Positions 1-64,000 of a stretch of DNA of 64,000 nucleotides are shown in pieces. The position numbers were made by a program, and so were the translations under genes. A model generated the notes under the pieces. The model made no database searches. It was not told the origin of the DNA and was given only the letters and a program-made list of their open reading frames with translations. The stretch is from Phallusia mammillata (lineage: Eukaryota). Positions within the stretch are counted from its first letter, which is position 1. The number at the start of each line of letters is the position of its first letter. The stretch lies in the NCBI GenBank assembly GCA_965637545.1, contig OZ281496.1:20770001-20834000 (forward strand). Reading direction: 5' to 3'.

Positions 1-821
1 CAAAAACCGAGATACACGCTGATATTCTTGCTCAACAAGAAAATCATACGAAGAAGCACTGTTAATCTCACAGAAGGGTGACAAACCGAAAACCGAAAAC
101 CAGAAACACAGTTAAACACGGGTGACCAAAACAATATTTCGTTGGGTTAAGACTAGTTTCCAGTTTTGTTTGACCACAACAACGAACTAAAGGTCATCAA
201 TGATTCGTTTGCCTGTGTTGCCTGTGTGCGCTTTCGTGCAAGAAGAAGGCAATTTCGCTTGCTCATCAAAGAGTCGAGTTGTGGAAATAGCGAAAAAGGA
301 AATCGTGTTTATAAGAGGGAACGGTTGCCACGCAAGTGAAGCTGATGCTGCGCACGCTACAATACCTATTGCAAACGCGTATATCCTTTTTATCACCGAG
401 AGTTGGTAAAGCAATCAAGTAATTTTGTCAGACCAGTATGGATACGTTTATTGACGGAAAGCAGTTTGCTCTAAAAATAAACGTTTTGCCAATGCACCAA
501 GCAATTTCTTTCAGTTAAAGTTTTTAATGGCTACTTGTGCGCAATCAGAAAAACACACGTAATGAGGTCAAAAAAGGTTTATTAGACACTCTGTTTAACA
601 CACGTAATGTAGTTTAACACAAAACGTCTGAGAAATTCTTCGGGTACAAAAAAGATTAGATGGCCAGCAAGGTTTCAAACAAACAATCGCCGAAACAGAA
701 CAGCAAAATTAAGAAATTGCTTGAAGTTGTTTTTGGTAGTTGTCCTACTACAATTACAAAACAAGTTATCTTACCTACAGTTTCCACGTATTTTTTTACA
801 GCAAAAATTATAGGGAAAAAA

Positions 822-3800
822 ATGATGTTTCGCTTTCTGTTGATAGTGGTTACATTGTCACGCAGTTCCTCACTTCCATGTAAGTATATACAAGAAAAAA
901 AATGACTAAATGGTTTGCAAAGTTTTATACTATATCTCAGGAGTGTGCTACCTTTATCTATGAGGGGCCAAATACAATTAACATGGTTGTTTCGTGAGTT
1001 GCACCTGGTTACGACATACGTTTACTTCACTTTGTTGCGCACCTAGCACCTTTATATTGAGACAACAGCTACCAGTAATCGTGTCATTACAAATTATCAT
1101 TGAAGTCGCTTGCTACCATTACATTAAAGTAGTTTATCCTCACTTTATTTAAATTCCAAATGTCTGAACAAAACGTCGCGAACAACTTTTATACCCCAAC
1201 GCGATATACCATATTTTTATTCTACAGGAAATTTACGAACTTACATCATACGCCTGAGTTAACGAACGAGCTTTGCTGTTTTGGCCATTTTTGCATTTTA
1301 CGCGTTTTACTTCGACTGTTAATTTAAACAAAGTCTTGTAGTGAAACCGACAGCTTGCCGAGCACACAATTTTAGACCAATTTTCACTCGAATCGATTCG
1401 TGCAATTCGTATTTCTAACATACAAATGTAATTTAGGCTATACATGGTGATTTTAAACACAACTTCGTCACCATGCTAAACTACGATCAAAGACTATAAC
1501 ATCAACACAATACATTAGTAAAATCATGAACCAAACGTATGGTAATGTGTACCGAACAACTTTTCTACAGTAAACTAACGTTTACTTTTCCAGACCCTGC
1601 TAAAGAGAACAGTGCTTCATTTTGGAAAACTTCTGGCGATGAAGCTGTGATGGACGCGGTTGAAAAGTTCGAAAATATCAACAAAGGAGTCGCAAAAAAC
1701 GTTATCATGGTTATCGGTGACGGGATGAGTTTGGGAACGACCACAGCGGGAAGAGTTTACATAGGACAGAAGCAAGGAGAACTCGGAGAGGATCATGTTA
1801 CTCAATTAGACCGCTTTCCCCACATCGGACTAGCGAAGACCTACAGTCGTAAGCTAATTAAAGGGGCCTTACAATTGCTCAAGAAATTCGGTCTAAGCCA
1901 TATTGCATTGGCAAAATGTTGCAACCTCGTGTGTCCACATTGACTACATAACCGTTAAGTTAACCAACATTTTGGCAACAAATATCCTTTATCGTGGAAT
2001 GTATTTTGCGTTCTGTATGAGGTTAAAGACAGTAACCAACGGTTTGTTACAAACTGGCCAAAAAAATGACGAATGTTGCAAACATACGTGAAAGATCAGC
2101 AATGTTAATGTCATTATATACAAGACATTCCTAGAAAGCTTTCAAAGACACAGACAATGCGACTTCGCTTTCAAAACTCTTTTGGCTTGTATGCAAATTG
2201 TTCTAGGTACTATAGAGCTGCACTCGGCAAATTTTACGCATACATTTTAACTAACAGGCACAACCAATTTGCCCAAGATCGAATAGGCGACACGGGGAAG
2301 ATTGATATAATCGATTAAGTTGATTGTCATCAGCATGATGCACACGTTCGCTAAATGCATATTGTTAAAGTGGTTTGCCACGTAAGCGAGTTGCACGAAA
2401 ATAGAAACCACTCAGTGCCAACAGTTCACCCCATGCATTCGAGATCAGATCATCGATGCCATACAGATAAACCACAATAAAAATATCACGGTCAGCGATA
2501 TCTGAATCTCATTATTGCCGTTTATTTCCGCAAGGGTGTCACATTACTGTTGGCGATACGGTCTTTTAAGGGGTAGTGGTAATTGTGAGCGAACCTCAAC
2601 GTTTATATGTGTCCATTAAGCGAGATAAGGGAATTGATAACATCTACTGAATGACGTGTTCGAAAATGAACCCTGCGATGCAACGCAAAAAAGGCTCGTT
2701 TGCAGCAAAGTTGCATGAATGCACATGCTTGCATATCGCAGCATTGATTTACCTCATTCTTGACTTTTGTACACTCTTTTTCAACGTTTAATTTAAGTGG
2801 TAACGATATTGTGTCCATGGCCGTTTAGGATCTTAATCGATTGCAACAATTAGGGACAAATATTCGTTCACGCACAATAAATGTCTACTTGGTGATTCAG
2901 TGTACATTTTAAAATTTAAATCAGTTTAGTCCGCCCCTGACAGATATGTTATTGCCTTAATCACCTGATAAAGCCGCATTCTTAACAGAATGTATGTTTT
3001 GATTATTAAACTTAGCTCACCTTTAAACTGTCATTTTTTCATCAAGTACAAAAGACTTGCTAAATGTTGCTTGGTAAAAAGGTTGGAGATTGTCTTTGAT
3101 TTAACTAAAATGAAGTCGCATCATATTAGTACTGTTAATAATTGCTTTCTACTTTTGCAGTGGATCACCAAACACCTGACAGTGCTAGTACAGGAACAGC
3201 ACTTCTTTGTGGAGTTAAAACAAGAAGTGGAATGCTGGGGGTGACAGGAAATGCAGAAAAGTGTGAACAATCAACAGAAAACCATGTTTATTCAGCCCTC
3301 GAAAAGGCTATAAAAAAAGGTTGGTAATAAGACTTCACAAATTTTTGTAACCAAGATCGAATCGATGGGCCAGGAGTACTGAAATTTACAAGATCAAATA
3401 CTACATATAAAATGTGTCAAATGAATAAAAAACAGCAAGTTTGAAAAAGAATACAAAACTAAAAAACATTGTCTTAATTTAAGTCTTAGTTTACTGAATA
3501 CATTTTAATGACTACAAAAAAAACAAAACTGTGCCTACCACAATGCAACAACATGTAAAGTTTGGAGATTGACCAAAGATCTGTAAATTAAAATAGGTAA
3601 ATTTTGCACATAAATTTGCATATATGCAACTGATTATATTTCCATAATAGTGACAAGACAATTACATTTGTTCTTTTACATAGCACTTAGACAATTTTAC
3701 AGTATCATGTATCAATCATCCACAATGTTATTGCAACTCGATATGAAAACTACCCATGAGTATTTTAAAACCAGCTATTTTTACTTGCCCTACAGAAAAT

Positions 3801-6800
3801 CTCAGTAGTTATAAGAGCATTACTCACTGCAATGTCCATCAATATTTTGTATTGCTTGTTGGGTTTCAAATATATAGCAATATTTTGAATGTATCATTAC
3901 AAATTACAACAAAAATTTGTAAAATTGTTTCATAGACTAAATTAACTTTTGAAAATATAATATCATGAAATATAAGCAATAACAAAAATCACCTTTACCT
4001 ATGACTAAACTGATGTGTACTGAATATTTTCTGAAATTTAACACACATAAAACATATTGCTACTATTTTATAAGAATGAGCCTTTTTCAAGTTTAGGCAG
4101 CATATACACAAAACAACTTTAACAATTGGAAAATGCATATTTATGTTTAGGTAAGTCTACTGGTATTGTGACTAACACAAGAGTTCAACATGCAACCCCA
4201 GCAGCATCATATGCTCATATTACTCAAAGGTAAACAAAAAAAAGTTTATGCAGTCATTTTGACATATGCTTTTTGCAAATATTTGATATTTTAGTTTTTT
4301 ACTGTATGCAGGTAAACTTTATATTAAAACACTTACTTAAAGTCTACAAATCCGGTATGCAAACATTAATTATGATTATTGCATCAAACGTCAACTCACT
4401 TTTTGCAACAGACAATAAAAACAAAAAATAAGAATCAAAATAGAACTACACATTTGAACAAAAACATTTAAAGTGCTTACCTTTGTAGAAAACGCGTTTG
4501 ATGCTCCTCCAACAAAACTTGTTTTGGCTATAGTGGATGATTAAGTGTCATATCATAAATTTAGGGTAAAAACTCACAGTCAAAGCCGCTGAAAAACTAA
4601 TTTTTGAATCATTTTTGCTTTTCAGACGTTGGTATTCGGACAGAAGAGTGCCAAGAAAAAACAGGAAAAACTGCAAAGATATTGCAACGCAGTTGTTTGA
4701 AAAGCGTTTGGGCATTCAGGTAAATTGCCAAGTTAGCTGTAACCTTCTGTTTTTTGTTGATGTTTTGAAAGGCGGCATACAACATTGCAGTGTTTCCAAA
4801 ATGAAAATGAAAATAAGAAAATGTATCCAAAACATGTTTGTTGTTGCAGGTAATACTCGGTGGAGGGAGATCTCCAATGCGTCCAAACAACGTCAAGGAC
4901 GAAGAATTTCCGTCAAAGAAAGGCGAACGCCTTGACGGAAGAAATCTGATTAAAGAATGGGAAATGGATTTGAATAAGCGGGGGAAAGAGGCCGAGTGAG
5001 TTTAATGGATTTAACACATTTTCTTTGGACATTTTCTTTTTGTTGGCTACATGTATACTTCCAACGCACATGTTTGCAACGGCAATGATTTCAGTCGCAT
5101 ATCTATTTAGTTTGTTATCTTATTGAAACTATGTTCGGGTTACGGGGTCAAATTAGGACTACATTCATTCAACGCAAAGCAAATTACATTTTGAATGAAA
5201 ACGTACAACCAAATACCACCTTGTCGTGCTTTGATTTGATCTCTTTCAGGCCTAGCGTCTTGTAAGCACATGCTAACTTTAAAAGACCAAATTTTACAGG
5301 TACGTTTGGAACAAGGAACAGTTTATGAATGTGGATGTCAACAGCACCGACTATTTGTTAGGTTTATTTAGTCCGTACGAGATGAAATATAAGCTTGACC
5401 GCTTTAAAGATGTGAGTGGGGAACCAAGCCTTGCCGAAATGGTGCAAAAGGTCAGTTTGAATTGAATTTTGATTTATCTTTAGCAAATGTTATATTTGTA
5501 AAAATACTTAAAAATTGTAAGTCATGTGATTTAACACAACTAAACGGCAAAATGTCAAACGTCAGGCATAATTTTTCGATAATATCACAACCCTCAAACA
5601 TCCTAACCTGAAAATTATGTTGTTGTTTCATTTTTAATATGCTTTACGCGACAAAAACGGTTTTAAGTGTCTTAAGGGCATTGTTAAATGCAAAACCAGC
5701 CTATACCGCGGATAAAACACGACCTAAACATCACATACCCTGATCGAGCTCGATGTAGCCTCACCACACGGACGTGGATGGCGATATCATCGACAGGAAG
5801 TGTGGTTTTCTCAAGTCTGTTTACATTTTTGATTTTGCACACCTTGAGTGACCGTTTTAGGGTTGATACACTACGTTTTGCAGCTGTGCACTGCGGTAAT
5901 TGAATTACAAACCAACGTCGTTATAATAAATACTTGATGTAGCACATGTCAACATGAGCGGAAGTTAAAGGTCGAATTAATATAAACAGGTGTTTATATG
6001 AATGTTAGCACTTCAGGTGCTTATACTGTGTTCGTGATACTCACTGTTACATCTCCACGTTCAGTTACGCATGATTAACTTGTCTCATTATTCCACTGCT
6101 ATGACGTTACAATCGCCATGTGCGTAACAGTAAAATTAGAAGGCCTTTGTCTGTATGTTGCAATGATTAGTTCATTTTACTGTACAACGTGGTCGAGTAA
6201 GGTGATTTATTACTGCATTAAGTAAATTCGTTTGTGTTGCATTTTTAGAGACGAATAAGGCTAAATTAAATATTGTGACGACTGACTAATTAATCTTCAA
6301 GTGAAGGCTGTTTACCGTGATTGTCGGTGAGTGTTTAATTCGATTTGTGACCTAAATTAATTCATGGCTTTATGTGTGACTTATGGCATGCTGTATTTTC
6401 CTATAGTGATTGCAGCGATTGTTTCATCGTCTTGCAACTGTTGATACGTGTACTGTACCTGTTGACCTGTGTCGCAAAATAGTTGGTAAGTTAGTCATTG
6501 GCATTTTTGTGCGTTGACATATGTCAATGTGTTTCGTTTTCTTGTTTAGAAAACCGTTCCCGTACCCGTTCCCGTTTCGTTCTCAACCCTGTTTCTGTCC
6601 GTTCCTGATTGTGTACGACGTTGTGGTTGTTGCCGCTGTTGTCGCTGTGGATTATTACACGTGATTCGGGAAGTGTGATTTGTGTGGGAAAGGGCGGGGC
6701 GTGTTTCAACGTGACAAACCCCTTTGTGAGGCTCAGCCTTGCAGGTCGGCCGTTCAGAGTCTACATAAAGAAGTTTTCAACTATTGCTCGTTGAAAAGGA

Positions 6801-9800
6801 AGTTTCAACTGTCGCTGATTGAGAGAAGCTTTCTACTCTTCCTTATTGGAAAGAAGCTGTTGCTTGGTTAAAAAATGAATTCCGACACGATTGAAGAAGA
6901 TAAGGGTGAACAGCTCATCAAATTGCAACGTTTATTGCAAGAATCCTACACCCAAACGGAACGTTTAATGGTCAGTCCCAATAACTTAGTTTCTGTACAT
7001 TCATCAGTGCGAATTATAAATGAAAGGTACCGACTTCTTGTGGAGCACATTACTTCAAATTCACCTGAAAATGAAGACCTTGTCAAGGATTTGTTAAAGC
7101 GATACGCTGAGGAGAAGACGGAGTTTGATAGCAGGGTTGCTGAATGGATCGAAAAGGCCCAGCCTGCTACGTCCCCACCGCCACAAGCTGGTTCAAAAAA
7201 GTCGGCAAAAAGTTGCACTTCTAGTTGCCGTACTTCAGCAAGTACGAGTTCCAGTGTTCGTAGAACTGAAGCACGAATTAAGCTTGAGATGGCTCGCGCA
7301 AAACTTCGTCAGGCCAAGGAAAGACAGGACGAGGAGAACGAGCGACGAAAGAAGCTGCTTGATGACGAACGCAAGTTGCGTGATGAAGAACAGAAGTTGC
7401 GTGAGTCAGAGCGCCGATTGACAGCCGACGCAGAAATTCGCGAGGTACAACGTCAAGCCGAACTAGCCGAAATCGAAGCTCGCGGATGGGAAGGTAAATT
7501 CGAAGCGGAATTCGTTTATCCGCCAACCGTAGAGAGGCCTTTTGTGCAAACGGTCACCGAATGTCCAAAACCTGTACCGCGTTGTGATAGGCAGGAGCTG
7601 CCTAAAGTAAGTCATCAGCCTCCTATCTATGCTACTCCGCAATACGATTGTCAAAATAGGAATAATCCCACAGTAGCGCAGGAACCTCGTTACAGCTCAG
7701 ATGAGCGTTTTCTACCGCGTCCGAAGATAATGTCATTTAACGGCGATCCAATGGAATACTGGACGTTCATTCGCAACTTTGAAGCGCACGTTGCCACTAA
7801 AGTTCACTCTGACGATTTGCGGTTGGTTTATCTGCTGCAACATTGTGATGACAAAGTGCGACCTAAAATTGATCACTTGACGAAAAGGCCAGTCGAGGGT
7901 TACCGACAGGCACGTCAAAAGCTATTTCATGAGTACGGACAGCCGCACATTATCGCAAATGCCTGTGAGCAGCATTTGAAGAAGAGTCCTCGCTTGAAAG
8001 GAGATCAACCGGAACGACTAATGCAGTTTGCAGATCTGCTGGAAAAATGTCTCACTACACTGGAGGATATCGATGAATATGCCGGTCTTAATTCACTTGA
8101 CACCATGCTGCAGCTCATTGACAAGTTGCCATATCGCTTGCAGGAAAGATGGATAGAGCGATCAGTCGAAGTTCTACATCGCACTAATCGTGAAGCCGGG
8201 TTTAGCCACTTTGTTCAGTTTGTTTCGGAGCGTGCTGAGGTGGAAAATTCCCTCTACGGAAGTAGGATTATGGGTTCTAGGCGCGACAAGGATCCTGGTC
8301 CACCGATGAGAAAGCCAAGAGCGTCTGCGTACGTTGTGAACCCAGTAGAAGTTCGGCAGCGTCCGGCAGAGAGGCCGACTACTTCCGCTACGTGTCTGTT
8401 CTGTGGTAAGGCTCACGATTTGTCCAAGTGCTTTGAGTTTAAACGTAAAACGTACTCCGAACGTGTGGAATTTGTCAGTCGTAAGAGATTGTGCTTCAGA
8501 TGCCTTACTCCAGGTCATCGTGTAAGAAGATGTAAAGCGAGAACTGCCTGCGAAGAAAACGACTGTTCGAGTCACTATCACCACACATTGCTGCATAGGC
8601 CTGCTCCAGCCGCAAAGCCAGAGTCACCAGCGACACCGGTTGAACCACAAAAGGTCGCTTCATGTTCAGTAGCAACGCCCGGCGAATGCGGTTACGACGA
8701 CGTGTATCAGTGTGTCGTACCGGTTGAGGTAAAATACGAAGGCCGGAAGGTTTTAACTTACGCATTTTTGGATATCGGCTCTACCGGAACCTTCTGTAAC
8801 CAAAGGTTGATTAAAGCCCTGGGCATGAAAGGTGAAACTAAGGAGATTGTTTTGCAAACACTGACAGATGAAGCCAAAGAGCATACGGCTGTTTCAGTGA
8901 GTTTCTCTGTTTCTCCAGTAGGTGGCGGAGATGATATATTTCTCCCTAAAGTAATAACCGTTGGTGAAATCCCCGTTCGTCCTAATCCGATTCTTAGCAA
9001 AGAAGCATTAAGGGGTGCCCCACATTTACGTGACTTGGATTTTCCCTTAATCGAGAAAGGAACTGTAACATTGCTGATTGGTCTGGATAATCCAGACGCC
9101 TTGTTCATTGATGAGATGCGTCGTGGTCCAAAAGGGAAACCGTTTGCTGTCAAGACACCTTTTGGATGGACATTATTTGGCCCTTCACTCCTTCCGTGTG
9201 CATCATCGAGGTATCAGGTGAACTTCGTGAAGTCTAGAGACAGCTCTTTACAGAAGCAAATCTCTAGTCTGTGGGAGACAGATTTTGGGGACGAAACTGC
9301 TGTTCTAGATTTCCCCACGTCGCGCGAAGACAGAAAGACGTATGGTATCATGCAAAAGAACGTGAAAATGGTGGAAGGTCACTATGAGCTGCCGTTGCCG
9401 TGGAGAGAAAGCTCAGCTTGTTTGCCAGATAACAAGCCAATGGCCGAAAGACGGCTGACGTACTTGAAGCGACGCCTGGAGAAGGATCACTCACTGAAGG
9501 AAAAGTACGTGAGCACAATGCAGTCCTACCTCGAGAAAGGGTACGCAAGAGAGATACCTCGAGAAGAAATCGAATCGGTTGATGGTGTTTGCTGGTATTT
9601 ACCACACCATCCTGTACTTCATCCCCGTAAACCAAACAAGGTTCGTGTAGTTTTTGACTGCGCTGCAAAGCACAAGGGCGTTTCCCTCAATGATGTGCTG
9701 ATGCAGGGCCCGGATCTCGTAAACAGTTTGGTGGGTGTTTTGACTCGATTTCGCAAAGAGCGGTACGCTTTGGTGGCCGATATAGAATCGATGTTCCACC

Positions 9801-12800
9801 AGATTCGTGTTACCCCTAAGGACAGGGACGCCTTGCGATTTCTGTGGTGGCCAGGAGGGGATTGGACAAATCAACCAACAGCGCATCAAATGACTGTGCA
9901 CCTGTTCGGGGCGACTTCATCCCCTAGTTGCGCGAGTTTTTGCTTGAAGCAAACAGCCTTGGATTTTGGTCAAGATTTCAATGCACAAGCGTCTTCGGTC
10001 GTCAGAAGAAATTTTTACGTGGACGACTGCCTGACTTCGGTTGCATCTACAGTGGAGGGAATTCAAATGACCAAAGAGATTTCAGATTTGTTGTCACGTG
10101 GAGGATTCCACTTGACAAAATGGCTCAGTAATAACCAGAAGATTCTGTCAAAAATTCCTGAAGAAGAGAGGTCAAAGGCAGTGCGAAACAAAAGCTTGAG
10201 TGATGACGTCACAGAGAGAGTGCTTGGTGTCCACTGGAACGTGCACGAAGATACGTTTGGATTTAAGGTCAACCTTCCTGAAACGGCGAAGACTCGAAGA
10301 GGACTTCTTTCTGCATTGAGTTCACTGCACGACCCTCTTGGATTCGTTGCACCGTGCACGCTTGGAGCCAAATTATTACTCCAAGGTTTGTGCAAACGTG
10401 GAGTTGGCTGGGACGACTGCATTTTGGAATCGGAAGCAACACAATGGAGCGAATGGCTTGGGCGTTTACCGAAGCTTCATGACCTGTGTCTTCCTCGTTG
10501 TTTTAAGCCCGATGATTTCGGCGATGTGCAAAGTTGGGAGTTACACCACTTTGCAGATGCTTCCTCCGTGGCCTACGGAGCTGTGTGTTATCTGAGGATA
10601 GTCGACGTCGGTTTGCGTGTTCACTGCGTGTTTCTTGTTGGCAAGTGTCGACTAGCGCCGCTGAAAACAGTGTCAATTCCAAGACTGGAACTGACGGCGG
10701 CAGTTCTATCCGTGAAGCTAGATGAAATGATGCGACGAGAGCTTGGCTTGCCAGTGCATCGGTCTGTGTTCTGGACAGACTCCACTGCCGTCCTACAGAG
10801 CATCAGGAATTCGAAGAAGAGATTCCCTACGTTCGTTGCTAATCGAATTGCAAAGATTGAAAGGCAAAGCGATCCTTTAAGCTGGAGACATGTTCCTTCA
10901 AAGCTCAATCCGGCAGACGAGGCGTCACGTGGATTGACGTCAGAAGCGTTAGTGACGTCTGGCCGCTGGTTGCGCGGTCCGCAGTTTTTGTTGGAATCTG
11001 AGGATCACTGGCCTGTGAGTCCGATTGTTTTACCCGACTTGCCTGCTGAGTTCAGTCCCGTAAAAAAGCAGGAAGTCTCCATACATATGGTCGTAGAGAG
11101 GCAGTCCATAGTTGAGAGGATCATCCATCGGTACTCTTCGTTGCATCATTTGAAAAAGAGTATCGCCTGGCTGCTTCGATATAAGAAGTTTTTACTGTCG
11201 CGTGTTCGCGGTAACAAGGCTGTGGTGGAGAATCGTGGATCATTATCTGTTGAAGAATTAAATGCTGCCGAACTGGAGTTGATTAAATATGTGCAGCGAA
11301 AGCATTTCAGCCCTGAGCTTGCTGCGTTGGAGAAGGGATCTCTTTCCAAGACCTCTGTGAAACGTCACATGTTCAAACTAAATCCAATGGTTGTTAACTC
11401 CGTGCTTCGAGTTGGTGGTCGACTAGAAAAGGCTTTCATTCCGTACGATGCCAAACATCCGATTCTTCTACCACATTCGTGTCATTTTACTGACTTGGTT
11501 ATCGAGAGACATCATCGTCTTGTCGGACATTCTGGGATGGGCCACACTTGGTCGTCGCTGCGCCAAAGGTTTTGGATACTTAAAGGTGGAGTAGCCGTAC
11601 GCCGAGTGATTGGGAATTGCCTGTTCTGCAAGAGAAGAAATGCTTCCGCTGGAGTACAGAGGATGGCAGACCTTCCTTCAGCAAGACTGCATCCGGACGA
11701 GCCCCCGTTTTCACACGTAGGGGTGGATTATTTCGGTCCCTTTCCAGTTAAGCAGGGACGGAGCATCGTGAAACGGTATGGAGCAGTGTTTACCTGCCTT
11801 TCAATTCGAGCTGTCCATATCGAAGTTGCCCACAGCCTATCTACAGACTCGTTCATCGACGCGCTTCGTCGCTTCATTGGTCGGCGTGGGAATCCTGTAA
11901 ATATATATTCCGACAATGGGACGAACTTTGTCGGTGCAGAACGGATACTGAGAGAATCACTGCAGTCTTGGAACCAAGTTCACATTGAGGAGTACCTGAA
12001 ACAAAGCGGAATTCGTTGGTCGTTCAATCCCCCGACAGCCAGTCATATGGGAGGTGCGTGGGACGAATGGTGCGCTCCATCCGGCGAATTCTGACGTCTC
12101 TGATGACACAGCAAGTTGTTTCCGACGAAACATTGTCAACGCTTTTTGTTGAGGTTGAGTCAATACTCAACTCGCGTCCTCTTGTTCCTGTCACCTTTGA
12201 TCCCCGAGATGATGAACCGATCACACCCAATCATCTCCTGCTCATGAGATGCAACTCGAATTTGCCTCCTGGCTTGTTCGACAAAAAGGACTGTTACGTG
12301 CGGCGCCGTTGGGCGCAAGTGCAGTACTTGGCGAATCAATTTTGGATCCGCTGGGTTCGCGAATATCTACCGAACATCATTTCCAGGCAGAAGTGGTTCC
12401 AGAAGAGGAGAGATCTCCAGATCAACGATGTGGTTCTCGTCGTGGATGATTCACAGCCACGCTCCAAGTGGTTGATGGGTCGCGTTGCGGATACATTTCC
12501 CGATAAAACGGGAACTGTACGCTCGGTGCTTGTGCAAACGCGATACAATCGTGTCAAACGACCGATTGCAAAACTTTGCTTGATTGTCGCCGCTGAAAGT
12601 GATGTTTAGTGTGCTGTTTTGTTTATTGAATTTCGTTGAACGTTCGATGTTTGTTTGTGTGTGAAATGTATTTACCCGGGTCATACATTTAGGTGGGGGT
12701 ATGTTACATCTCCACGTTCAGTTACGCATGATTAACTTGTCTCATTATTCCACTGCTATGACGTTACAATCGCCATGTGCGTAACAGTAAAATTAGAAGG

Positions 12801-15800
12801 CCTTTGTCTGTATGTTGCAATGATTAGTTCATTTTACTGTACAACGTGGTCGAGTAAGGTGATTTATTACTGCATTAAGTAAATTCGTTTGTGTTGCATT
12901 TTTAGAGACGAATAAGGCTAAATTAAATATTGTGACGACTGACTAATTAATCTTCAAGTGAAGGCTGTTTACCGTGATTGTCGGTGAGTGTTTAATTCGA
13001 TTTGTGACCTAAATTAATTCATGGCTTTATGTGTGACTTATGGCATGCTGTATTTTCCTATAGTGATTGCAGCGATTGTTTCATCGTCTTGCAACTGTTG
13101 ATACGTGTACTGTACCTGTTGACCTGTGTCGCAAAATAGTTGGTAAGTTAGTCATTGGCATTTTTGTGCGTTGACATATGTCAATGTGTTTCGTTTTCTT
13201 GTTTAGAAAACCGTTCCCGTACCCGTTCCCGTTTCGTTCTCAACCCTGTTTCTGTCCGTTCCTGATTGTGTACGACGTTGTGGTTGTTGCCGCTGTTGTC
13301 GCTGTGGATTATTACACGTGATTCGGGAAGTGTGATTTGTGTGGGAAAGGGCGGGGCGTGTTTCAACGTGACAAACCCCTTTGTGAGGCTCAGCCTTGCA
13401 GGTCGGCCGTTCAGAGTCTACACTCACCAAGAATATTTAACACCGACTCTATTGAGTTTTGAAACCACTCTGACGGAAGCTGGAGTAAACCACGTGTTCG
13501 TGACGTCAATACGTGTTGTGTTTATTGGATTCGTGATGTTTATAGAAGTCATGCACCGGTCGCTCTTAAGTTTGGCAAGTTCAGTCGTTGCTAGTAGACC
13601 ACCTAACAGTGGCCATGTATAAATAGACACACCTTGTGAAGTGGTACGATGCTGTAAAATGACAGGAAAATGTGTACAAAAATACGACATTTTATACTAC
13701 TGTTCTATGGTGGTATATACTTAACCAATGCATGTATACTTAAACAAGTTAGTCTTTGTATTTGTGCAGTTAAGGTAAAAACAACAGATCACAATAAATG
13801 AAGGCTTAAATGGCACCTTAACCGGTTTCCATAAACGTTTTTGTGTACTCGTCTTTTCACATCCAGTGTATCATCATATACAACCACACATAGACGAGGC
13901 CGAAATAATTTTTGTAAACTACATTGAAGGCCTTTAAATTTAAAACTAGAACGACATTTTTAAAACAATCCGGGTCAGACGTGTTGCATTTGTAAACAGA
14001 AGCGTCTCAGACCTTTTCGACATTGCCACCTTCGACGGAACGTAACGTCTAACTCTAAAGTTTTTACCTCTGAAGCCAACATAGAACGTAATTTACAAAT
14101 TAAAAAACATTATAAAGGCATAATGTTTTTGTAAAAAATGATGTAAGCATGAGTATTTTTAGGTTAACTTCTAACGCCCTAATTTTTTACTGTTTGACAC
14201 TGCTTCGTACCAATCTTAATCGAGCTGCTCTTTATCTCTATGAGTCACTGCAGTGCTTTGAAATCATAGGGCCGATTGCTCGTCACTAGGACTAACGGTA
14301 ATCTGACTATTTTACATTTTGTGTATTTGTGAGCCTTTTAGGCCACGTGTCTTTTTTATCGCAGGGACCGCTTCGCTTTAAAATTTAATTATAAATTAAT
14401 TTTTTCAGGCGATAGAGATTCTGAGCAAAAATCCTAAAGGATATTTTCTGCTTGTCGAAGGAGGATTGCTTGATAAAGCTCACCATCAGGGATTGGCAAG
14501 ATATGCTTTACAGGAGTTTATCGAAGTCGACAACGCCATCGAGGTCTGTATTAACTCGATAATAATTGAATAAACCGGGGAACGGTCCGGCGCGCCTGAC
14601 CTTTATACCGACGTAAAAAAAAATCTTGATCGGGATTCGTCCCCGGAAGCGTCCTGGGTTCGAACCCCGGGAAAAAAGGATGCTGACGGTTGGGTCATTT
14701 GGGTTGCGTTTGCTTTTATAATAACAATAAAACCTACTTATAAACTTAGTTTCTAACAATAAATTAAATTATTTACCCTATCCGCAGCCTCACTGTCGAT
14801 TTTAAAAACTGTGCTCTTTGCGCCATTTAACGGTTGTAGCAAACGTTTGTCTGCTGTGACTTCTTATGTTAGTGGATCAGAGTTGCAAGTCGGGCCGGGC
14901 TTTTCGGGCCGGGTTCGGGTTCGGGTTCGGGCCGGGTTCGGGATTAGGTATTTGTCAAAAAACGGGCTCAAAACGGGCCTGACTTTACGTTCCGTTTCCG
15001 CCATTTTTAGTAACAATTCTCTGGCTTTGCCCTAATGCCCACCCGACTATAAAACGTAATGTTTACCCCATTGTCAACGATTGTTCATTGTGTTTGTCTT
15101 CTTATTTTTTTTCTTTCTCATACTTTGTTGCAAGGTTTTCGTGGATAGGCCTGTCAATCAAAATTTCGGGCCCAAACGGGCTTCTCAAAAACGTTTGGGG
15201 TTCGGGCCGGGCTTCGGGCTCAGATTTCGGGCCCGCTTGCAACTCTGTAGTGGATATACCTTTTTCGACAGGTTGCACGTGCTATGACTTCAGAGGAAGA
15301 TACTTTGTTTTTGGCTACGGCTGACCACGGTCACATGTTTACATTTGGTGGTGGGGCAGTAAGGGGAAATCCTGTTATGGGTGAGTGTTCGGAATATAAA
15401 GCGTTAGAAAAAAAAGATTTGTTACCCTTAACAATATCGACGTATATTAAGCTTTCTTGTGTGTTAATAGGCCTTGCCTCAAGTCAAAGACATCCCACAA
15501 AAGCGCTCGACCTCCGATATTTTACTTCGATTCTCTACGGAACTGGACCGGGATTCTCGATTTATTCTAAAACCATTCCTGTTCGAAAATCTATAAAGCC
15601 ATGGGAAATATGTAAGTATTTACATTTATCGCATGATTTTGCGAAAGTCCTTGTCAATATGAACCCATACGTTTGTAGGCCCAGCGCACATGGATTTTTG
15701 TAGTATTCAACCAAACAAAGTGGATGATGTGGTTGGCCAAAATTGGCGTAAACATTTACTTTTTAATTAACATATTTCAAGGAGGTTTTAGGCTTAGTCA

Positions 15801-16913
15801 CAATATACTTTTTTGATACGCCAGTTCAGTAATGCACACAAATTAGTTACCACTTTACTTGTATGATGCGAATAAACAATATCCCCATATAGATGTTCTG
15901 GTTGCTCAAAAAGTTATGACGTTTATAGATTCAAAGTCGTTTCGTCCACAAAGTGCGATTCCGCTTAATGCTGGCACGCATAGTGCAGAAGACGTCGTGG
16001 TGTACGCCAGTGGTCCAATGTCCCATCTCATACACGGAGTCAACGAACAGTCCTATATTGCTCACGTGATGTTCTACGCCGCCTGTCTTGGTAAGATTTA
16101 TCACGTATGCACCAAGTAGACCCAGTCTTTGGCCACGATTGAGTAGCAAATCAAATCCCTGACGAGTCCAAGACGTCACGTTCCGTTTTCACTGGTACGC
16201 TAAAAAATGGCGTGTGTACTCTACGTGTACTCTAATCGGCAACAAACCTTTCCTTTTATATTCATTCACACTTTACAACCTTATTCAAATAAAATTGAAT
16301 TAAACTTAAAAAGATGAAATAAAGTCTAAACAACCCCAAGTTTTACACCAAAAGCGAACACACGCTTTTGAGGCAATACTTGTCCAGCTCGGTATTCTAT
16401 AATGTTTTATTTTAACAAGAGATTTTTAGAGAGCTTGATTGCAGCAAAATGCGCCCGCCATTTTTTTCAAATAAAACAATGGTAATTTGCACCCGGTGGA
16501 AGCGCGACGCGATAAAATTGGAACTAGAATACAAAAGAATAGCGTCTGCAACAATAGATGGGACGCACAAAAACCATATTAACGAGATGACAGAATGTTG
16601 TCACGCGGCGATCAATAACATACATTTTGCTAAGTTTTTTCATCGGTTGATTTTTTTTGAAATGTGTTTCGATAGCATTACAGTTTGACAAAACAGCGAT
16701 CGTCGATGAGCATGTTGCCTGTCTGGGAGTCATACACTGTTTGCTCTTTGATTCTCAGTAATATTATTTAAATTTTTAGGGGAGGAATACAAGCAATATG
16801 CGCACTGCCAAAATCAAAGTTCATTATCCGAAAAGCAAATGATGGAAAGCAAAATCACCACCGAAATCGAAGAAGATGGTTTCGAACCAGAAGCTGAAAC
16901 TGAAGACATTTAA
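822..16913 (+). CDS. ALP: Alkaline phosphatase (animal type), 12 coding exons, signal peptide, no GPI signal
   Basis: Exons 822-879, 1594-1848, 3161-3319, 4151-4229, 4626-4719, 4850-4995, 5300-5450, 14409-14543, 15272-15380, 15471-15611, 15929-16090, 16780-16913, all GT-AG and phase-compatible. Motifs: [23 protein letters not shown] (catalytic Ser), [56 protein letters not shown]. Read-through of the 16091 donor instead stops at 16119. Confidence 0.93.
6045..6765 (+). repeat. 5' LTR of BEL/Pao #1
   Basis: Direct repeat of 12702-13422 (offset 6657); starts TGTTACA, ends TACA. Confidence 0.97.
6875..12609 (+). CDS. gag-pol: BEL/Pao gag-pol polyprotein (Gag with three Cys-His knuckles, protease, RT, RNase H, integrase), frameshifted at about 12063
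   Basis: ORF 6875-12094 continues in ORF 12016-12609. [13 protein letters not shown] / [14 protein letters not shown] / C..C..HHTLLH; AFLDIGS; [25 protein letters not shown]; [23 protein letters not shown]; [15 protein letters not shown]; the expected GGAWERMVR is broken by a 1-nt deletion. Confidence 0.95.
12702..13422 (+). repeat. 3' LTR of BEL/Pao #1
   Basis: Follows the PPT, matches the 5' LTR, followed by TSD CTCAC. Confidence 0.97.
14878..15247. mobile_element. Non-autonomous hAT element (MITE) with GGGTTC/GGGCC subterminal repeats
   Basis: TIR CAGAGTTGCAAG...CTTGCAACTCTG, 8-bp TSD TAGTGGAT on both sides; ends 24 nt upstream of the AP exon starting at 15272. Confidence 0.9.
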
Positions 16914-17561
16914 ATAATTTTTTCCTCGAAATGTTTTATTAATCTAAATTTACCTAAACTTTTTATGTTACAACGTAATTGGTGTTCTGCCCTTTAAGTT
17001 TGTGCTCTTTAGCCGACCTCATTTTTTAAAAATAAACCAACCATTCGTTTACGTATAACATTCTTTATTATAGCATGTAGAATAGAAGAGAAAACAATAA
17101 AATAAAACAAAATATAAACAAATGAGGTTAGAGAAATGGCAAATATCCTCATAAATAGTACAGCATGGCCGTAAATACAACTTCGACCAATCAACGTGGT
17201 TAGTAAAAAAACAAGAAAATAAGTTAGTAATTTGCAGCGTTAGTGCGCGTTCTAATGTTAGTGTAACATACATACATGAATTCGTAGAACAAATAAACGT
17301 AGACTACAGAAAAAACGGGTAAACCCACAAAAATCAAAATTTACATGCTAATGATGGTTAGTGTCCGTTTCTATAGTTAGTCGTTTTCTGTTCAAGTTTT
17401 TTATGATTTTTAAAGTCGCGTAAGATGACTTTTACTGCGCAATTCAAGATTTCTTAATATCCAACACTTTTACACAATTTTTAAATTCACAAGCGCAAGC
17501 CTATTTTTAGAAACCGAAAAACATAAAATGAAACAAAGGAAGACGATTTAGTTGAGATGAT

Positions 17562-20500
17562 TTATCGACAAGTAGCACCGAAACGACGTCCGTATCCATA
17601 TCCTGGTTTCAGGCAAGTACAACTGACGGATCCAGCACATCTTTCCTTCCACATTCCACGATATCCGTAGGGTTTCGGGCAAAACGCCACACAACCTCCG
17701 GTACAAACTGGGGCATCGTATTGTCGGCCTTGACCGCAATTACACGTCGATTTTTCTGCGTTGTTGCCTTGGCAACGGCCGCTGCTGCATTGGGCTTTGC
17801 ACGCGTCTAAAGATATATGACGAAAGGTTAGATTTCGATAGAATTGATGTTACATGAACGCAATATTTTAAAATTGTCATGAATATTTTTAATAGCGTGT
17901 TCTAACTGTTAACCGCTTTTTTTCGAGTTTGTTTAACTTTCATTAAAATCTCTTTCGTAAAATTTGAGCGCTACAAAAATATTACGACAAAAAATAGAAA
18001 AGAATATTACCACAAAGTACACAAACTATTGTATTAAACTATTTCAATCAGTGTCAAATGGATCTGTCAATATATCGAGTTTAGTGTTTCACAAGAAAAT
18101 TGTTTTTGCAAATACTAAATAAGTTTGGAATTTTGTACCTACAAAAAAACTTATCACTTACTCTTCGGTGGTTTAACATTAGCTGGGAACTTCATTGGGA
18201 CATTTCCAGCTGCTTGGTAATGTGCAACAATATATATTTCGTTTCCACGCTTCTTTAAACCACATCCTACTTTGCTGCTGCCTTTCCACACGAGCTGCGT
18301 AAAATGACCTGTGAAAAAAAGTTTCTAATAAGTAAACAAAACAATTGTCAAATACGGGGGGTAAACACATACGTGTAGATGCAAAACTATCTTTTGTTTT
18401 GCTGTTGAACACAATTTTATTTAAAAAAATCGAAATAATTTTTCATGAAATCACGGTAAATAGGATAGGATCAGTAACATTGTGAACGTTATTAAAAAAC
18501 TTAAATATTTCAATTACTTGTTTTGTCGTTGTAGCCTGGGTTCTCGTGATCGTAGTTGAGTCCTTCCGCATACCAACCACTAACAGCTTGGTATATATTG
18601 AACTGGTTGTACCGGTTCATTTGCCAAGCAATATTTTCACCAACGTCTTGCTCTCGATCGATACCTGAACATAAAACAAGAGCATTATTAACTAAACATA
18701 GGTAACTAAAATATAGGGGTTACATTTGGCAAAAAGGAATTTTTAATTTCATACCGGTTATCACATCATTAAATGTCTGCTTTATATGGTTTTAACCAAT
18801 TGTTGAATTGAATTATCAGGTGTTTTATTGTTCTAACGCTAAATGAATAAAAATAAAAATGATTTCACAAACAAATAGGCAGAACAAGTGAAAATAATAA
18901 TTGCCGTTACTTTTCGAGAACCTAAAATGAGAACTACTAGATATATTAGGTTGATAGAGAAGTCATACAAAAATCTACATCACTTACCAACTAACGAGGG
19001 TTTAACTGACGCTGCACCATACATTCCATCATTCGCCATCTTGATTGCATACGAGTATGCGCTTGTTGCTAAAATGTCGTCGTATTCGAGCTCTGGGACA
19101 TTGTGAAGGCATCTGTAGTAGTTGTGTGCAGCCAAGCACTGCTCCTGCAAGCTGGCTTGCATCTGGATCTTGTATTGTTTGCATTCACGTTTGACCTCAT
19201 ACTGCAAAGTGTTTTCGGGGCCGAATTTCTTCTTTGTAATGCTTGTTCCGTTGTCCGTATCATTTCCGTAGAGTTCACTCAAGATTGCATAAACGTCCTC
19301 TGCGAATAAAGGAATTTGTTTTATATTTGTTGATTAAGCTTTTATCGCACAGTGCACGTATGAAACACGTTATGTCTCATATCAAAATTAAAAGACATCG
19401 GACCGCACAAATTTTAACGACAATGGATGAACATAAATTTTGCATCGGACAAGCCCTAAAACGTCTATTTCAAAACAGTCTGGCAATTACGGCACACACA
19501 TGTAAATTATAGTACGCTAGGTCTATTGACAGCGTCATAACGAATCAGCCGGTCATCAAGCATGTCAAAGCACAGGCTAGAAAAATCTAGCCGGCGATGG
19601 GATTCGAACCCACGACAGGAGCCTTTCCGGGACTCGCGCTCTACCAAATGAGCTACATATATGTAGCACATATGAGCTGGTCAGTGGTGAGCTGGTTTAG
19701 TTGTAAGAATTGCAAGCACCGTTGTGGCATTTTTACTATGGCATTCGGTAAATCCAAATTTACAAAACAAATCAAAAGTGGGGTGTAGCTTACCGGGTGA
19801 ATATGTGCTGATTGGTTCATCGGTGGGAGTTGGGGTCGGTTTGTAGCCTTGGGGTGGCGCCGGAGGTGCGGATATGAGGGACGGGAGTTTAGGTGGTGCT
19901 CTACATTTCTTGCATAGCCCACAGCTAAGTTTGCAGTTGGACTGCATCCAGTCGGTGTAGTCAGGATATGTGCAATACCTCATTTCTGTAGCAAGTCTTG
20001 GGCAGTCGTCACGTAGATCCTCACAGTCTGTATGTAAAGTCAATGTTAAAAAATGCTCAGTTTAAAATTACTATTAGATTTTGATTAAATGTGCCTAGTT
20101 TTGAGTTGGACTGGGCGATAGAATTTCTCTTATTAACGGTTTAACTTCCGTGGTTGCATTGTTATTGCAAACAGAACCCCTTTAATGCCGAAATAGAATC
20201 ACAAATCAAACAGAAGAGTGTATGACTTTTCTAAAACAATATTCCTACCGTTAGAGCAAGGTGGTGCTTGGTATACGGGTGGAGCTTTGCAGGGCCGGCA
20301 TTCTTCACATGTTACCCTACAATGTTTGCGCACCACAAGACCATGACTGCTCGCTTCCGAACATTTGCCCTTCAGAGCAAACTGGCACCATTGTGGTGAT
20401 TTGTCGAAACAAGTTTTCTCTGCAAAAATGATATTTTTTGTTAATGCAACAAACCGAAATATGTTAAATTTTCATAGATGAGGAATTGATTTTTTCGGAC

Positions 20501-21532
20501 TTTCGGCGGAGGGCACAGACGCTACTTTATCGTATCTTAGCAATAATTTATTTGTATTTGTTTGCTTATTAGTGGAAAACGAACGTGAAAATGTTAGCTT
20601 TAGTGGCTATTAAGTTGATACTTTTTCTATTGGAATATGTTTCTGCTATTGGAGAAATCGTACAATATCAGCATAAATCTAGGTAGATTTGTACAATATA
20701 TTGTACACTAACCATTCAGGCCCAATTTTCAACAAAGTTTTGTTCACACATTTTTAGGCAAAAATATCGCCGGCAAATAATTTCTCGTATGGTCCTTTGT
20801 TCGTTTCTCCTTACCTGATTCGCATTTTTTCTGTTCATACGTGCACGGTGTACAGGAGCCACATGTCTTGGGGCAAGCTCGCTTTGCTGCAAGATTTACG
20901 CCGAGTTTTGGTGAGTTGCATTTTGTAACTTGCAGCATGCAAAAGAGTGTGTTCATGTCCTTGCAGTCTTCATCTGAAAAATTAAACAATTTTTAGCACT
21001 ATTCAAAATAATATATTTAATTTTTTGTATCTCAAACTGAAACTGCTGTTAATTAAAAGTATTTCAACTGTCACTTACCACAACTTGGTCCGTAAAAACT
21101 ACCCAACGGTGAGGATGGAAAACCAGTACCCAAAGATGATGGGTAACCAGTACCCAACGAAGAAGGGTAACCAGTACCCAACGAAGAAGGGTAACCAGTA
21201 CCCAACGAAGAAGGGTAACCAGTACCCAACGAAGAGGGGAAACCAGACCCAGGCGATCCTGTGCCTAAAGATGATGGGTAACCCGTACCTAACGAAGAAG
21301 GGTAACCTGTACCCAATGACGAGGGGAATCCAGTGCCAGGCGAAGGAAGACCAGATCCTGTGGACGAGGGACCCAAATTAGGGTACCCTATCCCTGTAGT
21401 CGATGGTAACCCAACACCCGCCCCACTGGGGTCTGGAGGATTGAATGGGGAAGGTAAACCTGAAGGATCGAACGGATAGAGAAGGTTGGCCTCTGCAATA
21501 AGCACGGCAGACAGAAGGACGAGGTATTTCAT
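17562..21532 (-). CDS. Gene A: secreted ShKx3-CAP-Cys12 protein with N-terminal GYPSSLGT repeats
   Basis: Exons (minus) 21532-21079, 20973-20815, 20419-20249, 20027-19794, 19299-18988, 18664-18518, 18308-18162, 17806-17562. Signal MKYLVLLSAVLIAEA; ShK ends CPKTCGSC, CRVTCEEC, CKLSCGLC; CAP motifs AHNYYRCLH, VGENIAW, HFTQLVW, VAHYQAAGN. Confidence 0.9.
19589..19658 (-). pseudogene. 5'-truncated tRNA-like sequence or tRNA-derived SINE head in an intron of gene A
   Basis: Minus strand reads TAGCTCATTTGGTAGAGCGC...GTGGGTTCGAATCCCATCGCCGGCT: A box, B box and T arm present, 5' acceptor strand missing, followed by TTTTT. Confidence 0.6.
21110..21340 (-). repeat. Coding 24-bp tandem repeat, (GYPSSLGT)n, about 9 units including degenerate ones
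   Basis: Plus strand unit AAGAAGGGTAACCAGTACCCAACG repeated; in frame within the first coding exon of gene A. Confidence 0.9.
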
Positions 21533-24500
21533 GGTGTTTAATTTAAGTTTTCCTGTCCAACCTATGTAAATAAATAAAACAGTATGTAGCTTTTCCTTAA
21601 AATGCCGTAAAAAACACATGGCAAACGCATTGTGTCCGGAATATGTACGTTGTATGCTAACTAAATTTTGAAACGCCCGATAAAAATTTTAAATAAATTT
21701 TAATAAAACGCACTACTAAAGTTCGCCGTAACCTTACTTTTAGTTCTAAAAAACTAACTAAGTGCTAACTGAGCTCCTTCGATATTCTACCGATACAATA
21801 CCCTTCTGACTTTGTAACGGGTAAGTGAGCGCGCTTTAAACGGTTAAGCCACCCCAAATCAACAAAAAATACGACGGGCTGGCACTCCCAATGTTATTGC
21901 GATCACCTGAAGCTATGTGAGCCATAATGCACTGACACAAGGTGCTTTCTAATTTCCCCTTCTTATAGTCTCACTCAGCGGAAGAGAACGCCCATTAAGG
22001 TAAATCAACATAGGGTACTTCGATTGGAGTACGTCAGGAGGGGTGATCAATTAACGTTGGCCATTTGGTAATTGCTCGACTGAGCTGTCAATTGCACCCT
22101 TATTGCTTGGTAAAGGATGGGCCGGCTGTAGTACCACGAAAAGCGCTGTAAATTACAACCCAATGTGTGTTTTGCGCCGTATACAACGACCGAGGCAACT
22201 GAAGGACAAAGGTTAGATGCAAAATCGTGGGCATGACACTGTGGACTGGACTGGTACCTGGGAAATTAATTTTATAAGACTTCAAGGTGTCTTTTATGCA
22301 AATAATTGAAAACTTTCATATATTTTTAAGCTGCGTGAATTTAAAAATAAATGCCTTCAATTACGGCAGATCTGACACATAAATTCAAATCAAGGGTTGT
22401 TTTAATGTTTCGTTCTTGCAATACATAACCCGTGAAAAAAATAATACAATTTAATTCGACTTCTGGAAACATACAATATCAACTACCGACGCAAAAAATA
22501 AAAATAAACAAAAACGAAAATATCCCGTGGGTGTTTAAAGTACGCGTTGAAGGGTTTGGGGCTGGTGGTGTAAATGTATTTAAATTTATTTACACAAGCT
22601 GTCCCTCTGTATCTAAAATTTCAATTACCTGCTTCAAAAGGCCCTTCCACAACTATATTTTCAACATTGGTCTTTTAAACACCTTCCCATCAATTTATGA
22701 CATTAAAGCACTTTATGTGTGATTTCAAATCATGAACCTAAATGGATAAAAAAAAAACTTCAAATAGACTGCCATAACATGCAGAATACAAAACTTCATA
22801 GAAAACACGAACAAAATTTCAACTTCCATCAAAACGACATCGACCACAAACCGTTCAACTAATTACTACAATGCACATCACGTTTGGGGAAGCTCATATT
22901 GCTACCTGGTCGTTACAAAGTACCGTCAATTATCAGATAATCGTATTTTCCAGTCGATTACTAGCGCCAAGTGCTAATTAGTTTTCCGTGTGGTGCGCTG
23001 TAATCGAAGTTGGTTCCCTAAGAGTAGATGCGTTGCTGTCAGCTTGAGATGTTTGTTTTTTCACAGACAAACTACACATTATCGAAAAAGGTGTGGGTCA
23101 CAAAACTTATAATATCAGCCGGATTATAACCAATCACTTTATTCAATCTGTAGGTGCCCATGGGGTTTTGAACTGCATTTACGAACCACAGTGCCGTTAA
23201 CTACTGTACATAAATGTGTCGCGAAATAACCGTTTTTCGGAGTGGCACTTTTATTTTGTTTAGGGGCTTGATAACGTATACCGGGTGTGTCATTAAGCTT
23301 AATTGTCAGCAAAAGCAGCGTTACACATCAGAGTAAAAACGCAAAATTATTTGTTTCGACAATTAGTGTTTTCGGTTAAGTGTGCATCGTGCAAAACAAT
23401 AGCTTGGCGGTTTTCCGAAAGCTTAATAAAGTTCTGCAACATTTCTTTGGTAGATTTCGCCGCATCCCGATTCAAGAGAAATTGTAAGCAAAAAAGTTTT
23501 TTTGCGTCAGCACATCCTCAACACCGAAGTCTTTCTTGTTTTACGTTCGTAACCATAAGGGCTGTGGGAACCCCGTTTAACCCAGAAAACCGGTTTCCCC
23601 AGTACCCCTATACAGCGCGCGAAAATAGAAAAACCTTAAAGAAATTAATGTCTCCAATAAAAAAATCAGTAATAAGTTACGTCACGTGTAAGCAGTTATG
23701 CAAGTTTGTAACCGCACAAATTTGAATGAAAATTAACCATTTATGTAACCTTAATTTATTTACGCTAAGAATATACTAACAGTAATTAGTTAATAGCAGC
23801 ACATAAAAACAACCAAAAAATATAAATTAAAAAATCGGTTATCAAATTTGGCATGTAACTTACCAGTGACGTAACGGGTACACGTTTTCACGTCACCGAA
23901 ATATATAATGGCCGCCAACTAGGCAGGTGTGGAAAGGATTACTGAGCCTAACCCAATGGGTGGAACAATGTGATCGAGATTAAAGAAGAAGTAAATGACA
24001 ATAATTGCTGGGAATGGCAGTTATCCCTTGTATTTTGACAATGGGCGGAGGATTTAAATATGACCTTAGCAAACATAGTTACATTGCTCAAGTTTGGAAC
24101 GAAAAATAACTTCCTTGACCGATATCCTGAAAAAACGATGGGTGATTTGCATGTAATGTTGTTATGTCGAGGTGTTACATGTTTTTGGACATGATTTGCA
24201 TTGAAGTTACATGTTTTTATGTCGAGGCGTTTTTCTCCTGCCTAATTGCTGCATCGGAACACTAGATTATGACTTTAAAAGTAGATCAATCAAAACACGG
24301 AACTGACTAAGGGTTTGCATGATGGTTATGGTAAAGGTTGCAAAGATTACTACATCATACATTGCTTAAACAACCGTATTAAATGCATTTAAACCACACA
24401 AGCTTTTGATCAGTTTTGTGTTTTCATTTAGTTAATTTTGAAAATATATTGTACTTCAAAACAAAGTTATGATTCGGAACGTTTATGGCTTTAGTTTGAA

Positions 24501-24572
24501 ACAACAGGTTTACACTTGGTATGATTCGTGCCGAGATTTTGGCTTCTTTTTCACAACATTTGTGGTTTGAAC

Positions 24573-24720
24573 CAGAGCTCTAAGTCGGGGCCGGGTTCAG
24601 GTTTAGGTTTCTTGAAAAAAAACGGACTTAATTCGGACCTGACTTCATACTCTAAACTCTAAAGTCTAAACCAGTGGTTCCCAACCGGGGAGAATTTTAT
24701 CAGTTCAGGGGAGGAATTTC
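24573..24720. mobile_element. Fragments of two hAT-type MITEs
   Basis: 24573-24650 resembles the left end of the 14878 family (CAGAG..AAGTCGGG.CCGGGTTC..GACCTGACTT); 24672 starts CAGTGGTTCCCAACC. No right ends found. Confidence 0.5.
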
Positions 24721-26159
24721 ATAAAAACTGCCAAAAAAATACATTGTAAATGTTACAGAATATTTTTGTTTGTACATTATTATGTCCATTATAATTTGGA
24801 CCCGGTTCACATTTGGTAAAGGCTTCTGAATGGACATCCCTAATTATAAGGTCTAATTATTATATATAAGGTCATCTGGGATTTTAACCAGTAGCTTTAC
24901 GAGAGGGTAATACGTTAACCACCTAATTATCTCAAATCGTCTTGAATTAATATTATCGTGAGTTTTCTTCACATGACGTCATATTTCAGTTGCACAATCT
25001 CTTTAAAATGAAACTTAAAACGGTTGTTTATTGTTTCAACAGCCGAAATACCATTTACTTTTTTTTTTTTTTTACTTACTCGAAAATAAAATTGAGTCCC
25101 AAGATTCTTTAAAATATTAAGCCCGCTAATCTACTTTTTTCGCTTTTAGCTTTTACCTTATTTAGCTTTTACCTTAAGATGGGGGGATAAAACCTCAGTA
25201 TCTTCTAAACTAGTCAACATAAAAGTAAACAAGATTTTAAAACAAGCAAACGTGTTTTTTACGTGTTACTATATCTACAATAATTTTAGGGGACAATCTC
25301 TACAAGCCTTCCCCACTTAAAGTGGCAGAAATACAGTCGCGTGGCGATTTTATATCTCCCTCAAATAAGTACCATTATAAACAACAACGTCAAAAACGCA
25401 GATACGATACTGTAACATGAATATTTACAAACATTGGGCATCACCAACAGTAGGGTTTCGGAAATGGGATATTACTAAGGGACTTTTAGCGACGTGGCAA
25501 ACTTAGCCAAATTGGCCTATTAGGTGAAGCCATATCCTTAACAACGAATGCATTATGGCTAAATCAACCGCAACAACTCATATCCGTCACCTTACACTTA
25601 GGTTCATCATTTATCAAGTAATTAGCACTTAAGTTTCTGATATCCTGCCAGATGAGACAGATTAAATCAAAACAACACACGAACTTGGCAATTATTGTTC
25701 GTGTGAGGTGGAAACTATTATTAAGCGTGTAGGCCTACTGAGCAAATTTACTTGATTAAATTAATTAACGTGTTTTAATTAGGATTTAAACATCACAGTA
25801 GTTGGATACAATCGTTATGTGGTCAAAAAAGTGTCATTGTTTGTGTTGATTGCGTATTGTGACGTAGAGAACAACTGGGGGATATCATATAAAAGCGAGA
25901 GCAAAAATTTAAGGTCATGCATTCATGAAATTACCAGGGTAAAAGTAAGATCATAAGAGGTGTACATATAAAATAAACAGGTAGAAAAGCGATATGTTAG
26001 CATAATTATGAAGTGATATGTTAGTTTAAAAACGCTCAGAGACAGTTGTTGTATTTTGTGTCTTTTTGGGGTTTTAACGAGCGATTTGTGTTTGTTTTAG
26101 AAAATTCATATTTTCACTATTCAAAAACGCCTGACAGGCTAAAAAAGGAAAAACAAAAA

Positions 26160-29100
26160 ATGCTGCGTATAATAATTTTAACGGCAATTGCAGTTGTAGT
26201 ACTGGGAGAACCCCCAGTAAAAGTCGACCGATCAGGAAGATATGTTACAACTGCATGTTGTAAGTATTTCTAAAACTATTTTACAACTTTATCGGAAAAT
26301 ATTTACAAAATGTATACTTGTGCAAAAAAATTTATGCAAAACAAAAAAGGCCAAGGCCAACTACGAGAACTTTTTAACCTATATTGTACATAAAAATCAT
26401 AGTACGCCAGACCTATTGAACAAAGAGTGTATCCTATACCTGGCATTTTACAAAACAGTTAAACAAAAATTTTATGCAGCGGAACATTGTGAAGACGAAA
26501 AGGGGAGATGCGGTATACCTGGAATGAAAGCGTTTTGCGACCACCGTGATTACAAAGCTCTAGTGCGAGAGAAATGTCCACGTTTGTGTGGAACCTGCAC
26601 ACCTTGTAGCGCTACCAAGATGAGGTGTTCTCTTGGTAAGTAAAATCAAGGAATTAAATGACCTAAAAGATAAAAACTGACCTGAATACTACTATGGTAC
26701 AAAAGAAAATTTATATTACCCACTGAATTGCTCAGGGCCAATGACTTAAAAGTTAATATTTCTTGGCCACATTTTCTTTTACATGTATTTCATACTGTTA
26801 TTAGAACACAATTTCAGTGTTCGCTTGGGCAGTGGTCGGCAAACGAAGACCGTTACCGGGCCGAACATTTTTTCAGGTTCAGTGCATTAAAACATTTTGC
26901 CCATGTATCCCTGGGATGATAAACTAATTTGGGCGTTTTCATTGCTGAATATTTGTTGTTTTGTTGGCCGGTCCTCGATAAAATTTCAGTTTCGAAAACG
27001 CTACGCAGTAAAACAAGGTTGCCGACCGCTGCGCTAAAGATTGTTTTGGGTCAGAAGTTGTATACATGGTGTATTTTTGGATGAACCTTAACATTCTTGG
27101 ATCGTAGAAAGTAACAAACCCTCGTTAAACCTTTGCTTAATTTATGTCCAAAGATTGTAAAGATGAAAACAAGTGGTGCCCTACCATGTACAAGTTCTAC
27201 TGCAATCACCCAGCGTACGGACTGAACATCAGGAAGCAGTGCAAGAAGACGTGTGCTGTTTGCAAATCCTGTGAGCCTGAAAAAGTACCAAGATGTGATC
27301 CAGGTAACATAAACAATCGCAAAACAAACAAACAATTGGATGAAAAAATTTACAAATACATTTCGATTTCCTTTTTTTATCCTGACAAACCAAACAACGC
27401 TAACCAAAACTTCTGCGTTATCTTTGATCAGTTAAAACAACGTAAAGCTGTAATTTTAGGTTGTCGTGATTTTGACCCGGCTTGCAAGTACTGGGATACG
27501 AAAATGAATTATTGCGAGGGTTCGATCTACTCCAAGTGGATGAAGAATAGATGTCCTTTGAGTTGTGGCGAGTGTAGATATTGTGCTTTGCCCACAATTC
27601 CAGCAACCACAAGAAGACCTGTATTCACTAGACCACAGGCCACGACAAAATACATCAGAACTACACCAAAACGTAAGAAGTTGAATTTATGTGAAAGATT
27701 TTGCACATTTTCAAACCTCGTAGTCTTCCATTACTATGAATTGTTAAACAACGTACATAACAAGCCGTCGCCTGTCGTACTTTTCACAAAAAAGCTATCG
27801 CCTTTTATATCCATTTAAATCCCATGTAGATGCAATTTAGGGATAAATATTATCCTCAGTGAACAGTTTACTACTATAAATCGCTGATTTCAGCTTAAAC
27901 CACAATGCCAAAAATTTTACGCTAAAAATTTACCACACCCATGACTTAACGGTAATATCTATCATCCAGCAATCACACGTCCCACCAAGCCAACGCCGAA
28001 TAAGTGTGAACGTGGACGAACCGTTGGAGTTTCTGTAGCTGATCAATGTCTTAACACTCACAACTATTACCGATGTCTTCACGGAGCCCAACCTCTGAGG
28101 TACGACCACGGACTCGAAAGAAGTGCTCAACGTTATGCCAACAGACTACCCACAATGTCTGAACTGCAAGCATCAAGGATTGGTGAGGACTCTTTTTAAC
28201 ATATTGCGTTTACTCTATTTTTGTGCCACGTTAATGTAATGTCGTTCCAAACTTTCAACCCAAATTCACAGAAATAAGGTACGTAACCTAAAACAGCAGA
28301 GACAAAATAGCGTAGAGATTATCAAGTAATCACGAATAATGTGCAGGGATATAGCTGACACCCTTCACAAATATGCGTTGGGACTTACTTTTACCAACGA
28401 CCATTAAGAGTTGCGCAACATTTTGGAGCGTCTAACAGTAATGTATACAATGTCTTTGCTTCAAATTTAAACAATAACGATACAACAACAAGTCATACAC
28501 GAACAAATAAGCATACATCATTTCTTATTTTACAAACTGTCCTACACCTGGCACCTATAGTTTTATATCGTTTCGTTTTTTAAAATTTATTCTTTACTTT
28601 TTTCAGGGGTTGATCGTGGTGACAACGTTGGTGAAAACATGGCCTGGACATTCGACCGTAGCAGGAAACTCGATGTAAATCAGGCGATTAGTCAATGGTA
28701 CGCTGGAGGCCTAAACTACGACTACGATGATCAGGGCTACACACATGAATCTGGTAAATGACAGATCAACACTGAATTTTGTATTTCCGAAGCTTTTGAT
28801 CACTAAAGCTAAATTATAAGCTGTACTAATTTGAAGTCCTAATTAAAAGTGATAAACTTATGGAAACTTTTCAACAACGTTTAGTTTAAATTGAACAATT
28901 ACTTTATGTAAAACGAGTTGAAACTGTTGGATAGCACAGTAAACGTAAATGATGATTTTAAAACATAATATAGCCTAGAAGTTAATTTACCATGACCTCC
29001 ATGACCAATATAGAAGACATATAAGCGGGAAACGAAACCAGAATTCATAACGCAGCAATTAAATGTAAATGTTTCTTTTGGCAGAGCACTTTACACAAGT

Positions 29101-29797
29101 TATATGGCGCGAGACCGAAACTATTGGATGTGCAGTGAAGAAGTACAAGGACGAAACTTACATTGTCGCCCACTACAGGACTATGGGAAATATTGACAAT
29201 GACTATATGTACAACGTGAGAAAACCCAAAGGTAAAAGATTAATTATTTTATGAATGATGTTACAGCTTAATAGAGAAGTGAATGAATCGGAATTAACTG
29301 CATGTAATGAGCACACTGTAAGCTTCAAAAAGTCTAAAGGAGTAAACGATTTTTCAATGACATATATTTGTCTCGAGTAATTGGCAACTTTAGTAGGCTA
29401 TCTTATTATAATACAACTTTTAACAATACAAAAAAATGATTAAAAATTATTGTCAAATACCGAAACAAGCCATACAAAATCACAATGCCAAGAAACAAAA
29501 GCGAATGTGAGGATTACATGTAGTTCGCGTAAATTAATGAAACCATTGTTTACAGACACATGCAAGTCGAAATGCCCTAGGGGAAGTTGTCAAGGTAACC
29601 AACCTCGCTTTGACGATGACTGCGATTGTGACCGATCAGGAAATCCAATCTGTTACGGACTCTGTGTGGTGCATTGTGAACAGCCTCAAGACTTTTATGA
29701 TGAATGGGTAGCCAGTTGTGAGGGCGCCATCTCGTGTACATGTAGCTTGCCAAGCGATTGGGCGCGTGGTGCCCCCAAAGGAGCAATGTGCCGATAA
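26160..29797 (+). CDS. Gene B: secreted ShKx3-CAP-Cys12 protein
   Basis: Exons 26160-26259, 26480-26635, 27154-27303, 27460-27672, 27970-28182, 28607-28753, 29085-29231, 29556-29797. Signal MLRIIILTAIAVVVLG; CPRLCGTC, CKKTCAVC, CPLSCGEC; THNYYRCLH, VGENMAW, HFTQVIW. TATA-like TATAAAA near 25888, AATAAA near 30038. Confidence 0.92.
26830..27031. mobile_element. hAT-type MITE in gene B intron 2
   Basis: TIR CAGTGGTCGGCAA...TTGCCGACCGCTG; flanks CGCTTGGG / CGCTAAAG match only partly (old TSD). Confidence 0.65.
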
Positions 29798-30413
29798 GGG
29801 TCAATTGATCTAGTTTTGGTATTTTTATAATATTTTATGACAATTGTCATTGTACTGCAATGATGCACCTCATTAATTGATTAAAAAAAGTGCACCTTAT
29901 TCTACGCCGTGCTCTTTCTAAAACTATTATTCGTACGTTTTTATTTTATTTTGTGTATTGATTATTTTTGAATCAGGTGTTCTTCACCACGATTCGCATT
30001 TTGCGTTACTGTTTGTGTTTTGATGAGCGATCTCGTGAATAAATAATATATTTCCTCTCATAAAAAGATTTTGTAATGTCTATTTATAGGTCAACTATAT
30101 AATATCTATACGTACGGCATCCCACCATTTAACAGTTTTGTAATAGTCTGGCACACCTTATCATTGAAGCCATTTAAAAAAAGGAACTATTCGAAAGACA
30201 AGAAAGTAAATACAAGTTATGAAAGAGCCATGTTTGGTACTGCTTTCCTTTTTGTACAATGCAGTAGAATCCAACAAATATTCAACATAAAAACAACCTT
30301 CCCGTCACAGTCTTATGTTGCTAATAAAAAGAAAGTAGAAAAAAAAATTAATGACGCTTGAAAAAGGAAAACACTACAAACCCCGGGAGACTAATTTAAA
30401 GGAATTAAATACG

Positions 30414-31893
30414 CAAGTAGGCTAAACCTCGGTTAATCCGGACCTAATTGGACTACAAAATACATCCGGATTAGGCGAAGATCTGGTTTAATTCCCTTTT
30501 TAATGCCTGACTGTGTCTAATTAGTTCTAGGTCGGTACAAACCATCTTAATTGAGATCATTACCTACCTAACAACAATACGATCAAAAAAAGAATTTATT
30601 GATAAATTAACATCGTACAAATTAATATTAGCATATCAAATGATTTAGTTTGTCGTCTTGGATTGTCGAGGGCATTTCAGCAACTGTTCCATAAGTATAC
30701 CCGCTATTTCGATAATTGGGCCATCCATTTCATGACATGAACACCTAAGTGAATAGCGCTGGAGCGTTTGTATGGCCGCGTAAGCATCGTTTATGCTAGG
30801 TACAAGTTCTTCCTTAACTGCAGCTTGACTTTTGTTTTCTGTATTTCCATCATTGTCTATTAGCCCTTCGACCACAGGATCCATTACGACCTGTGTGATT
30901 TGTTCGTCTGTGAGATCACTTGACGTTTCAACTGTGTTGTCTATTGATACATTATGCGGCGTGCGATCTTCTTTGTGTTTTTCATCTTTACATTCTCCAA
31001 CGATTTTATTATCGGCACCACCAGACCCAGCAGCTTTTTTAACGCGACTAAAGCCATGACGCTTTTTCCAACGATCAATCCAAGCCTTTGAGATTGTCTG
31101 TTTTGGTAATGTGTCCACCGACAGAGCTGCTAAAAACTTCCTTGCCTGTTGGTGTAGCATAGGACCATCAGTACGGAGTTGTGGGTCACACGATCGCTGC
31201 TGAAACCAAATCAATAGAGCTTTGTCCACTTCAGGCTGTGAGCTTTTTCTCAAGCGCTTACTGCTAGACAGAGAGCTACCTTTAGAAAGTTGAGCACGAA
31301 TTTTGTCCGAATTCTTTATTAGGTCGCTTAAAGTCTTTGGGTTTATACCAAAATGCGCGGCAATAGTTTTCTTTTTCATTAAAGGATTTTCATTAACATA
31401 TTGTACGATTTTTAACTTTTCTTCCAGTGTTCTGTCCTGATGACTTCGTTTCTTTCGCTCAGACATCTTTGCAACGTACAGTTTTCAGCAAAGCACAGTA
31501 CACGTTCAGTAAACCAAAGCCAATATCTAACTAGCGTCTGGATACCTAACAAACACATTAACTACACATTACTTTTGGATACCTAAAAACATTGAACTAC
31601 AAACAAGACAATTACATTATACGTCTTATGCACTGCAATAATTCCAGTTAGTCGACCGAGCGCTCACAATAAAGTGTTGTAGACAGTGGAGCGCAATGCA
31701 GTGAAAAAAGTTGCCCACAGCAAGCAGAAAAGCATTTTTTCTCCGGATTAGCCGAAGATCCGGATTATGATAAACCGAGGCGTCTTGTTAATGAAAACAA
31801 ATCTTTTGTACCGCAAGTTTACTTCGGATTAGACGAGGTCCGGGTTACACGCATCCGGATTAACCGAGATTTCCGAATTAACCGCTTGACTTG
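30414..31893 (-). mobile_element. Tigger/pogo-family DNA transposon derivative, internally deleted
   Basis: Inverted ends (CTCGGTTAATCCGG near 30428 / CCGGATTAACCGAG near 31855) and repeated CCGGATTA subterminal motifs enclose the ORF below; boundaries approximate. Confidence 0.8.
30645..31466 (-). CDS. CENP-B/Tigger-type DNA-binding protein (two HTH domains plus C-terminal tail) lacking the DDE domain
   Basis: 273-aa open frame: TLEEKLKIV..IAAHFGINPKTLSDLIKN (HTH 1); VDKALLIWF..DGPMLHQQA..SKAWIDRWKKRHG (HTH 2); then jumps to the tail SIDNTVETSSDLTDEQI..PSINDAYAAIQTL. Confidence 0.85.
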   Translation of the reverse strand: MSERKKRSHQDRTLEEKLKIVQYVNENPLMKKKTIAAHFGINPKTLSDLIKNSDKIRAQLSKGSSLSSSKRLRKSSQPEVDKALLIWFQQRSCDPQLRTDGPMLHQQARKFLAALSVDTLPKQTISKAWIDRWKKRHGFSRVKKAAGSGGADNKIVGECKDEKHKEDRTPHNVSIDNTVETSSDLTDEQITQVVMDPVVEGLIDNDGNTENKSQAAVKEELVPSINDAYAAIQTLQRYSLRCSCHEMDGPIIEIAGILMEQLLKCPRQSKTTN

Positions 31894-32543
31894 TCAACCA
31901 GACCTATTTTAAACGTACAGTAGCTCCGTAAAAAAACTAAAATTTCATTTGTCCAGACGAAAATTACATGTTTTTTGTCTGGCGCCAATTGATAGGAGGT
32001 AATTAATCCTAAACAGATAGTAACGTAGAACTTAAGCGCCAAGGTAGGCAGACATAAGCAATTCATAAATGAATTAACCGTCAAACACAAACTCCAAGTT
32101 ATGGTAAAAACAACATTCATTGATCACACATGTATTTAACATAACCACACGTATATGCGTTTGAAAAAAAATACAGTATAGCGACCAAGACTAGCCTACA
32201 TATGCTTTGCGTTTAAATCTCGTTGGATTTTTTACGTTCGTGCTAAACTTTTGCAACGTCAATGCCTATTTCATGAAATCTTTCTTTACTGTTTGAAGTT
32301 TCGCAGAATGCAACTCATTGTAGATACACGGTGCGTAATTTAAAATCTGTTTGTAATTTTGTACATTTGAATCTGATGTTATTAAAGTTGGTATACCTAA
32401 ACGTTATTTGTGTACAATAAAATACCACAAAAATCTGCAAACACCCATAAAAACTATATCTCAATGCATTTTGTTGCTGGGTCATCGAAAGTTGCAGGCG
32501 GTTCATTTGTGTTGGGTGATAAACAATTTTTGACGAAAAAGGG

Positions 32544-32616
32544 AGGCACCACTGGGATTCGAACCCAGGATCTCCTGTTTACTAGACAGGCGCTGTAACC
32601 GCTTAGCCATGGCGCC
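32544..32616 (-). tRNA. trnT: tRNA-Thr (anticodon AGT)
   Basis: GGCGCCATGGCTAAGCGGTTACAGCGCCTGTCTAGTAAACAGGAGATCCTGGGTTCGAATCCCAGTGGTGCCT folds into a full cloverleaf, anticodon loop CTAGTAA, downstream TTTTT Pol III terminator at 32536-32540. Confidence 0.95.
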
Positions 32617-33404
32617 GCGAACGCTTCCGTCGTAATATCGTGTATTTATTTGTCGCTTACTCTTTTGTGAGCTCTTGTCACACTAAGCTTTGCGCTTTGC
32701 TATACGGTGTAGCTGCAGCGCGCTTAGTCATAAACCACAATTATTCTCCTTTTTGCGCTCCATAACGTTTCAACATTGCCCAGCTATTTTCAGCTAAGCG
32801 ATTGTTTAGTGTTATTGTGTCGCTCGCTATGTTTTCCTTCACCAAGCAAAATAAACTCAACTCAACAATTGTGTACTACACTGTTTGGTACTCAATAACT
32901 TTTCAACGTCGCCCAGCTCTTTCCGACTTAATAGTTTTGGTAGAGCTTAACACCATACCTCACTGGAGATTCCTTTTCACAAGGGGGCGTAAAGAGCTTA
33001 ATTTTTTAATTAGCGGCTAAAGAGGGGTTGGGTTGGGAAAGTTATTAAAATTTTTATATTAGTAAATAAATTTTGGGGTTAGTTTTATTGAATTTTAAAT
33101 GCCCTTATCCCGACCCTAATAGCCCAAACCGTGACCTATTGGGATATAACGTTTTAAATGCAAAAAAGTACTTCTTGCCGAAAATTAGGCACTTTTTGGC
33201 GTCGCGAGAGGTATGGCCAATTTTTGAAATATAGTGGCTCTGGTGCATTTAAGTCGCTTTATGTTAAAATTAATTACCTCAAACTTATTTAACGTTTGTA
33301 AACCCACTAAACAGACTGTTGGCCTGTCAAACCAATCACAAGAGTGACGACTAAGTGTCAGTATGGAATCGCAGCATTAGTAATTAAAGATCACTGGTCT
33401 AGAA

Positions 33405-33820
33405 CAGGGCTACTCAAACTTTCACAGATTGACAGTCTTAGCTTTTATGATGTCATAATCTATATTGTGACGCTTGTGGTATTGGCTTTTCGCATTGTTT
33501 GCACACTATAGGCATAAAAAAGTCTGGCGCTTATGGCTTCTAGGCTGGTAATATTCTTTTAAGTTCCACAAAATCAGTTTGAAAATCAAAATATTTTTAT
33601 TTACGTCAAGGGTGCCGTCAAGTACATATATTGTAATAAACATGTTCACGGCCGCAGGTTGCGCACGCCTCGTGTGTAGCCTTCACACGGGAATGATGTT
33701 GAACAATAAATGTACGCACATATGCCATTTATTGTGACTGACATAATAACTGTTATTATTAAATAACACATAATGTTTCGCGACCCCAAAATTATATTAT
33801 CCACAGTTTGAGAAGCCCTG
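33405..33820. mobile_element. hAT MITE
   Basis: TIR CAGGGCTACTCAAACT / AGTTTGAGAAGCCCTG, perfect 8-bp TSD GTCTAGAA. Confidence 0.9.
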
Positions 33821-34549
33821 GTCTAGAACATTAAAAATATTTAAAGTTAACACAAATTATAAAACATAGTTCGCAGTTCACTTGAACTGCCCCGTGTTGG
33901 TGTCAATCACGATAGACTCTAAAGTCTAAACTAATGTTTTTTTAAACATAAAAACTTGCTGCATCTACACAGTCCCACAAAACGTTAAGCCTTTGAAATC
34001 CACATAAATTTGACACAACGTGGATAAGCACGGCTGAGGAAGCGTTTGTGGAACCAGAAATAAACCCTTTCTACCTTTTTTAAACGTATCGACACATGTG
34101 CGAACATTTTTGCATTAACTATGACATCAGCTGCCGTTTAGTGCAACACATGATTGTAAGTTGCCACGTAATCCGAAGCAGCAAATAACAAAATTGTTTT
34201 ACTTTAAAACCTACGCACAATTCGTGTGTTTAACTTCATCAACTTATTACTAAGTTTATTGCGTCAATGTCAAATGCCAAAAGATTTACAAGATGTAATT
34301 TTGTCAATTATGGTAAACATTAAATGAGCGTTAATTTGACCAATCGTTGTCCTTTCACCTTAGCACCGCATAATTATTGGTTTTAATTTACCGTAATTAT
34401 TAAATCCCATCGTGATTTCTGCTACAACACAACACATCAGGCGTGGGCGTCAAACACATGGGTCAGGTATATAAGCCTGCAATGGTTGTACGAAATTCAA
34501 ACAAGAAGTAGCTGTTATCTGACAAGCGAAAGAATAAAAATACTCGACG

Positions 34550-37165
34550 ATGTTGAAGTTTTTTGCATTAGTCTGTTTGTTTGGGCTTGTGAATTGTTAT
34601 AAGTTTGGAAAGTTCGGGAAAACTTTCCCCAAAGTTCGTGCATGGAAGAATGACAATAATGCTGCATGCGGTGAGTTTATGATTTGATCTTTTTTTGCTA
34701 AATTGGCATGCATTACGTATTGTTTAAGTATAAGTCAGCAAAATTTACATGCTATAGTTTCATTCACTAACGAATGACGTGGGCTTACAGCGCGTCCTAA
34801 GTTGGTACCTGTTTTTTTGTAATGCATATTTGCAGAAACGAAACAAATCGTAAAAGTCGTTTGTATTCACTGAAAATAAACTTTAAATTTGGAAATATCC
34901 ACAAACCAGTTTTATTCGCAATTTTGTACATTCTGTACATTTTCTTCCAACAGAACCCCAGTGCAAAAACCACGCCACAATCTGCAAAGTTCCGGGAATC
35001 ATAAAACTTTGCAAAACTCAACAACTGGTAAAAGTAATGGAGAAAAACTGCCCTCTATTGTGTGGTTTCTGCAAACCATGTTCCAGGGGTTGCATAGGTA
35101 GGTTTTTAACGCTAGCAGCTGCAAGTGGGCTAATTTTTTCATTTGACTTTTTTGAAAATGCACACAATTGGGGCTATGTAGGATAGGGTTGTAAAAAAGT
35201 AACACTAAAACAAAAATCTGATCTTAGATACCAAGGCTTATAGTTTGCTAGTACTAATTTCAGTATACTCAAGCACTTCAGGCAAAGAACACTATGAAAA
35301 GGCAAATAAACTTACAGCTATCTTCATGTAGATTAGTCTTGTTGCATTAAAGGCAAATTAGCAATTGTCATACCTATTGTGCAGATCCCAAATGTAAAGA
35401 CCAGATCTTATTCTGTCCTGCCATGGCAACAAAAAAGAATTGTAATACGGATCCTAATCTAAGACAGCTTTGCCGAAAGTCATGTGGAACTTGTCCAGCA
35501 TGTCCTAAAACACAACAACAAAAATTGAAATGCTCCAAAGGTATGTCATTTACACAAATAAAAGTATCTTTACCCATAATACATCTTTCATCAAATTGAT
35601 TGTTTTGTGCCACAGATTGTATTGATTCATCAACAAAATGCAAACAATATGCTTCTATTCGTGAAATGTGTGGTGATGATTCTCCACACTATGATTTTAT
35701 GCAAAAACACTGCAAACTCAGTTGCAAGCTATGTAGAAAATGTAACTTAACCATGGCTCGTGGCAAACAAATAAAAACTGCAAAGCTAAACAGACCTACA
35801 ACAAGAAAACAAGGTAATGATCCTACTTGTTATGAAGTAAATAACAACAAAGCTTAAAGTAATCAAGTTGATTAAGTTTCAAATTAGATGATTTAGTTTT
35901 ATTCAACTTTTTTACACTTTAAAGAATGCAGGAGAGATGTTGCATCTGAATCAACAGTAGAAGCACAGTGTCTAGGAGCACACAATTTTTTCAGATGTTT
36001 GCATGGAAGTCCACCACTGAATTATGACTTAAAATTGGCGAACCAAGCAAGACAATATGCAATTCATTTGGCTGAAAGTGGAAAGCCAGGTGATAAAGGG
36101 ATGGAACATTCCAAAAAAGGTGAAGTTACCCCTTGTTTGGACACTGTGCAACAGCATTCAGCAAAAATGTATTCTACGATTTAATACAAAATTAAGAGCA
36201 TAACTTTTTAGTGACAGCAAGATATGTACAAATTTACAAAAAAACAAACAATATTGTTTCCAGGAGTGGATCGTGGAAATGATGTTGGGGAAAATTTGGC
36301 ATGGAGATGGGCAGTTAACAACAGATATAATGTCAGCCAAGCAATTTCTGATTGGTACACAGGGGAAATGCAATATGACTTCGATAAACCTGGATTTTCA
36401 AACACAACAGGTAATTTTGAGGCATTCAAGTCACTTAAAATGTAGTTGACTATTTTACTGAGGTTTTAGAAACCACATAAATGTGCGTACTAAAAGCATA
36501 TTTTTGTATTTTTGCATTGTTTTAGCTTATTGGTTTTGACAGGTAAATCACTACAACTAATACGTCTAACAATTTGGGTACAAACCTAATTAGGAATCTT
36601 ATGCAACATGTAAGTTTTTATTTATATTGCTTTTTCTGCAGGGCATTTCACTCAGCTGGTATGGAAAGATACACAATCAGTTGGATGTGCTATTGCAAGA
36701 GTTGGCCATGAGGTCTATGTGGTAGCCCAATACAGCAAAAAAGGAAACTCTCCAAATGGATTTGCACACAATGTTCAGAGATTGAAATCAGGTATTTTTT
36801 CTTTCAATGATTTAACAAGTTCTAAACTAAGTTTTGACACTTAGAATATTTATAAGCATTAATACCCAATTAGCCTTGTTAACCAAAATCTCCATTTCTT
36901 TTTAAATAACTTGGTTTGTTTAGATGTGTGTGAGGCAAAATGTAAAGCTGGAACATGTCAAGGTCAAGATGCCAACACCTCAACTTGCAAGTGCACTGGG
37001 CCACAAAACAATACAGTTCCAGAATGCACCAAACGGTGTGTTGCATATTGTCCCAAGCCTATGAATCATATTGGATCCTGGTTGGAAAGATGTGAAGGCA
37101 GTACCTCGTGCAAATGCATTTCATCCAAAAAGCAAAAACTTTGGCCAGGAGCCCAGTGCATTTAA
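34550..37165 (+). CDS. Gene C: secreted ShKx3-CAP-Cys12 protein (basic, CpG-depleted copy)
   Basis: Exons 34550-34670, 34954-35097, 35385-35540, 35616-35813, 35925-36119, 36264-36410, 36642-36791, 36924-37165. Signal MLKFFALVCLFGLVNC; CPLLCGFC, CRKSCGTC, CKLSCKLC; AHNFFRCLH, MEHS, VGENLAW, GHFTQLVW. TATATAAG near 34468, AATAAA near 37238. Confidence 0.92.
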
Positions 37166-38550
37166 ATGTTGCAGATTCTAAAAGAGTTCTATATATATGT
37201 TATTAATTTAGAATTTTGTAAGATGTTTTCACATAAAAATAAACATTTTTGACACACAGTAGTTTTTTACTGATTTTTTGTATTTATGTACTATTTATTT
37301 ATAATTTTAAATCCAATACTATTGTATTTTGTTTGTGCTGACATGTTTATGTGTATCATTTTGCGTAATAAACCAAAAATTACATCAATAATTAATCAAA
37401 GTGTTAACAACATGTTTTTGTACCACACACAAAGAAAAACAAGGCACTTTTCAAAAAACAGGAAAGTTGCTGTATAAAATAAATTAAACAAAATTTAAAA
37501 TACTTAAGCCAAAAGTTTTTGGGTGCTGTTTTATCCATCAGACTAACACAACAAATTCTCCCATACTTAGGTTTACAATAGCCTAAAATACACTAAAAGT
37601 GCACCTCAAATTTGGTTGCTCTTTTGTGCAACGCCTAAATAGAAAAAAGTAACGTAAACCGAGTCTACTGCATCACTTTTAATAATTTCGACAAGATTAA
37701 TATTTTCGTGCAAATCAACTTTACCACTTTTCTGAGCAGTTTTCTTATGCTTACCGACATTCGATTTTCGGTTAAATTTCGCGGGAAACGCATGAACATT
37801 GACATTATTGACAATGATTGGTGCATACCGCACCCCCCTTTTTTTGAAGTAATGACAAAACCATTAACTATTTGTATCTGCGTAAGGAGTGGATGGACAA
37901 AATCTTGTAAGCCGTTGATATCCCGAATAATAAAGCAATTTATCGTTTCGTAGCAAGTCTTGGTTTATTAGATGGCAAAAACGTGTCAGGTTTTTATCAA
38001 TATCCAGATTTTTAACTTGATTTGTAAGGGAACTAAACTTTAGTTGCACCGCAGATGACTTTATAATGACAAATGTGATCCATTATTAACTTAAAAGCAT
38101 GTGACCATTTTAAGCATTATTCGAGCACTTGGTCGTTTGTATCTGCTTGTTACAAATCGTTTGTCCACATTATAGTGCAGGGGTGGCCAACCCGCGGCTC
38201 GCGAGCCGCGTGCGGCTCTTCGCCTGGTTTTATGCGGCTCTTAAGTTGTTGTCGAAGTTTGGGGCCATTGTGTATATTTGGGTTAGTATGTGGCGATCTG
38301 GTACAAAAAGAGTTAAATTTAAAGTAAAGCTTTAACAATTTTGCTTTTGAACAAACTTATTATCGGTATGGCCACAAACCTTGCCTTAAAACTGCAACTT
38401 TATGTGCCAAATGTGTTGATTATGATGGCATATATTCAATTGTGAACAATGAATAATTGCTCATTGTTGGGTACAATGCGAATAAGACACAAAGCAACAG
38501 CAATATTTACAACAAATGTGATCCAAAGTAAATAATGCTTCAATACGTTG

Positions 38551-39228
38551 TGTAACATCGTAAATCACTCAACCGTAACCTAGGTCACATCTTATATGGT
38601 GTGATTGCACCACAATGTCAGAATCCCCTATGACGTAACAATATCATTGTGGTTATTTCTCTATGCTGTGCTTTTGGCCATTTAGTATTGAGTTTAGTTT
38701 GGACCACGTGTAGTTCGTTAGTTGCTGACTTAAATTTGCAAGCGTTAGATAAAGTAATGAAAGTGACTAAATATAATTTGTTTGTCATTAATAGATGGTA
38801 ATGCTAACTTTATAACTCTGACGAAAAAGGAATAATGTTGCCTTTGCAAGGTAAGCTTGATTTGCATTAAAGTTGTCTTATCGCAATTAACCGTATATTA
38901 AAAGTCTACGTTTTTATCTGTGTAGAACACTTTCTGGTGATATCAAACTGTGTTTATCTTTGATACCCTGGTCCAAAACTCTGGTAAGCTTTATTTCTGC
39001 CGGTATAAATTTAATTTCTGTTTCGCATTTTTGAGTGAATGTTCTCTTTGCAGAAAACCGTGATTATCTTGTCGTATTGAACCGTGTCTATCGTGTCGTG
39101 TCGTGTCTACCGTGAACGTGACGTGATTACCGTGTCGACGTGTAAAATAAATTCACGCGTTTCCAGAAATTGGACTTATCTAGTGTGACGCCAGCGCGGT
39201 ACCAGGCGCGCAAATTCCTGACGTTACA
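38551..39228 (+). repeat. 5' LTR of BEL/Pao #2
   Basis: Direct repeat of 45559-46231; AATAAA near 39146. Confidence 0.96.
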
Positions 39229-39344
39229 TTAAAGTTTTCAGAGTTTCCTGAAAATAAAGTTTTCAGAGTTACCTGGAAATAAAGTTTCCAGTGGCTACTA
39301 TACATAAAGATTCCAGAGTTATCTATAAAGCGAATTTCGCCACG

Positions 39345-42300
39345 ATGGCTGAAGATTTGGAAAAGACACCATCTCCGATGGAATCGCCGGTGCCTACACG
39401 TTTGAGACCATTTGCTGCACAATCTACGCCGATGTGCAGATAAATTGAATAGCTGGTATGTTGTGGCTGAAACTGGCATTCCAAATAAAGAGCATTCCAC
39501 GTTGCGAGTGGCTCAAAAACAAATTGACGAAAACTACACGATACTTCACAGTATGTACGATGCATTTATTAATTCATGTAACGACCCAGAGAAACTTGCT
39601 GCCTCCAAAGAAGATTTAAAATCTCTTGAGCAGAGCAAACTTGAATTCGAAACTAGAGTATCAGAGCTACCGCCTTCCAAAATGCCTGACTCACTGCCAG
39701 AACTTGTTCTAAGTCCACAGTTCAGGGCCCCAACTGTTGTTTCCAGTAGGACGTCACGGTCTGGCCGCTCACGTTCATCTAGCGCGAGCACATCTGCTAC
39801 GGAGAGAAGTCGCCGAGAGGCAAAGGTAGAGCGGCAGCTTGCGCTAATCCGCCTCAAACAAATTGATGAGGAAAACGATCTTGCTAAGCGCGAAGCGCTT
39901 GAAATAGAAGAGCAGAGAAAACATGCCCTGGAAAAGGAAGAAAAACAGAGAAAGGCAGCGCTAGAACAAGAACAAAAACAAAGAAAGGCGGAAATTGCTC
40001 TACAAGCGGAAAAGCGGAAACTACAAGCAAAATACGAATTTCAGGCTGCCGACGCAAGAGCCAGAATCCTAAATGAAGACGACGAAGGTTTATCACAAAC
40101 GGACATGAGGTCCAACGACGATCAGGTTCCAGACGTAGTGACGGTTTTTCCGGATGATGCCTCCAATGACGGTATCATGACGTCCTCTGCTGCTAGGAAC
40201 TGTACGTTTCCTATCCGCGATAGAGAAGAACCACAGGAAAGTATGCGTCCTAGTGTACGTGTTCCTGTGACTAAAGCCCATTCAGTTGTTAAAGTGAACG
40301 AAGAAAACCCAGCTGTGCTTCCATACATAGTGAAGGCAGTTGGAGAGGGCATGAGTATGCCGAAGCCCGATCACATGACGTTCTCGGGCAATCCTACTGA
40401 TTATTGGATGTTTGTACGCTACTTTGAATCCAATCTTGAATGCAAAACACGGAGCGATGATATGCGATTGACACTGCTTATAAATCAGTGCAAGGGAAAA
40501 GCGAGGTCTTTAATTGAACATTGCTCTGTTCTAGATACGAAAGAAGGTTATCCCAAGGCCAGAAGCATTCTTTATGAGAACTTCGGTAAGCCCTACATAG
40601 TTGCTAGAGCCTTTGTTGAAGAGTTAACTAAGGGTCCGAACTTGAAGCCCGACGATGCTACTGGAATGCGTACTTATGCGCAAACTATGAGGAAATGTCT
40701 ATTGGTACTTCACCAGCTAGGAAATTTTGCTGATCTCAACACAGTTGACCGTTTAGTGGCTCTTGCAAATAGGCTCCCGTACGAGTCGCAAAAGCTTTGG
40801 CGCCGCCGAGTCGCGCAGACTGTAAGGAAAACCGGAAGAGAAGCGGATTTTGCCGATCTCGTTGAGTTCGTCGAAGAAGAGTCTGCCGTTGTAAATACTT
40901 TACCTGGTCAATTGTGTGTTTCCCGAAAGGCTGAAGAAAAGAAACGCCCCGCAAAACCCGGTGGGAGGAACGTTACCTGTGCGACTGTGACCACAAACCA
41001 GAGTCCTGCTCCTGTGTCACCAATAAGCTGCCCGTGTTGTAAACGAAATCACGTGTTGGAAAGATGTGAAGTGTTCGGCAGAAAGTCCACGGTGCAGAGA
41101 AGAGAGTTTCTAAGAGATAAGTTTATGTGCTTTAACTGTTTTGGTTACCGACATACGTCAAGGGTGTGTACCCAGCCCAGTGCCTGTACTGTGAGAGGTT
41201 GCAACCTTTCACACCACACGTTGCTACATGAAAATATGCAAAATTCCGTGCGTTCCAGGACATACGCGCATGCTCCTGAGAGATACAACAGAGCTCCGCG
41301 CAGCGAACCTTCTAATGGACAGACATCGAGTTCTACAGCCAGGTGCAACGCGATAAAGAATTGTCATTCATCTTACTTTTCTGTTATTCCAGTGAAAATT
41401 CGGTCGAACGGTCAGGAGATCATAACGTACGCGTTCCTCGACCAAGGGTCTGACACAAGCTTCTATGACAAAAAGTTGGCAGATCTGCTTCCAATAAGAG
41501 GAAGACCAAAACAAGTTACGATGTCCAGCGTCGGAAGAAGACCGGCGAACCATAGCGGAATAAGCGCGAGTTTCAGCGTTTTATCATTAGATGGAAATGA
41601 AGAGATAAGTGTCGACAATGCTTTGTCCATCGACACCATACCAGTTGAGCCGAATCCGACACCAACAAAGTCGGAAGTGAACAGGTTTCCACACCTACAG
41701 GGTTTGGAATTTCCTGTGTTGGATGAAGGAGAGGTGCTACTACTTATCGGCACTGACGTCCCATACGCACATAGAGTACTGGAAATGAGAACAGGGGAAC
41801 GCAAGCAACCTTTTGCTGCGAGAACCCCGCTTGGATGGTCACTTGTTGGCCCATCCGTCTGCTATCCTGCTGTTGATAATATTTCGGTAAACTTCTTTAG
41901 ATGCAAAGAGACCCAGGAACTAAGCGGTGATTCTTGGGTGGACGAATTTATGCAAGACCCAAACGACTTGCCCTTTCCTACGTCAGTTGAAGACCGGAAG
42001 GTGCTACGCATGATGAAGAGCTCAGTGAAACACACGGACGGACATTTTTATTTGCCTCTTCCGTGGCGAAGTGATGTTACTTTACCGAAAGACAGCCGTC
42101 ACATGGCTGAACGACGGCTTTGGTCGCTGAAGAAACGCTTTTCGCGTGACGTCTCTCTTAAAGACAAGTATGTCCAGAAGATGCAAGACTACATTGATGA
42201 GGGATACGCAGAAGAAGTTACAAATGAAGAAGCCGAGGACGCTTCAGGCAAAACTCAATGGTATTTGCCACATCATCAAGTTTGCCACCCGCGCAAACCC

Positions 42301-45274
42301 GACAAGGTACGCATCGTTTTTGATTGCGCAGCGCAGCACAGAGGATTGTCTCTTAACGACGCCTTGCTGCAAGGTCCCGATTTGGTTAATAGTTTAATCG
42401 GTGTCTTGGAACGATTTCGTATGAACAGTATTGCTCTGGTAGCGGACGTGGAAGCAATGTTCCACCAGGTCCGCGTTCACAAGTCTGACATTGATGCTTT
42501 AAGGTTTTTGTGGTGGCCAGGGGGAGATCTATCCCGAACGCCCACCGTTCATCGTATGCTCGTGCACATTTTTGGCGCAACGTCATCGCCCAGCTGCGCC
42601 ACATTCTGCTTGCGTGAAACCGCCGAGCAGTTTGGAAAAATGTTTGATAAAGATGTTGGCGACATCGTCCGTAATGATTTTTACGTAGACGATTGTTTGA
42701 CGTCAGCCGAAACAGTCGAGCGTGCCACCGAGTTGGTCACGCAACTACGTGCCTTGCTGAAGAAAGGAGGATTTCGCCTGACCAAATGGCTATCTAACGA
42801 TCAACGTGTCTTGGATCAAATTCCAGAGGCAGAGAGAGCAAAATCGCTAACCGATGTAAACTTGGACGCTTCCGTAAAAGAGCGCGTTCTAGGTGTTTAC
42901 TGGCGGGTACAGAGTGACGAATTTGGATTCAGCATAACTGACACGATGCAAGGCAAGAAATTTACCCGACGCAATATTTTATGTGCTGTTAACACGCTTT
43001 ATGACCCTTTGGGTTTTGCCGCACCTGTAACTTTGATTGCTAAGGTGTTACAACAGGAAATAGTCCGACAGAAGCTGGGGTGGGATGACGAGCTGCCTAA
43101 AGACGATATTGAAGAATGGCGACGCTGGCTTTCTCAATTGCCGGAGCTCGAGAAGTTAACACTTCCCCGCTGCTTTAAGCCTCCTACTTTCGGCTCAGTC
43201 GCGAAGTGCGAGATGCACCATTTTTCGGATGCTTCAACTCAAGGCTATGGAATTGTGTCCTACCTTCGTCTGGAAGATGTTGATGGACAAGTCCACTGCT
43301 CGTTTCTATTTGGCAAATCGAAGGTGACACCCCCGAAAACTGAAAGCATTCCGAGGCTTGAACTTGCTGCTGCTGTCTTAGCTGTAAAAGCGGACAAATG
43401 GCTTAGAAGCCAATTAAAATTTGATAACTGCGAGTCCGTGTTTTGGACAGACTCGTGTGCCGTCCGACAAAGTATTTACAACCAAAGCAAACGCTTTGGT
43501 ACGTTTGTTGCCAACAGGTTGGCCGAAATTCATCGACAGACAAGTCCTGATCAATGGAGGCACGTAAATTCCCAGCTAAACCCCGCCGATGATGCTTCGC
43601 GACGTTTGTCCGTGCACAAGCTCATCCGCTCTCGATGGCTGACTGGTCCAAAGTTTCTTTGGCAAACTAAAGATCGATGGCCAACCCCGCCGGAGTTGAA
43701 GACTCAGCTTCCTCCAGAGTTCCAGCCAGCTGAGCGGAAGAGGATTGTTGTAAACGTTTCTGCACAGTCAGGGTCAACCGATCGTTTGCTGAATCGATAT
43801 TCATCTCTTCATAACCTGAAGACAACGGTCGCATGGCTGCTGCGTTTTAAGTCGTTCCTGCGCTCAAAGATTTCCGTGCCCACCGGCAAGCTGAGCGTGG
43901 ATGAGCTGAAGGATGCGGAGTTAGAGATAATAAAGTATGTGCAACGCCAGTGTTTCGCTCCTGCTATCGACGTTTTGTCCAGCGACGGACAATCCGATAG
44001 GGAGCTGCAAAGGAAATTGAAGAAATCGCCACACGCTAATTCGTTGGCGAAACTTAGCCCCCAGGTTTTCAATGGCCTACTGCGAATTGGGGGGAGATTG
44101 GAAAAAGCGCCTATTGCCTTTGACGCAAAACACCCGATTATACTGCCGTATGATCACCACCTAACAAGAATGATTATTCAAAGCCATCATCAAGAAGTTG
44201 GCCATTGTGGAACTGCTCATACCTGGACGTCACTGCGCCAGCTCTTCTGGATTATTAAGGGAGGCGCCGCTGTGAGGAAGGAACTCAGCAATTGCATGCT
44301 GTGTCGCAAGAGAACCGTACGACGAGGACAACAGCAAATGGCGGAACTGCCATTCGCCCGATTGAAGCCTGATGAGCCACCGTTTACTTACGTTGGCATT
44401 GACTACTTCGGTCCATTCATGGTGAAGCGAGGAAGAAGTGAAACGAAAAGTTATGGGTGCATATTCACCTGCTTGACTATGCGAGCTGTACACATCGAGG
44501 TGGCACCTGATTTATCCACTGATGCATTTATCAATGCCCTGCGTCGATTCATAGGAAGAAGAGGCAGACCAAAGGAGATATACAGCGATAACGGCACGAA
44601 CTTTGTTGGTGCTGAAAGAGTATTACGTGAAGCCCTACAAGGTCTCCAGCAGTCCCGACTAGAATCGTACTTTAAACGACTGGAAATCAAGTGGAATTTC
44701 AATTGTCCCGCTGCTTCCCACATGGGAGGTTCGTGGGAGAGAATGATTAGATCTATTCGTCGCATCCTAAATGCGATGTTAACAAGAAACCAACCGATCG
44801 GTGCGGACATGTTGCAAACTTTGATGATCGAAGTGGAAAGCATTTTAAATTCCAGACCGTTGACACCGATCAGCTTCACTTCTACTGAAGATGAACCACT
44901 GACGCCCAACCATTTGTTGTGTTCCAGTGGGACTTATCAATCCAAAGGACTGCTATAGCCGAAGACGATGGAAACAAATCCAACTTCTCGCCGATGATTT
45001 CTGGAGAAGATGGTCTCGGGAATATTTGCCCACAATTGCCTTACGCCAAAAGTGGCCTGACCGACAACGCAATTTCCAACCGGGAGATGTGGTGATGATC
45101 GTTGATGAGACTCAGCCTCGACGTCGATGGGAGATTGGACGCGTTCTGCACGCGTTTCCGGACAAACACGGTGTTGTCCGCCAAGTCAACGTTAAAACGC
45201 AATCCGGTTCCACGTATAGACGGCCGATTGCAAAGTTGTGCTTGCTCTGTGAGGCGAGCACCCAATGCCAATAA
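39345..45274 (+). CDS. gag-pol: BEL/Pao gag-pol polyprotein with frameshifts near 39405 and 44920
   Basis: Likely start ATG at 39345 (CCACGATGG) is out of frame with the 1848-aa ORF 39412-44958; the C-terminus continues in 44927-45274. Three Cys-His knuckles, [44 protein letters not shown]. Confidence 0.93.
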
Positions 45275-45558
45275 GTGCATCCGACGCATTCAGGCCACGC
45301 AGTCGTCGAACTGGCCCTGAATTGCGGTGCACAAGATCCTAATTGCGATGAAAGAAGAAATATCATGGACGCTATGCTGTTTGCTGCGTTATACATGCCG
45401 CACTCTGAAATACGCCAGGTTGGAACTTTGCTCACCAACGGCGTTTCGCGACGCGACTGTTTAGCTTTCGTGTGTGTTTTCGCTGTTTCATGATTCGATG
45501 TTTTCTTGGTTTGTTTGTAAATGTGTTTGAAGTGTAAGCACACATTTAGGGGGGAGAA

Positions 45559-46231
45559 TGTAACATCGTAAATCACTCAACCGTAACCTACGTCACATCT
45601 TATATGGTGTGATTGCACCACAATGCCAGAATCCCCTATGACGTAACAATATCATTGTGGTTATTTCTCTATGCTGTGCTTTTGGCCATTTAGTATTGAG
45701 TTTAGTTTGGACCACGTGTAGTTCGTTAGTTGCTGACTTAAATTTGCAAGCGTTAGATAAAGTAATGAAAGTGACTAAATATAATTTGTTTGTCATTAAT
45801 AGATGGTAATGCTAACTTTATAACTCTGACGAAAAAGGAATAATGTTGCCTTTGCAAGGTAAGCTTGATTTGCATTAAAGTTGTCTTATCGCAATTAACC
45901 GTATATTAAAAGTCTACGTTTTTATCTGTGTAGAACACTTTCTGGTGATATCAAACTGTGTTTATCTTTGATACCCTGGTCCAAAACTCTGGTAAGCTTT
46001 ATTTCTGCCGGTATAAATTTAATTTCTGTTTCGCATTTTTGAGTGAATGTTCTCTTTGCAGAAAACCGTGATTATCTTGTCGTATTGAACCGTGTCTGTC
46101 GTGTCGTGTCTACCGTGAACGTGACGTGATTACCGTGTCGACGTGTAAAATAAATTCACGCGTTTCCAGAAATTGGACTTATCTAGTGTGACGCCAGCGC
46201 GGTACCAGGCGCGCAAATTCCTGACGTTACA
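45559..46231 (+). repeat. 3' LTR of BEL/Pao #2
   Basis: After the PPT, followed by TSD CGTTG. Confidence 0.96.
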
Positions 46232-47233
46232 CGTTGTTTTTCGGGTTATGACAAACGTTATATTTTATCGGTAGTTTGTCTTGGGTTTGAATTGAGCGAT
46301 TGTTGGTGGTGAATGCATTAATGACGTCGCAATGAATTTAGTTTCGCCACTTTGCACTTGGGGCACATGCGCGTTAGGTGTTTGGGGCGCGTGCTCGTTA
46401 GATGAAAATACCGCAAGTTTCTTTTAAATTAAGGGAAAATCTTTTAAATAAACAATTTTTGTCAAGTTAGCCTTCAAATTGGCAGTGAAAAAAGATTTTA
46501 GCAATTTACCAGAAATGAATCTCACCGCACGTTATATATAGAATGAGAAAAAAGGGGTATTTTAATTCATATGTTTTTGTTTGATGGATTCGTTGAAATG
46601 AGAGTTTTGTGTGAGAGACAGTGTTTTCACTGACCATTTATTGTTGAAAATGACTGGTCCGTGGTAGGTACAAGTCAAATTGTGTCATTATTATGTTGGT
46701 GTGCGACATTTAGAATAGATCTGGCTAAGCACAGGTCTCTGTGTGTGAGGAAGGGACGAGCCATTAAACATATGTGCTTATGTGTATAATGTGGCTCTTT
46801 GTGGTAACACAATAAAAAATATGGCTCTTAGGCTTTGACCGGTTGGCCACCCCTGTTATAGTGTTTAATCGCACATATGATGACCAGAACAAAAAGGACA
46901 AAACACCGAGTGAGTGTCTTGAAGTACATCATATTGTAATTTATATTTTACACAAAAGCGGTAGCCTTTATTGTTGCATAATATCATTGGTTGACTACGT
47001 TGTGATGTCCTTTAATTTGGTTACATAAAAATTAGCAAAACAAAGAAGCGTTTCCTTAATTAGGGTACAAGAAAACAGAACCTCTCGTACAAACGCAATC
47101 ACTTAAACCAGTGGTTTTTAACCTTTTTTCCTTGCTGCACCCCTTTCAAATCACCAACCAAATTTCGAACCCCCTGGGGTTTTGTATTTGTATAGGATAG
47201 ACCTAACCAACCTTAATGATTCAGCATCCTCGC

Positions 47234-50200
47234 GCATATTTCCAAAATGTAATCTATTTCGCATATGGGGCTTTTTTAACCAATCACAGGTATCGTTTTC
47301 ACCGCCGCTTCGTCAGTCCAAACCAATCAGAGAACACTTTGCTTTTGACCAATCACAGGACACGATGCGTGACAACCATGCAATCAACTTATTTTAAATT
47401 TTAAGTTCCGTTTCGCAGGTGTAGCTTGTTTTCATTAGCATTGCTTAGAGTTATGCCATTTTAAGCATATGTATGTAGTTTTAATGGTAATAGCATTGTT
47501 TAGAGTAATACCAGTGTAAGCATACTATGCATGTAGTTTTATTATAGTAATGGTAATTAAATTTAAAAAAACTGAACTTGAGTTGTTGTGTAGGCAAAAC
47601 CATAGACCTAGTTGCAGCTAAAACTCAAAAAATAGAAGCACAACATTTCGTAGAAGCACTTGTTTGGTAGTAACAAAAGAAAGAACCGAAATGTTTTTTG
47701 GAGGAAAAAAACTTCAGCAGAAGAATAGTCAAATTGGCTTGGATATAGTGGACAGTCTTTCTGCAGATGTGAAATATCACATGTGAAATCTCTAAAACAA
47801 GCTGGAATTCCAAGTTGTCTTTGTACCAGCAAAAAATTATCCAAATTTGACCTTGAATTTTTGTCAAAAAATTGGTTTGGTCAACCAATCTGACGACTGG
47901 GGGTTGGTCCAAATTTTGACCGTGTATCAAGCCAAATTGGGGTTGCTATGTCAATGAAATTACCCAAAATTTGAGCCCTAATTTATACCGATTTAATTTC
48001 CAATGAATGTGTATCAAACATTTTTTAGTACTAAAAAATTCCAACATAAAACCAGTGCAATTAAATTCAACACTCTATGCCTTATATCTATAAATGTTTA
48101 AGTCAAACTTAACACCGAGGCAACTTAACAAATGCAATCAAATAGGACCAAGTTGCTTGTAACAGATGAAGAAGTGCAGTTGCCAACAACCACTCTTATC
48201 CAAAGCACACTATTTCAGGATTGAGTGCTGTATCATTGTAGGACATTTATTGTTGCCGCATGGAAGTATGCTTAAGCCTCAGCATTTTCGACGATGTTTG
48301 TGTCATTATTAATTTGATCATGAACATATCATAACATAATAGAACAATCTTCACAAGAGATTGTATATATTTATGTATCAAATCTGATAAAAAAAGAACC
48401 TCTACATTGCCAAAACTATCAAACTTCGGAAAGGATAGACTACAGAAAAAGTCTGGCTGCCCTGACACAAGCATTTCAAAATGTATGTGTAAAGTATAAT
48501 TGGGGTATAAGAAAAGTTATTTCAGATTGACACAGTGCATTCCAAAAATGTTTTAATCTGTATGTATTGTCTCAAAAGATTATAAAAAGTATTGTTTTCA
48601 TATTGGTGATAAAATGTGATTAATGTTTGTTTAATAGAAATGAAATGGTTTTGGATATTTGTGGAAAGAAACGAAACAAATTAAAATTGACTGCTTGCTT
48701 ATGGTTAAACACTATGCCTGCCTTTTTTAAAGTCATCATTATGCTTGCCATTTTCCAGTTTATTAATTACACATATACGACCACAAGACTCATGAAGGCA
48801 GTGCAATTCAGGAGGCTTATACAGGACACTTTAATGGATACACTGTAGAAAATGAAAACTTTGGTGTACTGGGTAAATTGGTAGTGAACAAAAAGGTTTT
48901 TCAGGCCTAATTTTTTTTAATGACAACAAGGTCAAGGCAACCAGTAGTTTTGATACCAATATAAACAACACTAGTTTTTGACAAGGATATTAATGTGAGT
49001 TTTCCAACATGTTTATACAATCTATACCAAAATCTAAAATAGAATGATGGTATTTCATTTTGTTATTTCCAACTATTGACCACGAAAGCTTTCGTTTACA
49101 CATTTTAAATATCTTTTACAGAACCTCAGGATTTGATACATGTGTTTTGCCCCACCATAACTTAAATGTGTGCTTTTTGGAAGGAGGTGCAGAGGCAATT
49201 ATTGTTCTGTACTTGCCAAAAACAATTTTAGGACAGATTGGAGAGTTCAACAAATCAACTGACGTGGGCCTATATGCTATTAAAAAAACTAAATGCAAAA
49301 AATAGCGCCCACAAACACTTCGTTACAAGAAAATAACACAGTATTTGAACTGGGTATTTGTATAATCCAAAGGTTGTTAACAACAAAAGATGTCAACTCA
49401 TTACAGATTGATAGTACACTGCAAAAAATAATGGCTCACTATTGAGTCATAAGGACCAACCTTTAACTGTACTGACTCATTTTTTGACTGGAAATGAGCC
49501 GAAACCATTTTTAATTTTCAGCCAACAAACTTTCAGTGTGAAAGTAGAAACATGGCTCATTACAAGCCGATACTGGATTGATATAAGCCATGTTTAAAAA
49601 GATTTTTAAAATGGGCCATTCCAAACCATTTTTGGCTTGAATTCAGCCATTTTATTTTTTGACTTCATAGCTAGCTAATTTTTTTTGCAGTGTAAGATTA
49701 TACTGCTGATTACTGTAAACATTTTGGAAGTTTAAGCAGTATGTTGATTTCAGATATTTATGTCATTTAAAAGTAGCTTTAAATATAAAAGACCAGCCCT
49801 CATTGTTGCCATTACATACAACTTAAAGCATTGCATTTTAGTAAACATGAACACTTCTATCTTGCTGCTTGCTTTATCCGCGCTGTTGTTTTCACGATGC
49901 GATGGAAAACAAAATTGCATATATTTCTCTGAAAGTAGCCTGCATGTGTGCTGCTGTGCATAATATCAGTAATTTTACAAAGAGAAAAATATAATCAGTC
50001 TAGTTTATTGCAATACATTATATACTGGTCATTACCTGCACTTTTGTACTGAATGCTTCCATTTTCGCCATATTTTCAAAATAAAATATTATTTTGACTT
50101 GAAAAAGCAGTGACGACCTTACAACATCGAAAATGCGCAAAGTAAACCACTACGCAACGGCCTACGTGACGTAACGAAAGTCCGCAAAAATGTGTCCCTC

Positions 50201-50253
50201 TGATTGGTTAAAAAAGCCCCATATGCGAAATAGATTACATTTTGGAAATATGC
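47234..50253. mobile_element. Non-autonomous Mutator/MULE-like element, 3.0 kb
   Basis: 53-bp perfect TIR (47234-47286 / 50201-50253, starts GCATATTTCCAAAATGTAATC) and perfect 9-bp TSD CATCCTCGC; no transposase ORF seen. Confidence 0.88.
49417..49692. mobile_element. Short TIR element with CACTGC ends flanked by TA (possibly CMC/EnSpm-like), inside the MULE
   Basis: TA-CACTGCAAAAAA ... TTTTTTGCAGTG-TA; internal ATGGCTCA / TGAGCC repeats. Confidence 0.7.
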
Positions 50254-51957
50254 CATCCTCGCACCCCCTAGGAACATTTCTCGCACCCCTTGGGGGTGTG
50301 CACACCCCTGGTTAAGAACCCCTGACATAACCTGAGCGCCCACGCCATAGTAAATGAATGATGGAATACATTACGATTCACGCGTATAACATGATTGTTG
50401 GTGGTGTAATCCTATCGTGTAACAACGTGAAGTTTTTGGCTTTTAAATTAACATGTTTGTTTAAAAAAGGTGCGAGGTAATTAATGTTTAAGTGATATAA
50501 ATATATAGTTATTTTTTATAAAACATACATGCAAAAACACGAAAAATGTGTCTATTGAGCTAAGAAACACAAAACCAATTAGTAGGCTACACATCTTTGC
50601 TTTCCAAAACAATATTTTGTCATGACGTTGTTAAACTTGCTTAGTGTGAGTTACTTATTCTACTAACTTTTCGTTTATAAACCTAAATTAGTTTTTAAAA
50701 ATACTGGAAAGACTGGTGGAAAACTAGCATGTTCGCGATAAATGGATACGTTTGTATAAAAATAGGTTCATATAGTGTAATGTGATTCTTGACTTGTTGG
50801 TGTAGTGGGACTCTTCACAGGACAAAACACGAAATCAGTGCTTTGAAATATATGCTTTATGTTACATTAGCCTACACACAATAGGTGTAGATCGCATGGT
50901 TACATAACGATCTCAATACCAATTGGTCGATTACGTAGTGTTGTGCTTGTTTACTAATAAAATTGGCAAAACAAAGAACCTTCTATTTAATTAGGGGACA
51001 AGAAAACATAACCTTTTGTACAAGCGCAATCACGCTATCCAAACGCCTACGTAATTGTAAATAAATTATAGAAATACGATTCACGCGCATTATATGTTAT
51101 AATTTGTCCGTGGTTTAATCCTATCATGTAACAAAGTTTATGGTTTGTAAACGTGTTTGTCAAAATAAGGGTGTGAAGTATTTAAATATACCCTGACTTA
51201 AATATAAGTGTATAGTTTATTTTTAAAAACGTACGTGTAAAATACGCCACAAAACACACAAAATGTGTCCAGTGTATTTAATGCTATGTTAACACAAAAT
51301 CATTAACATATACTGCCATGTGATCTAAATAAAATCTTTTAAAAATTAGCGTTTAACGTAAAAGATTTTAGGCTATGAAATTACCATACTAATCATCACG
51401 CAACCAAAAACAACAACCTACGCACCACGATGGGGAAATACCCAAACACCTCTTTACGAACTTCAACCATTCGGCAATAATTATTACCTTGTCCCGTCAT
51501 AAATCCGTGTAGCTGACCGTTGTCTGTGTGAAGAGGCGTAATAATTCGATTGTTTAGCTTCAAAATTATATGAGAAATTCGCGGGTTTAAATCTTTGATG
51601 TTGATTCGTTCCGAATGTTTATTTATTTATATTCAAAGCAATCTGAACAAAACCGTCAAAGAGCGAATCATCACGTAATATTGCTGGATTTTGGTATAAA
51701 AGACCTGCCTAAGTTTTGGAAAAGCATCAGTCTCAGTTTGCAGACAACGAGATGAGAAAAAGTCGAGCTTTGCAAGCGACAACAAGATGAAAAATTAAAG
51801 TAGAGTGACTTAAAAAACAGTTTTAACAAAGTTTACACCGATCAATCGGTTTATTCTGGATCCGAAATTTTGTTTTCAGCATGGTGCTAAATTTCATTAT
51901 TTTTACAGAAATACAACTGTCAAGTGTAAACTGTTCGTAAAAATACAAAAACGAAAC

Positions 51958-54900
51958 ATGAAGATCTTCATCTGCCTGGCGACTGCCTGTCTCCAGTTTT
52001 TCGTTCTGTCCAAAGCTTGTGGTAAGCAAAATGTGTATAATTAACTAGTGCTAACCATGACCATAATTTAGCCAAAAGCGTACACTTTGCCTTAAATTTA
52101 TTGTACGTGAAAGAAATCCTTGAAAGTGTGAAATTCATGTTAAAAATTTGCTCCAGTTAAATTAAAATTCATCTTGAAATACAGACCCAGATTGCAAGGA
52201 CAAAGTCACCAACTGTGATTTGGATGTCATTACCCAAAACTGTCAAAATCCCTTCATCGGTTACTTTGTCAGAACCAGGTGTCCTGCTGCATGTAAAGTG
52301 TGTACGCCATGTGCACCTGTCCAACCCAGATCTTGTACACCAGGTATGAAACATCAAAGAGTTGGACTATTGTATATTTTCAAAGAATAAAACAAGGAGA
52401 TAAAAAACAAATTTTGTACATCAAAACCATATTGATAAATGTTTCGACCTATAAGATCTCAATACTGCAGCTGGCCGTATATGCGCTAGTGTTGCCAAAA
52501 CAAATTAAAATCTGAAGTAAATGTAACTGTGGTCTGAAATGGCAGTGTAAGTTAGTTTTTCCGAAAGCTGCCCAGATGGCCATTATGACTGAAAAGGTTA
52601 AATTTGAGATAACTTAAAACGACCCTTGCAGAAAACGACCCTTGTCAAGACAAGTCTAAAAACTGTTACCTGTTTGCCCCCACTCACTGTCAATCTTCCA
52701 ATCCCATCACAAAAGCATTGGTTAAAAGGAATTGTAAAAAATCTTGTCGACTTTGCACACCCTGTGAATCTCTTCTTGAACCACCACCTTGTGACCCAGG
52801 TAAGAAAAAGTTGCTAAACTATTTATAACTTACCATTTTAAATATTCATTCCGACGATTATTTAATTTTTTTGAAAGCGTTGTTGATTATTTATAATTTA
52901 AATCCGCAGAAATATACCAAAGGAACTTATTTTCAATTCAAAGTAAAAACACTAAATTTTTGTTTTACATGACAAATTTCACTATGAATTTCCAAATAAG
53001 AAAAGATTTACAACAAGCCTATAATGAACATGTATACTTGCCTTACTTAAAATTTACTTCCATTAAAATCATTTTTGTGTCTTTCTAGAATGCGCCGACA
53101 AACTGACCGAGTGTCCACCATGGTCTGAAGGAGGTTATTGCAAGAATCCTTTGCACGCGAAATTTATGAAGAAAAACTGCCCACTTAGTTGTGGTGTATG
53201 TACTCAATGTCTACTCGTAAGACCCCCTAAAGTTCCTCAGCCAGAAATACGACCACCACAACCTGTCACAACCACGGAACCAGTGGTTATCGTTACCACG
53301 GAAGAGCCAGCACCAGAAACCACCATGCAATCAGTCGTAACTACTGCTTCAGCACCACAAACAACCGGACGATCAGTAAGAACCACGGCGCCAAAGCCAG
53401 AAACAACACCACAAATGACCGGTAAGTAATCTAAAAAATAATATAACGACTATACGTCTTTTTTTGCTAAACCAGAATTTAAACTAGAATCTCCCAGTTC
53501 GTTGCTTTGTGCATGAAGACTACAAAGAACCTAATGCTTATTGATTTAAAATTAATAAAACATCAAATCATTCACCCTTATGAGTTCAAGAAATTTTATC
53601 AGTTCCGGCATTGTCGGTATCTTAATAAGATATATATCTTGAACTTGATGTTTAATACAGTTGAGAATTCTCGGAATTTATGATTTTTACATGAAAACTA
53701 TAATAGCAATTTTCACTTCAGGTTCCTCACCTAAATGCATCAGAGGCGAAGCGAGAGAAGCCCACGTTTCTACTCAATGTCTGAACGCTCACAACTACTA
53801 TCGGTGCCTGCACGGTTCCAAGCCATTGAAATACGACTACAGACTCCAAAAAAGTGCTGAGAATTACGCCAAGAAGCTCGCACAGATGGGTTCCGTCACA
53901 AACCTCGAATCCTCTATAATCGGTAAAGAAGCCGGGATGTCTACTATACTTTATTTAAATTACCTGAGTGCAACATTCGCAAAAATTTCTTATGTATATC
54001 GCTTTGGAATGGCAACATTTTATACCTACGCAAGCGTTGGAACAAAATATTATGTTTTTGCAGTCAACCATTATTGCTAACTTTTAATTTTGCATTTTGT
54101 TTCATGAAGGACTTGACCGTGCTGATGTAATTGGCGAGAACCTGGCCGCTTCAACTGATAAAGATTATTCAATTAGTCAGGCAATTACTGCGTGGTACGC
54201 CGAAAGTATGACATACAACTACGGAATAGAAGAGGTAGAAGAAGCTTCAGGTACGTTTCTCCCTACAACTGATATTTTTTTTCAAAAATTTAGATTTCTC
54301 AAAAAGAGTCAAAATTTGTAGCTTACTTGTAAAAGTAAAAAAAATCGTTGATCTCTTAATTCTTGTCGTTTCAAAATGATCGTTTTCTTCGCAGCTCATT
54401 TCACCCAGATGATTTGGAACGAAACCAAAAGTATCGGTTGTGCCCTACGCAAAGTAAACAACAAGATCTTCGCAGTTGTTCATTACGAAGTAGGCGGAAA
54501 TGAACCGGGTTTCTTTATTGACAACGTCGGCATCCCCAATGAAGGTAAATATAATTCCTAATGGTATAATTAGACATCTCAACATAAGGTATGTAAAAGT
54601 GTTTGAAACACTATAGGTAATCGTTACGCATTCAAGCTTTCAGAAAATATATTTGAAGGTACAGAAAAAAGTATTTGATTATTTGAGGATATTAACATAT
54701 TTTGCACTTTATTGTTGTATCAGGGGGTTAGCAAATGTCTAATAGTTTCATTTCATACATTAAGGCCTAAATTTAAATTGACTAAAAATGCACGATAAGT
54801 TTAAATAGGTGTTCTGCTTAAAAGGTTTTCGGGTTGAATTTTGGATGTTAAAAATGTTAAAGCTTTTTTAAACCACGCAACTATATTTTTGCAGATGTTT

Positions 54901-55142
54901 GTCAAATTGATTGCAATAATGGATACTGCCAGGGAAATGAAGGCAAACATTCCTGCCAATGCGATTCCCGAGAAGGAGGTTACGACGCCCCTATGTGCGC
55001 TGAACGATGCGTGGTACAATGTCCAAAACCACAGGGGCACACTGGACAGTGGATGAGCTCATGTGAAGGAAGGTTTCTTTGTACTTGTTCTAAGAAACCA
55101 ATCCCAGAGCGTAATATTCATGCTGGTGCTTTTTGTCGCTAA
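51958..55142 (+). CDS. Gene D: secreted ShKx3-CAP-Cys12 protein with a long mucin-like Pro/Thr linker
   Basis: Exons 51958-52021, 52185-52343, 52632-52799, 53089-53421, 53722-53922, 54110-54250, 54395-54544, 54895-55142. Signal MKIFICLATACLQFFVLSKA; CPAACKVC, CKKSCRLC, CPLSCGVC; AHNYYRCLH, IGENLAA, HFTQMIW. TATAAAAG near 51695. Confidence 0.92.
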
Positions 55143-56273
55143 TTTTGCAGTGTTTCGCACACATATTGTTAAAGTTAATTGGTTTTTACGTTCTGATATT
55201 TGGATTTGGACTCAAATGAAACTTTGTAAAATCTTTTTAAAAAAATCTATTCCGCTGCTATTGATTTCATGCTGTAACATAAATTATTTAACTTATTTGT
55301 TTGTGTTTTGAACTGCGTTCGCGCAAATAAATAAAACTATTTAATCGTATTTAATTATTGTTAACTCTTTGCTCGATATGAAAGGTATCAAAGTTAATTC
55401 AAATGGTTTTATCCATGACAATTAGGCGAAGGCTAAAATGATAGTAATTGACAAAATATCTGCCTTTATTTCTTGAAATTCAATTGTTCAAACAATTTGT
55501 AGCAGTAGCGGTGTAACAAACGTATCGGAAAGACAAAAAACATAATCGTAGTGATAATTGGTTCAACAAAACCCGTTTCAGATAGGAAAGTAGGCTTTTG
55601 TGGAACGAGTTATTCTCTTTCGTTTTATCACAACAAAAACGACAATCGTTGGCCCACAAAAATATTAAAATGTCTTCTTATAAAATGTACCAAAACACTT
55701 TTTGAACCAGTTTTATGCATGCAAATTCTGAATGACCAGGTGAAATTTATGCTAATTGTTACGAAAATACATTACTTTGCAAAAAGCAAAGTATAACTTT
55801 AGGTTGGTGACTCGGCCTATAGTTTTCATAAGATGTATATTTAGCTTGGACCGCGAGTATCCGAGAAAATTAAAGGAATTTAGGTGACTCTGTCACAGAA
55901 GTTTATTTGCCTAAATTCATTGTTTTTTGAAGTTTCATGCCGAGCAGAATACCATTACAGTGTTCGATTTATGTTAATGGTGTCTGAAGAGTCTCAAACA
56001 TAACTGCGTCACTACAAATCAAAAAGGTATACCACCGTCCTTAACCTCCCAAGCTCCTGAGCTTGTCAGGACCGAGTCCTGGAACCTCCACACAAGTCTC
56101 TTGCACTTCGGTTCGTTTGTTTATTACTTATGAAAGGCACAAGAAAGAATAGGAAGAGAAGAGATCGAAATGAAACAGTGTGGTTTTACATATACCCCGG
56201 ATAAAGGCGTTAAATCATACACATGTGCTCTTGCCATTGGCTCTTGCACAATTTCCACACAAAGAAGCGTCCA

Positions 56274-57706
56274 ATCACAGCACAGGACAAAACATACGGT
56301 AGAAGTTCGCAAACACCAGATCACAATGTCGCATTTACTTAATTAACTGCGACAGGAGGTCCGAAACATGATTTGTCAATAAAGTTGGATTTGGTCGCTA
56401 CACATTTTAACTTCCTCGCAAGCTTTGAGCTAGCGAGTCAATACGAGCTATTTTGGTAAACAACTATAGCAAAGTTTGCACAAATTATGTCGCAATCGCT
56501 ACACCAAAACGTCAAAAGAAAATCATTATCTCCAATGTTAATTACATTTAATTGGCTTACGGTAACATGTATACTTATTTTGTAATATTGTTTATATTGT
56601 GGGAACACTTTATTTAAAACAGCAGGTAGTCCTGAAGTCCTTATTGCAACTCTGTAATATTTAGAATGAGAAACTATAGGTTATATTCTGGTTCCTGATG
56701 GTCTTTAAATGGCTGGCACTGGTCCATTGGTTGCTGGAAGAGAGCAAGGGGCACACACATGGCAAGATTTTGGGCAAAGTCTTCTGATGGAACCTCTCAA
56801 GTTGTTGTCATGGCAAAACTTCGGCGCGTAAAACGCCGGGCACAGTCTGTTTTTGTCAACACAGGTGTCGTTTTCTGCACGAATAACATGTTTCTTGTTA
56901 GCCATTTTTAATAACTTCTTTTTAGTTTTAGCCTAAAATTACTCCGATTCCCAGCAGTTACATTAAATGCGTTAGTCAGTTGTAATAAACTCACTATCTA
57001 ATCTTAAACAATGTACATACCACAGTTTTCTTTTCCATGCAGCACCTAGTAATGAGCGGACAGTAGCTTGAAAAGTGCAATTTCCGAGAGCGACAAGAGA
57101 CAGAAGGATAAAAAGCTTCATTTTTTAGCGAATTTGTTAATTTGAAGGCGATAAAAAACTTTTGCAAGCCCAGTATAAGATCGTTTTTCACGAGTTTTTG
57201 AAATAAATGGCATAGAAATATCGAAAATAAAAAATAATTTTTAATTCTGATCTTGGTTATTTTAACTACAAACTCTACATCCGCGAACTGAGTTTAAAAC
57301 TATCACAGCACAGAACAAAACATACGATAAAAGTTCGCAAACACCAGATCACAAAGTCGCATTTACTTTCTTATTAACTGCGACAGGAAGCCCGAACATG
57401 ATTTGTCAAAATAGTTTGGTCGCTACACATTTTAACTTCCTCGCAAGCTTTGAGCTAGCGAGTCAATACGAGCTATTTCGGTAAACAACTATTGCAAAGT
57501 TTGCACAAATTACGTCGCAATCGCTACACCATAACGTCAAAAGAAAATCACTATCTCGAATGTTAATTACATTTAATTGGCTTACGGTAACATGTATAGC
57601 CTACTTATTTTGTAATATTATCTATAATGTGGGAACACTTTATTTGAAACAGCGGGTAGTCCTTATTGCAACTCTGTAATATGTAGGATAAGGAACTATA
57701 AGTTAC
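56274..57706 (+). repeat. Direct repeat pair of about 410 bp (56274-56686 and 57302-57706)
   Basis: Both start ATCACAGCACAG(G/A)ACAAAACATACG and align with scattered differences through TTGCAACTCTGTAATAT..GAA(A)CTATA. Confidence 0.9.
56688..56874 (-). pseudogene. Relic of a gene E paralogue: ShK2 exon fused to the linker part of the next exon, with a premature stop
   Basis: ENDTCVDKNRLCPAFYAPKFCH..CPKSCHVCAPCSLP matches 63932-63790, then LPATNGPVPAI*RPSGTR matches LPATRKPLPATQRPAATR (about 63380-63328). Confidence 0.8.
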
Positions 57707-57927
57707 ACTGGCTGTTGCATAAATATTACGTGGCAACACTTGCTTATAAACTTTAATTTTTCTTGGTTGAACTTTCTTGTGTTACCCATACAGAACTCTT
57801 CGAAGCTCCATAAACGCGTCATATACGAATAGAACTAATCCGTGCCAAGAATGTACAATACATGATCTTAATTGTACCATTTTCATTTAGCTGTTATCTA
57901 CTAAAGTAAACTTACGTACCTTAGCAG

Positions 57928-58434
57928 CAGTGTTTCATACCGGAACGGAACGGTACGTTATACCGGAACGAAATAAATAATTTTTGGCTCAAATACCGGA
58001 ACGAAATACCGAAATAAAAAAAATTCAAGATACCGGAACGGAACGAAATAGGCTACCGTTATTTTTTATTCCGGTATTTCGTTCTGGACATTTATTATGA
58101 AACAATTGCTGAAAATTTCGCGCCGTTGAACTATAATAAAAATTGAAGCTCCACAATTTACATCCGTTTGACCATCATTGACAAATGTTATGTGACGTAA
58201 CAACTACCGACAATAATTGTTGTGTGTTGCAACTTTTTTTTCGTTTTCGCTTAATAGTTGTAAAGACCACAAAGAAATGTTTTTTTGTTAAGACCGAAAT
58301 ACCGAAAAATACCGTTATAATTTTATTTCGGTCAGACCGGAACGAAATGAAAATATCGGTCCAGAACGAAATAAATAATTTGCTCAGAACGAATAACGTT
58401 ATTTGATTTCGTTCCGTTCCGGTATGAAACACTG
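57928..58434. mobile_element. hAT MITE with TACCGGAACG subterminal repeats
   Basis: 25-bp perfect TIR CAGTGTTTCATACCGGAACGGAACG, 8-bp TSD CTTAGCAG. Confidence 0.93.
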
Positions 58435-58829
58435 CTTAGCAGTAAAGGTACCTGCACCACAGTTTGGGACAAACTATTGTTAGAAAGATTGAGTTACCGG
58501 CTACGCCTGTTTACACTGAGTTTGGTAACTGCACGAAGCAAACGTGGCTTACTTGTATTGAATTAAAGGTTTCCTGACACTTCAAATGAAGCCAACATCA
58601 ACACTTACAGGTTGCCTTATAGCAGGGGTCGCCTTCCCGCGGCTCCAGATCGGCATGCGCCTCTTTGATCCCTCTGATGCATGCCATTTTTTAAAAATTC
58701 CCAGATGTTTTGAATACACATTCTGTGACACAAAGTCGAAAAATGTGACACAAAGTCGAAAATGAAAATTGCATTGCAATAACATGAGCCAAACCGATTA
58801 CAGTAGCTACAATTAACCACGTCTATACC

Positions 58830-59013
58830 CAGTGGTGGGATTCAGCTGGTTCGCACCGGTTCTGTACAATCAACCGTCTCACGAAATTTTATAAGATCCG
58901 CGAACCGGTTAGCGTTACCGGTTACTGTCAATGGACTTTTTGTAACAGGACCGGCTGAAAAATAAGACTTTTGTGATAGGACCGACTGACAAAAAAATTG
59001 AATCCTACCACTG
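58830..59013. mobile_element. hAT-type MITE
   Basis: TIR CAGTGGTGGGATTCA / TGAATCCTACCACTG, internal AACCGG motifs; right TSD disturbed by the adjacent insertion. Confidence 0.75.
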
Positions 59014-59020
59014 TCTACTG

Positions 59021-59237
59021 CAGGGGTTCTTAACCTGGGGTGCACGCACCCCCAAGGGGTGCGAGAACTGTTCCTAGGGGGTGCGGGGATGCTGAATCAT
59101 TAAGGTTGGTTAGGTCTATTCTATTTAAGCAATTACAGAAGGGGGAGCGAAAATTGGTCAGTGATTTGAAAGGGGGTGCGAAAATTGGTTGGTGATTTGA
59201 AAGGGGTGCAGCAAGGAAAAAAGGTTAAGAACCACTG
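59021..59237. mobile_element. hAT MITE (GGGGTGC-rich)
   Basis: TIR CAGGGGTTCTTAACCT / AGGTTAAGAACCACTG, 8-bp TSD GTCTACTG. Confidence 0.92.
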
Positions 59238-61016
59238 GTCTACTGTATACCATGAAACGTTAAGTATGAAAGAATCAAAGTGGCGAAGTGCAGGTTAACG
59301 CACAATGTGAGGTTATTGTTTCGGTTTGCAGTGTGTGTGTGTGCGCGCGCAACAGTACCCTATTGATGTGTCATAATACGTGCGAAACAAAGAAACAAAA
59401 ATCAAAGGAAACACAATGTTCAATGCTACAATCGTAGGCGCCGAACAGGCGGTGGCGGGGTGGCACCGCATCCTTGGATTTTTCAAGCAACGTGGCTGCC
59501 ACCCTGGATATTTTGGTTTGTTTGTAGCGGTATGGTTCAAAACATCGTAAAATCTGATGAAACTCAGAAACGATTTTGCTTTTAAACAAGCGTGCGGCTA
59601 AAAACTCCGACCTGTTTTGCTTAGCACCTTGTTTATGACGCCAAACACACAATTGTTGCCAGTCAATGTTTAGCCATTATTGTGTACACTGCATTTGTAC
59701 TGCAACAAATGGTTATTTTAGGTGATACAAAGAAACAGCAACGTGACGAAACATTTTTAAACGTTGCTAAACCAATGCTTCAGCAAAGTATATTATCTCT
59801 AAAATTCCTTAATATGCAAGAAACTGACTAACAACAAAAATCGACGTTTTTGCAGTGGGATTTCATTTCAAATTTCAAAACGGCTTTGTGGCTCCCAGCG
59901 TTTTTTACCATGTCCTTGTGTAACAAGTTCCAATTGCTCTTAGAGTGGTAAAGGTTGGCGACCCCTGCCTTATAGGCTGATTAGATGGTTTAACCTTTAA
60001 TGTACTTCTTAAACTATTTTTTTTTCACAAACAGTTATTTCTTGTCAACAATGACTTACAGAAGTAAAATAAAGTATATATTAGTCGCTAAATAGCTTAC
60101 CTAGGAATGTAAAATTGACAGACTTGTTTGCATTTAGTGGTGTACATGGTTGTAAACACGTTATTCGAAAATGATTTTTATACTAAAACTTACTGTTTTA
60201 CAACTATGCCCAAACAGTCTGCAGTAAATATTGGTATTTTTTGCAGGTACTGCTAATTCGTTTTTGACAGTTAAAACTATTATTGTTACGCCTTTTTTCA
60301 GTTCTGCTGCAACAACGGGCTGTCAGTTCCCAAATTAACTTGATAAAATATTAAAACAGTAAAACGATAAACGCGCAAGCAGCTTAGACAGTCGCGACAG
60401 AACCACCGCTCATCTCCAACTCCATAACTTCCGGCTTCTCAGCTGCGTGAGGCCACGTCTCCTCGACAATTCGTTACAGCGAAACGACATAGAAATATAT
60501 TATGACGTCAAATGATGGTGACAAAATAAAAATTTAACACACTTGTAAGCTAATAAACGATATGTACTTATGTCGTATTACACAGCAACGAATTGAAACA
60601 AAACGAGCGTGAGGGAATCAAAACAAATGTGCAACAAAACAAACCAACCTATTTCGAACTTTGAATGTTAGGCGACATAACTAAGGTGACAACAATGTAA
60701 AGTCAAGCATATGAATGGTAACACATCAGAATACTATCTGTAACAAAGATAATATTCGCAGAACAAGTGAAAATACAACGTTCCCGTTAAAACTGTGTGA
60801 TAACACAACGGCAATTGTTTTGTGAAACACACAACAAAGCAATGACATAGAGTATCTATCATTACGTTTGTGTCAAGTATAGCAGCACACATGTATGGCG
60901 CTTAATCAATACCCGACACGAATAATTTGTTCAACCATTAAAGTTTTTAGACTTTTTTTTGTAAGTCGTTATCGCAGGGTTCTAGACCGTTTGCAGTTTT
61001 GGGGTGACAGTATGGG

Positions 61017-61336
61017 CAGAGTTGTAAACGGGCCTGAAATTGGTGCCCGAACCCGGCCCGAACCCCAAAGTACGAGCCCGAAACCCGGTCCGAGCCTGAA
61101 TCGTTTTTGAGAAGCCTGTTAAGGCCCGAAAGTTTGATTGACAGTCCTATACATTGGAGCTTTAGAAAAGACCAAGAAAGCCAACACATTAGATTTTTTA
61201 TCTCGAACAAGGCCTTTAAGGGCTGCTAGTTAATTTTTTTTAATAAAATACTGACGCAAAATGTAAAGTCAGGTCCGAATCAGGCCCGTTTTTTTGAAAA
61301 AATCCAAGCCCGAACCCGGCCCGACATACAACTCTG
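61017..61336. mobile_element. Older, inverted copy of the 14878 hAT MITE family
   Basis: CAGAGTTGTA ... TACAACTCTG ends and CCCGAACCCGG repeats; TSD not retained. Confidence 0.75.
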
Positions 61337-61798
61337 TCGAGCGGTAACACAATTGTAATTTTGATATGTTTATTAAGACAAAACAAAAACAATTCGCGAA
61401 ATAAATATATTGCGGTAAAGAAGTACATAAAAACGGGTGAAAATACTGATATGTAAAAACATCTTATTTTCAAAAAAGAGGGCAAGGACATGTGTGTTTA
61501 GCACAATGTTTAAACAACCTGAGTTTGAGCAAAAATCATCTCTCGGCCAGTTTGCTACGTTTAAAGCATCTGGTCGATCACGTGACTAATTACATCACGT
61601 GATGATGAACTCGCACGTTGATTGGCTGCGACCGAAATCACGTTAAAAGCCTCAACGGCGAGTAAACAAATCAAGCAAGGAAAATAAAATCGCAACAAAG
61701 TATGCCATACGGAACTTATAAACGGCTGATGGCAAATCAAAGTAAATTACTGGTAAATATTTGATGGAGTAGAAACATTAATAGTTTGGAGTGGTTAT

Positions 61799-63932
61799 TT
61801 ATCTGCAGATGGCGCCGGGCAAGATGCCAGTTCTGGGATCCACTTTGCTGTTGCAGGTGCACACAACTGATCCAGAACAGGTGGTTTCCCAGTCACCCTC
61901 GTGGTCTCGGGGTCTGGGACACAATGCAATACATGGTCCTCCACATCTTGGGGAGTCGGTTCGATCATTGCATTGACATTTGGATACTTGGGAGTTTCCC
62001 TGTTCACCCTGACAAGCCCCGTTCAAACACAAAGCATCGCAGCGACCTAAAAAATTGAATAATTAAAAAAATTAAAATATTAAATTTTTTTGGTATGCTT
62101 TGAGGGTAAACATTTGTTGGCCATAAACATTTAGCTAGTTAATTGGCCGATAAAAGATAAATTTGCACGAGGCCACAAACATCAATTACAATTACACGTT
62201 CCAGAACTTATCTGTGGGTAAATGTAAAACTATAAGTAATGCTCTTTGATATGTTACCTTCATGGGGCATTGGAATGTTGTCCATGAAAAAGCCAGGCAC
62301 GTTTCCCATTTCTCGGTAGTGAGCAACAGCGTAAAAGTTGTCGCCTACTTTGCGAATCGCACAACCAACACGGGTGGTGTCTTTCCACATCATCTGGGTG
62401 AATTGCTCTGCAAGATCAAAGTGGTTAATGTGGTGTCTAGTAAAATTAACAAAGAATGGAAGAGATTGTAATAGTAACAAAATCAGTCCATAAATGTCGT
62501 GGAATATAAATATTTCGCCTAAAAGCATCTTCAGTTCCTTATTCGAGTAGAAAACTGATCATATTTATTAGACTGGAGATGCGTATTAATTAGACTGGTA
62601 TGATAAACTGGAGTTTTCTATTTACCTGTTTCAGGTGTGGCTTGCTCGTTGTTGTAATCGTACAGCATACCCTCGGAATACCATTCGGTAACAGCTTGAC
62701 CTAAAGAGTAACGGTTGTTCTGGGCATGTTTCATGGCCAAGTTTTCTCCGACGTTGCTACCTCGGTCCAAGCCTAAAATACAGGAGAAATCAAAGAAACA
62801 GAACTAAAGGAAACATTTTTACAAGAGCTTATTTAAGGCGGCTTTAAACACAATACATTTTGTTGAATAAGATATAACTTGAAATATTTACTGATAGTAG
62901 ATGATTTTAGATATCCGATGCTAGCAAGCTTGTTGGCATAAAGTTGAGCGCTTCGTTGCAGAGAACTGTCGTACTGCAGTTTTCCAACTCCGTGCAGACA
63001 ACGATAATAGTTGTGTGCGTTCAAACATTGCTGAGCCTGAGACACGCCCTGGAGTTCAGGTTCTTCACAAGTTTGCAGAACATCTATAAAATCACACAAA
63101 GAGGATGGTTCAGTTTACGAAAAAACAACAACAAATGGTCACATTCTATTACCCCATGCATTTGTGTATAAAAGTAAACATTTGCTCGTCAAAACTAAGT
63201 GTCTATAGTTGCGTTTAAACAAGAACCAGATGAAAAATCAGCTTACTGTCTGGTCGTTTTGTCTCGGGACGTCTGGTAGTTGCTGGTCGTCGAGTAGCAG
63301 CTGGTCTTCTGGTTGCAGCTGGTCTTCTGGTTGCTGCTGGTCGTTGAGTGGCTGGCAATGGTTTTCTGGTTGCTGGAAGGTATGCTGGTGATTTGTGAAC
63401 AGGTGGTTGTCCGCATGATTTACAGATGCCACAAGATTTTTTACAGCTTCCGCTCATGTATTCGTAATGAATGGAGTGCACACCACAATGACCTTCTCCT
63501 TTCCAGTAGTGACAATGTTCTCCTTCATCTTTGCAATCTACATTGAAGAATAAATGAGAGTTTGCGATCATTTTTTCATTTTGCATACATTGACTAAACC
63601 ACGTGTGCTTACTATTCTCCTATGTTACGAGAGGCAATATACATTAAAACATATTGTCAAGCCAGAAAACCAAATCATTTCTGCTACTTTTGGTGATACT
63701 ACGTAAGACTCTATCAGCGTTTGTGTAGCGCCTGCTTTAATTTGCAAAGATCAGTAACTAATACCTTTGTCACATTCGTTTTTGATAGGCACCGGCAAAG
63801 AGCAAGGGGCACACACATGACAAGATTTCGGGCAAAGATTTCTGATGTAACCGCTCCAGTCGTTTTCATGGCAAAACCTTGGCGCGAAAAACGCCGGGCA
63901 GAGTTTGTTATGGTCAACACAGGTGTCGTTTT
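61799..63932 (-). CDS. Gene E: ShK-CAP-Cys12 protein, 5' part outside the window
   Basis: Exons (minus) 63932-63765, 63537-63247, 63083-62892, 62772-62626, 62407-62258, 62046-61799. CPKSCHVC, CKKSCGIC, (PAATRR)n linker, AHNYYRCLH, VGENLAM, EQFTQMMW, C-terminal 12-Cys exon ending GAICR. Confidence 0.9.
63255..63375 (-). repeat. Coding 18-bp repeat (PAATRR)n in the gene E linker
   Basis: Plus strand (TGGTCTTCTGGTTGCAGC)-like units; translation PATQRPAATRRPAATRRPAATRRPATTRRP. Confidence 0.85.
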
Positions 63933-64000
63933 CTACAGGAAATAAATATTTTTTGTTAGCGTACAGACAAATAGAACTTTCGTTTTTGATTTTTATGAAA

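What the first reader, a model, noticed from the sequence alone, without database searches (positions are those of the whole stretch)
6766..6874. No tRNA primer-binding site: an AAG-led hairpin array occupies its place (element #1)
LTR retrotransposons normally have TGG... (complementary to tRNA 3'-CCA) a few nt after the 5' LTR. Here the LTR is followed by TAAAG and three 26-29-nt units, each AAG plus a stem-loop: TTTTCAAC/GTTGAAAA (6774-81/6790-97), TTTCAA/TTGAGA (6803-08/6819-24) and CTTTCTA/TGGAAAG (6829-35/6847-53). A fourth AAG and the gag ATG follow. Loops differ while pairing is kept, including G-U pairs, which points to RNA-level structure. Identical LTRs and a TSD show recent transposition, so minus-strand priming evidently worked. 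I saw no complementary segment in the LTR for Tf1-type self-priming. Inference: a tRNA-independent priming or packaging signal.
Basis: partly seen in the sequence, partly recalled or inferred. Interest (0 to 1): 0.85.

Follow-up and report, generated by a model that had tools for sequence, protein, structure and literature searches.

The report
Self-priming BEL/Pao retrotransposon, intron-split primer
A sea-squirt jumping gene has no tRNA docking site. Instead, the bases just after its terminal repeat pair with a stretch of that repeat that becomes continuous only once a small intron is spliced out, so it most likely starts DNA copying with its own RNA; the reported "hairpin array" is a dispensable tandem repeat.

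Summary

- **The element:** element #1 (6045-13422) is a BEL/Pao retrotransposon of a Phallusia-like sea squirt.
- **The "hairpin array":** it is a decayed 29-nt tandem repeat with one to about six units among 24 genomic copies. Copies with a 39-nt leader and no array have transposed, and the leader folds no better than shuffles.
seven bases after the LTR, 6773-6785 is perfectly complementary to LTR bases 6478-6485 plus 6550-6554. These become one 13-nt stretch when a 64-nt GT..AG intron inside the LTR is removed.
- **Splicing evidence:** RNA contigs show that junction. Two genomic copies have LTRs lacking exactly both LTR introns.
- **Relatives:** eleven of twelve elements studied (the window's two, other tunicates, sea urchins, a starfish, a coral) carry their own 10-15-nt complement in different letters. 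Nine are split by an intron at the same spot. Ten of twelve leaders match their own LTR best.

Best explanation: Tf1-like self-priming, with the primer completed by splicing. The scan had already proposed self-priming for other BEL/Pao families of this genome. The intron-split primer and the splicing evidence are new here.

The parts
6040..6044 (+). Target-site duplication CTCAC (second copy at 13423-13427)
6045..6765 (+). 5' LTR, 721 nt, TG..CA, identical to the 3' LTR
6247..6248 (+). AG acceptor for the host spliced leader (SL trans-splicing) inside the LTR
   Evidence: a contig of run X8 carries a cDNA adapter plus ATTCTATTTGAATA joined before 6247. The 16-nt ascidian SL is described in PMC1488885.
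6327..6406 (+). LTR intron 1 (80 nt, GT..AG)
   Evidence: joints in runs X1, X5 and X8. It is missing exactly in the LTRs of copies L070 and L071.
6478..6485 (+). Self-primer, first part (AATAGTTG), the last 8 nt of LTR exon 2 (6407-6485)
   Evidence: exact complement of 6778-6785
6486..6549 (+). LTR intron 2 (64 nt; GTAAGT..pyrimidine tract..TAG), which splits the self-primer
   Evidence: contigs of X8 and X15 continue from 6485 into the letters of 6550-6563. It is missing exactly in L070 and L071. The genome holds 66 LTRs with this donor and 3 without the intron.
6550..6554 (+). Self-primer, second part (AAAAC). The proposed cut follows it, at the conserved AAC|C boundary.
6766..6772 (+). 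Purine-rich spacer TAAAGAA between the LTR end and the primer-binding site
   Evidence: Relatives have spacers of 2-7 nt.
6773..6785 (+). Primer-binding site for the element's own RNA. The core 6773-6782 is unchanged in all 24 copies; 6783-6785 vary.
6766..6874 (+). Leader: decayed 26-29-nt tandem units.
6875..12094 (+). gag-pol open frame, 1739 aa (DUF1759 gag, aspartyl protease, RT, Peptidase_A17, integrase zinc domain)
12016..12609 (+). Open frame holding the DUF5641 end of pol, in a different frame from the main ORF in this copy
12691..12699 (+). Polypurine tract AGGTGGGGG, just before the 3' LTR
12702..13422 (+). 3' LTR, with the same two introns at 12984-13063 and 13143-13206
38551..39228 (+). 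5' LTR of element #2 (BEL/Pao, 58% identical in RT; TSD CGTTG). Its self-primer is AAACTCTG (38976-38983), then a 70-nt intron (38984-39053), then AAAAC (39054-39058).
39234..39246 (+). Primer-binding site of element #2 (GTTTTCAGAGTTT) after the spacer TTAAA. It heads a 25-nt x 4 tandem array (39230-39329).

Best explanation
Element #1 is a BEL/Pao LTR retrotransposon that most likely primes minus-strand DNA synthesis with its own RNA, as Tf1 does, and not with a tRNA.

The primer-binding site is 6773-6785, seven bases after the LTR. Its partner lies about 215-290 nt upstream in the LTR and is split by a 64-nt spliceosomal intron: AATAGTTG (6478-6485) and AAAAC (6550-6554). Splicing joins them into a 13-nt perfect complement.

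Inferred steps:
1. The spliced 5' copy of the LTR pairs with the site.
2. The RNA is cut after ...GAAAAC, at the conserved AAC|C boundary.
3. The new 3' end is extended through the spacer and U5.
4. The short DNA jumps to the 3' LTR.

Everything upstream of the cut in the new LTRs is then copied from the 3' LTR of the RNA. If that copy stays unspliced, the introns are inherited. If it is spliced, intron-less copies such as L070 and L071 arise.

The AAG-led hairpin array is a by-product. It is a tandem multiplication of a unit that carries a site-like arm and a primer-like arm. It varies in number, is dispensable for transposition, and at most modulates access to the true site.

Shown: the pairing, its covariation, the introns, their splicing in RNA, the intron-less copies, and the variable array. 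Inferred: the priming itself, the cut, and which RNA form is used.
For: **No tRNA-type site.** There is no TGG within 12 nt of the LTR in any of 12 elements. The invariant 17-mer after the LTR occurs nowhere else in the genome. The five host small RNAs in hand give at most 5 nt (tRNAs) or an internal 12 nt (U4).

**Complement to own LTR, contiguous or GT..AG-split, ending within 2-7 nt of the LTR end**:
- win1 13 nt, win2 13, L067 15, L068 11, L069 12, L077 11.
- Ciona 10, Lytechinus 11, Diadema 10-11, Oculina 13, Patiria 10.
- Shuffled leaders reach the observed length in 0-6 of 300 trials for the first six elements.
- For the two later relatives where the tested match is the one adopted, the control is weaker: Ciona 9 of 200, Diadema 8 of 200. 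The Lytechinus, Oculina and Patiria matches were not tested against shuffles.

**Covariation.** The letters differ between families. In an all-against-all test, own LTR against own leader averages 11.6 nt, against 7.6 +/- 1.3 for foreign LTRs. The own LTR is the strict best for 10 of 12 leaders.

**Conserved boundary and layout.** The boundary is AAC|C in ten of the eleven and AAT|C in Oculina. A poly(A) signal lies between the primer end and the LTR end in 9 of 11, which is the layout expected if the primer heads R.

**The intron is real.**
- Splice consensus is present.
- The RNA junction 6485>6550 appears in two runs, and the intron 1 junction in three.
- Copies L070 and L071 have TSDs and LTRs lacking exactly both introns.

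**The array is dispensable.** Four copies with a 39-nt leader have TSDs and 98-99.5% identical LTRs; the two longest open frames among them are 1887 and 1906 aa.
Against: - **Transcript ends are unmapped.** RNA contigs show spliced exons upstream of the primer and an SL acceptor at 6247/48. The primer may therefore not be the first bases of the RNA, as it is in Tf1. A long 5' piece as primer would complicate the second strand transfer. Contigs cannot tell 5' LTR transcripts from 3' LTR transcripts.
- **The spacer is long.** A 2-7-nt spacer exceeds the usual 0-2 nt and requires trimming by integrase.
- **Folding does not predict the pairing.** Folding the window's spliced or unspliced 5' region gives the long-range pairing a probability near 0. 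The site pairs with the local hairpin arm instead.
- **The duplex is often shorter.** Positions 6783-6785 vary among copies, so the duplex is only 10-11 bp in most of them.
- **Poly(A) signal.** No canonical signal lies downstream of the primer in win1 or L069.
- **One relative is unclear.** L078 gives only 9 nt, p about 0.12.
- **The host tRNA set is incomplete.** It could not be assembled, so half-tRNA priming is excluded by covariation, not by a direct scan.
Confidence: 0.7

Rival explanations
1. The LTR/post-LTR complementarity is a long-range RNA-RNA contact with another role. Candidates are genome packaging or dimerisation, translation control, or a splint that brings the two exon ends of LTR intron 2 together or masks its donor. 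Priming would then be done by an unidentified primer.
For: - The pairing flanks a splice junction in 9 of 12 elements. A contiguous guide across both exon ends could in principle affect splicing.
- The primer region is not shown to be the RNA's 5' end.
- Retroviruses do have long-range 5' contacts (established knowledge).
Against: - Two elements without the intron (L068, Ciona L080) keep 10-11-nt complements.
- The partner always sits where a primer-binding site must be, 2-7 nt from the LTR end, and no other candidate site exists there.
- The duplex has a sharp conserved 3' boundary, with a poly(A) signal downstream in 9 of 11. This fits a primer heading R.
Confidence: 0.15
2. One reading: the AAG-led hairpin array itself is the tRNA-independent priming or packaging signal. 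An example would be a downstream arm folding back on the site.
For: - Hairpin 1 is a perfect 8-bp stem and is what thermodynamic folding predicts for the site.
- A similar array heads element #2.
- Changes in some copies keep pairing through G-U.
Against: - Unit number varies from one to about six.
- Four transposed copies have a 39-nt leader without any downstream arm.
- Relatives from other species have no such array but keep the LTR complement.
- Leader stability equals that of shuffles.
- Units 2 and 3 are marginal, at -2.1 and -3.5 kcal/mol.
Confidence: 0.05
3. A host small RNA is the primer: a tRNA half or internal tRNA fragment as in copia-type elements, or U4 snRNA, whose bases 59-70 are exactly complementary to 6772-6783.
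For: - There is a 12-nt exact match to host U4.
- Half-tRNA priming is known in Ty1/copia lineages (PMC6317226).
- The host tRNA set was not fully scanned.
Against: - The U4 match is internal, with no 3' end there. It stops short of the spacer and is not shared by relatives, whose sites differ in sequence while U4 and tRNAs are conserved.
- The 17-mer with at most 1 mismatch hits nothing tRNA-like beyond chance, on a background of 10 control hits.
- Covariation with each element's own LTR is not expected for a host primer.
Confidence: 0.05

Closest known systems
Tf1, Tf2 (S. pombe) and Tj1 (S. japonicus) self-primed LTR retrotransposons, and the wider Tf1/sushi group
   Same: - There is no tRNA site.
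- The site next to the 5' LTR is complementary, over about 11 nt, to a segment of the element's own LTR transcript that heads R.
- The primer is released by a cut at the end of the duplex (mechanism summarised in PMC4600332 and PMC5341516).
- Here the duplexes are 10-15 nt, with a sharp boundary and a poly(A) signal downstream.
   Different: - Those are Ty3/gypsy chromoviruses of fungi and vertebrates; this is BEL/Pao of marine invertebrates.
- In Tf1 the primer is the first 11 nt of the RNA and is contiguous in DNA. Here it is interrupted by a spliceosomal intron 4-7 nt before its 3' end, upstream exons and an SL acceptor exist, and the spacer to the LTR end is 2-7 nt.
- The cut and the priming are not shown here.
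Predicted self-priming lineages of plants (Tcn1 chromoviruses, TAR Ty1/copia)
   Same: Self-priming is inferred from LTR/post-LTR complementarity alone (PMC6317226).
   Different: They belong to other superfamilies, and the cited text mentions no intron within the primer.
Ordinary BEL/Pao elements with a tRNA primer-binding site (e.g. Achilles of the olive fly, tRNA-Tyr)
   Same: Same superfamily, domain content, and LTR and TSD style.
   Different: Achilles has an 18-nt complement to a tRNA 3' end right after the LTR (PMC4580426). The twelve elements studied here have none.
copia-type half-tRNA priming
   Same: The site lacks the TGG that pairs with CCA.
   Different: That primer is a host tRNA fragment, conserved across families. 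Here the site covaries with each element's own LTR.

Membership tests
BEL/Pao LTR retrotransposons (Belpaoviridae) | Pao-type Peptidase_A17 region, DUF1759 gag, RT, integrase zinc domain, and DUF5641 tail in one gag-pol | tested here: met
   The closest protein is from Phallusia mammillata at 96-99% identity.
BEL/Pao LTR retrotransposons (Belpaoviridae) | LTRs with TG..CA ends, a short TSD, and a polypurine tract before the 3' LTR | tested here: met
   (721-nt LTRs, 5-bp TSD). Seven further copies have 5-bp TSDs.
BEL/Pao LTR retrotransposons (Belpaoviridae) | Primer-binding site complementary to a tRNA 3' end (the usual description of the group) | tested here: not met
   There is no TGG within 12 nt of the LTR in 12 elements, and the 17-mer is unique to the element. 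The full host tRNA set was not scanned.
Tf1-type self-priming elements (mechanistic class) | The post-LTR site is complementary to a segment of the element's own LTR | tested here: met
   10-15 nt in 11 of 12 elements. The first six are significant against shuffles, and own LTR beats foreign LTRs.
Tf1-type self-priming elements (mechanistic class) | The complementary segment is the very 5' end of the transcript (first ~11 nt of R) | tested here: inconclusive
   A poly(A) signal downstream in 9 of 11 fits 'heads R'. However, RNA contigs show spliced exons and an SL acceptor upstream, and contigs cannot give a start site.
Tf1-type self-priming elements (mechanistic class) | RNase H-dependent cut at the end of the RNA duplex, releasing the primer, with minus-strand DNA attached to element RNA | not testable with these tools
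   Needs cDNA and RNA end mapping from particles.
Tf1/sushi clade of Ty3/gypsy (phylogenetic family) | Ty3/gypsy-type pol, usually with a chromodomain integrase | tested here: not met
   Pfam shows Pao-type domains, not gypsy-type. It works like Tf1 but is not a member of that clade.

The most novel reading that the evidence does not exclude
The primer of reverse transcription is assembled by splicing. Only RNA whose 5' LTR intron has been removed carries a continuous self-primer, which ties priming to nuclear processing.

The intron nevertheless survives retrotransposition, because the LTR part upstream of the primer cut is copied from the unspliced 3' LTR. This arrangement would be ancient: it is shared by BEL/Pao elements of corals, echinoderms and tunicates. 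It would be a way for a retroelement to keep introns through an RNA intermediate.
Probability: 0.35. Interest if true: 0.9.

Novelty: new variant of a known kind. Interest (0 to 1): 0.78.

Why it matters
**A new superfamily.** Self-priming is known experimentally only from the Tf1 group of Ty3/gypsy elements. BEL/Pao elements are described as tRNA-primed. My literature searches found no paper proposing self-priming for them.

**What this adds.** A whole branch of BEL/Pao, from a coral to sea squirts, shows the signature of self-priming. In nine of twelve elements the primer is split by a spliceosomal intron at a conserved position. This raises two testable questions:
- Does splicing license reverse transcription?
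- How can a retroelement keep introns in its LTR over long evolutionary times?

**A practical point.** LTR annotation pipelines that require a tRNA site will flag these abundant, young elements as lacking a primer site. A contiguous-match search for self-primers will also miss them.

Tried and rejected
- **Host tRNA catalogue.** The Rfam tRNA search of the genome was swamped by one giant tandem tRNA-Lys/tRNA-Glu array: 63 scored of about 35,000 candidates. Only four tRNA species could be compared.
- **U4 snRNA.** There is a 12-nt exact complement. I rejected it as primer because it is internal, not shared by relatives, and explained by the LTR self-primer having the same letters.
- **Contiguous Tf1-type search.** It gave only 8 nt in this element, no better than shuffles. 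The signal appeared only when relatives and the intron were taken into account.
- **Structure of the array.** The MFE z-score is -0.53. Rfam finds nothing in 6045-6950. TRF calls no repeat in the window copy, though it does in a younger copy.
- **Long-range pairing by folding.** It is not predicted.
- **RNA runs.** Only assembled contigs were available, so there are no start sites, no strand and no link between LTR exons and gag.
- **One protein lookup failed.** The coral protein P0067 is not on record.
- **Joined sequence.** The joined 5' region was only folded inside a script built from window coordinates.


Full report
**What is there.** Window 6045-13422 is an LTR retrotransposon.
- Its LTRs are identical 721-nt repeats (6045-6765 and 12702-13422) with TG..CA ends, a 5-bp target duplication CTCAC, and a polypurine tract before the 3' LTR.
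- One open frame, 6875-12094 (1739 aa), carries DUF1759 (gag), an aspartyl protease, RT, Peptidase_A17 and an integrase zinc domain. This makes it BEL/Pao.
- In this copy the DUF5641 end of pol lies in another frame, 12016-12609. Other copies have 1887-1922-aa frames.
- The nearest protein in the databases is from the ascidian Phallusia mammillata (96-99% identity). The genome is 240 Mb.

**The observation.**
- The LTR is followed by TAAAG and AAG-led units exactly as described, and there is no TGG.
- Hairpin 1 is a perfect 8-bp stem (-6.5 kcal/mol). Units 2 and 3 are marginal.
- The 115-nt leader region (6766-6880) is no more stable than its shuffles (z = -0.53). Rfam finds nothing.

**The array across copies.**
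- The genome holds 24 copies with a 5' LTR and leader. Their leaders are 39, 68-75, 97-106, 163-167 or 190 nt long, because a 29-nt unit is present one to about six times.
- Four copies with the 39-nt leader have no downstream hairpin arm at all. They still have 5-bp TSDs and 98-99.5% identical LTRs; the two longest open frames among them are 1887 and 1906 aa.
- The array is therefore a variable tandem repeat that transposition does not need.
- What never varies is the first 17 nt after the LTR (23 of 24 copies). That 17-mer occurs nowhere else in the genome.

- A scan for self-complementarity gave only 8 nt in this element: LTR 6478-6485 against 6778-6785.
- Three relatives at 37-45% gag identity from other assemblies (L067-L069) also lack a tRNA site and begin with a purine spacer and GTTTC.
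- In each, the LTR holds an exact complement of that element's own post-LTR bases.
- In three of the four elements the LTR match is followed by a consensus splice donor.
- In two genomic copies of the window's family (L015/L070 and L018/L071), the LTR reads straight from AATAGTTG into AAAA. These LTRs lack exactly 6327-6406 and 6486-6549, two GT..AG introns. L070 lacks them in both LTRs, and both copies have proper TSDs.
- With intron 2 removed, the LTR reads AATAGTTG+AAAAC, a 13-nt perfect complement of 6773-6785. The same operation gives 15 nt in L067 and 12 nt in L069.

**RNA evidence.** Contigs of public runs of the same organism were laid on 6045-7244.
- Intron 1 is spliced in three runs.
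- Contigs of two runs continue from 6485 directly into the letters of 6550-6563. This is the junction of intron-bearing copies; the intron-less DNA copies differ at 6554.
- One contig carries a cDNA adapter and the ascidian spliced leader joined at the AG of 6247/48 (the SL is described in PMC1488885).
- Contigs run unbroken across the LTR/leader boundary and the array, so the array is not spliced.
- Contigs cannot give start sites or tell the two LTRs apart.
- In the genome, 66 LTRs keep the intron 2 donor and 3 lack the intron.

**Breadth and statistics.** The table lists complement length in nt; ^ marks the intron.

| Element | Host or source | Complement | Form |
|---|---|---|---|
| win1 | this window, element #1 | 13 (AATAGTTG^AAAAC) | split |
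| win2 (38551-46240, 58% RT identity) | this window, element #2 | 13 (AAACTCTG^AAAAC, 70-nt intron) | split |
| L067 | other assembly | 15 | split |
| L068 | other assembly | 11 | contiguous |
| L069 | other assembly | 12 | split |
| L077 | other assembly | 11 | split |
| L078 | other assembly | 9 | unclear |
| L080 | Ciona intestinalis | 10 | contiguous |
| L081 | Lytechinus pictus | 11 | split |
| L082 | Diadema setosum | 10-11 | split |
| L083 | Oculina patagonica (coral) | 13 | split |
| L084 | Patiria miniata | 10 | split |

Sources.

- Element #2 also heads a 25-nt x 4 array.
- Nine of the twelve elements are split by a GT..AG intron 4-7 nt before the 3' end of the complement.
- All complements end 2-7 nt from the LTR end. 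Ten of the eleven end at AAC|C and Oculina at AAT|C.
- Shuffled leaders reach the observed length in 0-6 of 300 trials for the first six elements.
- The control is weaker where the tested match is the one adopted: Ciona 9 of 200, Diadema 8 of 200. The Lytechinus, Oculina and Patiria matches were not tested against shuffles.
- In an all-against-all test, own LTR against own leader averages 11.6 nt, against 7.6 +/- 1.3 for foreign LTRs. The own LTR is strictly best for 10 of 12 leaders.
- A canonical poly(A) signal lies between the complement and the LTR end in 9 of 11. This is the layout expected if the complement heads R.

**How it most likely works.** Every LTR element needs a minus-strand primer annealed just beyond U5. 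These elements have no tRNA-type site there, and they have a covarying complement to their own LTR. The best explanation is therefore Tf1-type self-priming (mechanism summarised in PMC4600332 and PMC5341516).

Inferred steps:
1. The LTR segment pairs with 6773-6785.
2. The RNA is cut after ...GAAAAC.
3. DNA synthesis runs through the spacer and U5 to the cut.
4. The short DNA transfers to the 3' LTR.

Under this scheme the LTR part upstream of the cut is inherited from the 3' LTR copy in the RNA. The 5' copy can therefore be spliced, which completes the primer, without loss of the introns from the lineage. The two intron-less copies would then descend from RNAs whose 3' LTR was spliced too.

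Whether splicing is required is not shown. The alternative is that the intron can loop out of the duplex.

**Weak points.**
- The transcript start is unknown, and upstream exons exist.
- The spacer is longer than usual.
- Thermodynamic folding prefers the local hairpin (duplex -13.3 against hairpin -6.5 kcal/mol).
- Bases 6783-6785 vary between copies.
- The window element has no canonical poly(A) signal downstream of the primer.

**The array re-read.** Each unit carries a copy of the site core (GTTTTCAAC) and, downstream, a copy of the primer core (GTTGAAAA). That is why every unit can form a hairpin. It is a tandem multiplication of the site region, present independently in element #2. It may compete with the LTR primer for the true site, but it is not the priming device.

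**Rivals.**
- **A non-priming long-range contact or splicing splint (0.15).** It is disfavoured by the intron-less elements that keep the complement, and by the position of the partner.
- **The hairpin array as the signal (0.05).** It is disfavoured by the array-less transposed copies.
- **A host RNA primer (0.05).** Host U4 snRNA bases 59-70 match 6772-6783 exactly. That match is internal, absent in relatives, and explained by the LTR primer sharing those letters. Half-tRNA priming could not be scanned directly, because the tRNA search was swamped by a tandem array.

**Relation to earlier work.**
- The scan had already proposed self-priming for other BEL/Pao families of this genome (s1-408637, s1-405491, s1-554135).
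- It had also noted the intron-like units (s1-545840) and the second array (s1-545841) in this window.
- I reached the pairing from my own searches before reading those notes, and tested it on a separate set of twelve elements.
- New here: the primer is split by a spliced intron at a position conserved from a coral to tunicates; there is RNA and intron-less-copy evidence for it; and the hairpin array is a dispensable repeat.
- Literature searches found self-priming described only for Tf1/sushi, Tcn1 and TAR lineages.

Noticed in passing
G000:C1:30.95-31.02 Mb (loci L031-L060): A very large tandem array of alternating tRNA-Lys(TTT) and tRNA-Glu(CTC) genes, with occasional Glu(TTC). The period is about 324 nt, over at least 70 kb. 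It swamps any genome-wide tRNA search.
   Followed up: partly
G000:C3:10.38-10.61 Mb: Dozens of U4 snRNA-like genes lie in tandem with a 691-nt period. They score lower (about 100 bits) than six dispersed canonical U4 genes (120-126 bits).
   Followed up: no
window 6772-6783 and L061 (U4 bases 59-70): There is an exact 12-nt complementarity between the leader and the host U4 snRNA central region. It is probably chance, since the LTR self-primer has the same letters and relatives lack it.
   Followed up: yes
window 6247-6248 (and 12904-12905): The host spliced leader is trans-spliced onto an acceptor inside the LTR (one cDNA contig, run X8). Some LTR-derived RNAs are therefore SL-capped. Whether these are gag-pol mRNAs from the 5' LTR or short RNAs cut out of the 3' LTR is open.
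   Followed up: partly
window 6405-6484: LTR exon 2, which ends in the first primer part, has the highest contig depth of the whole laid stretch in all four runs. The tool warns that contig depth cannot rank parts, so this is only a hint that an abundant RNA holds this exon.
   Followed up: no
window 12016-12609 versus 6875-12094: In the window copy the pol frame ends about 150-180 codons earlier than in other copies, and the DUF5641 part continues in another frame. Despite identical LTRs, this copy does not have the single long frame seen elsewhere.
   Followed up: partly
window 32542-32616 (-): A tRNA-Thr(AGT) gene.
   Followed up: no
window 56390-57598 and 56736-63960: Further direct repeats (184 nt at 97%; 167 nt at 85% with 7058-nt spacing) with no open frame of 300 aa or more in 38000-64000 outside element #2's ORF. 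This is probably an older, decayed LTR element running to the window's end.
   Followed up: no
window 6783-6784: A contig of run X1 reads G and C here. This is the leader variant of other genomic copies (L004/L005 type), so more than one copy of the family contributes to the RNA pool.
   Followed up: no

Follow-up and report, generated by a model that had tools for sequence, protein, structure and literature searches.

A cluster of ascidian genes encoding predicted-secreted proteins with three ShK domains ahead of a CAP domain and a 12-cysteine tail of no known class

A 64,000-nucleotide stretch of the Phallusia mammillata genome (contig OZ281496.1, positions 20,770,001 to 20,834,000; the window) holds a row of genes to which an initial annotation assigned a peculiar architecture, namely, three ShK-like domains (ShKx3), a linker or stalk, a CAP domain, and a C-terminal 12-cysteine region (Cys12), under the label inverted CRISP-like. 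Are these genes real, are their products CRISP relatives, and what might such proteins do? The overall interpretation given at the time is partly supported by the analysis reported here.

Gene models were derived from six-frame motif scans and splice sites inspected manually. The analysis confirmed an ascidian cluster of ShKx3-stalk-CAP-Cys12 genes, made up of five intact neighbouring paralogues. Gene A (21532-17562, minus strand, 622 aa) consists of coding exons 21532-21079, 20973-20815, 20419-20249, 20027-19794, 19299-18988, 18664-18518, 18308-18162, and 17806-17562. On the plus strand follow gene B (26160-29797, 455 aa; exons 26160-26259, 26480-26635, 27154-27303, 27460-27672, 27970-28182, 28607-28753, 29085-29231, and 29556-29797), gene C (34550-37165, 450 aa; exons 34550-34670, 34954-35097, 35385-35540, 35616-35813, 35925-36119, 36264-36410, 36642-36791, and 36924-37165), and gene D (51958-55142, 487 aa; exons 51958-52021, 52185-52343, 52632-52799, 53089-53421, 53722-53922, 54110-54250, 54395-54544, and 54895-55142). 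Gene E, again on the minus strand, has exons 3 to 8 in the window (63932-61799; 63932-63765, 63537-63247, 63083-62892, 62772-62626, 62407-62258, and 62046-61799), and its signal-like exon 1 and exon 2, with the first ShK domain, were located in the neighbouring stretch just past the window end (L001:1521-1431 and 1271-1110, minus strand), giving a complete gene of 8 exons and 482 aa. All introns of A to E are GT-AG and in phase 1, there are no internal stop codons, and pairwise identity among the paralogues is 34-41%. The first description of the locus was therefore accurate in its eight-coding-exon, all-phase-1 layout of A to D, the fit of the six visible exons of E, the orientations (-,+,+,+,-), and the wide divergence of the sequences. 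Further family members were absent from 40 kb downstream and 10 kb upstream, and searching the genome with a single Cys12 exon gave at least 5 matches, with no added family member among the matches listed.

The number of cysteines in exons 2 to 8 is the same in A to D (8, 8, 7, 3, 0, 1, and 12) and also over the six in-window exons of E. Pfam detected ShK in all 14 ShK exons scanned, 12 of them above the curated cut-off and exons 2 and 3 of gene A only with an E value of about 0.04. It placed CAP in exons 5 and 7 of every gene, downstream of ShK, so that the proposed domain order is borne out by exon models and Pfam alike. The last exon had no Pfam family match in any of the five genes. The N terminus is hydrophobic in 5/5 genes, and the signal peptide that had been placed ahead of the CAP domain is accordingly predicted from hydrophobicity only; beyond it, neither another hydrophobic segment nor a GPI-like tail was seen in any of the five (best 19-residue hydropathy, ≤0.85). 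Pro, Thr, and Ser make up 36-47% of the stalk in A, D, and E, and the stalk is short in B and C. Exon 1 of gene A carries a long Gly/Ser/Pro/Thr repeat after its signal-like start, with a 24-bp tandem repeat (21100-21345) encoding a Gly/Ser/Pro/Thr/Tyr octapeptide repeat, and low-complexity N-terminal extensions are likewise found in Ciona P0025 and Clavelina P0012.

The cluster has database counterparts. Residues 158-622 of gene A are identical to a Phallusia mammillata database protein (P0001, 465/465) and gene C matches another at 449 of 450 residues (P0002); both were retrieved by the Cys12 profile, and we take these records to derive from mRNA. In contigs of four public runs, whose RNA nature is a guess, all seven introns of gene A were skipped exactly at the predicted sites, and a single 1,718-nt contig spans its exons 3 to 8. 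The initial annotation would have been undone by exons that are not co-transcribed, which is not the case for A and, given the database protein match, probably not for C either; the splicing of B, D, and E is predicted. A short, highly covered repeat in intron 4 of gene A (19574-19657) looks tRNA-like by eye.

Two minus-strand splice joints were also observed (21559-27183 and 27275-29603), each in one contig (sides of 96 and 25 letters). Both have canonical GT/AG ends, and the shorter-sided joint is weak. They hint at untranslated 5' exons of A that lie antisense inside exons 3 and 8 of B, in which case one A transcript would begin beyond the 3' end of B and cross it.

The surroundings of the genes are rich in mobile elements. 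A Pao/BEL-type LTR retrotransposon (6045-13422; 1,740-aa open frame) has 721-bp terminal repeats that are 100% identical and is thus a very recent insertion. A second element of this type lies between C and D (38551-46231; 99% identical terminal repeats, 1,850-aa open frame), and the N-terminal frame of a Tc5/CENP-B-type transposase lies between B and C (30648-31484, minus strand). An alkaline phosphatase exon upstream of the cluster (15251-15700, plus strand) is a possible synteny marker. A sixth copy, absent from the original gene count, was found at 56700-57291, or about 57121-56700 in a narrower placement (minus strand): this fragment X reproduces part of the 5' end of gene E in degenerate form, with a signal-like exon and one ShK exon (Pfam match, 56753-56866), 75% and 86% DNA identity to the E 5' region, no stretch matching E exon 2, and two flanking 410-bp direct repeats. 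The two Pao/BEL elements, the Tc5-like transposase, fragment X, and the minus-strand joints crossing B antisense could be read as signs that only some of the genes are active and that B, D, or E have recently been silenced. We regard this as very improbable, since these three genes retain all their open frames, splice sites, and cysteines at about 35-40% identity to their paralogues.

The ShK domains are authentic in their six-cysteine pattern, PF01549 match, and ShK fold, and this module is common in the Phallusia genome (at least 46 matches). All 15 domains carry two extra cysteines, one before and one three residues after the domain. The toxin dyad, defined as Lys-aromatic at six and five residues before the fourth cysteine, with the register set by alignment to 2MCR, a filarial ShK-like peptide, was found in only 2 of the 15, as K-W in the third domain of B and as K-F, aligned with the K-Y of 2MCR, in the third domain of D, and in none of the 27 ShK domains of nine Ciona and Clavelina proteins. 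A channel-toxin role for the family is for this reason unlikely, as far as sequence allows a judgement. The dyad is, however, neither necessary nor sufficient for channel block in the part of the literature covered here (PMC6409789), so that its absence is compatible with channel effects. The same source discusses CAP as a surface anchor for ShK/CRISP domains (PMC6409789), and the third domain of D has the channel-blocking domain of MMP23 as its closest PDB match (E value, 2.8e-4). Secreted channel modulators of CRISP-like action, in which CAP would anchor to membranes and ShK would target K+ or other channels, whether in predators, in foulers, or in the cilia or sperm of the animal itself, are nevertheless improbable, considering the scarcity of the dyad, the lack of an evident dibasic-flanked release of single domains, and flanking cysteines that likely tie the modules together. 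Against this reading we also count that ascidians are filter feeders and are not known to have a venom system.

The CAP region has a PF00188 domain and the alpha-beta-alpha fold, and it contains four family-specific cysteines. In sequence comparison it is closest to GAPR-1, with yeast Pry1 almost equally close, and gene C is the most similar to both; the resemblance to GAPR-1/GLIPR2 proposed at the outset thus stands at the level of sequence. The Cys-less V-A/V-x-Y...GN motif, noted earlier as VAxY...GN without the CAP2 cysteine, is present in 5/5 genes, whereas the motif quoted as YDF.KPGFS..TGHFT is literal in C only, partial in A and B, and lost in D and E. The Pry1-like aromatic loop, which we take to be the sterol-binding motif, has the same distribution, being complete in C alone, kept in part in A and B, and missing from D and E, so that lipid binding may not be general in the family. 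A phase-1 intron between G and HFT is shared by the cluster genes and by CAP genes on two other contigs, C7 and C6. Those on C7 (L006-L008) are GLIPR2-like and have neither ShK nor Cys12, and one of them seems to carry two CAP domains. The CAP tetrad of two His and two Glu (PMC6193718), mapped onto GAPR-1 by alignment, is complete in 0/5 cluster genes and 0/7 Ciona and Clavelina CAP members examined: A and D are without the first His, B without the first His and the second Glu, and E without both His, and C has Gly at the second Glu, with a Glu one residue later. This makes an enzyme role unlikely; according to the same source, the tetrad is dispensable when CAP domains bind sterols and fatty acids (PMC6193718).

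The last exon of every cluster gene encodes the Cys12 domain (for example, 36924-37165, plus strand, in gene C), which is, judged by sequence, the hallmark of the family. It is predicted to be all-beta (structure model pLDDT, 89.4), and no family or fold match, including EGF, was found for it in Pfam, PDB, Foldseek, or VIA. The cysteine spacing (3,4,9,1,10 / 3,13,5,1,13) fits two EGF-like six-cysteine units loosely, and Atlas lists EGF clusters for the domain at 0.84-0.86, which we treat as a lead only.

When the Cys12 profile was run with hmmsearch on 1.84 billion protein representatives, 14 matches were obtained, from Phallusia (2), Ciona intestinalis (3), Ciona savignyi (1), Clavelina lepadiformis (7), and a fragment without species (1). 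All 13 named matches are thus ascidian and span two ascidian orders; none came from stolidobranchs or larvaceans, a weak negative. Seven of the 14 are ShKx3-CAP-Cys12 proteins, one is N-terminally truncated, four are ShKx3-stalk-Cys12 proteins without CAP, one has P0042 as its longer model, and one is a fragment. P0042 has by eye one ShK-like motif, undetected by Pfam, before CAP and Cys12. The CAP-less members, known from database gene models only, are a Ciona cluster (P0016; several near-identical loci, 14 members listed) and Clavelina P0010, P0013, and P0017; none appeared in the Phallusia genome among the matches listed for the one-Cys12-exon search. Database members with the same architecture or CAP-less or one-ShK variants include Ciona XP_002123836 ('ectin-like'), LOC100180998, and LOC100184100 and Clavelina LOC143465408, among others. 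A possible distant one-ShK relative, its exon linkage predicted, lies on contig C6 (L010:8560-3622, minus strand), with a split ShK-like domain, a Pro/Thr stalk, a CAP domain with the same G|HxT and post-CAP intron positions as the cluster genes, and a two-exon 12-cysteine tail that is shorter and EGF-like in spacing (weak Pfam EGF, E value of 0.2).

In the full-length tree, gene A groups with Ciona LOC100180998 and C. savignyi H2Z4W2 (support 97/97; 91/97 in a second set), which indicates that the duplications are probably old. In the CAP plus Cys12 tree, built without the CAP-less rows and P0042, monophyly of the Phallusia members is weakly rejected (p-AU, 0.04), with most nodes unresolved and long branches. 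The notion of a lineage-specific expanded family consequently holds insofar as all named matches are ascidian, whereas a recent expansion is improbable.

What these proteins do can be approached from their anatomy and by analogy. At a rough probability of 0.45, the family would consist of non-enzymatic, two-ended binding or cross-linking proteins of a coat outside the cell, for example mucus, the tunic, or some other surface layer. ShKx3 and the Cys12 tail would be the constant binding ends, as 4 of the 14 matches are without CAP; each ShK domain would likely be closed by a fourth disulfide from the flanking cysteines, and the stalk, likely O-glycosylated, would keep the ends apart. CAP would be an optional cassette that lets the protein bind lipids or membranes, best preserved in C and A, and its in-frame loss or gain is permitted by the phase of the introns. 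Its likely origin is exon shuffling onto a CAP gene of the GLIPR2 kind, in a course independent of CRISPs, and the duplications likely took place early in ascidian history. A bolder version, which we consider doubtful, makes Cys12 a novel, disulfide-rich beta fold that only ascidians possess, ShKx3-stalk-Cys12 a modular tunic or mucus cross-linker invented by tunicates, and CAP a GLIPR2-derived lipid-binding cassette gained and lost through phase-1 exons; if true, a cytosolic GAPR-1-type domain was recruited to secretion independently of CRISPs. The five functional readings weighed in this study are not fully exclusive of each other. In one of them the family would serve humoral defence, released from haemocytes or pharynx, with a CAP that would scavenge lipids or bind microbial membranes and ShK domains that would act on microbes or immune cells; we hold this to be possible, though unlikely.

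Among known systems, the ascidian Urabins are alike in being extracellular CAP proteins. Binding to proteins of the vitelline coat is described for CiUrabin and HrUrabin (PMC9265791), and fast divergence would suit reproductive proteins that bind the EGF-rich vitelline coat or coat sperm or eggs. Urabin, however, as far as the consulted part of that source describes it, is a PR domain with a GPI anchor on sperm and without ShK arrays (PMC9265791), whereas the cluster proteins carry ShKx3 and Cys12 and have a C terminus that is polar and closed by cysteines, with neither a hydrophobic segment nor a Urabin-type anchor signal in 5/5. A gamete-interaction role is thus quite improbable, and the extracellular coat remains our preferred setting. 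For Oikopleura house proteins, ShKT appears merely as a domain label in the part of the report consulted (PMC3390340).

The identity as an inverted CRISP was rejected, and the label first given to the locus does not hold. CRISPs have a hinge and an ShK-like Crisp domain C-terminal to CAP; here ShK is N-terminal, the Crisp domain (PF08562) matched 0 of 14 family proteins, the tail is modelled as all-beta Cys12, the CAP is of the GAPR-1/Pry1 type, and a CRISP-like His/Glu/Glu/His cavity is complete in none of the five genes. GAPR-1/GLIPR2 itself is a cytosolic, N-myristoylated single domain without a signal peptide. The cluster proteins, in contrast to it, are multidomain, Cys-rich, and hydrophobic at the N terminus, and they differ from both it and Pry1 in an incomplete-tetrad CAP, with its four family-specific cysteines, set between the ShKx3/stalk region and the Cys12 tail. 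As in vertebrate CRISPs and molluscan and annelid CAP-ShKT proteins, a signal peptide (here predicted) is combined with CAP and ShK-like domains in a single protein. CAP and ShK are paired in more than 600 database proteins, and the cases described in the parts of the sources seen differ in order, with molluscan ShK/EGF arrays C-terminal to CAP (PMC6409789) and CAP upstream of ShK in Glycera (PMC4202326). The PRY2-like venom allergen of Chrysaora fuscescens likewise combines a PRY-like CAP with ShKT, but with one ShKT and, in what we saw of its description, no known Cys12 (PMC4848628); the Cys12 profile matched no cnidarian protein among the 1.84 billion representatives.

Nothing is overturned by these results, as CAP-ShK pairings are common and the family's database members, which are named automatically, already carry automatic ShK/CAP annotation. 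We found no paper citing six of the family's database identifiers and, in the openly accessible papers searched, no description of the family, its ShK-before-CAP order, or its tail. Taken together, the family is real and apparently undescribed, an ascidian variation on the known CAP/ShK mosaics that includes one domain of no assigned class. Its natural CAP-less and one-ShK variants make it possible to tell the roles of the modules apart in Ciona, an animal in which knock-outs are made routinely, and it offers what is likely a clean case of CAP and ShK modules assembled independently, in the order opposite to that of CRISPs.

What the first reader, a model, noticed from the sequence alone, without database searches (positions are those of the whole stretch)
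17562..17806. Unrecognised 12-cysteine C-terminal module of about 80 aa, one exon, in all five paralogues
Consensus from 17806-17562, 29556-29797, 36924-37165, 54895-55142 and 62046-61799: C-x3-C-x2-G-x-C-Q-G-x(6-9)-C-x-C-x(6-10)-P-x-C-x3-C-[VI]-x2-C-x2-P-x6-W-x3-C-x-G-x3-C-x-C-x(9-12)-G-A-x-C-[RI]-stop. All 12 Cys, CQG, W and the terminal GAxC are invariant while the loops vary. It does not match the spacing of ShK, the CRISP hinge, EGF, Kazal, WAP, TIL or TSP1 as I know them. It may be two related 6-Cys halves. Candidate new disulfide-rich domain.
Basis: partly seen in the sequence, partly recalled or inferred. Interest (0 to 1): 0.75.

Follow-up and report, generated by a model that had tools for sequence, protein, structure and literature searches.

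The report
Sea squirt 12-cysteine beta domain
Five neighbouring sea squirt genes end in the same 80-residue, 12-cysteine domain that no family library names; it is predicted to fold as a compact, disulfide-locked beta structure and likely serves as a tough binding head on secreted proteins.

The parts
17562..17806 (-). g1 exon 8: the 12-Cys module (80 aa plus stop)
   Evidence: splice joint 17806|18162 in contigs of 3 of 4 runs; AF2 model
18162..18308 (-). g1 exon 7: CAP domain, C-terminal third (HFTQLVW..GC)
   Evidence: Pfam PF00188 E 1.8e-4
18518..18664 (-). g1 exon 6: CAP domain, middle (GENIAW, WYAE)
   Evidence: whole CAP E 3.7e-18 in P0001; joints
18988..19299 (-). g1 exon 5: end of linker and first CAP helix (HNYYRCLH)
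   Evidence: PF00188 E 3.8e-5
19794..20027 (-). g1 exon 4: third ShK unit and Pro/Thr linker
   Evidence: PF01549 E 2.7e-9
20249..20419 (-). g1 exon 3: second ShK-like unit
   Evidence: PF01549 E 0.045, below cut-off; Cys spacing
20815..20973 (-). g1 exon 2: first ShK-like unit
   Evidence: PF01549 E 0.041, below cut-off; Cys spacing
21079..21532 (-). g1 exon 1: hydrophobic N-terminus (likely signal peptide) and Gly/Pro/Ser repeats
   Evidence: sequence; signal peptide judged by eye
26160..29797 (+). g2, 8 coding exons, 455 aa, same architecture
   Evidence: open model with GT-AG ends; not checked with reads
29556..29797 (+). g2 module exon
34550..37165 (+). g3, 8 coding exons, 450 aa; 1 difference from P0002 (Phallusia mammillata record)
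36924..37165 (+). g3 module exon
51958..55142 (+). g4, 8 coding exons, 487 aa
   Evidence: ShK and CAP hits on three exons; not checked with reads
54895..55142 (+). g4 module exon
61799..63932 (-). g5, six exons inside the window (5' part runs off the end)
   Evidence: not checked with reads
61799..62046 (-). g5 module exon

Best explanation
The module is a one-exon, 12-cysteine C-terminal domain of ascidian ShK(-CAP) proteins that is predicted to fold as an eight-strand all-beta unit, likely locked by six internal disulfides, and likely works as a protease-resistant binding head on a secreted protein. Shown: the exon, its splicing in g1, the architecture and the conserved residues. Shown in database gene models only: the module persists when CAP is absent. 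Predicted: the all-beta fold. Inferred: four beta-hairpins of three Cys each, stacked in pairs, with the Gly two residues after C3, C6 and C9 making the crossings; the fixed Cys/Gly/Pro/Trp scaffold holds three loops of variable length (after C3, C5 and C11) that would set the partner specificity of each paralogue. The whole protein would be a multivalent extracellular adaptor: ShK units and module at the two ends of a mucin-like stalk, with an optional lipid-binding CAP domain between them.
For: Last exon, phase 1, in 5 of 5 genes; spliced in 3 of 4 runs. One copy, at the C-terminus, in every stored protein it was found in. Three architectures among 13 non-window relatives: ShK-CAP-module or CAP fragment-module (8), ShK x3-linker-module without CAP (4), one fragment. 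AF2 on 17 sequences: pLDDT 88.4, pTM 0.74, strands 2-6, 9-13, 20-24, 31-35, 38-41, 55-58, 61-65, 75-79, no helix; half A alone, with 5 sequences, falls to pLDDT 65.7 and pTM 0.31. C-x-G after C3, C6, C9 in 15, 14 and 17 of 18. Spacers after C3, C5 and C11 vary (7-15, 6-11, 11-17) while the others are nearly fixed. Module net charge runs from -8 to +9, and non-Cys identity among the five paralogues is 29% against 44% for CAP. Total Cys is 40 in g1 and g2; g3 and g4 have 42, two of them in the hydrophobic N-terminus, so no free thiol is needed. CAP domains bind lipids without the full tetrad (PMC6193718, passages).
Against: No ligand, tissue or phenotype data were found. The drop in confidence for half A is confounded with alignment depth (5 against 17 sequences). 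Variable loops and charge also fit relaxed constraint on a purely structural domain. CAP-less forms rest on database gene models, not on reads checked here. The module tree is almost unresolved (1 of 15 inner branches supported), so the order of CAP loss or module gain is not shown. Hinge-like C1-C3 and the knottin/EGF-like Cys order point to derivation from known scaffolds.
Confidence: 0.45

Rival explanations
1. The module is a tandem pair of strongly diverged EGF-like units (C1-C3, C2-C4, C5-C6 in each half) acting as spacer or protein-binding repeats after CAP.
For: Each half has six Cys in the order C-x3-C...C...C-x-C...C, with G-x-C before C3 in 15 of 18 and G-A-x-C at the end in 18 of 18; this is the general EGF order (recalled). 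CAP proteins with EGF-like C-terminal units exist in molluscs (PMC6409789, section 2.2). Strands 9-13 and 20-24 could be the EGF major hairpin.
Against: No EGF-clan Pfam model hit any of 17 modules at E<=10. The recalled EGF_1 and EGF_2 signatures match 0 of 18. The C5-C6 loop varies from 6 to 11 and C11-C12 from 11 to 17 residues without the G-aromatic-x-G motif. Half B has a fixed 13-14 residue insert with P-x-P and Trp.
Confidence: 0.2
2. The module is a double cystine knot (PA1b/cyclotide-like spacing; I-IV, II-V, III-VI in each half), a bivalent defence or channel-binding head like the tandem knottins of spiders.
For: C1xxxC2 and C4xC5 occur in both halves and are the motifs that PMC11297342 (passages) names as shared by PA1b and cyclotides. 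Bivalent knottins encoded by one exon are known (PMC13172734, passages). The neighbours are ShK units.
Against: A generous recalled knottin spacing fits 1 of 36 halves: C3-C4 is too long in half A and C2-C3 in half B. The model has four strands per half. No processing site that would release the module was noticed, and no PDB sequence hit was found.
Confidence: 0.15
3. The module is an extended CRISP-type hinge or cap whose job is structural: it stabilises the C-terminus and packs on CAP, with no partner of its own.
For: With the full-length profile, alignments to BmVAL-1, Na-ASP-1, a snake CRISP (1rc9) and two natrin sequences run to positions 368-402, past C1 (361) and C2 (365), four of them past C3 (370); pseudecin and pseudechetoxin alignments end at C3 of P0014. 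The Atlas feature search gave a weak lead (0.77) to short nematode proteins, 24% with CAP.
Against: The hinge has two disulfides in about 20 residues (PMC7150914, passages); only three Cys can correspond and nine are extra. The closest solved CAP domains, Pry1 and GAPR-1, end before the module. Four relatives keep all 12 Cys without CAP. 17 of 22 chains stop at or before profile position 357.
Confidence: 0.12
4. The module is a carbohydrate-binding anchor that holds the protein on tunic cellulose or on mucus glycans through its invariant Trp and the aromatic residue four positions before it.
For: Trp is 18 of 18; His, Tyr or Phe lies four residues upstream in 15 of 18. Named relatives are all ascidian, animals with a cellulose tunic (own knowledge). 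A Pro/Thr linker next to a small disulfide-rich end domain is the layout of carbohydrate-binding modules (own knowledge).
Against: Only one invariant aromatic residue, which may be core; no carbohydrate-binding family passed a cut-off (WSC E 7.7 in 1 of 17). Six identifiers of the family were not found in the one supplement of a tunic proteome paper that was searched. No hit from stolidobranch ascidians or appendicularians was named, though they also make cellulose.
Confidence: 0.08

Closest known systems
CAP-ShKT proteins of molluscs (CreCAP-ShK types I and II, PMC6409789) and vertebrate CRISPs
   Same: Secreted CAP domain combined with ShK units and Cys-rich extensions; tandem gene duplication.
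   Different: Here the ShK units lie N-terminal to CAP, each with an extra flanking Cys pair; the CAP is closest to Pry1/GAPR-1 and lacks the full His/Glu tetrad in 5 of 5; the C-terminus is the 12-Cys module rather than hinge plus ShK/ICR.
CRISP / nematode ASP hinge
   Same: Position directly after CAP; C1-C3 fall where the hinge falls in profile alignments to 5 of 22 chains.
   Different: The first hinge Cys has no counterpart; nine further Cys follow; the module has its own exon and occurs without CAP.
EGF-like domain (tandem pair)
   Same: Six Cys per half with C-x-C, G-x-C3 and a Gly-rich approach to the last Cys; beta-rich, extracellular, phase-1 exon.
   Different: No Pfam EGF-clan hit (0 of 17), recalled signatures 0 of 18, variable C5-C6 loops, invariant P-x-P/Trp insert.
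PA1b / cyclotide-type cystine knots and bivalent ICK toxins
   Same: C1xxxC2 and C4xC5 in both halves; two six-Cys units in one exon.
   Different: Loop lengths outside the recalled knottin range in 35 of 36 halves; four predicted strands per half; part of a large modular protein.
Granulin hairpin stack; FN1/VWC/CFC modules (recalled, leads only)
   Same: 12 Cys and stacked hairpins (granulin); aromatic-Gly-Trp before a C-x-C strand (VWC, CFC).
   Different: No adjacent CC pairs as in granulin; Cys count and spacing differ from VWC and CFC; no Pfam hit to any of them.

Membership tests
EGF-like | Pfam EGF-clan profile match | tested here: not met
   0 of 17 modules at E<=10; HMMER filters drop most matches above E 0.1
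EGF-like | EGF_1 / EGF_2 signature around C4-C6 (patterns recalled) | tested here: not met
   0 of 18
EGF-like | Six Cys in the order C1..C2..C3..C4xC5..C6 | tested here: met
   both halves; C-x2-C in place of C4xC5 in the ShK x1-CAP subfamily
EGF-like | EGF fold | tested here: inconclusive
   searches are insensitive for small disulfide folds and no positive control could be run
EGF-like | Disulfides I-III, II-IV, V-VI | not testable with these tools
   model coordinates not returned
Inhibitor cystine knot (PA1b/cyclotide type) | C1xxxC2 and C4xC5 motifs (PMC11297342) | tested here: met
   both halves in 16 of 17 sequences for half A and 17 of 17 for half B
Inhibitor cystine knot (PA1b/cyclotide type) | Loop lengths within the knottin consensus (recalled) | tested here: not met
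   1 of 36 halves
Inhibitor cystine knot (PA1b/cyclotide type) | Knotted I-IV, II-V, III-VI topology | tested here: inconclusive
   fold searches neither show nor exclude it; pairing not observable
ShK domain | Profile match and helical C-x3-C-x2-C end | tested here: not met
   no PF01549 hit on the module; hhalign against the family's own ShK units, probability 0.3%; model has no helix
CRISP hinge | About 20 residues with two disulfides right after CAP (PMC7150914) | tested here: inconclusive
   position met and three Cys available; residue-level alignments to CRISPs were not displayed; a fourth Cys is missing
CS-alpha-beta defensin / scorpion-toxin fold | C-x3-C on a helix | tested here: not met
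   both C-x3-C segments are strands in the model; predicted, not solved
Kazal, WAP, TIL, TSP1, granulin, VWC | Pfam profile match | tested here: not met
   none among the 5 families listed for 17 modules at E<=10
CAP superfamily (host protein) | PF00188 above cut-off | tested here: met
   E 3.7e-18 and 1.8e-17 for P0001 and P0002
CRISP-like CAP cavity (host protein) | His-Glu-Glu-His tetrad (PMC7150914, PMC6193718) | tested here: not met
   complete in 0 of 5 paralogues, read by eye

The most novel reading that the evidence does not exclude
The module is a new small-protein fold: a 4+4 beta-sandwich of four hairpins, three Cys each, stapled by six disulfides, invented in the ascidian lineage from a CRISP-hinge-like start, and used as a variable-loop recognition scaffold by an expanding family of secreted defence or matrix proteins.
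Probability: 0.4. Interest if true: 0.65.

Novelty: new variant of a known kind. Interest (0 to 1): 0.47.

Why it matters
Small disulfide-rich folds are few and mostly old. An 80-residue all-beta scaffold with six predicted disulfides that tolerates large length and charge changes in three loops would add to that catalogue and could serve as an engineering scaffold. It also defines an unannotated ascidian family (ShK x3, with or without CAP, plus module) that has expanded in Phallusia, Ciona and Clavelina, all easy to test in Ciona. It does not by itself answer a long-standing question: lineage-restricted Cys-rich domains are common and its function is not shown.

Full report
Observation. The stretch 17806-17562 (-) is the last exon of a gene: AG acceptor, phase 1, 80 codons with 12 Cys, then TAA. 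All 12 Cys, CQG, the Trp and G-A-x-C are invariant in 5 of 5. A loose 12-Cys pattern, fitted to these modules and their relatives, occurs 5 times in the window and 0 times in 100 shuffles.

The genes. Exon models with GT-AG ends are open throughout: g1 (21532-17562, -, 622 aa), g2 (26160-29797), g3 (34550-37165), g4 (51958-55142) and g5 (63932-61799, -, cut by the window end). The four complete genes have eight coding exons and only phase-1 introns: a hydrophobic N-terminus (signal peptide by eye), three ShK-like units, a Pro/Thr-rich linker, a CAP domain over three exons, and the module. Of 11 exons scanned against Pfam, three pass the ShK cut-off, two g1 exons give sub-threshold ShK hits, and four pass the CAP cut-off. 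Contigs from the 4 runs laid (of 21 listed) bridge all seven g1 introns; the joint into the module exon is in 3 of 4 runs from three studies (the runs' RNA status is a guess, the intron-less joints are what is seen). The CAP domain's closest solved relatives are yeast Pry1 and human GAPR-1. The His-Glu-Glu-His tetrad (PMC7150914, passages) is complete in 0 of 5 paralogues, read by eye; such CAP domains can still bind sterols (PMC6193718, passages).

Relatives. A profile of the five modules against 1.84 billion representatives gave 14 hits at E<=0.001. Thirteen carry ascidian names: Phallusia mammillata (2, matching g1 and g3), Ciona intestinalis (3), C. savignyi (1), Clavelina lepadiformis (7); one ENA fragment is unnamed. 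These span Phlebobranchia and Aplousobranchia. All are 'uncharacterized', 'ShKT/SCP domain-containing', 'ectin-like' or 'GLIPR1-like'. For counts I used 18 modules: the five here and 13 others, leaving out P0001 and P0002 as duplicates and replacing P0005, P0010 and P0014 by cluster mates; P0010 lacks the twelfth Cys, which its mate P0029 has. Of the 13, eight have CAP, four have three ShK units and a linker but no CAP, and one is a fragment. The module is always single and C-terminal. Its survival without CAP marks it as an autonomous domain, with the caveat that those four are database gene models.

Library tests. No Pfam family passed its cut-off in 17 of 17 modules, and none of the five listed at E<=10 is a Cys-rich extracellular family apart from WSC at E 7.7 in one member. 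NCBIfam and PDB sequences gave nothing. Profile comparison with the family's own ShK units gave probability 0.3%.

How the fold is probably built (inference). Strand limits pair symmetrically as hairpins 2-6/9-13, 20-24/31-35, 38-41/55-58 and 61-65/75-79, each holding three Cys. A Gly stands two residues after C3, C6 and C9 in 15, 14 and 17 of 18 modules. In a flat meander the Cys of successive hairpins would face opposite sides and could not pair, so I infer hairpins stacked in pairs with disulfides between them, which agrees with the sequential LptA alignment. Coordinates were not returned, so this and the disulfide pairing are unverified. Three pairings remain open: knot-like I-IV/II-V/III-VI, I-III/II-V/IV-VI, and EGF-like I-III/II-IV/V-VI.

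The 'two halves' share Cys order, but hhalign finds only the C-x-C strand (probability 3.9%). A Cys-anchored column test gives p=0.044 from 19 columns, driven by one Gly, and the three-Cys register scores better than the six-Cys register (-0.12 against -0.25). The claim of no resemblance is too strong. With a full-length profile, 5 of 22 PDB chains align past the CAP end into C1-C3, natrin ending at residue 180 within its 163-182 hinge, while 17 stop before the module (PMC7150914); I saw end coordinates, not residue pairs. Both halves carry C1xxxC2 and C4xC5, which PMC11297342 (passages) gives for PA1b and cyclotides, though a recalled knottin spacing fits only 1 of 36 halves and recalled EGF signatures 0 of 18.

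Function. The scaffold is fixed while three spacers vary (7-15, 6-11, 11-17 residues), net charge runs from -8 to +9, and non-Cys identity among the five paralogues is 29% against 44% in CAP. With a free C-terminal position, a mucin-like stalk and repeated duplication, the most likely role is a stable recognition head whose partner differs between paralogues (confidence 0.45). Rivals are a diverged EGF pair (0.2), a double knottin (0.15), a structural hinge or cap (0.12) and a glycan anchor (0.08). No expression, ligand or phenotype evidence was found.

Literature. Ten searches found no description of the module or family; six identifiers gave 0 papers. Seen: passages of PMC11297342, PMC6193718, PMC7150914, PMC11209345, PMC13172734; passages and section 2.2 of PMC6409789 (molluscan CAP-ShK proteins with EGF-like and unrecognised 6- or 8-Cys arrays); term searches without relevant result in PMC12724666, PMC3390340, PMC10810493, 10.1101/2023.05.02.539060, and in PMC7401272 with its one supplement. 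Subscription journals, ANISEED expression data and supplements of other ascidian proteome papers were not seen and may mention these genes.

Verdict. A real, spliced, apparently undescribed ascidian disulfide-rich domain on a known kind of secreted ShK/CAP protein. It fails the sequence tests for EGF, knottin, ShK and the other families named, and may be a new fold (probability about 0.4). Interest 0.47.

Noticed in passing
window 21562 (g1 exon 1 acceptor), 27186 and 35378: Contigs in two runs join the acceptor of g1 exon 1 to minus-strand sequence inside g2 exon 3, and one run to sequence at the start of g3 exon 3; both have GT donors. g1 seems to have alternative upstream exons running antisense through g2 and g3, up to 14 kb away.
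   Followed up: partly
window 19794-20973 and equivalents in g2-g5: Each ShK unit has an extra flanking Cys pair (eight Cys per unit), the first of which lies at the end of the previous exon; probably a fourth disulfide.
   Followed up: partly
window 21079-21400 (-): g1 has an N-terminal run of eight-residue Gly/Tyr/Pro/Ser/Thr repeats before the ShK units; relatives P0008 and P0019 have Ser/Gly/Gln-rich stretches there.
   Followed up: no
window 6045-13417: BEL/Pao retrotransposon (1740-aa ORF 6872-12091) with direct repeats, 300 nt of them 100% identical at spacing 6657, so likely recent; it lies between exons that look like an alkaline phosphatase gene.
   Followed up: partly
window 39406-45271 (+): Second BEL/Pao element (1850-aa ORF) between g3 and g4.
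   Followed up: partly
window 1530-16116 (+): Alkaline phosphatase gene; last exon hits PF00245 at E 3.6e-15.
   Followed up: partly
window 30648-31484 (-): CENP-B / Tc5 helix-turn-helix ORF of 279 aa between g2 and g3; no DDE domain was listed.
   Followed up: partly
window 32542-32616 (-) and about 19500-19660: tRNA-Thr(AGT); a tRNA-like stretch in g1 intron 4 is not called by ARAGORN but is covered by contigs in 2 of 4 runs, possibly a SINE.
   Followed up: no
P0023 / P0014 (Clavelina) and P0043 (Ciona): A divergent subfamily (one ShK, CAP, module) has C-x2-C in place of C4-x-C5 and a five-residue C2-C3 spacer; the only well-supported clade in the module tree.
   Followed up: partly
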